A stretch of 64,000 nucleotides of DNA, from positions 22,641,710 to 22,705,709 of the forward strand of contig JARFYF010000046.1 in assembly GCA_030265395.1 (NCBI GenBank), given 5' to 3'. Below the pieces are notes generated by a model that made no database searches, had not been told where the DNA came from, and saw only the letters and a list, made by a program, of their open reading frames with translations. Source of the stretch: Rhina ancylostomus (lineage: Eukaryota). Positions 1 to 64,000 of this stretch are shown in pieces; position 1 is the stretch's first letter; each line of letters begins with the position of its first letter. A program made the position numbers and the translations under genes.

Positions 1-1097
1 CCTGCAGACTCTGCCCGCATCACTGGTACCTTCATTGGGAGATGGATGGGTCTCCAAGTCGACGCGCTGCAGCTGTTTAAAGGGGCTGTCGGTTGTTCAG
101 ACAAGGGCTGCATCCGAAAACTGGATTGACGGATTGGGTTTGTTGCTTGACAACTGTGACTACTCTTCATAAAGCACATTTTGCCTGTAAAATGTCCTGA
201 GGTTGTGAAAGTGGCTAAATTAATGGATGTTTTCTTTTTGCCTGTCTACAGTTTTGGGATACAATTATTAATCTCGTAATCAATGTTTGCAAAATTGAGT
301 CCCAATGGGATTTTTGTTTGTGCATAAACTGCTTCTGAAACTGCCATCTTTTACATGCCCTTTGCCCCTTAGAGTGGTATCTTCTGCTTTTGTCTCGTTA
401 AGCAAACAGTCCGATATCTTGTATAAAGTCCACCGTGCCTCTTACAGAATGCAGTCAGGTTATTTTTGTTTCCTTTCCAGATAGATTTGCTTAGGATCAT
501 GCCTTTTCTCTGTCACTTCAATGAAAATATGATGATGACATCCCACCAATGAAACAGTGTTTGAAGTTGCAACAGATGTATCTATAGGACTTGATTCTAT
601 GCATTATTAAACCACTATTATTTGCTAGTAACCTTGTTTTTTAAAAAAATATTGAAATTAACATGAGGTTTGCAATGAACTTTCACATTCCTCAGTCAAG
701 TAACTTGTCTTGGTCAATACTTTAAGTATAGATTATTTATAGAACATTTCTGGGGCTTTTGTCAATAGAGTAAACATCTTAATCCAAAAACTAAAATTAC
801 ACTGTCTCTGTAGAATGTGTGTTGTAATGATAAAAGTTTGCAACTGAAAATACACTGAAATAGACTATTTAATCTGTGGCTATGCTGCATGTGACTAGTA
901 GAGTTGCTTAAGTCAACAATGGTGACATTGAGAATAAAAGATGGCTTTCTTTTGTTTTAATGGCCTTGTCCCTGAAGGGTGTTTGTGTGTGTCTGCATAC
1001 CCGTCCGAATTGGGAAATGTTCGTTTAAATCATGTGTTGTTGAGTTTTGTTTTACTTCTTGTTCCAGGCTGTTGTACTAAGAGAGACTGCAAGAAGA

Positions 1098-1209
1098 ATG
1101 GCACAAGATGGTATATACTATTACAGATTGCCTGCTGTTAGATTCATCCCTCTTATTAATATTATTCTGTTTGTGGATGGAATATCTACCATCATACTCT
1201 GGATTTTAG
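1098..1209 (+). CDS. Coding exon 1 (acceptor at 1067/1068, probable ATG 1098): [37 protein letters not shown](G)
   Basis: Pyrimidine tract ttcttgttccag before 1068; donor AG|gtaatg; phase 1 joins exon 2; hydrophobic helix. The frame is open back to the acceptor, so an upstream start cannot be excluded. Confidence 0.8.
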
Positions 1210-4200
1210 GTAATGCATTTTCCTCACTGTTGTCAGCAGGAAGTAATTGATTTTAAGAAGTTTTGTATTGCTGCATAAGGCAGGCAATTAAAAACATGTA
1301 TATTAATTTGCATTAATACAATGATGGTTTTAGATACCATGACAATTAAGCAATGTGCTATCAAGTAGTGTATCTATATTCATGTAGAATCATACAGCAT
1401 GGAAACAGGCCCTTTGGCCCAACTAGTACTTGCAAACCAAGCTAGTCCCCTCTGCCTGCGTTTGGCCCATATCCTTCTAAACCTTTCCTATCCATCCACC
1501 TGTCCAAAAGTTGTCATTGTACCTGCTTCAACCACTTCTTCTGGCAGCTCCTTCTATAAGTGTACTACCCTCTGCATAAAACAAAAAAGGTTGTCCCTTG
1601 AGTTCCTTTTAAATCTTTCCCTTCTCATTTTAAACCTATGCCCTCTAGTTCTTGATTTCTCAACCCTGTGGAAAAGACTGAATGCATTCACACTATCTAT
1701 GCCCTTCATGATTCTATACACCTCTATGTAATCACCTCTTGTCCTTGTACACACCATACATGTGAGTGTTGCTGGTAAGGCTGGCATATGTTGCTCATTC
1801 TTGTTTCACCTCTAAGGTGGAGATGAATGATCTTGAAGCACTGTGGTCCTGCTGTAGGAACTGCTTTAATACTATTAGATGGAGAGTTCTAACATTTGAA
1901 CTCAGTGATTATGAATAAACAGTGATTATAAATTCCTAGATGTGTGCTGTAGAGGAACATTTGGTGTTCCCATGTGCCTGCAACATTGGGCTTTTGAGAA
2001 AGTAGAGGTTACTGGTCACAGTGCGATGCTTTCAAGGAAGCTATGGCAAGCTTTGACAGTGGGTTCTACCTATTGTGGCCATGGTGTGTTGTGATGGAGG
2101 GAATGAATGTTTAGGGTTGTAAATTGGGTATCAATCTACTGATGGTGTTATGCCTCCTGGTTGTTTTTGGAATTGTGCTCGTGTCATGAATGTGAGTAAT
2201 GTATCAAACTCTTGGCTTGTATCCCGAAGCTGGTGGAGAGACTTCAGGAAATTGGAAGCTGAATTATTATACAAGCCAAGTCATAGTCGTAGACTATGGC
2301 AACCTGCCATAGTCATAGTATTTATCTGGTATAGTTCTGTTTCTGAAGGTGGCAGATTGGGCATTGTTAATCTGGTGGGACTGGATCTGGACTATTGTGT
2401 ACAGGTCTGGTGTCCCAACCTAAGGAAGGACATGCTTGTGATTTTTAGGAGTTGTTATGGATTAGGTTACTTTTGGTGAATGTCCCTTTAAGACATAGCA
2501 CAGTAGTGTGTTTGGTGTGATTACAACAACAACAGGCGATAAGAACATGATGACGTTTTTGGAGCGGTCAGTCAGAGAAGAGAGAGAGAGGAGAAAGACA
2601 CCCTGCCTGCCGGTCTCTGTATCGATGGATGGAAAACAATAACTGTGTCTGTCACTACAATCCACGTATGGATTGTTGGAATAATCCAGTGGTGTCCACT
2701 TTGTCATTAACCTGTAGAGGGAAACAGGTATTTGTGTGGATGGCCACGTCTCAAATGCCTTTGGGGTGGCAGATACTTCGGAACAAAGGAATGGAGGTCA
2801 TCAGTGATTGAGATGTCATATCGGTTGCATCATGGAACATTTGGATTTCATAATTACTCTCTATTTACTCTCTACATTTCTTCTTCAGTCAATGGTGGTT
2901 TTGCAGAAACCTTTACTCACGTTTCACCTTGTGGCTTGCTGAACTGAACGTTGAGAACTATTCCTGGACTTGGAGTTTGGGAATTTGCCGCACACACACT
3001 TCCAAGTTTAGTTTTTGGGGTCAGTGTTTAATATCTAACATTTTTACTTTTATTTTTCTTATCATAAGTAGTTATTAATAAAATAGTTTCTAACACTCAT
3101 ACATGACTCTGTGTTTCTTTTGTTGTTGGTATGTGGTTCAGTCTCCTGCGATGACAGGTTTGTCATAAGAGGAGAGCGTTTTCAGGAGAGGTTGCATTCA
3201 GATCACCTTGTGTTTTTGTAATTTACAAAATTCTTATGGGGCTTGATGTGGTAAATGCAGGGGCAATGTTTCCCTTGTCTGGGGTGTCTGGAGTCACAAT
3301 CTCAAGAAGGTTTGGCCATTCAGCATGAAGACTAAAAGAAATTTCTTCACACAGACTGCAATGAATCTTTGGAATTTTCTACTGAAAATTGCAAGCATCA
3401 GTGCAAGGCCAGCACTTAACCACTTTGTAACAATAAAAAATAAGCATTAGGAGAGATTTCTTTCCCTAGAGGATGTTTGTGAACCAGATGGATTTCTATC
3501 ACAACCAGTTGTTTCATTGTTACAGTTATTGGTGCTATGATAAAATTTTATGAATTTGCATTCACCAGCTGCCATTGTGGGTTTTGATCACACTTCCAAA
3601 TCTTTTGTGTAGACATCTGACTGCTTGTTACTTAACCATTATGCCACCTTTCTCACCGAGACATGACTCCTGGCAGTGAATCTGTATCCTTTTGATTCTC
3701 AGTGATTTCAGTTTTATTGAGCTTTTTGATGCCCTTGTGTGTTTTGCAGATACTTTCAAACTGCCTCTAGAATTCTTTTCTTTTGTCCATTTGTAATATG
3801 GTGGTCATCAAGTAGTCCCAGTAAAATCTAGTTCAAGCATTGGTAAACTGGTTATTGGTGAGTAAGTGTTGCTTAATAGCATTGGTGATGAGATCACTGA
3901 TGATTGAGGGTAGCTTGATGGGGTGTTAATGGGTAGGATTGGACTTGTTCTGCATTTTGTGACTGTGACATACCTGGGTAACTTCGTACATTGTCAAGTT
4001 GATGTCAGTGTTGTACCTGTACTAGAAACCTGATTAGTCTTGAGGTATAACTAGATTATGGTGACGGCTGACAGTTTGCTTTGTATCCATGACATCAAGC
4101 CTTTGTTTTGATTTAAGCAAGTTGGTGAAGACAGGTTCTGGTGGTTGGACCGTGGGAAAAGACAGAGATGGATCAACCACCTTGCACTTCTGAATGAAGA

Positions 4201-7200
4201 TCAGGTTCATTCTGGCCACTGTTTGTAAAGAGTTTGTACATTCTCCCCATGTCTGTGTGGGCTTCCTCTGGGTGCTATGATTTCCTCCCACTTTCCAAAG
4301 ATGTCCAGGTTAGGAAGTTGTGGGCATGCTATGTTGGTGCTGGAAACGTGGCGACATTTGTGGGCTGCCCCCAGAACACTTTACACGAAAGGTGCATTTC
4401 ACTGTGTTTGGATGTATATGTGACTAATAAAGATAACATAAATGCCTCAGCTGTGACCTTTTGGACTTGCATACTGGCTTTGCCATTGATGATGGAGGCA
4501 TTCATGCAACTGTTCTTCCCTAGTTGTTTAATTATCAACAGTTATTCATGATTGGATGGGGCAGGACAGAAGAGCTTTCAATCTGGTTGTTGTAATATAA
4601 CTGAACCTTAAACATTCTTTCAATAAGCTTTTAATTCAAATCACTACTGACGTGTAAAATAAGCTTTCAAAGCAGATGCAAATTTCCAGGGTTAATGTAT
4701 TATTCCTTATCATGATGAATGAAACACACAGAAAATGCTGGAAACATCTGTTGTGAGAAAGAGTTAATGTTTCAGATCAGTGACCTTTCTTCAGAGCTAG
4801 GAAATGCTACACTTGTGTGGATCAAAATCTTAATTAATTAATGTGACCATATGGATGCAATAAAGCAATACCTGTCAAAGTCATTAGTAGACCTAATTAC
4901 ATAAGATTTTGTTGTTTCTTGTTAATGTTGCCAGTTTCTGGGCCAGAGCTGGGTAATTGCTAAATTTGGAACTAATATTGACTTTAGTTATTTTAGTTTT
5001 TAATCATTCCCAGAATCAAAAGGTTGAAGTTCTGCTGACAGGTTTTAGAATGAAACTATACAGTGGTTATGTGATTAAAATTTTTGACCATCAGGAGTTA
5101 AGTTTGCATATTCAATATCATAACTCTTTAGTCTTGCCTTGATTTTACCTGAAGTGATATTTTATCTTATAACAGGGAAAAAATCTTCCTTCTGCTTATT
5201 GTTATCTATTGGGTTTAGATGTCATATGACAACTGCAGCTGAATTAGATGAAATAAGTTGCAAAGAAGTATTCTTCCGATGATCATTGATTACAATCTCG
5301 CATGACAATTTGCCATTTAGATATTATGGAGGGCAGTGTTGTCAGTGGCTATCTCATGGAACACAACATAAGATATAAGTTATTTATTAGTCACATGTAC
5401 ATCGAAACACACAGTGAAATGAGTCTTTTTGCATTACTGAGAATGTGCTGGGAGCAGCCTGCAAGTGTTGTCACTCTTCTGGTGCCAACATAGCATGCCC
5501 ACAGCTCCTCACTTGTACGTCTTTAGAATGTGGGAGGAAATCCACACGGACACGGGGAGAACATACAAACTCCATACGGACAGCGGTGGGAAATGAACCT
5601 GGGTTGCTAGTGCTGTAATAGTGTTATGTTAACCTCTACACTACTGTGTAAAAGGAAGTAAATGGGTGGGGTGAGTTTGGAATTGGGGGGAAAATTTTGA
5701 GCAGTAGTTTGACATGGTATTGTATTTTCAATAAAGTTGTATCTGGGGAGTGAAGTTCACTTGGTTCACCTTGAATATGTAAAATTATTGAACAAGAGAA
5801 TACTGTTCCACACCAGATGTTCATTCAAAATATCTGGGGTATTTAATAAAATCTTATTTGTGTTTGTTTAAAATGATAACAATTTTTATTAGGTATCAAT
5901 TAAAAAAATGTGGCCTTGATTAATTTTAGTTGTATTTAAATGCAGAAAGAGTACGTAAGAAATTTTAAAAGCTTACAATTGACTTCTTAAAGTGCACTTA
6001 TTTCCTTTTTTATGTAAAGAATAGTGAGATTTTTCTTAACTGGCAGTTCTGTGGCATTGTCTTCAATTCATTTTTCATTATGACTTTTTATTTAACCTGT
6101 TTACCTTTTTTTTTAAGGTGGTCGCTCTCACTATTTGGAAAACGATGTACTTAAGTGGTGCTTCTGGAAGTCAACTTTTGATCTTGCAGCATTTTGCACA
6201 ATGAAAACATGTATTCTTATTGTAATTTACTTGACAATGGAGTCTATTGCCCTGAAACAGATTGATGATCTTAACAATTCCAATCTTAAACGGAAAAGGG
6301 AGCTCCTGCACCTGATTAGCTTCACCATCTCAGGTCTCTGGGTTGCATACACAATGGCCAAAGGAATTACGGTCCTTGTAACACGGAGCTATAAAGAGGT
6401 AAATGCTGTGTAATTTGTTAAACTTGTATCGAGAGTTGTAGATTTGCTTTATTAACAGTAGGGCATACAGGGGTATATATTCTGGACAACTGGAAACAAG
6501 GATGAGTTGAATCTTCCTTGCTATGGAACCATCAGAGTTTGGTCATTTCCTGGGAGTAAATACTAGCTATGTACTGTACGTGTGAGACTTGAGTTAAATG
6601 TGCTGCTACATGTTTCGTACGTGTCTTTATACTTCCTTATGACTTGGAAGGTGGCTGTTTGGCCCATCGAGTCTGTGCTAGTTCTTAGAACAATCCCATT
6701 CCCATTCTTATTTCCTGGTAACCTATTTTCTCTTGGATGCCTATGAACTCCATTTTGATTCTCATACGACCCATTACATGAGGGTAATTGGCTATTTTAA
6801 ATTACCCATCGGCCAGCCTGACTGCGATATGGGAGGAATATGAAGTACATGGTGTGGTTGCAGAGAGAATGTGCAAATTCCATACACAAAGCACTGAAGT
6901 CGGATTGGAACCGGAATCTGAATTGTTGAAGCTGTGAGTCAGCAGCATTACTATCTGTAACGATGCTCTGTGGCTGGAATCCATGTGGAGTCCATTGGCA
7001 AAGCTTGGCCTCAGTAGGGTTCCCTGAGGGGTGTATTGGTGAATTATTTTGCCAATCCTGAACCGAGTTAGACCAGCAAAGGATTGAAAATCCCATGTAT
7101 TCCAGTGGAGAATCTTGGCCAGTGGATCAGGAAAAGTACGTTTTTAAAAATTTTCCCCTTGAAAGCACTTACTGAACATTAAGGATAACGTGATTTTAAT

Positions 7201-10200
7201 TAGCTCTACTCTTTATATGTTTAATTTTTAATTATTTACACCAATTTTAATAGTTTTTAAATGCCTCTGAATATTGGTGTTATCTCAAAAATTATTAAAA
7301 CCATGCATTACCACCGTATGGGTAAAAGCAAATTCATCCTTGCATAATTCACAAGGCACTACTTGAAATTTGAGATACGGAATGAGATTTGTTCTTAAAG
7401 AATTTATGTAGGAAAATAAAAGGAAATGAAATGTTGGGGTTGACTTATTTTTGATTGATACATCAATTTGATTGTTTTGCTTGGCTGAATCAGGTTCATA
7501 CCCCACTACTCTTTTGTCACACATCAATCTTACTCAGTATCCATTGGACTGCTTGTTAGTTTATTCCATAAGCCCTTGCATATGGAGTAAAATACCCCCC
7601 TCCTCCCCCCATCCAAAATTATTGTGCAAGTATTTTCTGCTCATTTTAATGTAACAATAATCTTTGCATCTGCAATTTCCCTGCAAGCTTAGAAACCAAA
7701 CTCAGAGCTGCTTTGATTTGAATAATACTTTTTAATTATTTAAGTTTGTATATGGGTAATTAGCTTTACATTTCATGTCAAAAAGAATTTTTCTTATACA
7801 GAAAGAGTTTGAAATTTTACTTAACATATTGTGTGATGACTACTTGCTCTCTTGCTTCATACTGTTCTTTCAAATAAGGAATCAGTCATTTGAGAGTCCA
7901 TAGTTTCTTTCAGCATTTAATCTTGTAAAATAGGTTCCACTGTATATTTGCTGAATTAAAAAGCATTGAATTCTTTGAAATCTAGAAAAGCTGCAGGTTA
8001 TCCAAATTTTGTTTATAGTCATGTAATAGTCACTAGGTAATGTTATCCCATATAAAATCATGTATTCTATTGTTCTTGTGAGGTTAAAAAAATCTTCATT
8101 GTTTTAAATGAGCCTTTGTTTCCCATTGACAGATGCATCTAACATTCAAGATTGTTTGTATTTCTACCTTGGTCTTCAGCCTGGTTGAGTTCCCCTTTTG
8201 TGTTTTTTGTAACAGGTAATGGACACTGAAATGGTTGAAAAAAAACCCTATGAAGTGCATCTTTTAATAAAAAAAAATTACTTATATTTTGTTTTGTTGC
8301 AGTGTAAATTTTGATCTAATTGTTTCTGAACTTTTTTATGTTCTGGGCATAAATTTAGCAGTAATACCTGGCTAAGTGACCAGATAAAACTGCAAAGCAG
8401 GATTGTCTGGGGTGAAAATTGATATTAAAGCATTGGTCCATCTGTGAAAATACTAATTTAAGTATGAAGCTGAACCTATTATTAAAATCTCATTCTTGCA
8501 TAAAGGACTGCATGCTAGTCTAGAATGCATGGAAAGTGAGCTACATTTTTATCTATAGCCAGATGTAGGGGATCTGTGGTAACTTTCAAGAAAAGCTGGG
8601 GAATCTCATGGTGTTTCTGCCTGCAAACTTCCCTTACTGACACTACCAAAAATATAATAGCTGGGCACTTTTCCTTGAAATTNNNNNNNNNNNNNNNNNN
8701 NNNNNNNNNNNNNNNNNNNNNNNNNNNNNNNNNNNNNNNNNNNNNNNNNNNNNNNNNNNNNNNNNNNNNNNNNNNNNNNNNNNNNNNNNNNNNNNNNNNN
8801 NNNNNNNNNNNNNNNNNNNNNNNNNNNNNNNNNNTAGGACAGTTTTAATATTTATCATTGGTTTTGAGTAGAGTGACAGGGTGGGTAGTTGGACAAAGCA
8901 GATGATTTTACAGTGCATATATCCAAATGTACAAAGCATGGTAAGCTACAGCACAGATCACCGCATAGCATTATCATATGGTGATAGCATAGTTCCTACC
9001 TCAGGATGGGATTAAGTGATGAATTTTCAAGGATTCAAGACATTCAAGCAAGGAAGAAGGCATGTAATATTACTGATTAAAGAATATTTGGGAAGTGCTC
9101 ATTTGGGGAGATAAATTTCCTAAATCTAGAGTTAAGAAATCGTTAAAGTCCCATTACTCTTTTGGGTATATTCAATAGGTCATTGACTTGTGGGAAAGAT
9201 GTAGAGAAGGACGTAACTTTGCATGGAATTCAAAGGTATAGGAACTGTAAGAGTTTTAACTATAAGAGTAAGACTTATGGATAGCATAGTGACACAGCTA
9301 GTAGAGATGCTGCCTCACCGTGCTAAAGACCCGGGTTTAATCCTGACCTTGGGTTCTGTCTGTGTGCAGAGTTACGCATTGACCTTGTGATTGTGTAGGT
9401 TTCCTTGGAGTGCTCTATTTTCCACCCACATGTCAAAGACGTGTGGATTGGTAGTTAAATTGGCCACTGTAGCCAGGGAATAAAAGACGGCCACTGTTTC
9501 ATGCATGTTATAAGTTAATAACCTGGGTTCTATTTCAGAATTTTCAGAACTTAATATGGTAAACGGTGAGAAGGATGGTGATGGACTTTGAGGATATAAA
9601 TAGGTTGGATGGAATGGGGAGATAAATGGCAGATGAAATTTAATGGAGAAATGTAACTGAAGCATTTTGGTAAGAAGAATGAGGAAGGGCAAAATAAATG
9701 TAGACTAAATGCAAGAAGCTTGTGTTAATTCTCAGTAGAGCACTAATTCAGCTGCTATTAGAATATTGTATCCAATTCTGGTGACTGTGCTAGGAAGGAT
9801 TTTTAGGAGCTACCAAAAGATTTAATAGAATGGTCTTGGGAATGATGGATTTGGGTTACTTAGACTTGAGATGTTAGTGTTATTCTTGGAGCAGGAAATA
9901 CTGAGAGATGATTTTAAAAGAGGTGCTCAAAAGCATGAGGAATCTAAACATTATGAACATTTGGATTTGGTTCATTTGGACGTTTGGTTCTTCCACCATT
10001 GTGATCTCAACAATCGTTGAAGAACCAAAAGCCTTAGGTGCAACATAAAAATAATTGGTAGAAGAGGTGCAGTGAGTAGTTTCATGCAGTGAGTCGTCAT
10101 GATTTGGAATTTACTGCCTGAAAGGATGCTGGGAAGAGAATCAGTCATTGTTTGCAAATGTGAATTGGATAGATATGTAAAGTAGCAAAATAGACGTAGG

Positions 10201-13200
10201 TGGGGAATGGAACTGATGATCTTGCAAAAAGATTGTATGCATGGATCAAATGGTCTCCTTGCATTCTGTAACAATTCTTTTGATTGTATTTACTCCATGT
10301 ATTCAGTACATAAGGGGTTTATGAATAACTGTTTAAGTTTCTAGTTGGGATAATTGGTTGTCATTGTCTTTAATTACTACTTTCTGTCTCAGGTTTCTGA
10401 GAAGGTTGCAGATTTTCCGTATTGTGCAAAGCATTGAAGAAGAAAGGGACCAAAAAAGTAAAGCTGATCTTAAGCGCCTCTTCTTATTGGCCAAAGATGT
10501 GAGTATTGTTTGTGTTCTCAATAACTGTTTTCAAATTAGATACAAGTTCACTTTGCATTCAACATGTAATCCTATTTTGCATGCCTTGAATAGTTCAGAA
10601 ATAATGCTATTTAATAATCGTGTTTTAAGGAACTGGTTCATTGTTTAAATGAAAGTTATATTTATTTTAATTAAACTAAATGGGTAAAACATTTTGCACA
10701 TATCCTGTGAATTTCAGAACTGCTATCTTCACCATGAAGTGTTCCTCAAGAACTGTGACTTTGTAAAAGAGACTATGGAAATTCTGCTTTATGGAGTGTG
10801 GACTACTTGCCTTAACTATAATAAATCTTTGTTTAGGCAGAGTTGATTGGGGGTTCTCCTCTTACTGGTAGAAGCCCCATTTAAAAACTCTTGGAAAACA
10901 GTTTATACATGTTTTTAGGTTTTCAATAGATCTTAAGTGATTAAGAACAAGTGAGAGAACCACTGTGGCAAATTGCCCCATGGATATTTAAAAGCCACCA
11001 AATTCTTTAGATCTGTGGCTCAGCTTTTGAATCTTCAAGTGCCAATCCCTCTTGCTTCATCTTATTTAATTATTGATATTCCAGTTATTGGAAGAGATGA
11101 ACTAGGTATGTTAATTTACTAGAAAGTTGGCAGTAAATGTTAGGCAATAAGTATAATTAACTGATGGAACAGATATAGAGCATTAAGTCTCTCGAACTTG
11201 ATCTTTAATATATTATTGATTGACTTTTAATGTCTAAAATTTAGGGAAAGTATTAATAGATTTTGCACCATTTTTGTATTTCTATAACTGGTGCATTTAA
11301 AGAACTGGATAAGCTTCAACTGATCTTCTCTGTGTCTTAAAATATTTATTCTCGATATTGTGTAAATTTAAATGCTTCCTTAGTGCAAAATTACTATTTG
11401 GAGATTGCCACGTGCATATTACATTTACAATTTAAGTAACCAGAAAATATTTTCTTCTACCACAGGAAGTTTGGATTTGTATTGGTGGAATGCTGGCACT
11501 TCTTGTCTCCTGTCTTTCACAGATAGTGGCTCCATTTTTCTTTGGCAAGGTTATTGATTCGGCTATGGAATCAATGGGTATGTGAATTATTTTCTTTTGT
11601 AGCAGTGAAATGCTTGATGTAGAAATGGTAATAAGTCGGAAATCAATGAAATTGAGGAAATTGGCAAAAATAATGGTTGAAGGCTAGTTTATGATTTAAA
11701 AATATCATCTATATTAGACTGTTCACACTTGAGACAAAAATGTCAATAGGCCAGGCCTTGCTGTGTCATGCTGGAAGTTCCAAACAGAACAACCAGTGTT
11801 TAGCCCTTTTATTGGGTAGCCAGCCCAGGATTTCTATGCATTTGCTATCAAATGCGGAACATATGGAGCCCAGCAGCAGAGTTCCACCTTGCTGTGGTCC
11901 CCAATATTATGCTGGGAAATTGCTTTTTGGATCTTGTGTCAGGTTTAATCTGGTGCAGGATCTGAGGCCCATTGATTTTAGTGGACATTGTGGGCCATGG
12001 ATTGGGAGGCAAATCAGAAGATGAGTTTTTAAAAATATATTTTGATTAATTTAGTGATTGAGGTATTTTAGTAAACTATTTTGTTAAAATATTTTCAATA
12101 AATGTTGTTCTGATTCAATTTTAGTAGCTTTTAACTGCCAAAGATATTTTTTAAAAACTACTAAAAATAATCAAATGCAGATTTTACAGTGAGGAAAGCT
12201 GCAGGTTTTGTCAGCTGTTAATGTTGAGTGGGGTTTTGGGGATAGGTTCCCCTCAGTACAACACTGCATACCCCACTGCTCTAAGACTATGCCACTGGAA
12301 TCCAGAATGGTAGGCTTTCTGCACCTGGACTAGGTAAATGCAGGTGTGGATGTACTGTATAGTAATTTTGTTGTAGGTGGTGATTGGGTGCAGGGAGCAT
12401 GACCTGATAAATCCTCCTGTTTCCAAACTGAAGTGTGTAATTCAATGCTATCCACCAGAGGGTGCATTGATGCTGTTTTCAGAAGAAAATAAGTAGCCAA
12501 ATTGTGTCTAATGTGTCTAGTATTGTGACACATGTATTTCATGGTCAAATTGTGGCTTTGATCCAAGACATGATGGAAGCTAGGCCTTTGTGCTAATAGT
12601 TCTAATGTACATAAAGGATAGTGATATATTAGTATGACCTTAGAAATGAAATATCCTAGTAATTCCACCTTTTTATATTAAAAAAAAAGTTGAGTTTTCT
12701 GCTTTTGAAGTTCAGTAGAATTTTGTTACTTAAGTCACTGAGCAGGAATTGTTCTTCATTTTTAGTTTGCGTTTCTTTAGTTAACACTAAATTAATTTAA
12801 AAAATAACTTGAAGGCTATTTTCTCACTGCCAGCCTCAATGTTACTTGGCCCTTACATTGCTCATAGAAAGGGATTAACTATTTGAACGCTGTGCTGTTG
12901 AAACAAGGTTATATATTATGTACACTGCAATTGTTTCCACTGCAGTCCAGATGGTTTCATTGACAGGAAGATGTTGACTATAATAAAATTTTGACTGTAA
13001 CAATCTTTTCTCTTCTGCCTTGAGACAGTTCAATCGGCAGTATCACCACACACAGGCTCCTAATCTATTTTAAAATGAAAGCACAGACTTGGAATTCTAA
13101 AATTGGATCTACTGATGCAAGCCCCTTTATTTCCCTCTGTGATGAGAAGACTCCAAGTCAAGAGCCAATTTTGATCCTTATTCTCAGAAGCACCATCACA

Positions 13201-16200
13201 ATACTAACAGTTCCCATCTGTAACAAACCTCAGTTCCTGCAATAACTTCCATAAATGATGGGGATGGAGCTGCTGTTGCTTGGGGTCCAGATGCACCATC
13301 GTTTGGGTGATCAAGTGTATTGATAGGAATGTATTCATTTCAGTGGATCACTGCTGCACTTCCCAACTGTGCTAAAGCATATCTTGTAATCTATTTGTTA
13401 CTTCCCTGTCTTGGTGTATCTTTAACACTAATTTTCTTGGCTTCAGGATGGAAGAAGAGAGCCAAAATTATCTGCAGAATGAAACTGATGTTTTTTTTAA
13501 ATAAATTATTTTTTGGAACTAGGAATCAGAGGCCAGCATGTATTTCTAATGCCTAATTGTCTTTGGTGATGAGCTGTTCTTCCTGAATCACTGCAGTTGC
13601 TGTTGTTTTGGTAAAGGTACTTCCACAGTACTGTNNNNNNNNNNNNNNNNNNNNNNNNNNNNNNNNNNNNNNNNNNNNNNNNNNNNNNNNNNNNNNNNNN
13701 NNNNNNNNNNNNNNNNNNNNNNNNNNNNNNNNNNTGCTGGTGTTTTGGTAAAGGTACTTCCACAGTACTGTGGGGGAGGGGGTTCCAGGATTTGGATCCA
13801 GTGATGGTGAAGGATTGGCTATATAGATCCAAACTGGGGGGGGATAGTGCATAATTTGGAGAGGATCCTAGAAGTGGTGGTATCTGCACTTCTCTTCCAC
13901 ACTCTGTTTTCCACCCCCCCCACCCCCCACAAAGAATTTAATGGACATCAGGGGCACTGATGTGCACATTTTTTTGTGTTTGCAAACAATACAAAACTCC
14001 GAGCATTATTTTGATTTATTCAGAGATTACAAATCTGCGACTGATGCTGTATATTAAACTGTATTAAAGTCTGCGTCCTCTAACTTGCCATGAGCAAAAC
14101 CACTGGAAGTTTTTTGGCTATAGAATAGCAACCATTACCGTGCAAATTTGAAATAAAATTGAAATACTCAGCAGGTTAGACACCCTCTGTGGAGACAGAC
14201 ACAGGGTTAATATTTTGGATTCATGAAAGATCAAAGACTTGAAAGGTGAACTATCTCTCCACAGATGCAGACTGACCTGTTGAGAGTTAACAGAATTCTC
14301 TGGTTTTATTTTAATTTTTCAGCATTTTTTTGCTTTTCAATATGTACACATTCCCTCTATTATACCTGAGATCAGGTAATTTGGATAAGGAAGGAAAGAA
14401 AGAATTGGCATCTGTGTGGCATGATCTTAAAGGGCAAAGATGACCAGTGGGCTGATATGATCCTTTAACCTTAGAAGCCTGAAATTAGCTTATTTGTATT
14501 TGCTGCACTTTAATTTGTACTACTTTAGTTTAATTGATGTTCATCTTTATGTTTGATTGTTAAACTTCTGTTCCATGTATTGATTTATGCAGTTCATTGT
14601 CATTTGCTTGTAATTTTCTTCCATACTTCTATGCAACATTTTCTGCTCTTATGTTATAGACTTTTCCCTTTTTGCCTGCTGACCCAACTCAGAATGAAGG
14701 TTCCAATATCAAAAATGTAATAAACTACCTATTTAAATCTGGCAGCAATTTAGATTTTTATGCTCTGAGCACTTTTATTTGGAAGCATTTATCTTTCTCA
14801 AAAGTTTGACGTTGTTAATTTGGTCTTTGGTCAGCACTAGCAGTCATAATGAGTAGCTAGAATTGTTAATTGTAGCTGTAAAGTTGTTGATATAAACGGA
14901 AACATTTTCGACTGGTGTGAGTAGGTTACATCTTGTGACATGATACCCCAGAGTGAGCAGTCTGAACTTAGCCAGATGGATGCTGAGGGTAAGTTCTCTT
15001 CAACAGTGACTTTGATTCTTAGCTTGATAAGGCTGACATCCTAATATCAGACTTGTTGGGGCTTCCATGCGGGGTGGGGGGGGGAGCATGCAGTGAGGGC
15101 TGGGGTGGGGAGGATACAGGGTGATATTAACAGGCGAGTCCCTCTCTGCCCATCTCGTTGATGTATGATCTGAGTTTTGCAGCCAGCAGCAAAAGAAGAC
15201 AGTCTGAATTTTAAAAGTCTGACCATTTCTTCAAAAGGTTATGTCAGGAAATGTGATGAAGAGAGTCAGTCTCATTGCTATATTCCTTCACATAAGCAGT
15301 TGTTCAAATCCCATGTGCCGGCACAGTTTCAATTCCCTTTATTTTCCTTTCCTTCACCTATTCCTTTTGCCTCTGTTAATGCTGAGATGTATTTCCATAG
15401 CCTCTGTAAAAACAAAAGTTTCTCTCCCGTCCTTCCAGAGCCTTTACATTAGATCATACTCATTTGTTTAAGCTTACAAACATTGAAAAGTCTTTGTATA
15501 TCTACTGTACCTTCATGAGGTTTTGTATATCTACTAAATAACAATCTCTTTTTGATCTGATGGAAACAATCCGACTTGGTGTATTTCTTGGTATTTATAT
15601 TTCTTAATGCTCAGACAAAATCCTAATTTTTATTTCCTCATTTCAAAACAACTTTTAATTCAGCTTGTTACTCCCCAAAATTCTAGAATGTAGTTCTTTC
15701 CAATGGATGACTTGTGATATCTTGTCAAAGATTCAGAAGTCCATGAGGAGAATGTGTTTCTCTCTGATTCTGATTATCTTGGCCACTCAGAGGATTTCTA
15801 GTGACTCAGAAGGTAATTATTTGAGGTAAAAGTCCAAAAGCACAATTGAAGTGCTGCCTTTTTTCTTTAAATACAGCTCAGTTCAGACCACTATGCTTTG
15901 AAAGAATCAATTTACTAACACTGCCAGCTCATTGTAATATTCTCTCTAAGATTTATAACAAATATTCAATTTTTGATACTGTACAAAGTAAGTTGTATCT
16001 CTGCCCATCCCTGTAGTTATGAATCAGCAATTATGCTATAAGTGCTTTGTATGTTTGCATGTATGCCACACAATCCTTGCCTCTTATTTTGAATGTTTAA
16101 TCCTTTGTTTTTCTTGTTTGGAGCATATACTCAAGCATTAAGATTTAATATTGTTAGAATACTTAAATAGTATTTTCTTCACTATTTCAGCGGTCTTTAT

Positions 16201-19200
16201 CTTTTACTCCCTACCTATATTAATTAATCTCAAATCTAGACTCTCCCCACACCCTGCTAATTATCTTATTTAATTCATCTGCTCAGTGAGGTTATTGGTG
16301 GTCTTTTTGTTTCTTTGAAGCAGTCCAGTTTGGTGTGCCCACTAGTGGAGAACTTCTGCAGCAGCTATATAGCCACATGTTGACCTTAATCTTCCTCTCC
16401 AACCTTTTCAGTATTCAGCTTCATTTACACCACCTCTGCTTAGTGAGAAGCTCCCTGTCGAGGGGCCTGGAGCTTATCCAGGCTTCAGCAAATGCCAGGT
16501 AACACTCATGCCACAAAGACACCAAGTAATGTCTATCTTCAGAATAAAAAGGAACCAAGCACTTTTCCTGACATACAAAGCCACACTATTTAACATGCCA
16601 TTAATTATTGATCAGAAGCTTGGACCGTTGATATCCTTAGCATGATTACTAAAGCAGAATAGATGCTGGCTACTGTGCAGTGGGCACTTGCCTCCTGATC
16701 CCTCGTAGTCTCTCTCGCCATATAAAAGGCTTATGTTAGTGTTTTGGAATAACTAAGATTTTTTTTTTGATGGATGCATCTGTGATGGTCAAAAAAGTCA
16801 GTCCCTTCTGGAGCAGAGTATTGCATTTCATTGTTAGTGAACCACTGGCTTTAGTATTTGCCTCTTCTACTGCTGGAGCACTGTGTACTATCTATTAGAA
16901 ACATCACAACAGTTTGCCAGAACAATTGCAATAGCACTTCATAACCCACCAAAAAGACTGCCAGATGCAAAAAAAACCCAGAAAATACTAGCAGTATCAA
17001 TGAGGAGAGAAATAGTTAATATTTTGGTTTGATGACTTTTCATCAGAGCTAGGAAAAGATAGAACTTTTTTAAATCCGAGTAGTAGAGAAGGGAGGAAGG
17101 TTGAGAGAAGAAAAGAGGAGGAGACCAGGAGGCTTTCAATTATACAAATGATGGTGCTGACAAGAGGAGATAAAAGCTTGTGAATAATGAAAAATAAGTC
17201 CAGGGGTAGTGTGAATAAAGAGGCAGTGAACAAAATCTGACATCTATTCAAGATGAGAGAGTGTGNNNNACTTGGTTATTAATTAAACTTCCTGTGGAAA
17301 TCTGAGGTTGTTTGCTAATGTTGTAATGACACCTTTTAATAAGGTTTATGATCCCACAACGCATCTGTCAAAGGGAAGAATAGAAATTTATTGAGTGATT
17401 GAGTCTTATCGCTACATGTAGTAAATAATTCTTGGGCATACCAGGAAAAATACTTTTTGCTTTCTCTCTGCCCCCCTTCCCCAATCTAAATTTTCTTTGC
17501 TCATTTTACTTCTTGCTCTGACTAATTTGACCTTGGGCTGTTATCAGATCACAATTTTAGCCATTTACACACAAATATCAAGCTGAAGGGGATTGGTCAA
17601 TGGAACAGTTGGTGAGGTGCCACATTCCAGAAACGTATGGATCAATTTTGGTTTCTGGATCTGATTTAAAATTCATCCCAAACAGAAAAAGGAATCTTAT
17701 TGTAAGGAATGACTATAAGGAAATGTGGGACAGTGGGATGTAAATTGAAGGTCTGCTGCAGAGGATCTTTCTTAACTGGATTTGCAATGGTTCCATTGCA
17801 CATACATGTACAGCTTTGCATTATATGTTAAAGCTTTATCATCTTGGTTGTTGAATGGCAAATACCTTATTAGTTGCTCAACTCAATTGGACAAATATTA
17901 TTCCCTTTCCATTTTCTATGCAGTAAATGAGAGCCAAAAACATGCTTAAAGAAAACGTGAGGAAAAGGTGTATTAAAAACCTTATTATAACTCTTCAATG
18001 GGTAGTTCTTTGCAGTCGATCTAATATTCAGTGTTTAAAAAATCAGTTTGTATGATTGCTGTTTTTTTTTCCTTTCAGAGGAACTTGACAGAATGATTCT
18101 TATCCTCTTCGGCATATATGTTGGTGGTGCTGTTTGTTCATTTGTCCGTGCCTACTTTTTTGTTCTGGCGGGTCATAGGCTGGTGGCCAGACTACGTAAA
18201 AGACTTTTTGGGAGCATTATAAAACAAGAAATTGCATTTTTTGATGAAAACAGGTGGGTGCCCTGGATTTGGAGAATGATGAGCCTTTTAATTGTGATAA
18301 ATCAAAGGCTTTAAATGCAGAGGCTTGTGAAGATTAGCTCTTTGGAATTTAAGCTGTAGTCATTAAAATGTGATGACAGATTTCTACGGGATTTATTTTT
18401 TTCTCCTTTGAATTCTTTAAATTGTTGCTTGACTCAAATTGGTTCCTGAATATAATTTCTGAGTTCAGAGCTGTGTAGAATGAAAATGCAAACATGAAAA
18501 GAATGTATTGCATCATTTAGTTGTAATGAAACTTGGATACGTTTCTCCCTTCAGTGAGACTTTTCAGGATGAAAGATGTGGTGGACTGGGCTCGAAACTT
18601 CTTCCCAGCTGGTGTTCATGTTGCAGCGGGAGATAGATGCACCAGATAGAATCCCTCCCAGTAGTTAAAGTTAATCATGCCTTAGATTTCAATGTTTAAT
18701 GTGTTGTCTGACCTAATGATGAAAAGTATTTGCATTATCATTTAAATATTCTGTGTTCAGTGGTAATTTGTGATAAGGGTGTGGAATGATTTGGGTGAAA
18801 TGTTATATGGTTATTGAAGAAAACATTCATTCTAAACTATTATTTATTCAGTTTTCTTATTATCGTGTGGCTATTTCACACAAGGAGCATTAACTTTGAC
18901 ACCTCACAATTTCCGATAACACATATATTAGCTGGCAAACTATTTAAATCCAGATCTTAATATTTGCTTGTGTTTCAGAAATTTGTCCTTGTATTATAGG
19001 AACAACTTAATTATGGTATTGACCATGCAGATTATAGACTAATCAATGATTTTGACATTTGTGTGTTTACGATAAGAGAATTGCATTTGAACTCTATTTT
19101 CTTGTATTCAGTATGAGAAGCTTTAAGCATACCATCTTGAATGCTGGATAATCAAAAGTACAAAACTGCCATTTCATGCTGAGGTCAGTTGCAAATTGAG

Positions 19201-22200
19201 CTCTATTAGGGAGAAATATTTGAAGATTGGTGTGATGCCAAACAATTGCAAGTACCTAGTGATCTGCAAACATCACTCACTATCGACTTTTAATCTCCAA
19301 ATCAGTTTACATAATGGAGAACCTGTGGTTGTGGTATTGAAGGGACAGACCAACTTAATGACTAAAAATGATGACTGTTAGCCCTGAGACTAGCTGTGGC
19401 TCCACACCATGGGCGACTGCCCTAACAGTTAATCGTATAGTTCTAATTCATCTAATCTCTCCAACTGTGGTACATCAGACTGTGGGTCTTTGCTGCTTCA
19501 CTGATAATTGGAAAGATGATGTCCTTAAGCTGGATATTTTGTCAAATTTGTTTCTATTGATTAGCTCGAATCTCAATTTCTCTGATGGAACAAGCAAGCA
19601 CTGGCATATTTACATATATTTCCTGATCTTTCTTTCTTTCTTTTTTATAGCGCATGGTGATTTTTAAAAAGCTGTAGCATCACAGAATAGTTATAATTTT
19701 AGGAAGCGATTCATCCTTCGAATGATTTTTTTCCTGTTTTACAAAACTAAAGAATGAAACTTTGGAAGATGCGCTGAGCATTTCAAACCAGAACAATAAG
19801 ACTTGTTGCAGCAGTTAGGGTGGGGAATGCATTGGTATAGCAAAATCTATATAAACTTGCTTTCAAATTTAAATTTCAAACTTGCTATGACAGCCTTCTG
19901 TCCTGCAGAATAATGACTTGTGCCTTGACGGGCATCTCCATGTTAAACATCGTCTGGTCTGGTTCAGGAGCATGGCAGTCTCTACACACTTGTTACAGGT
20001 GAACAAAGTGGAGTAGGAAGATGCAAGCATTTGTTCTCTTTGGGGTCCGAGGTCCTTGGTCCTTTTTTCAATCTGAGCTTTCTGTTTCTCCTTGTCTCTT
20101 ATGCTCTCCTGCACAGCCAGCCTCTGGAAGGTTTGACCACCAGCAGCTTTTTTTTTCTAGTTAATTGTGTAAATGCTCTCCATCTTGTCTCACTGACAGT
20201 TTTCCTTTTAGCAGAGATATATATTTTCAGCAGATTGTGACTCAGTGGCAGTTCCCCATACAAAATGTCTTTGTGAATATGGTTGTCATCCATCTGATGA
20301 ATATGGCCAATCGATTCCATGTGTTGTTGATTGAGTAGTACATGTATGCTGATGAAATTAGCACATTCCAGCGCTTCTAAACTAGTAACCCTGTCTCAGA
20401 AAATCAGTAGAATGTGAACGAGGCAATAAAGAGGGAGTGTGTTAAGCTTTTTTCCGTGCTTTGCATATGTTATTCAGGCCTCCCTATTGTAGAGGAGTGT
20501 GCTTGGGGCACAACCTTGGTAGATTGCTTATTTGGTGTTCCCTGTTGGTCTATGCTCCCTTCCTGAGCTTGAACATAATGGCTACAGTTGCTGCAATATT
20601 AAATGTTGATTTCGGCATTAAGTTGCTGGCAGTTATGGAGTCCAAATATTTGATGCTATCAGTAGTCTCTAGGAACACCTCTATGCTGATTGCATGATGG
20701 CTGCAACTTGTGGTCAATCTTCCTAATGCTGATGATCTATTTGAGTGCTTTACAGCCACTGAATATGTTCCTTGTAAGGGATACTAGTATGACATTGTTA
20801 AAGTAGAGAAACTCCCTTATGTACTTTCGTCTTGGTTCTCAGATGGACAAGGCTGGCCTGCATTTTAGTACCTGGCAGTTTGTTGGATTTTACTCCAAGC
20901 AGCTCTTCATGTATTCACTCTTCTCATTTGGGTCTCTCTTGTCATTAATGAGGGCAGATTGTTCAGGTTCCAAGACAGCAAAGTAGGTATCGAACCAATT
21001 AGCAGGTTTCCACTCCTGTTTCCCATTTATTGAGTCTTGAAATTGGTGACTTGAAGTATATGCCAACTCAGTTTGGGAATATTGGATAATGCTTGTTCAG
21101 TGGAATTGAGGATCTTATCTCAACAGACAAGAAGGCCGATATTGTTGCAGGGATATCCTTTCTGCTTTGAACAGAAGAGCTTTTAGAGTTGCAACATTAC
21201 CTTGGCACACATCAGAAAGTAATTCATATCACTGTCCGTGCTGTTGCAGCTGTATGCATTAAAGATGCTGTTAAGAGACTCGCCTGTAGTAATCAGATAG
21301 TTTCTCAAATCCAGCTGATGTTATTGTTATGACATTGGATGATGCCAGGGCACCTTATGATTTGGAGGAGTTTGAAAGAAATTATTATTTACACAGAGCT
21401 CATAACAGTAACCTCACTTCATTTTCTTACTCCCTGGGCCATGATGCCTAAAGCAAATGGGCCACACCTCATAGTTTGCCCTCACTCTTGCACTGAAGTC
21501 CACCAGGAGGGGATTCTGGCTGATCAAGCACTTTTAGAAGTTTTTTTTAAAACTTGGTTTACACCTTCAGCCATCTTTTATAGTAAAGTGTGCAAAGAAG
21601 TAGCCTTTTATTAACTAAAAATGCTCAGCAACACTTGCCTCCTAACTGTAGATTATTAACTGATTTCATGGAGGAACACGTAGACTATGACAGTATTTGA
21701 AATTGAAATGATGGATGGGGAACAAAGGAATGATACCACACATAAATTACAGGCTTAATCTATTTAGGTTACAGTGAATGAAGAGGCTTGCATGCATTAC
21801 ATTAACCAAGCTAAATTTTTTGGAATGAAACATAAAAGTTTTAAAGAATTCCCTTAACGTGCAATGTTGCTGTGAAATTACTTGCTGCCTTATAAACTTG
21901 TTTTAATTTTTTTCTAATAAAATGGACTAGATATAAAAACTATAATCATTAGTCAGACCAAAAGTGGAATGAAGCACTCATATTTTCAAAAAATGCAATC
22001 TTCTGAGAGAGTGAACCTTTGTTGCAACTGATTTTAAAATGATCTAATGTACATTCTGGGAATTGAGATGCAAGTTTTATTTGCATCAAAATGAACCGTG
22101 TTTTAACTCTTAAACTTTTCCTTGAAATCCAAGTTATGGGGTTGTGATTATTTAGTTTTTTTTCCTAACTTTGTTTCTTTGTATTTCCTAATTTTTAACA

Positions 22201-25200
22201 AGAAATTGAGATGTTCAAGCTTTTAGTGCATATTTCAACAGCTGAAAATATTTTAAAATCTAAGTGTTGATTTACTAAGTATACATCCTGCTGAAAGAAG
22301 GATTGTTTACCTGTTATTTTACTGGTCTAGTCAGGAAATGGAACCCTCCAAATAGAGTTGGAAAGTATAATGAATAATAGGGATTATGATTTATAAAATG
22401 TTGCAGCACCATAGGGAAAGTTCAGTGTATCCTTGCTGCTTGGGCTTATCTCAATTCATTCTCAGGTCTTTGGGATAAGAAAGTGGTGAGGAAATCTTGC
22501 ATATAAGACTTGATAAATGATTTATTATTACAATGTAAAGAATATTTTATAGTTCTTGCATGTACTTTTGTTATTATGAAATGTATTATGATAATTCAAA
22601 GTTCCTGACTATAAACATCAAGAATAGCCAGATGAGAGGAATAACCTTTGTACTAATGATCTGTAATTACAGCTGTAATTATTTGGTTAATATAAATCAA
22701 AGATAGGTAGAGATTCTTTGAACAACTGGAATGTTTACTTGATTACTTACAGTAAACTTGTACATTTAGAGTGACTTTGGAAATGTTTCAAACCAGTAAA
22801 CTTTTACAGTATCAAATTTAAGGAAAAACATGAATGTTTTTATAGAGCAACCTCAAACGTTTGTGGTGATGGTCCTAAGAACTTCTGAAATACTGCAAGT
22901 AAAAACTGGAAACCTATCTGCTTTGTTTTGAATCAGCAGAACATTGAAGGAAAAATCTTAAATTTGGATCCTTTTAATTATCAAGCCATTAATTTTTATA
23001 TGGTAGTGTGTTTTATTTTACTAATGGAGAAAAGTGCTATATTTGACAGCAACTTTGAACCACTAGATCCTTTCCGAGCAAAGATCTAATCCAGATGTCT
23101 TTACTTTCGAACTTGTCCTTTTCAATACTACTTTGCTTTGTCATTGATGACCATATGTATGAAATGTAGTGACAATTCATCTTTGTTATACCTTGTCAGA
23201 CTTGGCTATCTTGAATCTTCTTTCACATTGGTATCTGATGTAGCACTTATTTTTTTAAATGAGGAAAATGTCAGTAAAAGCACTTCAAAGGCAGCTAGCA
23301 CAGGAGTGGGATTTACAACAAAATAATGAATGGAGTCAAAAATGACTGAATAATGAATGCCAGCCTCAACAGGAAGGAAACCATATATGCACCTCATGTA
23401 AAATGGAAAAAATTTGTTAATGTTTGTTTTTCACTCTTGAGCCTAAATTTAAGTTGACACTCTAGTGCATTACTGAAAGTGCCTCTTGTCTGAGGAAACA
23501 TTTTTCAGGTAGGATATTCACCAAGACCTCATCTGATCTCTCAGATGGGTATAAAATATCCCATGGCCCCAATTCAAAGGAAAGTGAAGATTTTGATCTT
23601 GGGCCAATATATTGTCCCTCACTTAATGTTGGTAAATATTACATATCCATTTCCATTTTTGAATGTTCATATTATATAAGTTTATTTGTCACACTTCCTA
23701 TAGTGCGATGATAAATAGCTAAAATATTTTTTGAAATGTTTTTGCATCTCCTGAAAGATGTGTGAAAGTTGCTATCTGAATGCAAGTCTGGCTGCTTAAT
23801 TTTCTTATTTAAATTCCAGCTGATTGTTTTAATCAACATTGAAATAATCTAAGTTGAGGGAAGCTGTTGATAGGTGACCATGGCTTCCATCACTGCTGTT
23901 CTTTTAGTTTTCACTTTTTTTGGGGGAGGGGAGTGGGAAACCGTTCGTCTATGAATGCCTAATGCACGTTTATTGAGGAAATGATTATGAAGCTATAGCT
24001 CTAACTTTAAAATGCACACTGATTTGTCCTTTTAATCTAACATACTTTGGTTAAAGCTTTTCTTGTTAAAGTTTAGGTGAACATTAACAGTGCTAAATTT
24101 ATTTTCTGATTTAGTACACAGACAAAGGCACTTAAATAACTCTAGTTTTAATGAAAAGTCCTCAACCCTAAAACTGTCAATAAATCCTTGCTTAAAATCT
24201 TGTCATGTATAAAATGTGTATTTGTTTTATTAATCAATTCTGTAATTTTCCTACTGTTTTGTTGGATGCAGTAATTAAAAATAATTGGTCTGTTGCTACA
24301 TTGGAAATAACATTACTTAATGACAACAAAAAGGAGTTCCTATTACTTTGTATTCTCCTCCATTACTTTTTATTTCCATTCATCTAAGTCTGGCCTTGCA
24401 TACAAATCAGACAAATAGTGGACCAGTCTATTCGTGTTATTAAACTACTAAGCTTATTAGAAATTCACTTTTTGTCTCATTAATCACTTAGTTTTTCACT
24501 AATTGACAATTATAATGTCAGTGTTGTTAGAGTAAGATATTTGCAATAGTTTTAACTTTAAGTAGTTTATTTGGAGAGTTATTTATTTTTAATATTCTTG
24601 ATATTAAAAAAACTGAACTTTTTCCTTGCAGAAAAGCAATTGAAATTTTGAAACCTGTCAGAAACACTGTGTCATCTCTTAATTGCAATATAATTTTAAT
24701 TTACCTCCAAAATTAGGAATATTATGTGCAACAATAAAATCTACTCAGTGTAATTGTGAAGTTAGCAAACCTTGGAAGAGGAAATGTATATTGCTGAGTT
24801 CAAATGTATTTCCTCCAGTTATTTTCCTTCACTGCCAGTTTTACTCCCAGAGCAAATGGCAGGAGCATTTTGAAATTGGCAGTTCAAAGCTCCAAAAATA
24901 TTCTGTATTTGTACATGACAAAACACCATTCCTTTTTTTAAATAAGGATAGCAGTCCTTTTCTGCAATAAAAAGCATGTGTTGACATTTCTTTCACTTAA
25001 CCATTCTCTGTCATTTGTATTTGTGATATGCGGCTGATGTTTCCAATCCATGCAAAGCTCTATTTTAAGTCAATTTGATTAACCTAAATATGCAATTAAA
25101 CTTTATATTCAAATAGTTTGTCATTTTGGCCAAACTTTAAATTAAAAATTTCTCTTCCAACAGAACCGGTGAATTAACAAATCGCCTGTCATCTGATACT

Positions 25201-28200
25201 CAGATCATTCAGAATACTTTAACGGTAAGTACAAGAACAAACAACTTAAGTTTGCATCTTCAGTATAAATAAAGTTCATACAATTTAGTGCTTTCTTTTA
25301 ACAAACTATGTAAATATGTAATCACAAACATAAATTTTTGTGTGGTGCATGGGTATATACGTACTTGAAGTGTTTAGATGCTCAGTTAAGGGATTCAAAT
25401 GATCTGTCNNNNNNNNNNNNNNNNNNNNNNNNNNNNNNNNNNNNNNNNNNNNNNNNNNNNNNNNNNNNNNNNNNNNNNNNNNNNNNNNNNNNNNNNNNNN
25501 NNNNNNNNNNNNNNNNNNNNNNNNNNNNNNATCACCAAAATTTATTCCTCTGGAGATTTCTTCAAGGCAAAAATGCAGCAGTGGCAATTTTGATTCTTAA
25601 TATAGTGATGAAGCTTCTGTACAGTGAACGGTATTTTATCGTCTGTAGTATTATGATCGTAACTGAAAAGGTGCGAAAACTAATCTATGAAAATTATGAC
25701 AATGAAGTACAGCTGTTTATTTTAAATGGTTAGTCACAATTGTACATTGCTTTTACTGTAGGTAAACCTGTCCATGTTGCTGCGATATACATTGCAAATA
25801 ATTGGATCTATCGTTCTCATGTTTGTCGTAAGTCCGGCATTGACTGGAGTACTCCTTGCATCTGTTCCAGTTGTAGCAATTGGAGGAGTGCTTTATGGTG
25901 AGTTCAATTTCAGCCTCAATCTGTACGTTCTTTATTGGAAAGAGGAAACATTGGCCTACACTCACATGTGGAAGCTGTAGTCAACTATTGTGTTTATCAT
26001 TTCTCTATTATACTATATTTAAAAAAAAGGTGGTAGTTTCTTTTCCTGTAATTTTTATGCATTTTAATGCACTGTTTTTAAATGTTTCACCTGCAATACC
26101 CCAGTTTTCACCTGATTTTATTTCATAGACCTCCATGTAGGTTAATGCTACTGTTCCCTCCAGTTACTACAGGAGGAAGATCACCATTTGGCCATGACCT
26201 TATCCATTGTTACTCCTAATTCTTTGTTCCATGCAGACTAAAAAGTATTCACAGCACAAATAGATCATTTGGCCCAGCAGATCCATTATATACCTATAGT
26301 ATAAAGAGCCTTCTCCCTACCTTGCTGCATCTAATCCAATTCAATACATCCCTCTATCTCCATCTCCCTCCTTTTTTTCTTAATTTCTTATTAAATGCAT
26401 CCATGCCTTGAATAGTCCTTGTGATAACGAGTTCTACATTCTAACTACTTTCTGGGTAAAGAAGTTGCCCCAGTGTTCAGGCTTTTGCATTTATTAGTGA
26501 TGGAAGGTTGGGCCATAAATAGAAGACTGACTCTTTATGACTAATCAAATCTGCAGATGCTGAAATTGCTGGAATAATACTCAGCAGGTCAGACAGCATC
26601 TGTGGAAAGAGAAGCAGTTAACATTCCAGGCCTGTAACTCCCTATGCCCCCTTTTCAAAAGAAAGCCCCCAGCCTGTTCACTCCTTGTCAAAAAATGAAC
26701 CCCAACTTTCAGTTCTATGTTAAATGCTGTTGTAAGGATAAAGACGTTCCAAAGAGAGAGGTGGTCCATACTCACTTTGTTTAAAATCCAGGAGTTCAGC
26801 CTCAAAATATCAGTTATCTCTGATCTGTTTTGCTGATTATCTTCTGTAGCCGAGCAGAATTGTTACTTGTGTCTCTGCATGAGTGTATTTTCATAAACCC
26901 TACTAAACTAAAACCTTTTTATCCACAAATTAGCTTGATTTTCTTTACACAGTTCTCCAGTAGGAAGAAATATGGCATTATAAAACATGGCACATTTTTA
27001 TTCTATGGAAATACTGTAAACATCAGTTGTAGGAACTTGTTTCTGGATTTATTCTTTTCAGCTTCATTAAGGATTTGAAAATCTAGTTTTCTGGTAGGAT
27101 ATAATTAGTCCATGGTGTGCTTCAATCAGTATTTTCCAATAATTAAAATACATTAATCAAACAAAAGACTGAAATCCTATTGCATATTGAAATATTTTTA
27201 AAAAGACAAGTTGTAATAATTGGTTGTCAAGTATTTTGCATATGCTTAGTAAATGCTCATTCCTCAAAATGCTGATAACATTGTTTGGTTTATGCTGATT
27301 ATCCAGGGGAATTTGTGAAGAGACTATTTCTAACATTCGTACTGTGAGAACATTCTGTAGTGAAAAGAAATCTGAAGAACTGTATGGCAAAGGAATAGAT
27401 AAGAGCTATCAGATTGGGAAAAAGTTGGCTCTGGCAGAAGGTATTGTTCCATGCTTAATGAATTTTAAACAACTTGGGTTGTAGTAAATATGTTTTATTC
27501 CAACTATATATTAGGATGTCCTGTTTTACTCCAGCTTTTTGTATCCATCTACCATTTAATTCATTTTTCTTTTGGGATGGTGGGAAGAAATGCTATTGTT
27601 AAGAGCAGCAAATGATAATGCAGTGCATTAAGACATCTTATTTTGTTTAGCCTAACTTCTATGGCTGGTGAAATCAAGAATAAAATTGACAATGTTTGTT
27701 CAAAAACTTTCAAAAATTAAAGATTAAAGGTCAGAATTTTTGAAAGTTGTGATTTGCATATCTCTACAGGATATTTTATTTCAGGAATGCCATGAATTAA
27801 GAAATTTGGTCTTGTTGTTATCGTGTTGTTTTTGGGAACTTGCTACATACAAATAGCTTATAATTCAAGCATCGTTTCGGAAGTACATTGATTTACGGCA
27901 TTGAGAAAAGCACAATATAAACATAACTATTCATCTTTCTTTGATCATTGTTTGTTGTTTTGCATTCCATCGTTGACAAAAATGCCCTGCATTGCTACTG
28001 ATTTTGCATTTAAAAGAAAAAGCATGACAGAGGGAAAGATCTGCTGGGATCCACCCAGATCTGCTGCCAGATTAGTCTAACTGGGCTGATCCTGACTGTA
28101 GACAAGAGTGCTGGCCTGGGGACATCTTGATGCTGCCAGCTTCTGTGGATTTCCTAGCTCCAAGGCTGGGGAACTGCCTGCTCAGATTGTATTAGGTTGG

Positions 28201-31200
28201 ATCTGGGTCAAGAATAATAATGCCAGTAAAATGAAGGGGAGTTGGTTACTGGGTGGAAGGTAGATTATAGCCTTCCTTTTGATTTTTAAATTACAAAATA
28301 ATATTTTTCTTTTTGTGTATGTTTTTTCAGTAGGATTTTTAAATATAACTCTTTTCATCCACGTCGAATAATTTTGAATGTGGTGAAAGATATTTACAAG
28401 TGGTCCATAATTTTGACATCCAGTGAATCTGTGGGCAAAGCCTCGCCAGCTGTCTTAGCCATTCAGTCAGTCAGCTGTTTAGTTACACTGGCTTAGATCC
28501 TCCTCCTGCACCATGTTAGGCTGAGCTATATGGATGTACTGAGAACTAAATTTCCCAACAGAGAACTGCATCCATGAGTACTCTGGAAGAAGAGCATGGT
28601 CTAGGGGCAAGTGGTCATATTTTCTCTCAAACTAATTTGCTCTCGGAATTACCATCATGCCAGTTAAAGTTGTGTCCCATTTGTGGGAGAGGTAGGCTTT
28701 CTTTGAAATATTTACAGGTTATGCCTTCTATATCCATATTTGTGCAATTGCAGTGTTTTTTAAACTTGAAGCTACTGGTGAATAGGACCATTTGACAAAA
28801 CATAATTCACTCTGGGAATGAGCCCATTTTTCTGACAAGATTTGGGTAGATTGAGTACTTCTAGCTAACTATCTCACTGGTAAGAGATGACGTGCTCTTC
28901 TTGAGAAAATTGAGTGAAAATTTGTACTTCAATGAAATCCATTTTCAAAAGATAATACGTGATTACAAATTTCCATTGGTCACAAGGAAGGACTTCTAGT
29001 CAAATGAATTGTTAACTTGACAAGTTTATGATTTGTTAATTCTGTGATACATCCAATCAATTTTAGAAATTTTCATCCTTGTTTTAACTGCATAGCCTTT
29101 CCTCTTTTCATTGGTAATCTCCTCCAGTTCTGAAAATATCTGAAATCTCCTTTTCCTTAAAACTGGCATCTTATTTATTCCTGAGATTTCCACTTGATCA
29201 TTCAGTTGCCTGGGCATTTAGCTATGGAATCCCCTCCCTTAATCTCTCCACCTCTCCTTTTAGGGTGGCCTTAAGAATCTATTTTCTTTTCACTAGTTTT
29301 GGTCATCTGTTCTTAAGTAATTTGGTGTCAAATTTTGTTTGGCGTGGTACCTTATTGTTGCAAGGATGCATGAAATCAGTAACTGTATTGTTGACACTGT
29401 ATAAATGAAGTAATATTTATAGTACTTAAAAAAACAAATGTGTCAAAAGTTCAAAGCTTTGGAGGTATTAGTTCATTTTAGGCAGTAAATTAATATTAAC
29501 AAAATTAATAGAATACTATTAGCATTAGTCATTCTGCAAAATGTGAGAAATGACTTACTGATGAACATTGTTCCAGACATACATACCAAGTATATCCTTT
29601 TCTGTTTGACCATTGGGTTCAAAGCTGGCAGTTTTATTTTTATTTTCTGCTAGTCGATATTTGTTTTAATAGTTTGCTGCACACTAAGATGCTTTTGTGG
29701 ATACAATTTACAAATTTGCTGTCTGATATTTTCTAACTTTTAAAACTTGTCAGTGGGCTACAAGCAATAGAATACATGTGCCGATATCTTCACATGTGTA
29801 TGGTATGATAAACAGCAAGAATTGAAACGGCACCATCTTCACAAAAAAAATGTTTAGCAACTGTACTTTTTGGTAGTAGGACAAATGCCAGACAAACTAT
29901 ATTCACCATGATGGAGACAAGTTTACAACACTGATAGCTTTCTGACTTCATACTTCTGCTGGGGAACCTCACCAACTGGAAACACATATTAAACATTTGG
30001 CAATGTCTGTCTATCTTTGCAACAATTAAATCATTAAATTACAATGTTGACATGAATTTTAAATGCATGACCTCTGGAAGCAAATCACAGTCTCCCTTAG
30101 CATTATTAAAGATCACATTGTCATATTGTAAACAAAGATCAAGAAAAGTACTTGTGTTTTTAAGACCTTGCATTCTTCAAAGCAATGAGTCATTTGTACT
30201 AAATCCTGATATAAAAATTAATTTCTGAGATTTTTAATGTATGAATACTTGATGTTGCAAAGTTGTTGAAACAGATGTGCGGAGAAGATCCCANNNNNNN
30301 NNNNNNNNNNNNNNNNNNNNNNNNNNNNNNNNNNNNNNNNNNNNNNNNNNNNNNNNNNNNNNNNNNNNNNNNNNNNNNNNNNNNNNNNNNNNNATCCCAA
30401 GTAAAGCCAAGTTTATTGGGCTTTGATTCTAAAGGATCAAGATTTAAATTTCAAAACTACATAGTAAGAAGTTAATTGGAATAAATCATTTTGCTAGTTG
30501 CATGGTGTATTAATTGACTGAAGCCACTGCATGATACAGAAAGGCTTTTTAAAAATACTGACACTATTACTTTTGTAATATGTACCCAAATCTATCAGTC
30601 TCTGCGTTACAGGATAAAGTTTATTTTTCAGGCAGTTCAACTATAGTTGCACTTGCCCATAAATGTTATGGTTAGTATTTTTATTGTGATACTCAACCAC
30701 TTTTTTGATTGATTCATGTATTTTTTGGGAGTTATCTCATTGTTAATTTTGAGGAGTAAATTTCCATGTTGCTCTTATTTTGTTTAATTCAAGGGACTGA
30801 ATAATAGTTTGTTTGAATCCAGATATGATGTTTTTTTACTTTGTATATTTTTAGGGTCCTTCAACGGGCTGGTGCTAACTATCTCACAGGTAAGAGATGA
30901 CTTGCTGCTCTTGAGAAAATTGAGTGAAAATTTGTACTTCAATGAAATCCATTTTGAAAAGATTATACATGATTACAAATGTCCACGTTTTTGCTTTTCA
31001 TCCAGTCCCAATTTGTGTCTAACAAATGCAGCAGAAGTTCATCTGATTTACAAGGTCATCTTGGAGTTAAAGTATGAATGTATATCACTCTTGATGGAGG
31101 AGAACAGGAACAAATACAACCTAATGTGAGACACATTTTTCAAAAGCAAGTCTGATGTTGCCAGTAGCCCAGACCTTTAAATGATAAATTATGCTTAACT

Positions 31201-34200
31201 GATTTATTTATTAAGCAGTCAAAAAGACCACAAGTTAAACCACAATCCTTATTGGTGTTGAATAGCTTGTATCCGGATTCCCATGATGGTGTGTCTGTTG
31301 TGTAAGGGTTCCAATTAATGAAGGCTTACAAATAGAATGAAATAGCGTGATTCATAATTCAGTATGAGAATTTGTCAGACTTTGGACTGAAGCCACAAAA
31401 TAACTGCCCTGTGGGGCTATTGGTCTTAAAAACACTTGAGCTGCCTATAGAATGGAATTACTCAGTTGCTATTGTCTGCAAAGTTATTGAGCATTATGAA
31501 GCCATTCAAGGTTTTTTGTAGGATCTTGAATGTACCAAGATTTGAGTTTTGGATTTGTTGACTTGTTAACCATTGAATGTGAATTTTAAGCTTGATGACT
31601 GTGAAAGTGTACTAAATCCATCCTTTTGGTATTTTAAAAAAATGATTCTTAAGGAATGCACCATCTCAAAAGTTCTGGCTTGTATTGAGACATTCTTTTG
31701 CCTGGATCCAGTATATATTCAGCAGATTGCATGTGGTTTTCCCTTGCATGTGCTTTGCTATAACTGAACAAGTCTAAATAGTTATCTTTTTTACTGCAAA
31801 AATAGTGGGAGGCATGGGTACATCACAATACCTACGGAGAAAGAAAACTATCCTACAAGCAGGGAGAATCAGAAAATATTAACCTTTTAATTAACTTTGT
31901 GAAGGTAATCATCAGTAGTATATCCCTCGTGTTCTTTAAGCATCATGGTGTATATTATTTCTCCTTATCTAAGTATTTTCTTATGCTCCCAGCCACATTT
32001 TTTTCTGAGCTGTGGCAGGCTGGCTTGTGTTGATTCATTCCATATGTTGCATCTGTTTTTAGACTAAAGAACTGTAGCTAGTTGTCAGTATCTCAATCAA
32101 CACTTCTGCATTGTATGTGACTGGATGCTCATGCACAGATGTGCTGTCTACACTGTAGCTTTATTTTCTGTATTAGTTGCCACTGTTGTAACCCTTTAAG
32201 TATGTACTTGATGTAAATGAGAACTCGGTTATTTTGAATGGATTATAACCGAAAAGTTTAAGAACCTGTTTGTTTTTTCTGATATTGTTATCTATTAAGC
32301 CTTCAATCTTATTCATGTATGAAGTGGTTTAGTATATTTGATGTGCTGTTCATATTTGGTATCTATTTTCCTACTTTGGATTGCCAAAGAAAGTTTTGCA
32401 AACACCCTACAACTGTTTTCAGTCTTATGTTATTTCTCATTAACATCTAATTTTCTTAAAAATTCTGCTGTAAGATTTTAATTCCATGCCTTGTACAGAA
32501 TTGACTTTAATTTCCTCTACTTTGCCAAAATACTGCTATCCTTGCCTTGAATGGACAAAGGACATTCTAATTTTAAAGCAGGATAAAAGCTGCATATGTT
32601 GATCCAAGCTGGATTGGTGTGAAGTTTTGTTGACAGTCTTAGCACTGCAGGGTTCCTGCTTCTAGTATCTCTTTCTGGAAGTTTGCATTGGCGTGATCAG
32701 ACTTGATTGTGATGCTCCTCATGGTTCCATTTTTTTTGCCAATCCCTTGGGATGGAGGGTGAGTACCTCTATAGCCCTTTTGAGTTCTGAGCATGCCAAT
32801 GAGGTTGGGCTACCCAGACTCTGACAAAGGAGTAGGAAATGCTTGATGAGCTGGAGTAATCAGTGCATTGGGAGGTGATGCTCTCCTTCTACCATTTTCA
32901 CTTCTGCATTATTCCCAAAAATGGATGGTTTTCCAATGACAACTTGAATGCACTGCATCAGCAATAATGTTATTAGATGGCAGAGCAGGCTTAAGAGGCC
33001 ATGCGACCTTCTGTTCCTAATTCATATGTCCTTTTGTGATACTGGTCCAGTGGTTTGAGGTTCCTTCTATGGGTGGTCCATGTTTCAGAATAACACAGAA
33101 GAACAGCAATTACTGCTGCCAAGTAGAGCACGAGTTTTGTGCCACATTTGAGGTTTTGTTCTTAGACAATCAAAGATTATACTGGCACACTGAAGTTGAT
33201 GAATTTCTTTTATATCTGCCTTGATGTAGACCTGGTTATTTACAATTGTCATGGCCCCTTATTGTCAGGCTGTAATGCTGTGCAGCAGGGGCAGGTAGAA
33301 ATGGGACCTCCTGGTTTGTAAGTGTTTAGTTTGCAATTCCCTCGTATCCTTAACTGACGAATTTGACAATGTCTTGGAGTTCTGTCTCCACAGCTGTCGT
33401 TTGCATGTTGCAATTCTGACTAAATTTGAAATGACCGTGCTTCTGGAGTGGAGATGATATCCATATAGGACCTTGGTGAGGCCATACTTGGACTATTGTG
33501 TGCAGTTTTGACCTTCTTGCCAAAGACACAATTGCTGTGGAGGGAGTGCCACAAAGATCACAAGACTGTTTTCTGGGACTACAGGACTGTCATACAGGAG
33601 AGATTGGGGTCAACAAGGCCTGCATTCATTAGAGTGTAGAAGAATGAAAGACCACATTGAAAAGGTTAACATTCTACAGGGTGTGACAGACTATACACGG
33701 AGAATATTTCCCTTGGCTTGGGTGAATGAAGATGGGGATATAGTTGTGGACAAGAAAGAAGGGTCATGGTCTTAAGAGATGGGGTAAGGCATTGAGGACT
33801 AAGAGGAGAAATCTCTTCAGTTCAAGGGTCATGGAAATCTCTAGTGCAGACGATCTGAGACCACCTCTGCTCTGTGGACATAAAGCTGTTGGTGTGCAAA
33901 CTCTCTCTTGCTGTCATTTTCACAATGTGAAGAGTGGGATCAGCAATGTGTGCAAGTGGGTGTGGGTGCAGGTACAGGCCTGCTGGCTGCTCCTTTCACC
34001 CCTGCCCACCCACCTCTTGACTCTTTATCCTCCTTGTCCTTGAATCTCCTCTCCTTCAGTGTTCCACCACCGTACCCTCTCCTTCCTCAGTCTCTCTGCC
34101 TCTAACTCTTACTCTCCAAGGTGTCCATTATTAAATAGCCTGCTGATGTCAGTGTCAAGAACTGCACTTGAATAATGGCTATTTTGATGAGTCATGAAAG

Positions 34201-37200
34201 ACCTATTTGTGTATTCTGTCAGCAAGAAAAACTAAAACAGGCAAGGTGGAGACAAAAATGTATTAATTTTTGGTATTTATTAGACAAAATAGCCTAAAAT
34301 ATGATTGTAAAATATGAACTTTGTTTTGGTGTTTGCCAATAATACATTGTGAAAATGACAGCAATTTTGGGATTTACATGCATGTTAAGTTTAAAACAGA
34401 AATTCCAAAGTTGCTGTCAGTGATTCAGCCCTCTTCTACTAACTATATTTTGCAGACTTTACCAGAATCTAGAGGTGATTTGCTGAGAACTTGTGTTATT
34501 TATGATTTGATCTCATTGCAAAATATCATAAATATTCTGTTACGAGGTCACAAATTAATTTTAGATAACATATTAAATTATAATTACTACTTGACACCTC
34601 CTTTGATCCTAAAAATGTAATGTTTTGTCAGCGGATTGTAATTTCCTCTCAAATATTGCGAAGTTTTGTAATGGATTTGAAAAATTCAACTTTAGAATAT
34701 TTAATGTGTACAAGCCCACCCTTAGTTTTATTTGTAGGTTCCAATATTTACTTGGAGTCTGTAAAATCTTTTTCTTTAAATAAAAAGTGACAATTTCTTC
34801 TGCTTCCCCCCCCCCCCACCCCATTTCCCTGTGTTCTCCCGGTTGGGTTCCTTAATCTGCTATATAGGCAACATGGATAATATCACTCTTGATGTACTAT
34901 GGGAAACCACAGTTTCCTTGAACTGATACATGACAGCAGCTAATGTCAGGAAAGAAAAAATCTATACAACTGGGCCCTAGATCTTTTTTGGACAACCTCT
35001 TTTGGAGGTCAGCAGCAAGTGCCTTTGCTTCACCACTGTATGCAAGAATCTGACCATAAATTGCTCTTACTAATATTCACTGGTACATTCAAGAAAATTG
35101 TAGCTAATGTATATTTTGTAGTCTTGACAAAGTAGCTTTTTTCTTGCAGAACATCACTGTTGTGGGGAAGATCCTTAAGCTCAGCATTAATCATGGAATT
35201 GTAAAGTTCAAAATTTTTAATACATTGCATCCAACTGTGTTAGCTCTGTGCTTCTGCAGAAGTGTCTAGTATGCCAGGGAATTGTGTTCTATTCTTACTT
35301 TTCCTTTTAGTGATGTTTTTTCAATTTATCTTCAGTTGACAACTCATCAGCCATCAGAAATAATACTTGGTCTTTATCCCTATAATATTTTGTCATACTT
35401 CTACATGATCTAATGCTTATTTTCTCTGAGTTAATAACCTCTGAATTAATGAAACTGCTTTGGGGTATTCTGAAGATTTGTCTACTCATTCTAGTTTTCC
35501 CTGTTACTGATCCATTGCTCAATAAAATCAGGCATCCAAAATTGAATGCATCATTCTAACTTGAATACAACTAGTCACCTCTGCTTTTTATAAGCATTAA
35601 TCAACTTGTGGATATTGTTGGCAAGGCTGATTGTTTATTCGATTATTGCTATTTTTAAAAATGGTATAATGTCCCTCAGGTGTGGTCTCACCAGGACGTT
35701 TGTTGTGGTAAGGCATCTTTAGTCTTGTGCAATGTTCATTACATATGCAATAAACCACTGTTATGCACCTAGATATTTAGGGATAACAATTATTAAGAAA
35801 ATATGTAATTTTGAGTGTTGATATATGAAAAAGGTTATGAAATTAAGCATTTCTATTTTGTTCACGCTGTATATGTTGAAAATATGTTTAGATCATGTAA
35901 TTTTTTTTAGAGCTTCATTTTACCTTTCCTACAAGCATTTAAGTTGGAGAAAAAATGAAAGGGGAAAAAACACTTCAAAAGTAAGAGAGTCTTTCTTACA
36001 ATGCAAGCTGTTCTGTACATCAAATGGCATATTGATGGAAACTTAATTGTAGTCTATTTGTTATGTATAACATTGACAGCCATGGTCACAGTTCAACTGG
36101 GGGGAAAGCTGAAGCACTATTGGTCTTGTTGCAGGGTTTTGATCCGAAATGTTGACCATCCCTTTGCTTCCAGAGATGCTGCTTGATGCACTGATTTCTT
36201 TGAGTAAAGCCAATTGTAGTATTGCAATTGTAGGCCCAGCTGGGAACAATAAACCTTGTCCTAGATCTTATTAGTGCTAGCCAGTAATGCTTTAACGCAC
36301 CAGGCTATCTGGGGAACTTTTGTTTTTTTTCCTTTTAAAATAGTGAGCAGTAAATATCTGTAGACAAAATTCTACTGATAAGATAGCATTGGTAGCAATT
36401 GTATAGTTTCATTCTGCCAGCAATTTTTTTTTGAGGTAGTCTACCATGAATTTGTGAAAAATTATTTCAATGTGGTGAACTTAAGATGTTAAGTAACAGT
36501 TTAGTTTCAGGTGAATTAGTTCAGACTGAACATTTAGCAGGAAGTTCTCGCCTTGTTGTCTTATGTTTAATTCACATTAAATGGTTCAAATTGTTTTTAC
36601 ACAAAGCTAGACTCTTAATTATCAAGAGCTAATAGTTAACCTGAGTAAATGCAGTTTGACTAAGGTTAGTCAAGGGAATCCTCTCAAATAGTTTGCTTTT
36701 ACAAAATCTTAGAGAAATATTCAATTTTTTCCCCAATGCATGTTTGCTGTATTTACATCTTGCCAGAGATCATTTTCTAGTGTGGCAATGTGCACACAGC
36801 GGAAAAAACAACCATTTTGCAGTATAGTAGCAGGGATGAGGTGGAGCTGTGTTGGAATCCACATGGGACAAGTTGGTGTTGGGTTCCAATGCAGCCTGAC
36901 CTGAGTATTTTCAGCATTTTCTGTCTTTATTAATGCAGCAAATCTTCTTTGGCGTTTGTACAGCAAACTAGTCGGGGAAATCCTTGCAATTATTTTAGAG
37001 GAGCTTTGGGTTTTATGGAATGAGGAGTTTTGATTCAAAGCAGTTGGTGAGATTATTTGACACTCATCCAAATTTAACGTTCAAATAAAGAAGACTTTTT
37101 AAAGAGTCTTTGGCCTCTGGCGTATTCTTCCCAAAAAAGTCAGTCAGGGTTTGCTTGAATCTTGTATCAATGACTTCCTGTGTCCTCGTAAGAAATAATT

Positions 37201-40200
37201 TTCATTGTCATTCCATCTTCACTGCAATTGGCAGTCACCTCTTAAACTAAACCTGTATCCCAACTATTCTCTATAGATTTGCACCTCCTGTAACCTGATC
37301 ACTGCATCACTTACCCATAATGCCATCTCCAACAACAACTTTGTATTGCTTTCCACCCACTTCCTCCTCCTCCTCCTCACTTCTCTCTCCACTTTTGTCT
37401 GTAGCAGCCCTGGACAAAAATTCTCTTTCAAAATGCATTTTCAAACTGTCATTTACGAGTTTTAGCCCTCCATTTGACACAATACTACTGCAGTCATTAA
37501 TCTATTCAGTCATCCACTCACCTTCATCCCAATGCATTTCTCCCAGCAGAACAACTTGCCATTTAGCACATCGAACTAGAACAGTACTGTACAGCACAGG
37601 AACAGGTCCTTCAGCCCACCATATCTGTGTCAAACACAAAGCCAAATTAAACTAAATCTCTTCTGCCTGCACATGATCCTTATCCCTCCATTGCATGCAT
37701 ATTCATGTGTCTATCTAAAAGCCTCTTAAACTCCACTATCATGTCGACTTTCACCATTACTTCAGTATTTCAGGCTATTGTTGGCTGCCACTCTGCTTTA
37801 AATTCAGGTGGCTAAGTCTTGAGTGTAGCTGATGTAAAGTAGTTTAGGTATCCAATACTGGATCTGGCTGGATCATATCAAGTATTATGGGACCTCCTAC
37901 TACCTTTTTAGAGTGGTAGAGGATATTTAGTAGGAGAATTGAAAATCCATTCAGCAACAAAGTGGAGAACAGGTAGTTTCAAGAGACGAGTCACTGAAGT
38001 CCTTTCTCTCCCAAATTGATTTTTATAAGCTTGGATCAATGATAATATATTTGAAAGGCAGTGCACAGGTACTTTTTGTTAATATTTTACAAGATCCTTC
38101 CAAAAAGAGACCGCTTATGTAAATGGACCAATCTATATTGTTTTAGTTCTCCATTGGATCACAAGTTCTGGGTTGGTGTTAAAGAAGGTCACATCTGGGG
38201 TTCCTCTTCAAAAAGCTGCCATAAAGTGGTATGTTATTGGAAGAGCTGGGAAACTTTCTGTGCTTTAATTGGATTGAAGGGTTGTCTTGAATTATCAAGT
38301 TTATTTTTAATGCTTCTGATTGTCTCAGTTGGTGAGATGCATTCTAGAGCTTATAAATGAAATCATTTGAAGATTTTAAATATTTTGATTTTTATTAAAT
38401 TAAATCACTTGAAAGGAATTTTAAACTGCATACATTATAGCAAGCATAAATGATTAGCAACTGCAATTTTTTGATTTTTAAAAATCTGAAATAAACATGA
38501 TTGCTGGAAATACTCATCAGGCTAGGTGGCACCTGTGGACTTATGATTTTACAGCTGCAAGAAGAAAAAAAGAACAAGTGAATGAAAATCATAAGTGAAT
38601 GAACTTCCCTTCTATAAGCTCAATCTAAACTAGCACAGCTTTCACAAACTGAACACTCCCCCCAAATGCTCAGGGATTCCAACATGTTTATGGCCATGCA
38701 GAGTTGAGCAGCAGAACCTAGACTTCTGCACTTGTGGCCTGAAGCCCTGAACCTGCTGCCACATATAGGGATAAATACTGTCAGTTACACGATGAACAAC
38801 ATGCTCACAACATATTTTCATTTAATCAAAATCCATCAAAAATTAATTCATTAAATTCCATCGACTGGTTTAGATGTTTACTGCATTGTTTGTATCCTCC
38901 AACAGTGTAGATAGAATTGTAAGTATTCTGTATTGCTAAAACTTTCCAAACATGTTACCTGTCATGATAATACCAGAGAATAAAAGAGAAAAATCCAGTT
39001 AAGTAATGCAATATTATCTCAGCTGTATAGCTCTTCCTTGTTTCAGAAAATTCCTTTTATTATAAGCATCCCCATAATGGTGCAGATAGCTTTCAGTAGC
39101 CCCTAACTTCTCTCCATTTGATCATTATTAACTTTTTCACTGCTTGTTTTAAATGTGGTTTTGTGTCTTTCTCATTTTGCCTCACTACATAACTGCTCAT
39201 GAAAATATAACCATCTTATTTTATGTCTTTGGTCAGGCTAAACTATTCTTTTAATTAGAAATTGAAGGAGACCCAGCAGCCTATCTTGTCTTGGTATTTG
39301 GATAAAACTGATCAAATACATACCCTAACCTAACCCTACCAAAGTAGAATAGTAATAACAGTAGGTTGTGAAGATTTTATTTTTGATATTTGGTTTCTAA
39401 TTAAAGTAATACAAATTTTAATGCTGCTGAAGAATTAGAAAGAAAATTTGCAATTGTATGCTGCCTCTCCTAAATTTTATTGAATAGATATCACTGTTAA
39501 TTTGTGTATATAGATATATTGGCCAATACACAGCAGAATAGATCAATGGCCAGTTGTTCTGTATTAATCCAAATACCAAAGATGGATAAATACGAAGGCA
39601 TTGGGAGAACTCCCTATGTCCCAAATAGTGCTTTTGGGTCATTCTCATCTAGCTACATGTTTCTTCCAAGGTGTAGTGTGGCATTGCAATGCTCCCTGAG
39701 TGTCATAATGAAGCATGAGCCTTGAATGGGGTTGGAATCCACAACGTGTAGACTCCATGCTGACACCAGCAGACCTTTATTGAAAGTGTTGAAAATGGAT
39801 ATCTTGAATACTTTGTTATGGAAATACTTTTTTTCTTTCAAGCAATAATTCAGAGCACTTAATTCTATTTCCAGACCAGTTTTAAGAAAAGTTGTAGGTA
39901 TACATATGTGGAATAAAATCAGAAAATTTGGAAATACTCAGCTGGTCAGGCTATAATTGTGGGAAGAGAAAGAGTTAATGTTTCAGTTCAAACCTCCATC
40001 AGAATGAATGTACAGTATATGTGGAGTTTAGTTATGGTGTTGGCAATTGCAATCAGCAGTATAAATCCACTGCTGATGACTGTGTTATCTCTGAATAGAA
40101 CATTATAAAAGAGAATTTCTTAAGCTGTCAATGAATTGTATGGTTCTGAATTATCCAGATAAGGTACGGCAAGAGCCTGACCTTGAACATTACAAGTCAC

Positions 40201-43200
40201 TTTGCTTCATCATTTTAGAATAACATGTTCAATAAATTAACTCCTCTTGCTTTATTTAAATATTATTTTGCTACTAAATAGAAGTTAAAATGAGAAAAAA
40301 ATCTGATTATTTAAGACAGCATTTAATTCTTATGCTTCACTTTTTAACCTTTGTTACAATAGAGAACTTGGTATTTATGAATTGACAATGTCCAGAAGAA
40401 CCAAACTGTCATGATAGTAAATTTAAAATTGCTTTGTCATTTACCAAATGGCTTGTTGAGTAAATGTACTGTGTGCTACTGAGCTGTTGCAGACCAGGAA
40501 GAGCACAAGTTCGATCCCTGGTCACTGCTGAAATAGCTGATGTGTACCAAGGAGGCATTGAGCGATATGTTTGTTCTAGATTTGGGGTGGAAAGATGGGG
40601 GTGGGGGGGTTGCTGGGAATCATCGTTTGGTATCCCTGCTGAACTTAGCAAAATTCCTCTTCTTTAGAGAGATGCAAGGAAAAAATGTCATAGAAATTGT
40701 AAGGTTGCATCAGATTTTAGACAAATTTCCAAGTCTTTATTTTCTCTTCTGAATGAGTACACTTAGAATAGTTATTTCTATTTCAAAGAATTGAACTGTC
40801 AGTATATAAACTCACACCTGGATCAAAATAGAATATAGAATAATTGTTCCTCATTTTTTAAAAAATGCATCTACTTGCAGAAAAATTCTACTTATTGTAA
40901 CTTTTTCTATACCTCATCTCTATCTTTTCCTTCCATTCTTGTTTCTTCCTTTTTAGATTCACTTTCTACTACATATTCTATTTCTTCTTTAGATCTCTAC
41001 TCCTTTCGTATGTTTCTCACCATCAGTCAAATTTTCATGAGTTTCTTTATGATTAACTTTCATTTTGTATGTTCCAGGATGTTTTGAGTTAGAGGCACAG
41101 TGTAATCTGTAACAATATGCAGAAGCCAAGGAGACTTAGTTCAAGAAAGATTTTGATCTGAGTTCTTATGACTACTTTCATATTAGACAGCAATTGTANN
41201 NNNNNNNNNNNNNNNNNNNNNNNNNNNNNNNNNNNNNNNNNNNNNNNNNNNNNNNNNNNNNNNNNNNNNNNNNNNNNNNNNNNNNNNNNNNNNNNNNNAA
41301 TAGTGGTTGAAATTCCTTTAAATTTGAGTGCTGCCATTTGTCTGCTGAAAACTCCTAGAAGCAGCAGCATTCTACTGTACATGCAACTTGAAGAATATTG
41401 TACAAGGAGCAAAGGCAAAAAGTACAGACACTGTGAGTATACAGTTTCTAAAGTAACACATGCTGAGAGAGGGAGTGTCACTGGAATATTAAGGAACAGA
41501 GTCAGGCAAAATAATGATTATAAAAATTGAACATGTATGGAATGACATTTGAAAAACAGTTATAATAATCTTCAAGCTGTTGTGTCTGAAGTGCCACATG
41601 TTTAACATGAATCTTTGAGCTGCTAGTTTGTTGCCTTGAAGGGATTAAAGAGTAATTAGTAAAGTTAGAGGCTGACCATAGGATTGTAATGCACACTAAT
41701 ACAAGATTTTAAGTATTACATTTATAATACACCTAATCTTCTATAACATAGATGTACAGACAAAAATCTGATTCATTCTACAGTATGTTGTGAATTTTAA
41801 GTTGTAATACACATTTTGTTTCCTCTTTACTAAATAACAGAAGGAGAATTACTGTATGCACATGTCACTAAGGAATGAGTAACAAATTTGTGACAGTGAA
41901 ATGGCAAGGAAACTGAATAAATATTTTACTGCAGTTTTCTTTGGCAAGACTAAGTGAACATCGCATTCGTCTAAGTCATCTAGGTGTATTGTAACCACAG
42001 TTAACTAATTTATGGAGAACGTAGCAGAGAATGCATTTACAAAAATACAGAAAGCTGGAGGATTCATGGATCTTGAATGCAATTCTGATTTGTATAAAGG
42101 GAAATTCAGCTAATTCATGTAAAGTTAGACTGATGGTGGTGGTGGTGGTGGGCAAGAACATTTCCTAAAATCTTATTATCTAAATGGGAGAAGAGATGCT
42201 TTATAAAAAGAACTTTGTTTAATGAATCTTAAATTAATTTAAATTAGAAGAGAGAAGGGCATTTCAGTGAGCATAATATATATTGACATTCAGAAGAGTT
42301 TTGGTAAGATACCAACTGAGAACTCAAAAGTCAGATCATATTTAATTGGAACTAGGTAACCGAATGATAATTTGTTTATTATTGTCACATGTACCAAGAT
42401 ACAGTGAAAAGCTTTTGTTTGCGTGACATCTAGACAGATCATTCCATTGCATTACATGGAAAGATGACTGCGTTTGAGTATTAGCAGTAAGTGGGAAATT
42501 AAGCCCTGTGGGATCCCTGCAGGCCCAATGCTTTTAACAGGGTAAATTGTAGAATTAGAAGCATGGTGTTTAAGTTAATGGATTATTCCAAACTGATGGG
42601 AGTAGAGAGATAATGATTTTGATACTAAAATATAAGAATAACTAAAATTAAGATATAAGCATATTGTACGATGGGCATATAAATGGCAAATAAAATTTGT
42701 AATGGTAAAGAGTTGGATATTTCATCTTGAGAGGAAACATGACCAATTGCCTATTCCTTAGAATACAGGAAATCAAATAGGGTTGAGGAGAAATTTGGGG
42801 ATTATACACTGACATCCTTAACTTTTGCTGCTACTTTTAGAGCTGTACATTGCAAAAAAAAAGTACCATTATTCATTTCTAGATCAAAAGAAAACAAGAA
42901 AAAACATGAATTGATATCATAGTTGTAGAGAACATTGAGAACAAATGCTGTGTGAATTTCTGGTCTTCACGCTTTTGGAGGGATATTTAAGCCCAAGAGA
43001 GTCTAGAATACATTTACAAGGATCTCTCCAGAATCATGAGTATATCTACCAGGAAAGATTTGAAGGGATTATGAGGGGATCCAATACTGTGGGGATAGAG
43101 AGTGGATGAGATTTTGTTCTCCATTCATGAGATGTGGGCATTACTGAGTAGGGCAGTATTTTTTTTAAAAAGTCCATCTTTAATTCCCCTTGAGAAAGTA

Positions 43201-46200
43201 ATCCCCAATTTGAATTGCACTAGTTCCTGTGCTGTAGGTGCATCAAAACTTTTTTTTTCAATGGCACTTGCCAAATTCCTTAGCTCCACCTCCTTGTCTT
43301 TCTAAGGGGTGGAGGCTAAGGATTTGGTAGGTGCTATTGGAGTCCTGGTGAGTTGCAATTCTGCAATCCCCTGACCTACAAAAGGAAGTAGCAGCATTGG
43401 TAGCAGTCCAAAATAATTTCACTAGGTTAATTCTTAGGATGAGAGGATTAACCTGTCAAGAGTCTAAACAGGTGGGTCTGTACTCTGTGGAGTTTAGAAG
43501 AATGACGAACGATTTTGTTGAGATGTACAAGATCCTAAGGGGCATGACAGGGTAGACATTGAGATGTTTTCACTCATGGGGGAGTCTCAAACAAGGATGC
43601 ATAACCTCCAGGTATTGATCTTTTACACTTGAGGTACATAGAAATTTTATTTTCAGAGGGTAGCAAACCTCTAGAATTCTATAACCCAGATGGTTGTGGA
43701 GGCTATTAAAAGTATTTAATGTGGAGGTAAACAAATTTGTGAAAGATCAGGGAATTGAGGGTTATTGGGAACTGGCACAGAAGAGGAGTAGAGGTCAGAG
43801 TAGATTTGCCATGAATGGTTGGGCTGTCTTGGAAGGGCCAGGTGGCCAACTCTTTCTCCTACTTTCCTGCATGTTCTTGTGTTCAGTCTATTGGTTTTAT
43901 GTACTGCACTTGTAGTGCACCAGAGGAGGGAATGAAAATTTAGAGTGGTAGATGGGGTACCATACAAGGAGGTTGCTTTATACTGTATGATAACAAGCTG
44001 CCTGACAGTTGTTGGGATTGCACTTGTTCAGACAAATGGAGGGTATTCCACTTGACTGGAAATACTCTGGGAGTTAAGAGCTGCATCTGCCACTGCAGAA
44101 TATCTCGTCCGTGACCTAACTCTGTAATAGTTTTATAGTCCAGTTAATTTTCTGGTCATGAGTGACTTCTTCCAAGATATCAGCAGAAGATATGCTGATG
44201 ACAATGTACTGATTGTCAAGCGGAGTTGTTAGACTTTTGTTGGTGATGGTCATTGCCTGGCATTTAAGTAACTTGTTGCAGGAACCCCTGCCTTAATGTT
44301 ACCTTGGTCATTATTTGTAAGATGCTCTACAATAATTGGGCATGATTATTAGATCATTTAAAAAAAAACAAATGAAGGAAGCGATATATCGGAGTGACAA
44401 GGGAATAGAGGTATAATGCAAAATGGTAAGAGGAGGTAGGAGAGCGATTGCATTGAACATGAACTGGTGTAGAGTCATAGGGTTGATTTGCTTCTATGCA
44501 TGATGAAGTGGCATAGTGGACCATTGCTTCAGTCAGGAAGAATGTAGTTAATGACTAATTTATGCTCTGAGCAAGGCAAAATTAGATGGAGAAATTCAAA
44601 AGGGGAATTTTAGGAATGATGAGCACTGTCTTGTGTGGAAATCAAACAAAATCTTTGAAGAGGAAATGAATGTTCAGTTTGGAATATGGGCCAAATGCAA
44701 ATGGGACAAACACTGGGCACCATGGTTGGTGTGGATGTGTTGGGGTGAGAGTCCTGTTTCCATTCTGTATTGCTCTTTCTCTCTATAGTATGGTAGTCAA
44801 AAACAGGGTTATTTTGCTGGGGGTAATGCTTCTAAAAATGTTTAAGTTAACACAATGTTCAGCAGTTCATGAAAAAAATTGTAAAGCCCCTTAGACTCTT
44901 TTTCCAACAAATTAACTTCCATTTGTGTGAACACATCTATGTTAGATCTATACTGTTATACATTAGAAAGAACTCAAGTATCTTGATCCCAGTCTCAGTT
45001 AAGCTCTCATTCTCTTATGCTGGCACCTACTCCAGCATTCCCTCATGATATCTGCAAAGCAATTGTAGAATTTCACAAAATATAAAAAGTTAAATATTTT
45101 TCCACTTTCTCAACTTCAAATCAGACTTGTACAGCTGATATTATTTTTGGGCCTTGATCATCCAATTATAGATTAAGCCATCAGCCCCTCATCAGCAGGC
45201 TATGCAAATCATAGTGGAAAGCTGCAATTGCATCGCATGCACTCCATTCTTCAAGGTGATAATCTGCCTCCATGCCACTCCCAGAGCCTGTTCAGGATTT
45301 TGAAACTACTTGCACAGATATTTGATGTATAGTGTTTTGTTGCTGCTTTTTTTAAAAGTTTTTTTAGTAAAAGCAGATCAGCATTTTTCTTCAATTATGT
45401 TAAGTAGTAAATTTGTGTATGTTTTCATAATTTTAATCATTTTATTTTCATAGATGTTGGAATAAACTTTCATGATTAAACTGTATTTTGAAACTACTTG
45501 GAGTTTTTTTTTAAAAAAGGAAAATGACACTCTAGATATTAAGAAATACCTAATTTAGTGACGGCATAGATTTTTTTAAACTATTTGAAATTAAGGAGCA
45601 AGGAATTTCTTGAGTTCAATTTATAAGTTGTTCCTTGTATGGTGTTCTCAATTCTCAAAACATCTGGGGAGACAATAACATGAATTATTTTAATATTGCA
45701 GGGTGCTATTGTGCTTGTGTTATGGTATGGTGCAAAGCTAGTGTACGATGGAAGACATGGAAAATCTGGAATTTCTTTTGGGACTTTAGCATGTAAGTGA
45801 TAGAAACTGCACTCTTTGCAAAGAATTTATGCATGTAGATGATTATCTGAAATAGTTATATCTGTACATAATTGGTTCCAAAATAATTTAATCAACACAT
45901 TTCTGCCCCTCTGCAATCTGCAATAGAATTTCAGGTCAACTTTTTGAAATTCTGCTGTAATCTGCTGAAGGATCAAGGTGTAGATTTATTTGTTAGGGTT
46001 ATTATGAAAGAACATAAGAAATAGAAGCAAAAGTAGGCTATTTAGCCCTTTGTCTGCTCCACCATTCAATAAGATGATGGGTGATCTTTTTACTTCTCCA
46101 CTACTTGCCTGAACAAACTTGGTATTACTATTGAAGCTGATATCTAAGGAAAAATTCACTCCCTAAATCATATTCATAGTCACAGAATAGCTTGGCATAA

Positions 46201-49200
46201 ATGGTGATTTTTTTTTAATGTGACTAGTAATTGGTGAGTGATGTATTATAAATTGTTGTGGGTTGCACGTACAGTTACTCATTATTGTCATCCCTTCTAT
46301 CCATCAAACCTTTCCTAATTTAAACTCTTCCATTGGATTGCATCTCATTGTGCTATTAATGCTAATCATCTGTGTGAAATAAATTAACTTTATTTCAAAT
46401 GCGCTTTTATTGTTGTACCTAGAGTTGCTGCATCATGTTGTAATTTGGTCGTGGAAAATGAATGCTGATAATAAAGACTCCACTGTAATGATATAAACAA
46501 AGCTGTACCACAATGCATTCCTTCAGTTTCCATAATTGACAAGCATTCAAAATTACTTGATCCCTCTTGGGTTTGCCTGCAGAGAATAAGAAAAAAAGCT
46601 ATCTGCAGTCTTCAGATGAATTTGATTAGAGGCCATGTACAATGGTGCACTGCTGTGATTCATTTCTGACTTTCAAAATGCATATTCCATCCTGACTTTT
46701 TAAACATTACATTATCAATTTCATTGTCCATGATTTTAATGGAAACTGATGATATAAACTTGTAAAACACAAATTATTCCCCCTTCCCCACCCTGCATCT
46801 TTCTCATGAAACACTCCTCCCCATCCCACTACACCATGAATGCCTCTTAAGTGGAGGCACTGCAGAGCTCCTAAACTGAAGGACATGTGATGATGACTGT
46901 AAATGCTTTGTCTTAAGCATGTTGTTATATTGACAAATGACAGGAGCTCTTTGGTTTGCAATAAATTCTCTTAAGTTGAGATTTTCTCGATTTAATGGTT
47001 CATATCTATTAAATATATACTTATTTTAATGAGTAAATGTTCTCGTTGCTTATTAGCTTTTGAGTTAACACTTATTGTGGGGAAAAATGGCCATAGTTTG
47101 GACTTGTTGTTTTCAGGTTCTGATTTGTCCTTCAATATAATTTTGTGGCTATCACTTTTATGATGATCCATCATGATTAATTTGTAGCTAAGGTAGAAAT
47201 GATTTAGATTAGGAATATAATTAACTGAAATTGGCAGTAACAGGCATATAAATTAAGAATTTCTGTTGCTATATAGGTCTGATTTTTAAAAACTTCCCTT
47301 TAGTTGAATTAACCTAATGTATAGTCATGAAATATCTGTTTATGCTGCATAAACAATTAGAAGTGGGAAGTTGAACACTTTGATTAATATGCGTATATTC
47401 TTGTTTTACCAAGTAAACTTGTTTCTACATTTAGTCATCGGTCTGAAATTTAAATTGTTAATCCTTGGTGTGTGATTATTACAGAATTAATTGCTTTCTT
47501 CACAATCTTTTGTAGTATTGAAAATCATTGAAACTAAATACTTTTTCTGTATTATAGTATTAGTTAAGGCTTTGACTAACGAATATGATTTAGGCTGAGT
47601 GATCTGAATTCAACTTAACCTTGAATCAGACAGATCTTCTTCCAGCTATAAATGTACTGTTTTTAAGATGTTGTTAAATTTCTTATGCACTAATTGTGTT
47701 CAAATATTTTGACGTCTTTGTGGAAAAATAATTGCATGTTTGTTTTTTTTTTAAAACCACTTTGATGATGGCAGTATTCCAGGTCCTGTGTTAGAGTTCA
47801 GCAGAGCTTTGTATTGTGTGGAACAATTCTATTTTTTTCATATTTTTGCCTTCCTGATATTGGTCTATTTGCCAAGGAATCAAATAACTACTAAAGTGAA
47901 TAACAAAGTTCTGTCACAGCAAAACCTGCCTTAACTAAGATCCATGATTTAACAAACAACGTGTACTGCTGTTGAAATATGGAATCAGGACATTTGGCCC
48001 AGCCATTTGCAGTTGACTTTTATCTGAATTGTAGATGAAAAGGTCATCAATGAAATAGCTGAAGATAGATCAGACCTGAAGGACCCTTGCCTGACATCAT
48101 TAACCTCTGACAATGATAACCATTCCTTTTGGGTATAATTTCAACCTGTGGAGATTCTCATTGGCTTCACTTTCATCAATCCTTGATGCCAAACGTAATC
48201 AAATGTTGCCTTGATGATGTATCCATTGTCTCTCACTTTACTTCTGCTATTTAACTCCTTGGTGCATGCTTGGATCAAGATTTTGAGATCTTGAACCTAG
48301 TTGTTCTGTCACAACTCAAACTGAATATTAGTGAGTAAATTATTGGTGAGAAGTGCTCCTTTTGGTAGTACAGTCATTGATACCCTCCATTGCTTTGGTA
48401 AATGTCAATGTATTGATGAAGCATTGCTTAGCTGGATTGTGTTTGTCATGCATTTTGTAAATAGGGCATACCTTGGCAACATTTCATTACAACATAGCGA
48501 CAGAGAGGAAAAAAATAATCGCCATGCAAACTCTTTCTTTCCTGGTGTTCAGATATTCCTGCAGTCTTCATGTTTGATTCGATGATGTATATAAACTTGA
48601 AATTGCTTTTTGAAGGTATAAACAATGTGGAAGCTAATTGTAACAACTATCAGAAATGTTTATTTTCTCTCGCATATTTTGCCATCCAGCAAAATTACCA
48701 TTTGGAGAATCAGTGCATAAGAAAGTTAATAACATCTTAAAAACAGTACATTGAACATTTTTTCTATTAGTCTAATGCAGTTTGTTGACATAACTATAGA
48801 CATTGCTTCTGAAGCATTTGAACCCCTGTTATGCAAATGTTTTTAATTATTAGTCTAATGTTCAGACCACCTATTGACACACAAATTGCATAAAAAACCA
48901 ACCCAGCATCTTTATGGTAAAGTATCCCTTTTAATGTGATTTTTTTTTTCCCCCGTTTTTAAAATGCAATTCCTTTGAAGTGGGTGGAGAAGTTGAGTGC
49001 AGTATAACCTGGAATGCTGCCATTATAAGAAATGCTGAGGCTCAATGGATCAAGATTCCCAACTTGCATTGCTGATCTGAATTTTGATTACCACTCAACT
49101 GCCTCAATCCTGTCGTATCAGTCCTCTGTCCCTTGCTTGTGTTAGTAAGATTATCTAACATTGGAACAATTGATCCATGAGCAGATCTGGATTCCATTAT

Positions 49201-52200
49201 AACCTGCCTGGCATTAGAGCTGCTATGGAATTAAGAGCACCAATCAAATATGCTCCTTGCCTAAACCATAGGGAAGCATTAAATACTGCGAAGACTTGCT
49301 CAGGGTAGCCTGCAGGCAATCTTGTTTCAGTGGTTACCAAATCCATAATCTATGCAAATATGTGTTCAAAATGATCCTGTGTTCCTGTATTGAATGAAGT
49401 GTTCAATTCCATTATGGTCACTAGCACACAAGTTCATCTAAACAGGCAGGGTAGGTTTAGATGTATGGTGTGGCAGTTCCACTGCAAAAGTTAAATTTGA
49501 AAAAATTGGCCTACAATTTACTATCAATGGTGGAACAGTAGAAGTGAATGAAAAAGTAGGTGGCAGCAGCTGACTCCTGCTTGCAGCCCCCCCCCCCCAG
49601 TCAGTAAAAATTCCACTGATGGAACTTGCAGAGAGCAGGCACTGTCAAGAGCTTCAGCTTCCACTGTAATCATTTATCTTGCATATGTTTTTTGGGTTTT
49701 GCTTAAATTCAGAAAATGACAGCAACGTTACTGCTTGCTGAGGATGTTTTGCAGGATTTCTTGGTGTTGACAGACATGAAACAGATTTGGGAAAACCTTT
49801 ATTTATTTTTTGGTACTTTTCCAGTTTTAATTGGAGAAGCTTTTATTCCAAATTCAGCGTATTTGTTTGAAGACTTATAACGTACTGTTTAGTAATGACT
49901 TCATTTCCTTTTCCCTGATGTTGAATTATGAGCTCCAATTCTTACCTTTTTCAAAATAATGAAATATTTCTGTCAGTGTGTAATGCCTAATAGTATCCCA
50001 CAAATTAAGTAAGATGTTTAATATGATAGTGAACTAAAAGAAATAAAGGGTAATTTTGTATTCAACAGATCACTTCCTTAATTATCCTCTCTTAATTTTA
50101 CATAGTTTATGACTCTTCTGTTTTTGAATTAGCTTTCATGGTCTATTCGATGAATGTTGCTATGGCATTTGGAATGTTGGCATCTCTTTATGGTGACTTC
50201 ATGCAAGCTGTTGGAGCCTCTATTCGTATCTTTGAGCTGCTGGACCGCAAGCCAAAAATCCCCTGTGCGGGTGGAAATCGCCTAGATTCTCTGGAAGGCA
50301 GTAAGTGGATTTTTAATTCTCTAATGAAGTTGGCTAAGCTGCTCTTTCATTATTTTGATAAGGAATTTTTTCATCTACAGATTAATCGATGTTTTAGACC
50401 AATTAAAGTAAAATAATCTGAGCAAAGCAGAAGTTAACCATAGATTGAAATTGTTCCTGTACCTTACCATCCTGCTCCATTGTCCAACTTCAAAATACAA
50501 TAACCAGAATTAGAAATAAAAATGAATTTATAGCTAGCAGTCTTTTAAAATAATCCAATTTTACAGTACCATTTGCAGGACAAATTTAATTTGACTTGCC
50601 TGCTCACTGTAAATTAATGCCCCTGCTCATCCTGTGTCTCTTTTTTGAATGAAAGAAGAAATATTTTGTTACATTTGAAAATTATGTTTATATAGACTAA
50701 GTTTACTGGATTTCGCAATTCCAATACCAAAAAATGATCTGTGGTGGAATGTTGAAAATGTGAATTCATGCAAAATGTCCACAATTAATTTTTAAAAATT
50801 GACTTTTTTTTAAAAAAAAGGACTAGAGTTCCAGAAGGTCAGTTTCACATATCCCACCAGACAAGCTTCCCAGGTTTTAAAGGTCAGTATTTTCTTTACA
50901 TTAAATTATCCCACACCTTCCTACTTTATTTAATGGGGGCTATTCAGAATTGGTCATCAATCCACTTTCAGGAATCAGATGAACACTCACTTTGAAGGAG
51001 GCTGCACACTTTATTTAAACTTAGTTTAAACTGGAGTTAGTTTAGGGGAATGAGGCAGAAATGAAGAAAATATAGTAAAATGTATAGGGTCCAACAATCA
51101 TAGGTTTAGAGTAGCTGCGGGGCAGGCTATGGACCACTCCAAGGTAAAAGCACAAGTGCAATTTCAGTGGATAAGATTAGTTCGGCCAAGGTAAATTGGA
51201 ATCAAAGATTGGCAGGGTAAAACTCTAATTGAATGATGGGAGGTCTTTAACATGGAGAGAATACATTTACAATTGAGATGTGTTTCCCTGAGGGGAAAAG
51301 GATAGGGAAATTAAAGCTGATTATAAAAAGTTCAGTTTGGGAGGGGGGGTGATGAAATGGGAAGCAAGAGAGGTGAAAGCAGAATAAGAGAAAAGACTAA
51401 TATCAAACATCACAGTGAATATTGAAATATTCTATAAGCATGTAAACATTAAAAGGTTGGAAGTCAAGTTGGTACTGATCAGAGCTGATGAAACAAATCC
51501 ATTCAAGGGAGTAGAGGTATTGAATGGATGTCATCTGGTCCCAATGTGAAGCATGAAAATCACAAAATGTAGGTGCTGGAAGTCTATCAGTGGTCCAAAT
51601 AGGATGCATTCTTGGTTGCTGAGGGAAATGGCAGACACCTGGCCATAATATTCAAAATATCCATTGGTACTAGGGTGCCTGAGGATTGGAGAATTGCTAA
51701 TTTTAACCCTTGTTCAGAAAATGTTGAAGAAATTTAACCCATCAACATTGATGGAAAAAACTTTAGAAATAATGATTAAGGACATAACTGGTAGATACAT
51801 GGACAAGTATGGATTAATTAGGAAAAGATGACTAACGGGCCAGATTGACTTCCTTCTTGATGACAAGCCTACGGAATAAAAGGAAAAGTAGCTGACTGGA
51901 TAGAAAATTGTTCGGGTGACTGGAAACGGTAATAGTGCAAGGTTGTTTCTGAACTGAAGGAAAATGTACAATGACTTGGACTTGAATGTACAGAGCACAA
52001 CCGCTAGATTTGCAAATGACACAAAACTTGGAAACACAAAGAACCATGAGGAGGATAGCAATACACTTAGAGTAGATGAAGGCAGACTGATGGGTTGATG
52101 CCTGGCAGATGAATGCCAAGAAAATACAAAATGTTAAATTTTTCTCAGGAAGCATTAGCAGAAATAGTATAAACTAGAAGGTATAATTGGAAAAAGGCTA

Positions 52201-55200
52201 CAAGATTGGATAGATCTGAGGAGGTAGATGTGTGTCGTATATCTGCATTCGCCTCTCCCCTGATGATTCCCATTCTCACGTCCTTATCAACGTCCAGCAC
52301 TGGTAGCCCTTTGTGTTCCTACTTATCTCCCTCCAGCAACTTTCTCCAATCTTCACACTCCCCTATCCCCTCTTTCCCACACACCCCAAGCCCACCTTGC
52401 TGCNNNNNNNNNNNNNNNNNNNNNNNNNNNNNNNNNNNNNNNNNNNNNNNNNNNNNNNNNNNNNNNNNNNNNNNNNNNNNNNNNNNNNNNNNNNNNNNNN
52501 NNNNNNNNNNNNNNNNNNNNNNNNNNNNNNNNNNNNNNNNNNNNNNNNNNNNNNNNNNNNNNNNNNNNNNNNNNNNNNNNNNNNNNNNNNNNNNNNNNNN
52601 NNNNNNNNNNNNNNNNNNNNNNNNNNNNNNNNNNNNNNNNNNNNNNNNNNNNNNNNNNNNNNNNNNNNNNNNNNNNNNNNNNNNNNNNNNNNNNNNNNNN
52701 NNNNNNNNNNNNNNNNNNNNNNNNNNNNNNNNNNNNNNNNNNNNNNNNNNNNNNNNNNNNNNNNNNNNNNNNNNNNNNNNNNNNNNNNNNNNNNNNNNNN
52801 NNNNNNNNNNNNNNNNNNNNNNNNNNNNNNNNNNNNNNNNNNNNNNNNNNNNNNNNNNNNNNNNNNNNNNNNNNNNNNNNNNNNNNNNNNNGGGTATTAG
52901 GAAAGATTTTACCCCCACCAACCCCCCCCCGGTTTTGGGGATCAAGAATTAGAGGACATAGGTTTAAGGTGGAAGGGGAAAGATTTAATAAGAACCTGAA
53001 GGGCAATTTTTATCCCCCTGAGGGTAGTCCATATATGGAATGAGCTGCCAGGAGAAGTGGTTGAGGGAGGTTCATAAACAGCATTTAAAAGGCACTTGAA
53101 CAGGTACATGGATAGGAAAGGTTTGGAGGGATAAGGGCCAAGTGCAGGCAAATGTGACTCGCTTACAGGAATCTTGGTCAACACGGGCCAGTTGGGCTGA
53201 AGAGCCTGTTTCTGTGCTGTGTGACTCTGATTCCATGTAAAGACCTCCAAGAGATGCAAAAGAGATTTAATGGAATGATTCCATGAATGAAAGAGTTTAG
53301 CAAGGTGAAAGGACTGGAGAAGCTGGTTTACTTCTCCATGGAACAGATGAGTTTGAGTGGATCCAATAGAAGGATTTAAAATCATGAGTTTTAACAGAGA
53401 GAAACCTTTCCCATTGATGGATGTAGAGGACAAAGGTACAATGACAAAAGATGGCAAAAGAACCAAAATTAATATGGGAGAACTTTTTAACACCATCATG
53501 TGGTTAGAATTAGGAATACACTGCCATAGATAGTCATCAAGGTAGATTCATTTGTGGCCCTCAAAAAGGAACTAGTAACTACCTGATAGGAAGGAATTTG
53601 CTAGAAATGGATAGAAAGTGGGAAAGCCAGGCTAGCTGGATTGCCTTGATGTGACATCAAATGTCCTCTTTTTCTGCTGTAACATTTGTGATTTCTGTTA
53701 AATTATAACATTGGGGCCATTCTGTTTCTTTTGCATGGGNNNNNNNNNNACCTGTCAATGTTGGTTGGCACATAGTGTATACAAATGCCACATATTCAGT
53801 TTTTTTTTGCTTTCATTAGAAGCAGTAAAATCTAGATGTGTATTTTTTTTGTTTCAATTTTACTGATGACAGCAAAAACTCTGAATATATATCTGTGTTT
53901 ATTGTCTGGCACTTCCATTGGTATTAATTATATAGTGTAGGACTGGAGCCAATCTTGTGCCAATCTCTGTACTATTAAATTATTTGATTGTTTCAAAGTT
54001 CTGTTGCCAGAAAGCTCCTGTTTAACTTCCCTCGTGCAAGGTAGATGCACTGCATAAGCAAAGGAAACTAGCTCCATTTCTATTACCACACTTCTTCCCA
54101 CCCCATCCAATAACACAGCATTTACAAGTAATTTAAGAATTTTCTAGCGAAAAAACCTGTTATGAAGAGTTTTAAAATAATATCTTGTATACTATTTGTG
54201 TATATACATTTGAGCTGCATGCCGGGTTCTGTTGAATTGGAAAGTTTTACAGTGTGAACATCTGACTAATGTATACTAATTTTTTTTCTTTTGTCACTTG
54301 TATTCTTACTGTCTCTGTGATCAATGGAAACATTCACTTTGTAGGAAATGACATTTACAATTGAACCGAGTAACATGGTCGCATTGGTTGGTCCATCGGG
54401 TGGAGGAAAATCAACAATAGTCAATTTGATAGAGAGATTCTATGACCCAGACTCTGGAAGGATATTACTTGGTATGATATTTATCTGCTTTTTCTCACCA
54501 AAAGAACACATTATTATTCAATTGTATGTATGTTTTCACCATAAATGTTTAAATTAACAGACTGAATCTAATTAGAATTTTTATGTTGAAATATCTTTAA
54601 CATTTTAAGAACAAACTGAAAGAACCAAATATTTTCCATGATTAAATACTCTTGCTAAGGATCTGCTAATAATGTAGAGAATAGTCATTGCTTATTACTA
54701 ACAGCAAAGTACTGCAGAGTTAATGTTTCTCTCTGCACCAGTGCTGGCTAATTACCTGAGCACTTCCAGCACTACTTGTTTTCTAAAATGTAGTTATACC
54801 ATTCGCTGTACCATGAAGACATTCCTTTCAAATATAGAGAATACTTAACTAAACAACAAAAAAAAATCATGGTCCTGAGTGTCTGCAACAATGAAATCAA
54901 CAATAGATGCTCTAGGTTGGACCATTCTGACCATTTAAGGAAAGAGATGTTAACCTTGGAAGAAGTGGATTCAGATTTGCTTGAAATGTATATGGATTCT
55001 GAGAGCTAAATTATGAGAAGAGGGTGCAGAAATGAGGATTTTCTACCCTGGAATCAAGAAGGTTGAAGGGTGATGTGCTGGAAATTCTCAATAGCTAGGA
55101 TAGATAGTGAGAAACCATTTTGGCTGATTAGTAAGTCCAGGAGTCATGCAGAGGGTAATAGAAATCTCAAATTCTATTCTGTGAATGCCAATAGATGTTA

Positions 55201-58153
55201 AGCTAAATGTTAATTTTAAATCTGATTGTTAACCAAGTGTAGGTAGGAATATTGCGTAAAACAAAGCAGGTGTATGGAGTGAAGCCACAATCTCGCTGAA
55301 TCCTGGGATATGTTTGAATGGCTAAAGGGTGTGATCCTGCTCTGATGTGCACTGAATCATTCCCTGTGATGTGGATGCACTATTTAATTTTGTGAGATCC
55401 AAGAAATTTAGTTCAATGCAAATTCATAATTACAGCATTGTTTAGCTTAAGCTGGTTCAGGTTTTATTATTTAAGATGTATTTCTTTCTGTAGTTTGTTT
55501 TGTATCATACTCTTTGTGGAAGAATCTTTTTCACTTGTCCTGTGACTAGCGTGATGCTACAGTATCCTCTTTCAAAACTGATTCATTTACCCTAAATGCA
55601 ATATGATGCATCACGAGACCAGCGAAATGAATTTAGCTGGATAATTGGGAGACTATAGTATCAGTATTTGACTGGGAGATGTGTAAAGTGTATTCAAACC
55701 ATCCTGTTCGTAAATATCGCATTGCTCTGTGTAGTAGCTATCTTTTTTTGTATGGTATATATCCAGAGATTATATTCTCTGATTTCTCTCTTCTATACAC
55801 TCGCATATGATCTCACTTAAATTTAAGGAACTAAGAGGTGTTGAGAATGTAAAACTAACATAACAATGACTATATTGAAAACTTGATGTTTGTGACTATT
55901 GATGTACTGTGCCCCAGAACCACTTCCGACCTTGCATATATAAACCCTATTTTTCTTAGTCGAACAACCCAACATTCAGAGTTACTGTGCTACTTATTTA
56001 ATTTTCACCAATTTCTTGTTTAGCCATGGTAGTTTTGTTACAAGCTAGAAAATATACAATTTTTCACATTCTGGTATGATTGGTAAAACAACCTGCAGAG
56101 ACGATTCTTTCCAGCTGCCTTTTATAGTAATGAAATTTCTATTTTTAAAAAAGACATTGCCATCCTTGTGCAAGAGCATCCACTTAAATGCCACTATTAG
56201 ATTTCAATGTATTATGGCAACTATTACGTTCTTGCATAAATTCGAACTTGTTAAGGATATACCCTGTACATGTGACTTTCAAATGTAGGGCGAAGAAAGA
56301 TGGTCTTCTACAATTTGGGTGCTTAATTTAAACATATTGTATCTCCTCCAGGTCACTACAGTGTGAGATGTTTGGAGGGTGTGATTATGCACTGATAACA
56401 TATGACCCTTGAGAGATTATGTAAACTATTGGCTTTGGAAGAAAGTCTGAGTCACTTTTTCAGCTTATTCTTTGTGATTTAACTCTGAACACATTCCTAC
56501 TTTCCTAACTTTGCAGGTATTTTCTATACTTGAAGTATGAAGTGAATTTTCTGTAAATATTATAGTAAAGCAGTCCTTTCTAAAGATTTTTATTTCTACA
56601 CTTACAATTATTTGCAAATCAAATAGGATCCTTGGAATTCAACTTTGCATTGGATCAAATGCTCATATCAGTGAAGGTCCCATGTGTATTTTGGCTTCAG
56701 CTAGGGACTTGGGATATACTTTTCATTTTTGATGTGTGTCTTTCAACAGCTAGTCTGTTTCCAATTGGATCTTCAGCACTGAGTGGAATATTATCCTCCA
56801 ATTTCATTTACCTATAGTGGGCTTCCCCTTGTTAGGCCAGTTAATCACTGTTGCACTGTAGATATAATTGTGTGTAGATTCTGTTTGATTCTGTTATACC
56901 ATTCACTATAATTTGTCCCTGGGGCTGGTGTAATCTGCTCAAAGTCACAAAATTTAAGCAGAAATTCTTTTCAGTCTAGATAGTGTTTCTGTAATCATTT
57001 GCACTAGTTAAAAGGGCCTAAGGCTAAAAGCTTGTCCTGCCCCGAAAACGGGCCATGCCCACAGGATGTATTCATCACCCATGGGAGATTCAGCTGATTG
57101 CACTCTTCTTCTTGAAAAAGCTTTTGAACATTGAGTTAATTGTTTTGGAGCCAAGACACTTCAGGAACATTCTAATGTTTTTCAGTTTACTAAGTGATTT
57201 CTGTACCCCAAAACGACCAGCAATGTTTCCATGTATCTTTAAAACTTCCTTGATTTTTAGAAATCAAGTCACTCGGGAATGGTAGATTGACATTGATTAA
57301 AAGTGTTTGTTCTTTGTGGCAAGCATGTTTATTCAATCTGCTTCAAGTTACCACTTCAGTATTTCAAGGAATATTTATAAAGTTTTAAAATTACTCTGCA
57401 CAATTGCACTGGTTCATAGCCAATTTTGTGTTTGCTGTTCTGCTAATGAGTTTCAGCAATAACTCAAAGAAACACTTTTCAACAAGCCCAATCTTGGATA
57501 CAATTTACTTGAGTAGAAACAGAAAATTTTGAAAGTATTCAGCAGATTAACAGCACCTTGTGGAGAAAGCAGACAAAGTGAATATCCAATGTTAATGATC
57601 TTTTGTTAGAACTGGAGTATTTACCCCTGTTTCAATTTTGTAATGAATTAGCAGATCTCAGTTGGACTGGGAGCCAGAGTGCTATAATTGGCCTCTTCTG
57701 TATAAAAAGAGTGTAACCTCAGCCAAATTTACTTTTTTCTGACTTCTGCCCTGTGAAGCAGTTTTGTTTTAAGCAGGTATTACCAGTGATAACACTATCG
57801 TGCTCAAAGAGGTTCAAACATGAAAAATTGAACATCTTAATCATGGTAATTGAAGGAAATTGCTATGAATCATCATTTTTGGTCATAAATACAGAGATTA
57901 AAAATAAAGCCACTGCTTGTCATGTGCATCTGGTCTGTTTGTGGCAATTTTGTTGATTTTTGGAGCTTAACTACATTGAATAATAAACTTCTGAATAATT
58001 TAATGTATTCTTTGATTAGGAAGATGTGATCTACAAAGCTTGGATCCTCAGTGGTTCCGGCAGAGGATTTCGATTGTTAGTCAGGAACCTACATTGTTTG
58101 CAACATCTATTAAAAAAAACATCACGTATGGAAGAGAGGCAAACATGGAAGAG
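1098..58153 (+). CDS. Multi-exon ABCB-family half ABC transporter (TMD0 + ABC membrane domain + N-terminal part of NBD); 3'-incomplete; apparent frameshift in exon 9
   Basis: 15 exons with AG/GT boundaries and matching phases except inside exon 9. Motifs: [35 protein letters not shown], Walker [19 protein letters not shown]-loop [13 protein letters not shown] signature and Walker B not found in the window. Confidence 0.93.
1385..1742 (-). mobile_element. CR1-clade LINE 3' fragment
   Basis: Minus ORF 1554-1787 contains [15 protein letters not shown]...[16 protein letters not shown]...QRVV, the typical CR1 ORF2 C-terminus, followed by a 3' UTR. Boundaries approximate. Confidence 0.88.
1760..2350 (-). 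mobile_element. Decayed 3' part of a second CR1/L2-group LINE family
   Basis: Similar to the copies at about 13520-13890 and 43105-43370 (ggctggcat.t..tgc.cat.c.t..tt.c.c pattern); family recognised from memory. Confidence 0.5.
2385..3385 (+). mobile_element. CR1 fragment interrupted by a ~680-bp insertion
   Basis: [15 protein letters not shown] at about 2385-2435; CR1-like sequence resumes near 3135 (gatgacaggtttgtcataagaggagag ... aatttcttcacacaga). Confidence 0.7.
2453..3130 (+). mobile_element. Candidate solo LTR nested in CR1
   Basis: Starts TGTTA, has a (GA)n tract and AATAAA at 3077, and retains more CpG than the flanks. 3' end and target-site duplication not resolved. Confidence 0.45.
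3660..4590 (-). mobile_element. Decayed CR1/L2-group LINE internal fragment, interrupted by a SINE at 4202-4435
   Basis: LINE-like sequence continues on both sides of the SINE; a similar segment occurs at about 48000-48580. Confidence 0.5.
4202..4435 (+). mobile_element. 5'-truncated V-SINE (HE1-related)
   Basis: V-domain-like gagtttgtacattctccccatgtctgtgtgggcttcctctgggtgct...tttcctcccactttccaaagatgt; reverse-complement similar to 5375-5648. Confidence 0.85.
5375..5648 (-). mobile_element. V-SINE, same family as 4202-4435
   Basis: Reverse complement shares the V-domain and tail; the tRNA-like head (ccaggttcatttccc) is on the right. Confidence 0.85.
6118..6398 (+). CDS. Coding exon 2 (TMD0): [29 protein letters not shown]...[18 protein letters not shown]
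   Basis: Poly-T-aag acceptor, GAG|gtaaat donor, 281 nt open, phase 1 to 0. Confidence 0.88.
6640..6970 (-). mobile_element. Decayed V-SINE with CR1-like tail
   Basis: tgggagga...gagaatgtgcaaattccatacaca...gaaccgg...gctgtgagtcagcagc is the reverse complement of a V-SINE head and core; the left end resembles a CR1 3' UTR. Confidence 0.7.
8133..8215 (+). CDS. Coding exon 3: [27 protein letters not shown](R)
   Basis: tttcccattgacag acceptor, CAG|gtaatg donor, 83 nt, phase 0 to 2 bridges exons 2 and 4; hydrophobic helix. Confidence 0.82.
9283..9471 (+). mobile_element. tRNA-derived V-SINE
   Basis: Head with B-box-like ccgggtttaatcc, then V-domain ggtttccttggagtgctctattttccacccacatgtcaaagacgtg. 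Confidence 0.8.
9565..10280 (+). mobile_element. Decayed CR1 LINE 3' portion
   Basis: tggcagatgaaatttaat (WQMKFN), cattttggtaagaagaat (HFGKKN), aatattgtatccaattctgg (YCIQFW) and a CR1-like 3' UTR. Confidence 0.75.
10393..10498 (+). CDS. Coding exon 4 (linker/elbow helix): [35 protein letters not shown]
   Basis: tttctgtctcag acceptor, GAT|gtgagt donor, phase 2 to 0; 'LKRLFLLAK' resembles the ABCB elbow helix. Confidence 0.9.
11466..11577 (+). CDS. Coding exon 5 (core TM1): [37 protein letters not shown](E)
   Basis: ttcttctaccacag acceptor, G|gtatgt donor, phase 0 to 1; PFFFGKVID is a typical ABCB motif. Not in the ORF track. Confidence 0.92.
13520..13890 (-). mobile_element. CR1/L2-group LINE 3' end
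   Basis: Minus translation [21 protein letters not shown] matches the LINE ORF2 C-terminal F..WN.LP motif; spans an N gap. Confidence 0.7.
14150..14330. repeat. Inverted-repeat (hairpin) element of the dispersed Penelope-associated short repeat family
   Basis: Left arm actcagcaggttagacaccctctgtggaga is the imperfect reverse complement of right arm tctccacagatgcagactgacctgttgaga. Single arms recur near 4730, 16970, 26550, 36130, 39925, 54700, 57520 and 60605. Confidence 0.7.
16600..16935 (+). mobile_element. Decayed CR1/L2-group LINE fragment
   Basis: ttgatcagaagct...ctcctgatccctcgtagtctctctcgccatataaaaggc resembles the post-RT region of this family (recalled). Confidence 0.5.
18079..18253 (+). 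CDS. Coding exon 6: [57 protein letters not shown](R)
   Basis: Strong poly-T cag acceptor, CAG|gtgggt donor, phase 1 to 2; QEIAFFD coupling-helix motif. Confidence 0.95.
19990..21560 (-). mobile_element. RTE-clade LINE remnant with internal deletions
   Basis: Minus translations [20 protein letters not shown] (RTE C-terminal), [12 protein letters not shown], and LLVDFSARV (APE GDFNARVG-like) near 21470-21510. Confidence 0.8.
23430..23790 (+). mobile_element. Deu-domain SINE (SacSINE1/AmnSINE1-like)
   Basis: tctctcagatgggtataaaatatcccatggc...gggccaatatattgtccctca matches the recalled Deu core; tail tgaaagttgctatctgaatgcaagt. Related tails at about 140-240 and 27790-27940. Confidence 0.7.
25164..25224 (+). 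CDS. Coding exon 7: [20 protein letters not shown]
   Basis: tctcttccaacag acceptor, ACG|gtaagt donor, phase 2 to 0. Confidence 0.95.
25762..25897 (+). CDS. Coding exon 8: [45 protein letters not shown](G)
   Basis: ttttactgtag acceptor, G|gtgagt donor, phase 0 to 1; two transmembrane helices. Confidence 0.95.
27307..27440 (+). CDS. Coding exon 9 (disrupted): (G)EFVKRL in the incoming frame, then [41 protein letters not shown](G) in a different frame
   Basis: atccag acceptor, AAG|gtattg donor. Length 134 nt does not fit flanking phases 1/1; the incoming frame stops at TGA 27345-27347. Confidence 0.88.
28864..28975 (+). repeat. 112-bp direct copy of 30874-30985 (3' half of exon 10 plus start of intron 10)
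   Basis: Ungapped alignment at offset 2010 with about 8 mismatches counted by eye. Confidence 0.95.
30855..30889 (+). CDS. Coding exon 10 (35 nt): [11 protein letters not shown]
   Basis: atatttttag acceptor, CAG|gtaaga donor, phase 1 to 0; fills the gap between exons 9 and 11. Confidence 0.85.
32620..33230 (-). mobile_element. RTE-clade LINE 3' remnant
   Basis: Minus translation [35 protein letters not shown] matches the RTE LLYGSETW region. Confidence 0.75.
33465..33845 (+). mobile_element. CR1 LINE fragment
   Basis: ttggtgaggccatacttggactattgtgtgcagttt ([12 protein letters not shown]) and a downstream GH/RNLF-like region. Confidence 0.8.
37578..37762 (-). mobile_element. CR1 LINE 3' end
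   Basis: acagcacaggaacaggtccttcagccc...tatccctccatt...ctatctaaaagcctcttaaa; similar to 1385-1550. Confidence 0.75.
39575..39770 (-). mobile_element. Decayed Deu-domain SINE
   Basis: ggataaata...ggagaactccct...aaatagtgc..tggg.c.tt is the reverse complement of the Deu core. Confidence 0.5.
40448..40650 (+). mobile_element. tRNA-related SINE head
   Basis: B-box GTTCGATCC at about 40509-40517 after an A-box-like tggcttgttgag; no cloverleaf. Confidence 0.5.
42230..44310. mobile_element. Nested LINE cluster: old CR1 (+, ~42230-43070), second LINE family (-, ~43105-44310), younger CR1 3' end (+, ~43385-43885) inserted in it
   Basis: tattgacattcagaagagttttggtaagatacc (DFQKAFDKVP-like), tggcaaataaaattt, and gagatgtacaagatcctaagggg...ttcagagggtag (YKILRG, QRV). 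Confidence 0.7.
45702..45792 (+). CDS. Coding exon 11: [30 protein letters not shown](S)
   Basis: ttgcag acceptor, T|gtaagt donor, phase 0 to 1; LWYG motif of TM5. Confidence 0.93.
50133..50300 (+). CDS. Coding exon 12: [55 protein letters not shown]
   Basis: tttttgaattag acceptor, A|gtaagt donor, phase 1 to 1; TM6 and RIFELLDR motif. Confidence 0.95.
50821..50882 (+). CDS. Coding exon 13 (NBD start, A-loop): [21 protein letters not shown]
   Basis: Matches the ABCB I/LEFxxVxFxYPxR..VLK pattern; AAG|gtcagt donor; atypical T8A8G acceptor; phase 1 to 0. Confidence 0.92.
50980..53695 (+). mobile_element. CR1 LINE cluster with a younger 3' end at ~52930-53232
   Basis: cctgaggattggagaattgctaat (PEDWRIAN), tttgcaaatgacacaaaact (FADDTKL-like), tggcagatgaat, agaggacataggtttaaggtg (RGHRFKV), tggaatgagctgcca (WNELP). 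Confidence 0.8.
54345..54471 (+). CDS. Coding exon 14 (Walker A): [42 protein letters not shown](G)
   Basis: cactttgtag acceptor, G|gtatga donor, phase 0 to 1; GxxGxGKST. Confidence 0.96.
54850..55350 (+). mobile_element. Decayed CR1 3' fragment
   Basis: ccatttaaggaaagagatg, aattatgagaagagg, aggttgaagggtgat.tg.tgga (RLKGD..E) and a CR1-like 3' UTR. Confidence 0.6.
58020..58153 (+). CDS. Coding exon 15 (Q-loop): [44 protein letters not shown]
   Basis: ttctttgattag acceptor, GAG|gtagga donor, phase 1 to 0; VSQEP motif. Confidence 0.95.
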
Positions 58154-61100
58154 GTAGGATATTACAAGTTGTGTTGCAGTTCAATTATGCAGTAGTAACA
58201 TAAAAGATAGCATTTGTCTGAAACATTATGAAATCACAATTATTTAGATTGTGGAAACTCTAGCTGACTCTAGTTTTGAATTTCCAAGATGGAAAGCATT
58301 ACAATAGAGAGCAGAAATGCTTCCACGTACCATATTTTTATGGTCTCAAGTTGCCTCAAAATTAGATAGAACCACTGCATATGAATAGGGCTTGATTTTA
58401 TTTCATATGCTAAAATTAAAGTTTAATTTAATTCTGATTTCTAGCTAATTTGAATTTTCAGTTTTGACCACTACTGTAACTGGAAAGTTCAAGACTACAA
58501 CTCTTGATTTAGGCTCATTATTTTTTCAGCTTAAATAGGTTTAAAAAGTTTTGTTCAAATAGGGTAACTCCTGATATTGATGTATGAATTCCCCTTTTGG
58601 CTCGACTAGCCATAAGCTGTGAATTCTCTTTGACACAAGCTGTTCAATTCCATTAGTAAGTTTACGAGGGAGTAGAAAGGAAACAGTAAAAATCATGTGT
58701 GGATTTCTATGAAATATTGATTAATACAAATTTTAAAAAATAGCTGGTAATGCTGCATCAAAGGGCTTTGGGAAGTCGAGTTTGTTTAGGCTGGAGATGA
58801 TAGAGAGCCTTACTTGAGGTATTTAAAATCTTGAGAGCATCAGCATGTTAAATGCTTGCAATAAATCCTGGAAAGAAGACTAAAATAGCATGCAATCAGG
58901 CTTGAAAGAAAAGGTGAATAGCCAGAACAAATAATTTTCAAGAGACTAAAGCTAATATTTGAAATTGACTATTAAAGGCTGCATTGGAGGTAACATCAGT
59001 AATTTTAAGGACAAGTGGTTGGTGAGAATATCAATTTAGAGTAGCTATAACTGGAGAAAGTTTTGATTAGATGCATCAAAAGTCCTTCATTTTTCACATT
59101 CCTTTGTTTCTAAATTCATTTGTATGTGCTTGTAATAAAAGAAAGGATTATTCACCAGGAATGCAGCAATAAATTTACTTAAGCCCTTAGATTAGTACTA
59201 AAGCAATGTTTGGTTCTCAGCTCACCATATAATTTTGCACAATTTGTGTACTATAGATAATATCTATAAGAGATGTGAATACTTGAAACAGCTGTTGGTT
59301 ATGAAAGAAGAATTATAAACACAGGCAAGCTTTGAGCTTGTTTTGCCATTAGGGGCTTGCGTTTATTAGAGTATTTCAAACAAATGAAACCTTGTGGACA
59401 AGGAAAAACATACACTGATCCATCCAGCATGTCCCACATGACTGCAGTGCCTCCTGCATCACAATATATACATTACCACTCCACCCAAAAGTCATGTAAT
59501 TTGCTAAGAGATGCAAAAAAATTAAAAAAGCCCAGGCCTGGTGAGGAAGGATGGGGAATTAATTTGGAAAGTTCCAAACCATCCCCCTTGAGCTATCAAA
59601 ACTAGTCCAGGCGATGATTCTGACCCTTACTAATGGAATCCAGTAACTAACCCCTGTGTGAAGAGATTTCTAATCCAGCCAGAAACAAGTCAAGTTTTTG
59701 TCTGAAAGAATTCAATGACTCAGCATTCACTACACAGGCCAGCAGTTGCAATGTATTTTCCTCCAGGAAAAGAGCCCCTGTCCGCTATTAAAATTCATCT
59801 GGATAGGTAGGCTAAATTTTCATTTACCTAACACTTGTTACAGAAAATTGGGTCGATGTTCAACCATTTGAGAGCTTAAGTATAACGCTGAATCCAGTTT
59901 GATTTAATTTTTTTCCATAACTCTAAAAGATAATGCTTATTATCCAATCCGGGTCATTCCACCAAATATTAGTAAGTGAAGTGTAGACTTAAGTTGTAGT
60001 TTACAGGACTTTTTCAAAACAAGAATGCATTTACTAACTCCATTTGTTGTTTTGGGATAGTTTAAAAGAAAAATACTACCATAAGATTCATAAGTTGCTC
60101 CTTAGTAACAGATAAAATTCATCAAATATTCAAATGAACCTTGGACATCAAAAATCAATTTTATCACATGACTCACTTCCTAAAATGTAACTCTAATGCA
60201 TGTTTCTCAAAGTAGTAGGCATGTGGGAAATTTAGCAAAATAGCATGCTGTAATATTGTTGTAGTATGGTAATAGTTCCCATTAATTATAAGACTACAAT
60301 AACCTTAACCAAAGAGGGAAGTTTTGTGTTGTTAGCTCATCTACACCTACTTTGTGTGGAGAAATGACTGAAGAGTGAAATCCTGCAACTGGAATCAACT
60401 CTATGGCCTCTTTAATTCTCGCCTGATATTTAGGAAATGGCATTTAGTCACAATAAGTGATAAATGATTTTAAATCTATAGTGCAAGACATTTGACATTT
60501 CAAGAAACTATTGAAAGCAGAAGAATACTTTGGTATCATTGATTAGTTCAATGATGGCTTGATTTAATTTTATTTGACCAAATTGTTCAGTTGACATTTT
60601 AATTGCCCTGATGCAGGGTCTCGACAAAATAACATCAGCCATCCCCTTCCCTCCACATATGCTGCTTGACCTGCTGAGTTCCTGCAGCAGTTTTTTTTTG
60701 TTTTTTTGCTCCAGGTGTCAGTATCTGTAGTATCTAGTGTTGATGTTTTAACTTAATTAACTATCTACATAAATTTATTTCTGGAATGTCATTTCCTACA
60801 GTATGCACAGTATTCTTTATCATTTAATAATAAATAGCTTGGCAGCATTTAATTGAATGCAGTCCCATGTCTTTGCCTGTCAGGTTATCTGAAATTCATG
60901 ATAATTCCTGTAACGTTATTAGTTTTTAGAGCTTCTTAAAGTTAATTATCGAAGTGGATTTTCTGATTCAGACTAAATTGAGGTAATGAATGAGTTTGAA
61001 CACTGCCAGAATCAGTCTTGTTCCTTCAATACACATCTGAAAAACGTTTCCCAGGAACAATATATAGGGCCACAGATAAGGTTTTAAGTACATATCTGGG

Positions 61101-61169
61101 GACAGGATTTTGAGAGAATTTACAAAGTTGGAGAAAGGACATGGCGATAGTGTAGAGTAGCAAAATAGT

Positions 61170-63050
61170 GATAGCCCGAGTCTTTCAGGAAGGGACAAAG
61201 CATATAAATGTAAGGAGCAGGGAAAAGTGGTAAAAAGACTTTAGAGTGTAAGCAGCATTCATAAGATAGAAACATTAATGGAACAAATAGAAACAAATAG
61301 GTACAATCTAGTGGTTACAGAAACATGATTGCAAAGTGACCAAGCTTGGAAATGAATAATTCCAGCATACTTAACCTTTTGAAGATAGGCAAAATGAAAA
61401 GGAGGAAAGGTGCCTCTGATAATGAAAGATTTTGATAAAGGCAAAAGGGAGGAAAGATCTGAGCTCAGAAAATCAAGAACTAGAATCAGTTTTAGTGGAG
61501 TGAAGGAGCAGAAAACATGGGTCAGAGTTGTCTATAAATCTCAGTAGTGCCAATGTAGGGCATCATAGCATAAATAAAATTAACATAACAGTATTATTTT
61601 TGTGGAACTTTGTAAAAAGCCTGAGCAAACCAAAGTACTAGTGTGGAGGATGAATGTGTAGATTGTATACAAGATGTTTTTCCAGATCAGCTTGTTGAAG
61701 AACCAAAGAGGTACCGGCTGTTTTAGATTCAGTACTGTGCAGTGAGAAAGGATATGTGTACTTGGATTTTCAGAAGACCTCTAGGGTGCCACTCAGGTGC
61801 ATATTAAACAAAATTGGAGCATGTGTGTTTGGGAGTATAGTGCTGAAATGGATTGAGGATTGGTTAATGGACCAATCCATGAGGAATATAAGAAAATAGG
61901 AGCAGAAGTTGGTCACTTAGTCCTCAAGTCTACCCCACTATTCAATATGATTTATGACTGATTTATCCTGGCCCGAACTTCATTTCTGTGCCAGTTACTC
62001 ATAATCCATAATTCCTTGATTTTTTTTCAAATATTTATCTATCTCCACCTTAAATATATCTAATGATCTGTCCTCCACCCTCAGGAGCTGAGAATTCCAG
62101 AGATTGACTACACTCTGAGAGAAGTTGTTTCTATGCACCACTTGTAAATTACCAGCTCCTTATTCTGTAGCTGTGTCCCCTCATTCATGACTCTCCAACT
62201 AGTGGAAGCATCCGAACATCTACCCTGTCAAGCCCCCTTAGGTTCTTGTATGTTTGGATAAGTTCACCTCAAATTCTTTCAAATTCCAAGAAATACAAAC
62301 CGTACCCTCTCTTGATAGGACAATCTTCTCATCCCAGCAATTAGCCTTGAGAATCTCCTTTTGATTGTCTGAACTAAAGCCATCATGAACAAATCAAAAA
62401 TGCTAATTTGAAATATTTGTCAGCTTTAGACATGTTCTTGATCAAAGATGACAGTGTGACTTGAGAATGCAGAAAGATTTTATGAAGATGTAGACTAATT
62501 GAATGGGTAAGCACAGGGCTGATGGAATACAAATTGGAATGTCAGCCACTTAGCAGAAAAATTAGAAAGATGGATTTTAAATAGTGGGAAATTGAAAGGT
62601 GTTCAATTTTCTGGGTGTTCTTGTAAATGATCACTGATAATTAATATTTAGAATCAGTTCAGGTTTATTACCACTGATATATGTCGTGAAATTTGTTGTC
62701 TCCAGCAGCAGTACAGTACAAGACTTAAAAAATCACTAAGTTACAATAAATAGTGCTACAGCAAGCAATCAGGAAGCCAAACAGTATGTTAACCATTTTT
62801 GGAAGAGGATTAGAGTTTAACTGTTAAGATCTCCTGGTGGAATTATATAGGTCCCTTGTGAGACAGTGTCTGGAATAATATGTACAGGATATTTAAGACA
62901 GATGTACAGATTTTTGACCATTAAGGGAATGAAGAGATATAGGATTGGTGCAAGAAAGTAGTGCTGAACTAAAAGATCAGCCATGATGTTAACTAGTGGA
63001 GTAGGTGCAAGAAGCTGAACGGTCAACTCTTGCTTTGATTTATGTTAATT
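61170..63050 (+). mobile_element. Decayed long CR1 (endonuclease to 3' end) with an antisense CR1 3' fragment nested at ~61880-62370
   Basis: tacaatctagtggttacagaaacatg (Y..V.TETW-like), tacttggattttcagaag (YLDFQK), tggattgaggattggtta (WIEDWL); the nested part starts ataagaaaataggagcagaag, a reversed CR1 tail. Confidence 0.75.
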
Positions 63051-64000
63051 TGGTTATCTAACTTTTACTTACATGCCCCTTCGTAATCGGTTGCTAATTG
63101 TCATTGCTGCTCAGGTGAATGCTACCATTTATGAAATGATTTTATTTACTAATTCCTATGTCCTTACACAATTTTCTCTGGACGTTTTGTTTTCAAAGTG
63201 ATTTGATTAGGATCTGCAGATTTTGAAATGTACAGAAAATTCTTTACATGTGTTTGATGCTAAATGTCAATTTGACATCTGGAAGGAATGGTAGCATGAG
63301 CTTGTAATAATGCTCTATGAAAATTTTTTTTTCCAGTCAAGATTTTACTATCTCATGAACCTTGTACTCTTGTTAAATATATTGTCACTTTTCTGATTTA
63401 ACTTGAATGCATGCATTTTATACTGATGGCAGCAACAAGATTTTCAATCACATCTTCTGTCTTCTCACTCCATGTCAGATTTCTTTTTTTTCCTTTTTGA
63501 AAGAAGCTTTTTGGGTCACCTCTTGTGATGAGGATGCTCTTGGGCAGCGAGCTATGTTCACATTTTCCAAAATTGTGAGCTCTCAATTTTGATCAGGCCA
63601 TCTGCTGGCAATGAGCAATTAATAAATTATTCTGTCACATGCAAAATCAAGAGATTCATAGCCAAGTGTCCAGCTGTTTGTAGAACGATGCTGGTTGAAT
63701 TTCCTCAGTATCATTTGTCTGATACCTTAACTGAGGGAATTCATGGTGCAGGGAAAATTCATGGTGATGGGTAGAATCTCCCTTTCCTTGGAATCAAAGA
63801 GTGATATAGAAAAAGTATTACTGTTTTATTGTTGTGCATTCTACTTTTGTGACATTAACTTGTGTTTTCAATGAGTGGTGTCCTTCTCCATCAACACCTT
63901 TTTTGCAGTTGGATATTTTTGTGAGCATTACTTATGTTTTCAATTATGTGTTTGTCAGGGGTATACACTTGAGAGAACTAGGTGTAGAGTATGCTACAGT

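What the first reader, a model, noticed from the sequence alone, without database searches (positions are those of the whole stretch)
1098..58153. Unassigned ABCB half-transporter: TAPL-like TMD0 on an ABCB10/plant-type core
Seen: the spliced protein has about 190 residues with four hydrophobic helices before a standard ABCB core. Recalled: the core ([19 protein letters not shown]...VPVV...[44 protein letters not shown]) resembles ABCB10, plant vacuolar ABCB27/ALS1 and invertebrate ABCB half-transporters more than vertebrate ABCB9 or TAP1/2. ABCB10 and ABCB8 instead carry mitochondrial presequences. TMD0 is split over four exons here, whereas vertebrate ABCB9 (as recalled) encodes it in one large exon. 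Inference: an ancient ABCB paralogue kept in cartilaginous fish and missing from the mammalian set, possibly an endolysosomal peptide transporter relevant to the origin of TAP/TAPL.
Basis: partly seen in the sequence, partly recalled or inferred. Interest (0 to 1): 0.8.

Follow-up and report, generated by a model that had tools for sequence, protein, structure and literature searches.

The report
Ancient ABCB transporter with MENTAL-like cap
This ray gene belongs to an ancient, little-studied ABC transporter lineage found from amoebae to sharks and lampreys and apparently lost in bony vertebrates; its N-terminal four-helix cap resembles both the lysosome-targeting cap of TAPL and the cholesterol-binding MENTAL domain of STARD3, so it likely works in lysosomes, although this assembly's copy carries a frameshift.

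Summary
The gene is real: 19 exons, 15 in the window. It is the orthologue of lamprey 'ABCB10-like' (Ren 2015, unresolved there) and of RefSeq 'ABC transporter B family member 1-like'. Its core forms its own clade, from amoebozoans to cartilaginous fishes (91/88). Nesting of the vertebrate members with ABCB9/TAP (AU p=0.0001) or ABCB10 (p=0.027) is rejected. The genome holds separate ABCB8, ABCB9-like, ABCB10, TAP1 and TAP2 loci. No bony-vertebrate member was found.

(1) The N-terminal cap matches Pfam MENTAL (STARD3/STARD3NL) in 14 of 18 members at E<=1 (best 1e-6). A cap profile scores MENTAL and TAPL TMD0 about equally (26-35 bits; decoys <=12). This suggests one shared late-endosome/lysosome module, which my ten paper searches did not find described. 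(2) This copy lacks 55 nt in exon 9 and stops at codon 369; whether that is assembly error or recent loss is unresolved.

TAPL's peptide-contact residues are not kept, so peptide transport is not supported. Location and substrate are inferred. The scan's earlier notes held nothing similar.

The parts
1098..1209 (+). Exon 1 coding part (aa 1-37): start codon and cap helix 1 with the conserved Asp27
   Evidence: an upstream acceptor at 1068 is only predicted
6118..6398 (+). Exon 2 (aa 38-131): short loop helix, cap helices 2-3, conserved Ser56/Asp59/Lys67/Lys119; the stretch most like MENTAL and TAPL TMD0
8133..8215 (+). Exon 3 (aa 132-159): cap helix 4
10393..10498 (+). Exon 4 (aa 159-194): end of the cap, linker, elbow helix
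11466..11577 (+). Exon 5: core TM1
18079..18253 (+). Exon 6: core TM2 and first intracellular loop
25164..25224 (+). Exon 7
25762..25897 (+). Exon 8: core TM3-TM4
27307..27440 (+). Exon 9, broken in this assembly: 134 nt, 55 nt short; frame shift at about 27316-27326
   Evidence: run X2 (a related organism) carries the missing coding letters as a loose end at 27316
30855..30889 (+). Exon 10 (35 nt)
45702..45792 (+). Exon 11: core TM5
50133..50300 (+). Exon 12: core TM6 and linker to the nucleotide-binding domain
50821..50882 (+). Exon 13: start of the nucleotide-binding domain
54345..54471 (+). Exon 14: Walker A
58020..58153 (+). Exon 15: Q-loop. Exons 16-19 (signature, Walker B, H-loop, stop) lie beyond the window, up to window-relative 109925

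Best explanation
This is an ancient ABCB half-transporter lineage, separate from ABCB8, ABCB9/TAP and ABCB10, whose four-helix cap is likely homologous to both TAPL TMD0 and the STARD3 MENTAL domain and would target the protein to late endosomes or lysosomes, where a predicted homodimer likely uses ATP to move an amphipathic solute (a lipid or hydrophobic peptide) from the cytosolic side to the lumen. Shown: gene structure, architecture (cap + six-helix core + nucleotide-binding domain), intact ATPase motifs, the separate clade, and sequence similarity of the cap to both domains. Inferred: homology of the cap, lysosomal location, homodimer, direction of transport and substrate class. This assembly's copy has one frameshift, which I read as slightly more likely an assembly error than a very recent real loss.
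For: Clade of 17 rows (amoebozoans, a filasterean, a choanoflagellate, animals, two unnamed rows) at 91/88; ABCB9-like+TAP1+TAP2 apart at 100/100; same shape under the C20 mixture quick tree. AU rejects vertebrate members with ABCB9/TAP (p=0.000134) or ABCB10 (p=0.027). MENTAL is hit by 14 of 18 caps at E<=1, best 9.7e-7, and no other family by more than 1 of 18; by 12 of 50 full-length members at E<=0.001, best 1.5e-8. One member matches MENTAL positions 12-123 of 176, which spans the four helices. Mouse ABCB9 is the top PDB hit of the cap profile (E=0.088), and a full-length profile aligns to it continuously from residue 7. TAPL Asp17, Asp49 and Arg57 align with columns that are Asp in 114, Asp/Glu in 125 and Lys/Arg in 120 of 126 members. 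The helix pattern matches the NMR pattern of TAPL TMD0, four helices plus a short loop helix after helix 1 (PMC6199259). TMD0 targets TAPL to lysosomes (PMC6199259, PMC5937356) and MENTAL anchors STARD3 in late endosomes/lysosomes and binds cholesterol (PMC5430228, PMC13044316). Walker A, Q-loop, signature, Walker B/D-loop and H-loop are intact. TAPL itself also flops phosphatidylserine (PMC9532399).
Against: No localisation or transport data exist for any member in what I read. The shark and ray caps themselves do not hit MENTAL in Pfam (0 of 4 cartilaginous-fish queries); the link runs through invertebrate and protist members and profiles. The MENTAL similarity is strong only over helix 1, the loop helix and helix 2 (about 60 columns, hhalign probability 94%). 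MENTAL against the ABCB9-like TMD0 directly is weak (hhalign 29%; Pfam E=0.045). The tree rests on partial own-genome ABCB8 (349 columns), ABCB10 (465), TAP1 (193) and TAP2 (325), one divergent ABCB9, and an alignment made with a profile built mostly from this clade. Clade support (91/88) is below the starred level. No canonical ABCB9, nematode HAF-4/9, yeast Mdl1 or named Dictyostelium AbcB1 was in the tree. The window's copy is frameshifted.
Confidence: 0.55

Rival explanations
1. The lineage is the slow-evolving sister of the TAP family: TAPL and later TAP1/2 arose from a duplicate of it, and it is a lysosomal peptide transporter.
For: It shares the TMD0 with ABCB9. AU does not reject whole clade + TAP family (p=0.055) or holozoan members + TAP family (p=0.072). 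The TAP family is described only from nematodes and chordates (PMC5937356), while this clade reaches amoebozoans. The two genes lie on one contig, 16 Mb apart.
Against: The best tree puts ABCB10 and a plant protein closer (86/94). Animal members + TAP family is rejected (p=0.037). Mouse TAPL peptide contacts and gate are not kept: Gln298 maps to Val311, Phe449 to Leu/Met467, Glu456 to Ala/Gly474, and Tyr405 to position 418 (Gln/Glu/Ser most often; the alternative register 421 is Phe in 32 of 34). Exon structure differs: 19 coding exons against the 11 reported for TAP/TAPL.
Confidence: 0.25
2. The cap's likeness to MENTAL is convergence among four-helix membrane bundles; only the TAPL link, or neither, is homology.
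For: The match is short and strongest in the first half; direct MENTAL-TAPL comparison is weak. Intron positions in the first half differ between this gene and the STARD3 genes.
Against: One family of 24,736 recurs in 14 of 18 caps, always in the same register, above Pfam's cut-off in 5 of 17 full-length proteins and 2 of 6 clade members. Membrane-protein decoys stay at or below 11.7 bits.
Confidence: 0.12
3. It is a mitochondrial ABCB10 duplicate, as the lamprey and rotifer name 'ABCB10-like' implies.
For: Human ABCB10 is the best-scoring half-transporter in the PDB (489 bits against 477 for ABCB9; 730 against 690 with a profile). Clade + ABCB10 as sisters is not rejected (p=0.137).
Against: Lamprey and this genome each hold a separate ABCB10. 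Vertebrate members + ABCB10 is rejected (p=0.027). The N-terminus is a four-helix membrane bundle starting at residue 16, not a presequence.
Confidence: 0.05
4. (Independent of the others) In this species the gene is a very recent pseudogene or a null allele, made by a deletion between two short direct repeats.
For: 55 nt are missing and the stop falls at codon 369. The letters at the break read correctly in both frames for about 10 nt, as expected of microhomology. No other copy of the exon or of the missing piece was found in the assembly.
Against: It is the only lesion in 19 exons. The protein has only 2 private changes, both conservative, within the 1-7 seen in six of the seven other rays and skates (16 in Narcine). 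All 13 orthologues aligned and run X2 keep the segment; one Chiloscyllium model skips the whole exon in frame. A false join at a short repeat gives the same picture.
Confidence: 0.4

Closest known systems
Lamprey 'ABCB10-like' (Ren et al. 2015, PMC4458048; GenBank KM232926)
   Same: Same gene. The paper's Japanese lamprey sequence matches P0020 by eye, and P0020 is sister to the cartilaginous-fish proteins at 98/98.
   Different: The paper named it by best BLAST hit, found it 'not well resolved' in its tree, and lists it as TMD-NBD. In the passages I read it notes no N-terminal domain, range or loss.
TAPL / ABCB9 (lysosomal peptide transporter and phosphatidylserine floppase)
   Same: Half-transporter with a four-helix TMD0 plus short loop helix; aligned Asp17/Asp49/Arg57 positions kept.
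   Different: Separate branch; peptide-contact residues not kept; 19 exons with the cap over four of them; core 36% identical to the ray ABCB9-like protein.
STARD3 / STARD3NL MENTAL domain (Pfam PF10457)
   Same: Four-helix membrane domain with matching sequence pattern over helices 1-2, in one member over all four.
   Different: Here it is fused to an ABC core instead of a START domain or nothing. I did not test for an FFAT motif or for cholesterol binding.
ABCB10 (mitochondrial)
   Same: Closest solved half-transporter core by score; 48% identity over 452 shared columns.
   Different: ABCB10 has its own locus; its solved constructs match only from the core on; its mitochondrial presequence is recalled, not tested.
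Plant ABCB27/ALS1-type vacuolar half-transporter (P0068; the name is my recall, the source calls it hypothetical) and Dictyostelium AbcB1 (source of the RefSeq name)
   Same: P0068 halves are 44-47% identical over the core; sisterhood with the clade is not rejected (p=0.34). Amoebozoan members fall inside the clade. I recall that NCBI CDD has an 'AtABCB27-like' model that may cover this group; not tested.
   Different: The plant protein has only about 70 residues before the core and no MENTAL hit among the 25 families shown. Named Dictyostelium AbcB1 was not retrieved.

Membership tests
ABCB half-transporter | One six-helix ABC_membrane domain followed by one nucleotide-binding domain | tested here: met
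   PF00664 at 202-467 and PF00005 at 536-684 in the skate orthologue; 50 of 50 members
ABCB half-transporter | Intact Walker A, Q-loop, signature, Walker B/D-loop, H-loop | tested here: met
ABCB half-transporter (this copy) | Uninterrupted reading frame | tested here: not met
   55 nt missing in exon 9, stop at codon 369 as assembled; error or real loss unresolved
ABCB9 / TAP family | Nests with ABCB9, TAP1, TAP2 in a tree of the core | tested here: not met
   (AU p=0.000134 for vertebrate members); only one, divergent ABCB9 in the tree
ABCB9 / TAP family | Four-helix TMD0 with loop helix | tested here: met
   TAP1/TAP2 TMD0 were not matched by the profile
ABCB9 / TAP family | Peptide-contact residues of TAPL (Gln298, Tyr405, Glu456) | tested here: not met
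   Tyr405 mapped by offset, two registers considered
ABCB9 / TAP family | Peptide transport, lysosomal location, LAMP binding | not testable with these tools
   needs cells and proteoliposomes
ABCB10 | Orthology by tree; no separate ABCB10 in the same genome | tested here: not met
   separate locus at C63:91.43-91.45 Mb; AU p=0.027
ABCB10 / ABCB8 | N-terminal mitochondrial presequence | tested here: not met
   membrane helices from residue 16; 3 Arg and 2 acidic residues in the first 40; no presequence predictor was run
MENTAL domain (PF10457) | Profile score above the curated cut-off | tested here: inconclusive
   met in 5 of 17 full-length members and 2 of 6; not met in the cartilaginous-fish proteins or the window's exon 2
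MENTAL domain (PF10457) | Four transmembrane helices | tested here: met
   predicted model against PMC5430228
MENTAL domain (PF10457) | Same three-dimensional fold | tested here: inconclusive
   fold searches listed only generic four-helix bundles; no model-to-model comparison was possible
MENTAL domain (PF10457) | Cholesterol binding, late-endosome anchoring, FFAT motif | not tested
   binding and anchoring need experiments; FFAT not searched
Plant ABCB27/ALS1 orthologous group | Forms one clade with the plant protein | tested here: inconclusive
   not in the best tree, not rejected (p=0.34)

The most novel reading that the evidence does not exclude
TAPL's TMD0 and the MENTAL domain of STARD3/STARD3NL are one ancient late-endosome/lysosome module. 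This overlooked ABCB lineage, present from amoebae to sharks, is the living link that carries the ancestral form on an ABC exporter, probably a lysosomal sterol or lipid mover. The TAP family took its cap from this lineage, and bony vertebrates lost the parent gene.
Probability: 0.3. Interest if true: 0.8.

Novelty: new variant of a known kind. Interest (0 to 1): 0.58.

Why it matters
TAPL's TMD0 targets it to lysosomes without a conventional sorting motif, and a 2018 review calls the mechanism unknown (PMC5937356). MENTAL has been treated as peculiar to STARD3 and STARD3NL (PMC5430228). If the two are homologous, each field gains direct tests: cholesterol binding and homo-oligomers for TMD0, LAMP binding and buried charged residues for MENTAL, and domain swaps between them. 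The lineage also adds an ABCB gene to the early vertebrate set, kept in lampreys and cartilaginous fishes and apparently lost in bony vertebrates. It is mislabelled 'ABCB10-like' in invertebrate transporter inventories and should be included in trees on the origin of TAP.

Tried and rejected
No RNA holder listed. Run X1, identical to the window where it lies, has no cover at 27313-27505, and it has other holes too, so it cannot settle the deletion. Fold searches of the cap model gave only generic helical bundles: best Z 13.1 to a designed protein, no Foldseek match at E<=0.001. No solved MENTAL or TMD0 was listed, which does not exclude them. ESM Atlas searches gave only sub-0.9 leads to ABCC-type TMD0_ABC clusters and held no models. 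The search of 50% representatives was swamped by full-length P-glycoproteins; it yielded five extra clade members. A search for canonical ABCB9 proteins returned only 2 Pristis isoforms among 401 candidates. The careful C20 tree did not finish in two runs; I used its quick tree and an LG+G4 tree. In some searches the label 'plant_Pgp' for P0068 is wrong: it is two fused half-transporters. My first joining of the second MENTAL domain had a frame slip and scored 1.2 bits; corrected, where the decoy P0054 was dropped because it is a clade member. Synteny failed: 87 of 1326 flanking open frames were scanned, and the one interesting hit (RIG-I C-terminal domain, E=0.0033) was not confirmed. The paper on charged residues in TAPL TMD0 (Graab et al. 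2019, recalled) is not held, so their trafficking role is from memory. Earlier scan notes: nothing relevant. I did not run complex prediction, since a homodimer would pass by likeness to solved ABCB structures.

Full report
Observation. A search with exon 12 returned 19 proteins among 24 candidates, led by ray, shark and chimaera proteins named 'ABC transporter B family member 1-like' or uncharacterized. Mapping them back gave 15 exons in the window and four beyond it, all with AG/GT ends. The protein is 97% identical to the Pristis orthologue over 584 residues and 91-94% to other rays and skates, so the window comes from a ray-like fish. A model of this region in the skate orthologue has helices at 16-37, 58-87, 92-125 and 134-164 plus a short one at 41-49 (pLDDT 89.9 for the domain alone).

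Exon 9 is 134 nt where the orthologues need 189. As assembled, the coding sequence is 2351 nt, the first stop is codon 369, and the frame after the break is open to the natural end. About 10 letters at the break read correctly in both frames, the mark of a join between short repeats. A related organism's contigs (X2) carry the missing coding letters. The assembly holds no second copy of the exon or of the missing piece. The protein has 2 private changes, both conservative, against 1-7 in six of seven other rays and skates, so there is no sign of long decay. An assembly error (about 60%) and a very recent loss or null allele (about 40%) both fit.

What it is. With the skate core as query, 2242 proteins passed E<=1e-20 among 7998 scored candidates and 120 were listed. 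The 12 best rows are 11 cartilaginous-fish proteins and one lamprey protein (537 bits). Below them come amphioxus, echinoderms, hemichordates, molluscs, brachiopod, bryozoan, priapulid, scorpion, rotifers, cnidarians, Trichoplax, sponges and a choanoflagellate. No listed row is named from a bony vertebrate, although an orthologue there should score above the lamprey's. This is good but not final evidence of loss: many lower rows are unnamed, and a fast-evolving relic could be missed. A filasterean and two amoebozoans were named. The lamprey member is the 'ABCB10-like' of Ren et al. 2015 (PMC4458048; abstract, passages and supplement hits seen). That paper named it by BLAST, could not place it, and reported expression in muscle, kidney and gill (up to 24 RPM). 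A rotifer member carries the same name.

The window's genome has separate loci for ABCB8 (C118), ABCB10 (C63), TAP1 and TAP2 (C68) and an ABCB9-like gene (C46, 16 Mb away). The ABCB8, ABCB10 and TAP labels rest on my recall of their motifs and on their places in the tree; the ABCB9-like label rests. I built a tree of 30 rows and 561 core columns, chosen from 55 aligned rows by dropping redundant clade members and P-glycoprotein halves. It gives a clade of 17 rows at 91/88, the TAP family apart at 100/100, and ABCB10 plus a plant protein as weak sisters (86/94). AU tests reject vertebrate members with the TAP family (p=0.000134) or with ABCB10 (0.027), and animal members with the TAP family (0.037). 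They do not reject the whole clade as sister to the TAP family (0.055), to the plant protein (0.34) or to ABCB10 (0.137), nor holozoan members with the TAP family (0.072). The three tests were chosen after seeing the tree. The paralogue rows are partial, the only ABCB9 is divergent, and the aligning profile leans to this clade. So: a distinct, old lineage, with its sister unresolved.

The cap. Precomputed annotations showed Pfam MENTAL on 6 of the 120 rows, so the match is visible in public annotation. Rescans confirmed it. MENTAL is hit by 14 of 18 isolated caps at E<=1, and no other family by more than one; by 12 of 50 full-length members at E<=0.001; and one protist member matches positions 12-123 of 176 at E=1.5e-8. 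The cartilaginous-fish proteins themselves do not hit it. In the other direction, a profile of 126 caps scores this genome's two STARD3-family MENTAL domains at 26.4 and 35.2 bits and the ABCB9-like TMD0 at 33.9. The best of 816 transporter windows scores 11.7, the best of 900 shuffles 7.4, and reversed sequences at most 2.5. TAPL Asp17, Ser46, Asp49 and Arg57 fall on columns conserved in 114, 123, 125 (Asp/Glu) and 120 (Lys/Arg) of 126 members; TAPL Asp45 does not. I recall that Asp17 and Arg57 matter for TAPL trafficking, but could not obtain that paper. The NMR secondary structure of TAPL TMD0, four helices and a short luminal helix after the first (PMC6199259, passages), matches the model. 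Against: the MENTAL match is strong only over the first two helices, and MENTAL against TAPL directly is weak. The new clade is what links them.

How it likely works. The ATPase motifs are intact, so a homodimer would be active (inferred). Both characterised relatives of the cap sit in late endosomes or lysosomes: TMD0 is needed and sufficient to target TAPL there (PMC6199259, PMC5937356, passages), and MENTAL anchors STARD3 there and binds cholesterol (PMC5430228, PMC13044316, passages). I therefore infer an endolysosomal exporter. The substrate is open. The residues that hold a peptide in mouse TAPL (PMC9532399, passages) map to non-equivalent residues, and core helix 6 is largely apolar, with invariant Phe483 and Met484 in 34 of 34 members. 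As TAPL also flops phosphatidylserine, I favour a lipid or hydrophobic peptide over TAP-like peptide recognition.

Novelty. The gene was listed before, so it is not undiscovered. I found no paper that defines the lineage or links TMD0 with MENTAL. The searches were: MENTAL domain + TMD0, 0 papers; STARD3NL/ABCB9/TAPL/MENTAL, 2 listings, unrelated by title and abstract; MENTAL + ABC transporter, 1 review listing; ABCB10-like, 1 paper. PMC9408558 and PMC3743828 (passages) add nothing on it. Subscription journals, domain databases such as CDD and bioRxiv supplements were not searchable and may hold such a note. Verdict: a new variant of a known kind, interest 0.58.

Noticed in passing
G000:C46:38.89-38.92 Mb (L057-L060): The only ABCB9-type gene found in this genome is strongly diverged: long branch, odd composition, altered NBD motifs. 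Its first exon found only Pristis isoforms among 401 candidates, yet matches mouse ABCB9 1-133 at 107 bits. No canonical ABCB9 was found.
   Followed up: partly
P0278 (Pristis) and P0003 (Mobula isoform X4): These RefSeq models start at the core and lack the whole cap; a real short isoform or an annotation gap.
   Followed up: no
G000:C74:7592624-7592758 (L030): An isolated fragment matching the ABCB10 nucleotide-binding domain across an exon junction, perhaps a processed pseudogene.
   Followed up: no
G000:C12:28760532-28760678 (L018): A lone P-glycoprotein-like NBD exon; no other ABCB exon scored in the 70 kb fetched around it.
   Followed up: partly
G000:C68:12.80-12.87 Mb: TAP1 (+) and TAP2 (-) lie tail to tail, with an open frame that looks like an MHC class I exon near 12.801 Mb (my recall of the motif).
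   Followed up: no
P0068 and P0125: Database 'full transporters' that look like two neighbouring half-transporter genes fused by annotation (a plant ABCB27-type pair and a TAP2-type pair).
   Followed up: partly
window-relative 118700-119600 (L006:4700-5600): A GC-rich stretch about 9 kb past the gene's stop, possibly the promoter of the next gene; no Pfam hit.
   Followed up: no
P0022/P0099 and P0102/P0110: Two molluscs (Haliotis rufescens, Mizuhopecten) list two members each on one contig, suggesting local duplications.
   Followed up: no

Follow-up and report, generated by a model that had tools for sequence, protein, structure and literature searches.

Exon 9 of an ABCB transporter gene in the Rhina ancylostomus assembly is 55 nt short, and the reading frame is broken there. 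We propose that the missing bases were probably dropped by a false join in the assembly, at a short chance repeat, rather than by the animal. The gene lies on the forward strand of the 64,000-nt stretch of DNA that was analysed (the window). Judged by bit scores, it belongs to an old animal lineage of ABCB half transporters that ranges from choanoflagellates to lampreys and cartilaginous fishes.

Gene map and the exon 9 lesion

With an orthologue protein as guide, 15 coding exons were mapped in the 64-kb window, from 1098 to 58153. The features are listed by position.

1098-1209, + strand: coding exon 1, open, GT-AG; exons 1-7 encode the N-terminal membrane domain and the start of the core TMD
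6118-6398, + strand: coding exon 2, open, GT-AG
8133-8215, + strand: coding exon 3, open, GT-AG
10393-10498, + strand: coding exon 4, open, GT-AG
11466-11577, + strand: coding exon 5, open, GT-AG
18079-18253, + strand: coding exon 6, open, GT-AG
25164-25224, + strand: coding exon 7, open, GT-AG
25762-25897, + strand: coding exon 8, 136 nt, ends in phase 1
25898-27306, + strand: intron 8, N-free, no sequence for the missing 15 residues
27307-27440, + strand: coding exon 9 as assembled, 134 nt, AG/GT ends, phase 1 in and 0 out
27316-27326, + strand: deletion junction, 11 nt that fit both V-K-R-L and A-E-E-T-I; core 9-mer at 27317-27325
27345-27347, + strand: premature TGA (codon 369), with the exon 9 donor 93 nt downstream
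30855-30889, + strand: coding exon 10, 35 nt, in frame with exon 8 when exon 9 is skipped
45702-45792, + strand: coding exon 11, open, GT-AG; exons 11-15 encode the end of the TMD, Walker A and the Q-loop
50133-50300, + strand: coding exon 12, open, GT-AG
50821-50882, + strand: coding exon 13, open, GT-AG
54345-54471, + strand: coding exon 14, open, GT-AG
58020-58153, + strand: coding exon 15, open, GT-AG; the gene runs on past the window end

All 14 acceptors are AG and all 15 donors are GT, and exon 9 is the sole frame break in the 15 exons. The exons for residues 625 to ~800, with the signature motif, Walker B and the H-loop, lie past position 64000. The statement in the sequence-only reading that all other exons are intact therefore applies to the 14 remaining exons of the window. 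Pfam domains ABC_membrane and ABC_tran are both matched by the window exons, and 61/61 family members have a single ABC_membrane domain with a single ABC_tran domain after it. By this domain order, the gene is classed as an ABCB half transporter (type IV exporter).

Exon 9 has 134 nt, compared with the 189 nt required by the orthologues. Adding 55 nt gives a 189-nt exon with phases 1/1, as had been proposed. Re-reading the frame with Y-G-E-F-V-K-R-L gave the same first stop as before (TGA at 27345-27347, codon 369) and the same product of 368 aa. The two overlapping frames described earlier are both there; the shifted one, however, extends six further residues (F-L-T-F-V-L) before the stop. 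The 9-mer GAAGAGACT (27317-27325) closes V-K-R-L in one frame and gives E-E-T in the other, and it occurs as a single copy on the + strand of the window, at 27317. Nonsense-mediated decay follows a 50-55 nt rule. Since the TGA lies 93 nt before the next junction, decay is expected, and the lesioned transcript is a predicted target.

Exon 9 encodes what we take, from the general architecture of type IV exporters, to be the stretch from the cytoplasmic end of TM4 through the second coupling helix into the first part of TM5 (Pfam ABC_membrane positions 184-223). This region, TM4-TM5 with the coupling helix, aligns without gaps to the structures of ABCB9, ABCB10 and P-glycoprotein.

Two local copies of 112 nt, 93% identical, were observed at 28864-28975 (intron 9) and 30874-30985. 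The copied segment spans the exon 10 donor, taking in the final 16 nt of that exon and the first part of intron 10. The copy at 28864 is preceded by AG, which makes a 15-nt frame-neutral micro-exon possible. It does not correspond to the missing piece of exon 9, and 93% identity seems too low for it to represent a second haplotype. The starts of introns 9 and 10 (27441-27481 and 30890-30930) translate much like the read-through tails of one skate-like and one catshark protein, which shows that these intron starts are conserved across rays and sharks.

The missing segment in orthologues

A search with the downstream half of exon 9 gave 17 candidates, of which 10 were chondrichthyan clusters, and 20 named species were drawn from the listed cluster members (15 of 21 listed for the shark cluster). 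Fifteen residues between K-R-L and E-E-(T/I)-I-S were found in 20/20 of the species compared, which are those with an annotated protein, so that losses elsewhere would not show. A 55-nt gap, with 12 adjacent placements, restores the orthologue protein exactly. The animal's own protein was absent from the listed members of nine orthologue clusters. A further search of representative sequences with the Pristis protein returned, in its best 150 matches, mostly full-length transporters of ~40% identity, which were left out.

The segment is old. In an alignment of the Hypanus reference and 110 further matches, which reaches sponges and choanoflagellates, it is present in 109/111 proteins; the two exceptions are one exon-skipping isoform and one other isoform. 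Q367 (109/111) and L370 (110/111) are near-invariant, as is A377, and the F-Q-D-x-L segment is kept from choanoflagellates to rays.

The missing 15 residues were sought in all six frames of the whole window, as a whole and in three parts, with no match above background; the best match on either strand scored 24, compared with a self score of 72. Intron 8 is free of gaps, as had been stated, with zero N across 25531-30293. Near exon 9, there are no tandem or direct repeats that account for the loss. A search for short proteins of 33-107 aa with exon 9 and its own intron flanks gave no candidate, a result that weighs for neither side.

By residue differences, Pristis pectinata is the closest to the window protein, which the tree places among the rays without a supported sister. 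The Pristis and Mobula isoform X4 models start at a Met that matches residue 203 and have no N-terminal domain, possibly a short isoform or an effect of annotation.

The deletion junction

The overlap of the two readings, which had been given as 9 nt, is in place; its length is 11 nt (27316-27326), and this allows 12 placements of the gap. When random deletions of 20-100 nt were simulated in back-translated exons, only 5/20,000 reached a two-way fit of at least 11 nt. The loss thus appears to have been guided by homology, a conclusion that is well supported by the simulation. The junction carries no inserted bases and lies on a direct repeat at the level of codon compatibility. The proposed microhomology origin is accordingly well supported, whereas the identical 9-nt pair that went with it is less certain, because roughly half of each copy has been lost. 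At least 9 identical bases would be expected with a probability of 8% without a homology prior, and of 52%, 80% or 94% at weights of 1.5, 2 or 3 per base; for at least 10 identical bases, the figures are 3% without and 27-68% with the prior. Exact repeats of at least 10 nt at a spacing of 30-100 nt occur 18 times in the window, so substrates of this kind are common. The homology signature alone does not separate biology from assembly.

Relationship to other ABCB transporters

The sequence-only reading had compared the gene with ABCB9. The 15-residue spacing taken from that comparison is correct, but the gene itself is not ABCB9. Identity with ABCB9 was rejected on the bit scores of the Hypanus orthologue, 482 to ABCB9 chain 7v5c (mouse-length) versus 685-1062 to a separate lineage, a comparison of scores only rather than of a tree that includes ABCB9. 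ABCB10 scored 487. The orthologue also missed the cut-off of the ABCB9/TAP family (TIGR00958, 625.5 bits versus the 874.6 needed). Within its own lineage, it scored 1062 to lamprey, 940 to amphioxus, 831 to the placozoan Trichoplax and 718 to the choanoflagellate Salpingoeca.

Among the best 120 of 530 matches, 87 rows carry a species name, with no bony vertebrate in their number, and the other 33 rows, which are unnamed, all score below lamprey. The lineage has likely been lost in bony vertebrates, as judged from these matches. Ren et al. (2015) reported a lamprey ‘ABCB10-like’ gene that is described as not placeable in their tree (PMC4458048). In a full-text search of a paper library, the name ABCB10-like was found for this lineage only in that paper.

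Exons 1-4 encode the N-terminal domain. The Pfam domain MENTAL (cholesterol-capturing domain) matches near the N-terminus of 22/61 family members, with a best E of 3e-6, and none of the chondrichthyan rows in this 61-member set has the match. It hints at a possible endosomal, sterol-related role and is taken as a lead only. An atlas search with the N-terminal 185 residues returned only leads below 0.9, and TMD0_ABC was found in 11-26% of members. The lineage may interest specialists more than the deletion does.

Discussion

The lesion is present in the assembled sequence. In the account that we favour, a short-read draft would have had a small coverage hole inside exon 9, and the sequence ends on either side would have been joined. 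The join would have been made at a chance direct repeat of 9-11 nt, formed by the V-K-R-L and A-E-E-T-I codons 55 nt apart. It would retain one repeat copy, and the bases between would go missing. The animal itself would then have an intact ABCB half transporter of ~800 aa, like its relatives. This account starts from what the sequence shows, a lesion at a homology-guided position in a fragmented assembly with the other exons of the window intact, and supposes that a short-overlap joiner was used and was active at exon 9.

The window contains eight N-runs (152, 100, 4, 122, 100, 100, 488 and 10 nt) between pieces of 0.8-11 kb, and this gapped structure points to a short-read draft. The ends overlap across 2 of the 8 gaps. 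At the gap at 13635 the overlap is 37 nt with 1 mismatch (13598-13771), and at the gap at 30294 it is an exact 6 nt (30288-30399), with a chance of 6.5e-4 per gap. These two 100-N gaps are probably not real distances. GapFiller is reported to close a gap once the overlap reaches 10 nt, and to tolerate a size difference of at most 50 nt (PMC3446322). rnaSPAdes is described as gluing tips on 8 nt and one read pair, with false connections at lower thresholds (PMC6736328). We simulated gap closure on the window in a simplified model, which differs from the actual assembly programs. With a 10-nt rule, 7-19 of 15,000 closures were wrong and 1-11 of these lost at least 30 nt; with an 8-nt rule, 48-125 of 15,000 were wrong. 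Some of the wrong closures lost 45-65 nt. A similar 10-nt rule is used by genomic SPAdes.

The junction permits up to 11 nt of identity, the 15 exons and 29 splice sites show no second lesion, the end branch is ordinary, and the gene is intact in 20/20 species compared; all of this is consistent with a false join. There are also points against it. Tools that demand longer overlaps would not make such a join. The 55-nt loss is slightly above the default 50-nt tolerance of GapFiller, and identity over at least 10 bases is an estimate (3%, or 27-68% with the prior). Exon 9 lies 1.8 kb from the nearest upstream N-run and 2.9 kb from the nearest downstream one, the local GC of 0.30-0.36 is ordinary, and the 20 intact species are limited to those with an annotated protein. 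Assuming a few hundred thousand closures per such genome and ~1% coding sequence, we would roughly expect from less than one to a few false coding deletions per genome, each of them with long homology. Genuine frameshifting losses of this size and with homology as long are assumed to number well under one per genome. With a discount because the joiner is only supposed, this comparison gives a modest lean to an artefact; the probabilities that we attach to all four readings rest on assumed genome-wide rates. The sequence-only reading had ranked a null allele or pseudogene beside an assembly collapse. We find the collapse somewhat likelier, on the gapped assembly, the 8-10 nt joining rules and the lack of a second lesion.

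A real deletion could have arisen by replication slippage or MMEJ between the repeats, with the sequenced animal a carrier or homozygous for a segregating null allele, whose haplotype the assembly would display. Its transcript would be degraded by nonsense-mediated decay, or else be translated into 368 aa that lack TM5-6 and the NBD. The clean junction with zero inserted bases and an 11-nt two-way fit is what such an event would leave, and the lack of a second lesion or of a rate rise is expected of a young allele. Germline deletions of the same type are documented and common: microhomology is reported in 29% of human pathogenic deletions >30 bp (PMC9069542), and hundreds of germline MMEJ-type deletions of 6-100 bp are reported in PMC11662932. 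However, homology of at least 9 nt is expected in all short-overlap false joins and is assumed for only a minority of natural deletions, a share for which we found no figure in the literature. A heterozygous 55-nt bubble often breaks a short-read contig rather than being cleanly reported, and any one genome carries few frameshift alleles in conserved genes. A null allele is possible, though rather unlikely. We consider it quite unlikely that the deletion is fixed in this ray lineage and marks the first disabling step of a unitary pseudogene. Some vertebrates seem able to do without the family, with bony vertebrates in 0/87 named rows among the best 120 of 530 matches, and G546S alters a nearly invariant column; the same G546S, however, is found in the intact Carcharodon protein. 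The 14 other exons and 29 splice sites in the window hold no further stop, frameshift or splice loss, and Pristis pectinata, the closest named relative (7 differences in 406 residues), has an intact exon. Over residues 203-624 the window protein has 2 private changes in 406 residues, compared with 2 in Pristis and 0-32 in the 20 intact species; over 608 positions it has six or seven rare residues. Its end branch is 0.0095 compared with a median of 0.0086, in a tree to which Pristis contributes just 406 columns. Both measures, branch length and private changes, are thus ordinary, with low power to see relaxed selection at elasmobranch rates. Mutation in elasmobranchs is very slow, reported as 7e-10 per base per generation (PMC10587355), and a dead gene may stay clean-looking for long. 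Six lineage changes over 1,290 nonsynonymous sites give a 95% upper bound of ~0.010 per site if neutral, which at this rate corresponds to >10 million generations. The cleanliness of the sequence is therefore weak evidence against a fixed loss.

The lesion could also be real in the DNA and be rescued in the transcript, through inclusion of an extra small exon, use of a displaced donor or acceptor, or exon 9 skipping. Intron 8 offers 52 frame-restoring AG..GT cassettes, and two of them (26557-26587 and 27072-27093) score like true sites in a matrix built on the splice sites of this gene. However, no resemblance to the F-Q-D-x-L segment is seen in any of the ten top-scoring cassettes, and the scan of the whole window gave no match to the missing segment. 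The small missing exon that had been doubted earlier thus finds no support in the window scan or in the intron 8 cassettes. An in-frame acceptor at 27321, inside the exon, scores -5.7 versus 4.7; among alternative donors nearby, the best reach 2.6-3.4 versus 6.6. Skipping of exon 9 stays in frame, and the same skip is annotated in isoform X3 of the bamboo shark Chiloscyllium plagiosum (XP_043571583.1), but it costs 63 residues that include the coupling helix. By analogy with the type IV exporter architecture, rescue of the frame would presumably not be rescue of function. We regard rescue by splicing as highly improbable.

All four readings are known kinds of event. If the false join is correct, the gene is a clean example of short-overlap joining that fakes a gene loss with convincing microhomology, and it shows that single-lesion pseudogenes in draft shark and ray genomes require validation by reads. 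A real deletion would be an ordinary loss-of-function allele or young pseudogene, of special value only for the uncharacterised ABCB lineage that it affects. A fixed deletion, improbable as it seems, would be the start of the loss of an ancient ABCB half transporter in one ray lineage. Vertebrates would then have lost the gene a second time, after the apparent loss in bony vertebrates, and this loss would be seen in its earliest stage. It would also provide a natural knockout for a transporter without a known substrate, whose N-terminal domain is weakly MENTAL-like.

The window gene can be compared with several known systems. Its chondrichthyan orthologues are annotated as ‘ABC transporter B family member 1-like’ half transporters. 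The proteins of Pristis pectinata (XP_051888060.1; 98.3% identity over 406 residues, 7 differences) and Hypanus sabinus (XP_059844068.1; 96.1% identity over 608 residues) are colinear with it; the window copy differs in lacking 15 codons and 10 nt (55 nt, including one repeat copy), out of frame. The lamprey proteins have 60% identity, and one of them, at 790 aa, has the length of the published ABCB10-like protein, a link made by length and cluster only. ABCB9 (TAPL) and ABCB10 share the half-transporter layout, the 15-residue spacing and the gap-free TM4-TM5 alignment, and ABCB9 also shares the extra N-terminal membrane domain. Compared with false closures of gaps in short-read drafts (GapFiller with 10 nt, rnaSPAdes with 8 nt), the overlap length, the size of the loss and the gapped context match, for a joiner that is supposed here. 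A search of papers by matching terms found no documented case of an assembly false deletion at microhomology. The lesion also resembles the products of MMEJ or replication slippage, in that one repeat copy is retained, no bases are inserted and the loss falls in the 6-100 bp size class. It differs from them in that the intact allele is known here from codons alone, and short-overlap joining leaves an identical footprint.
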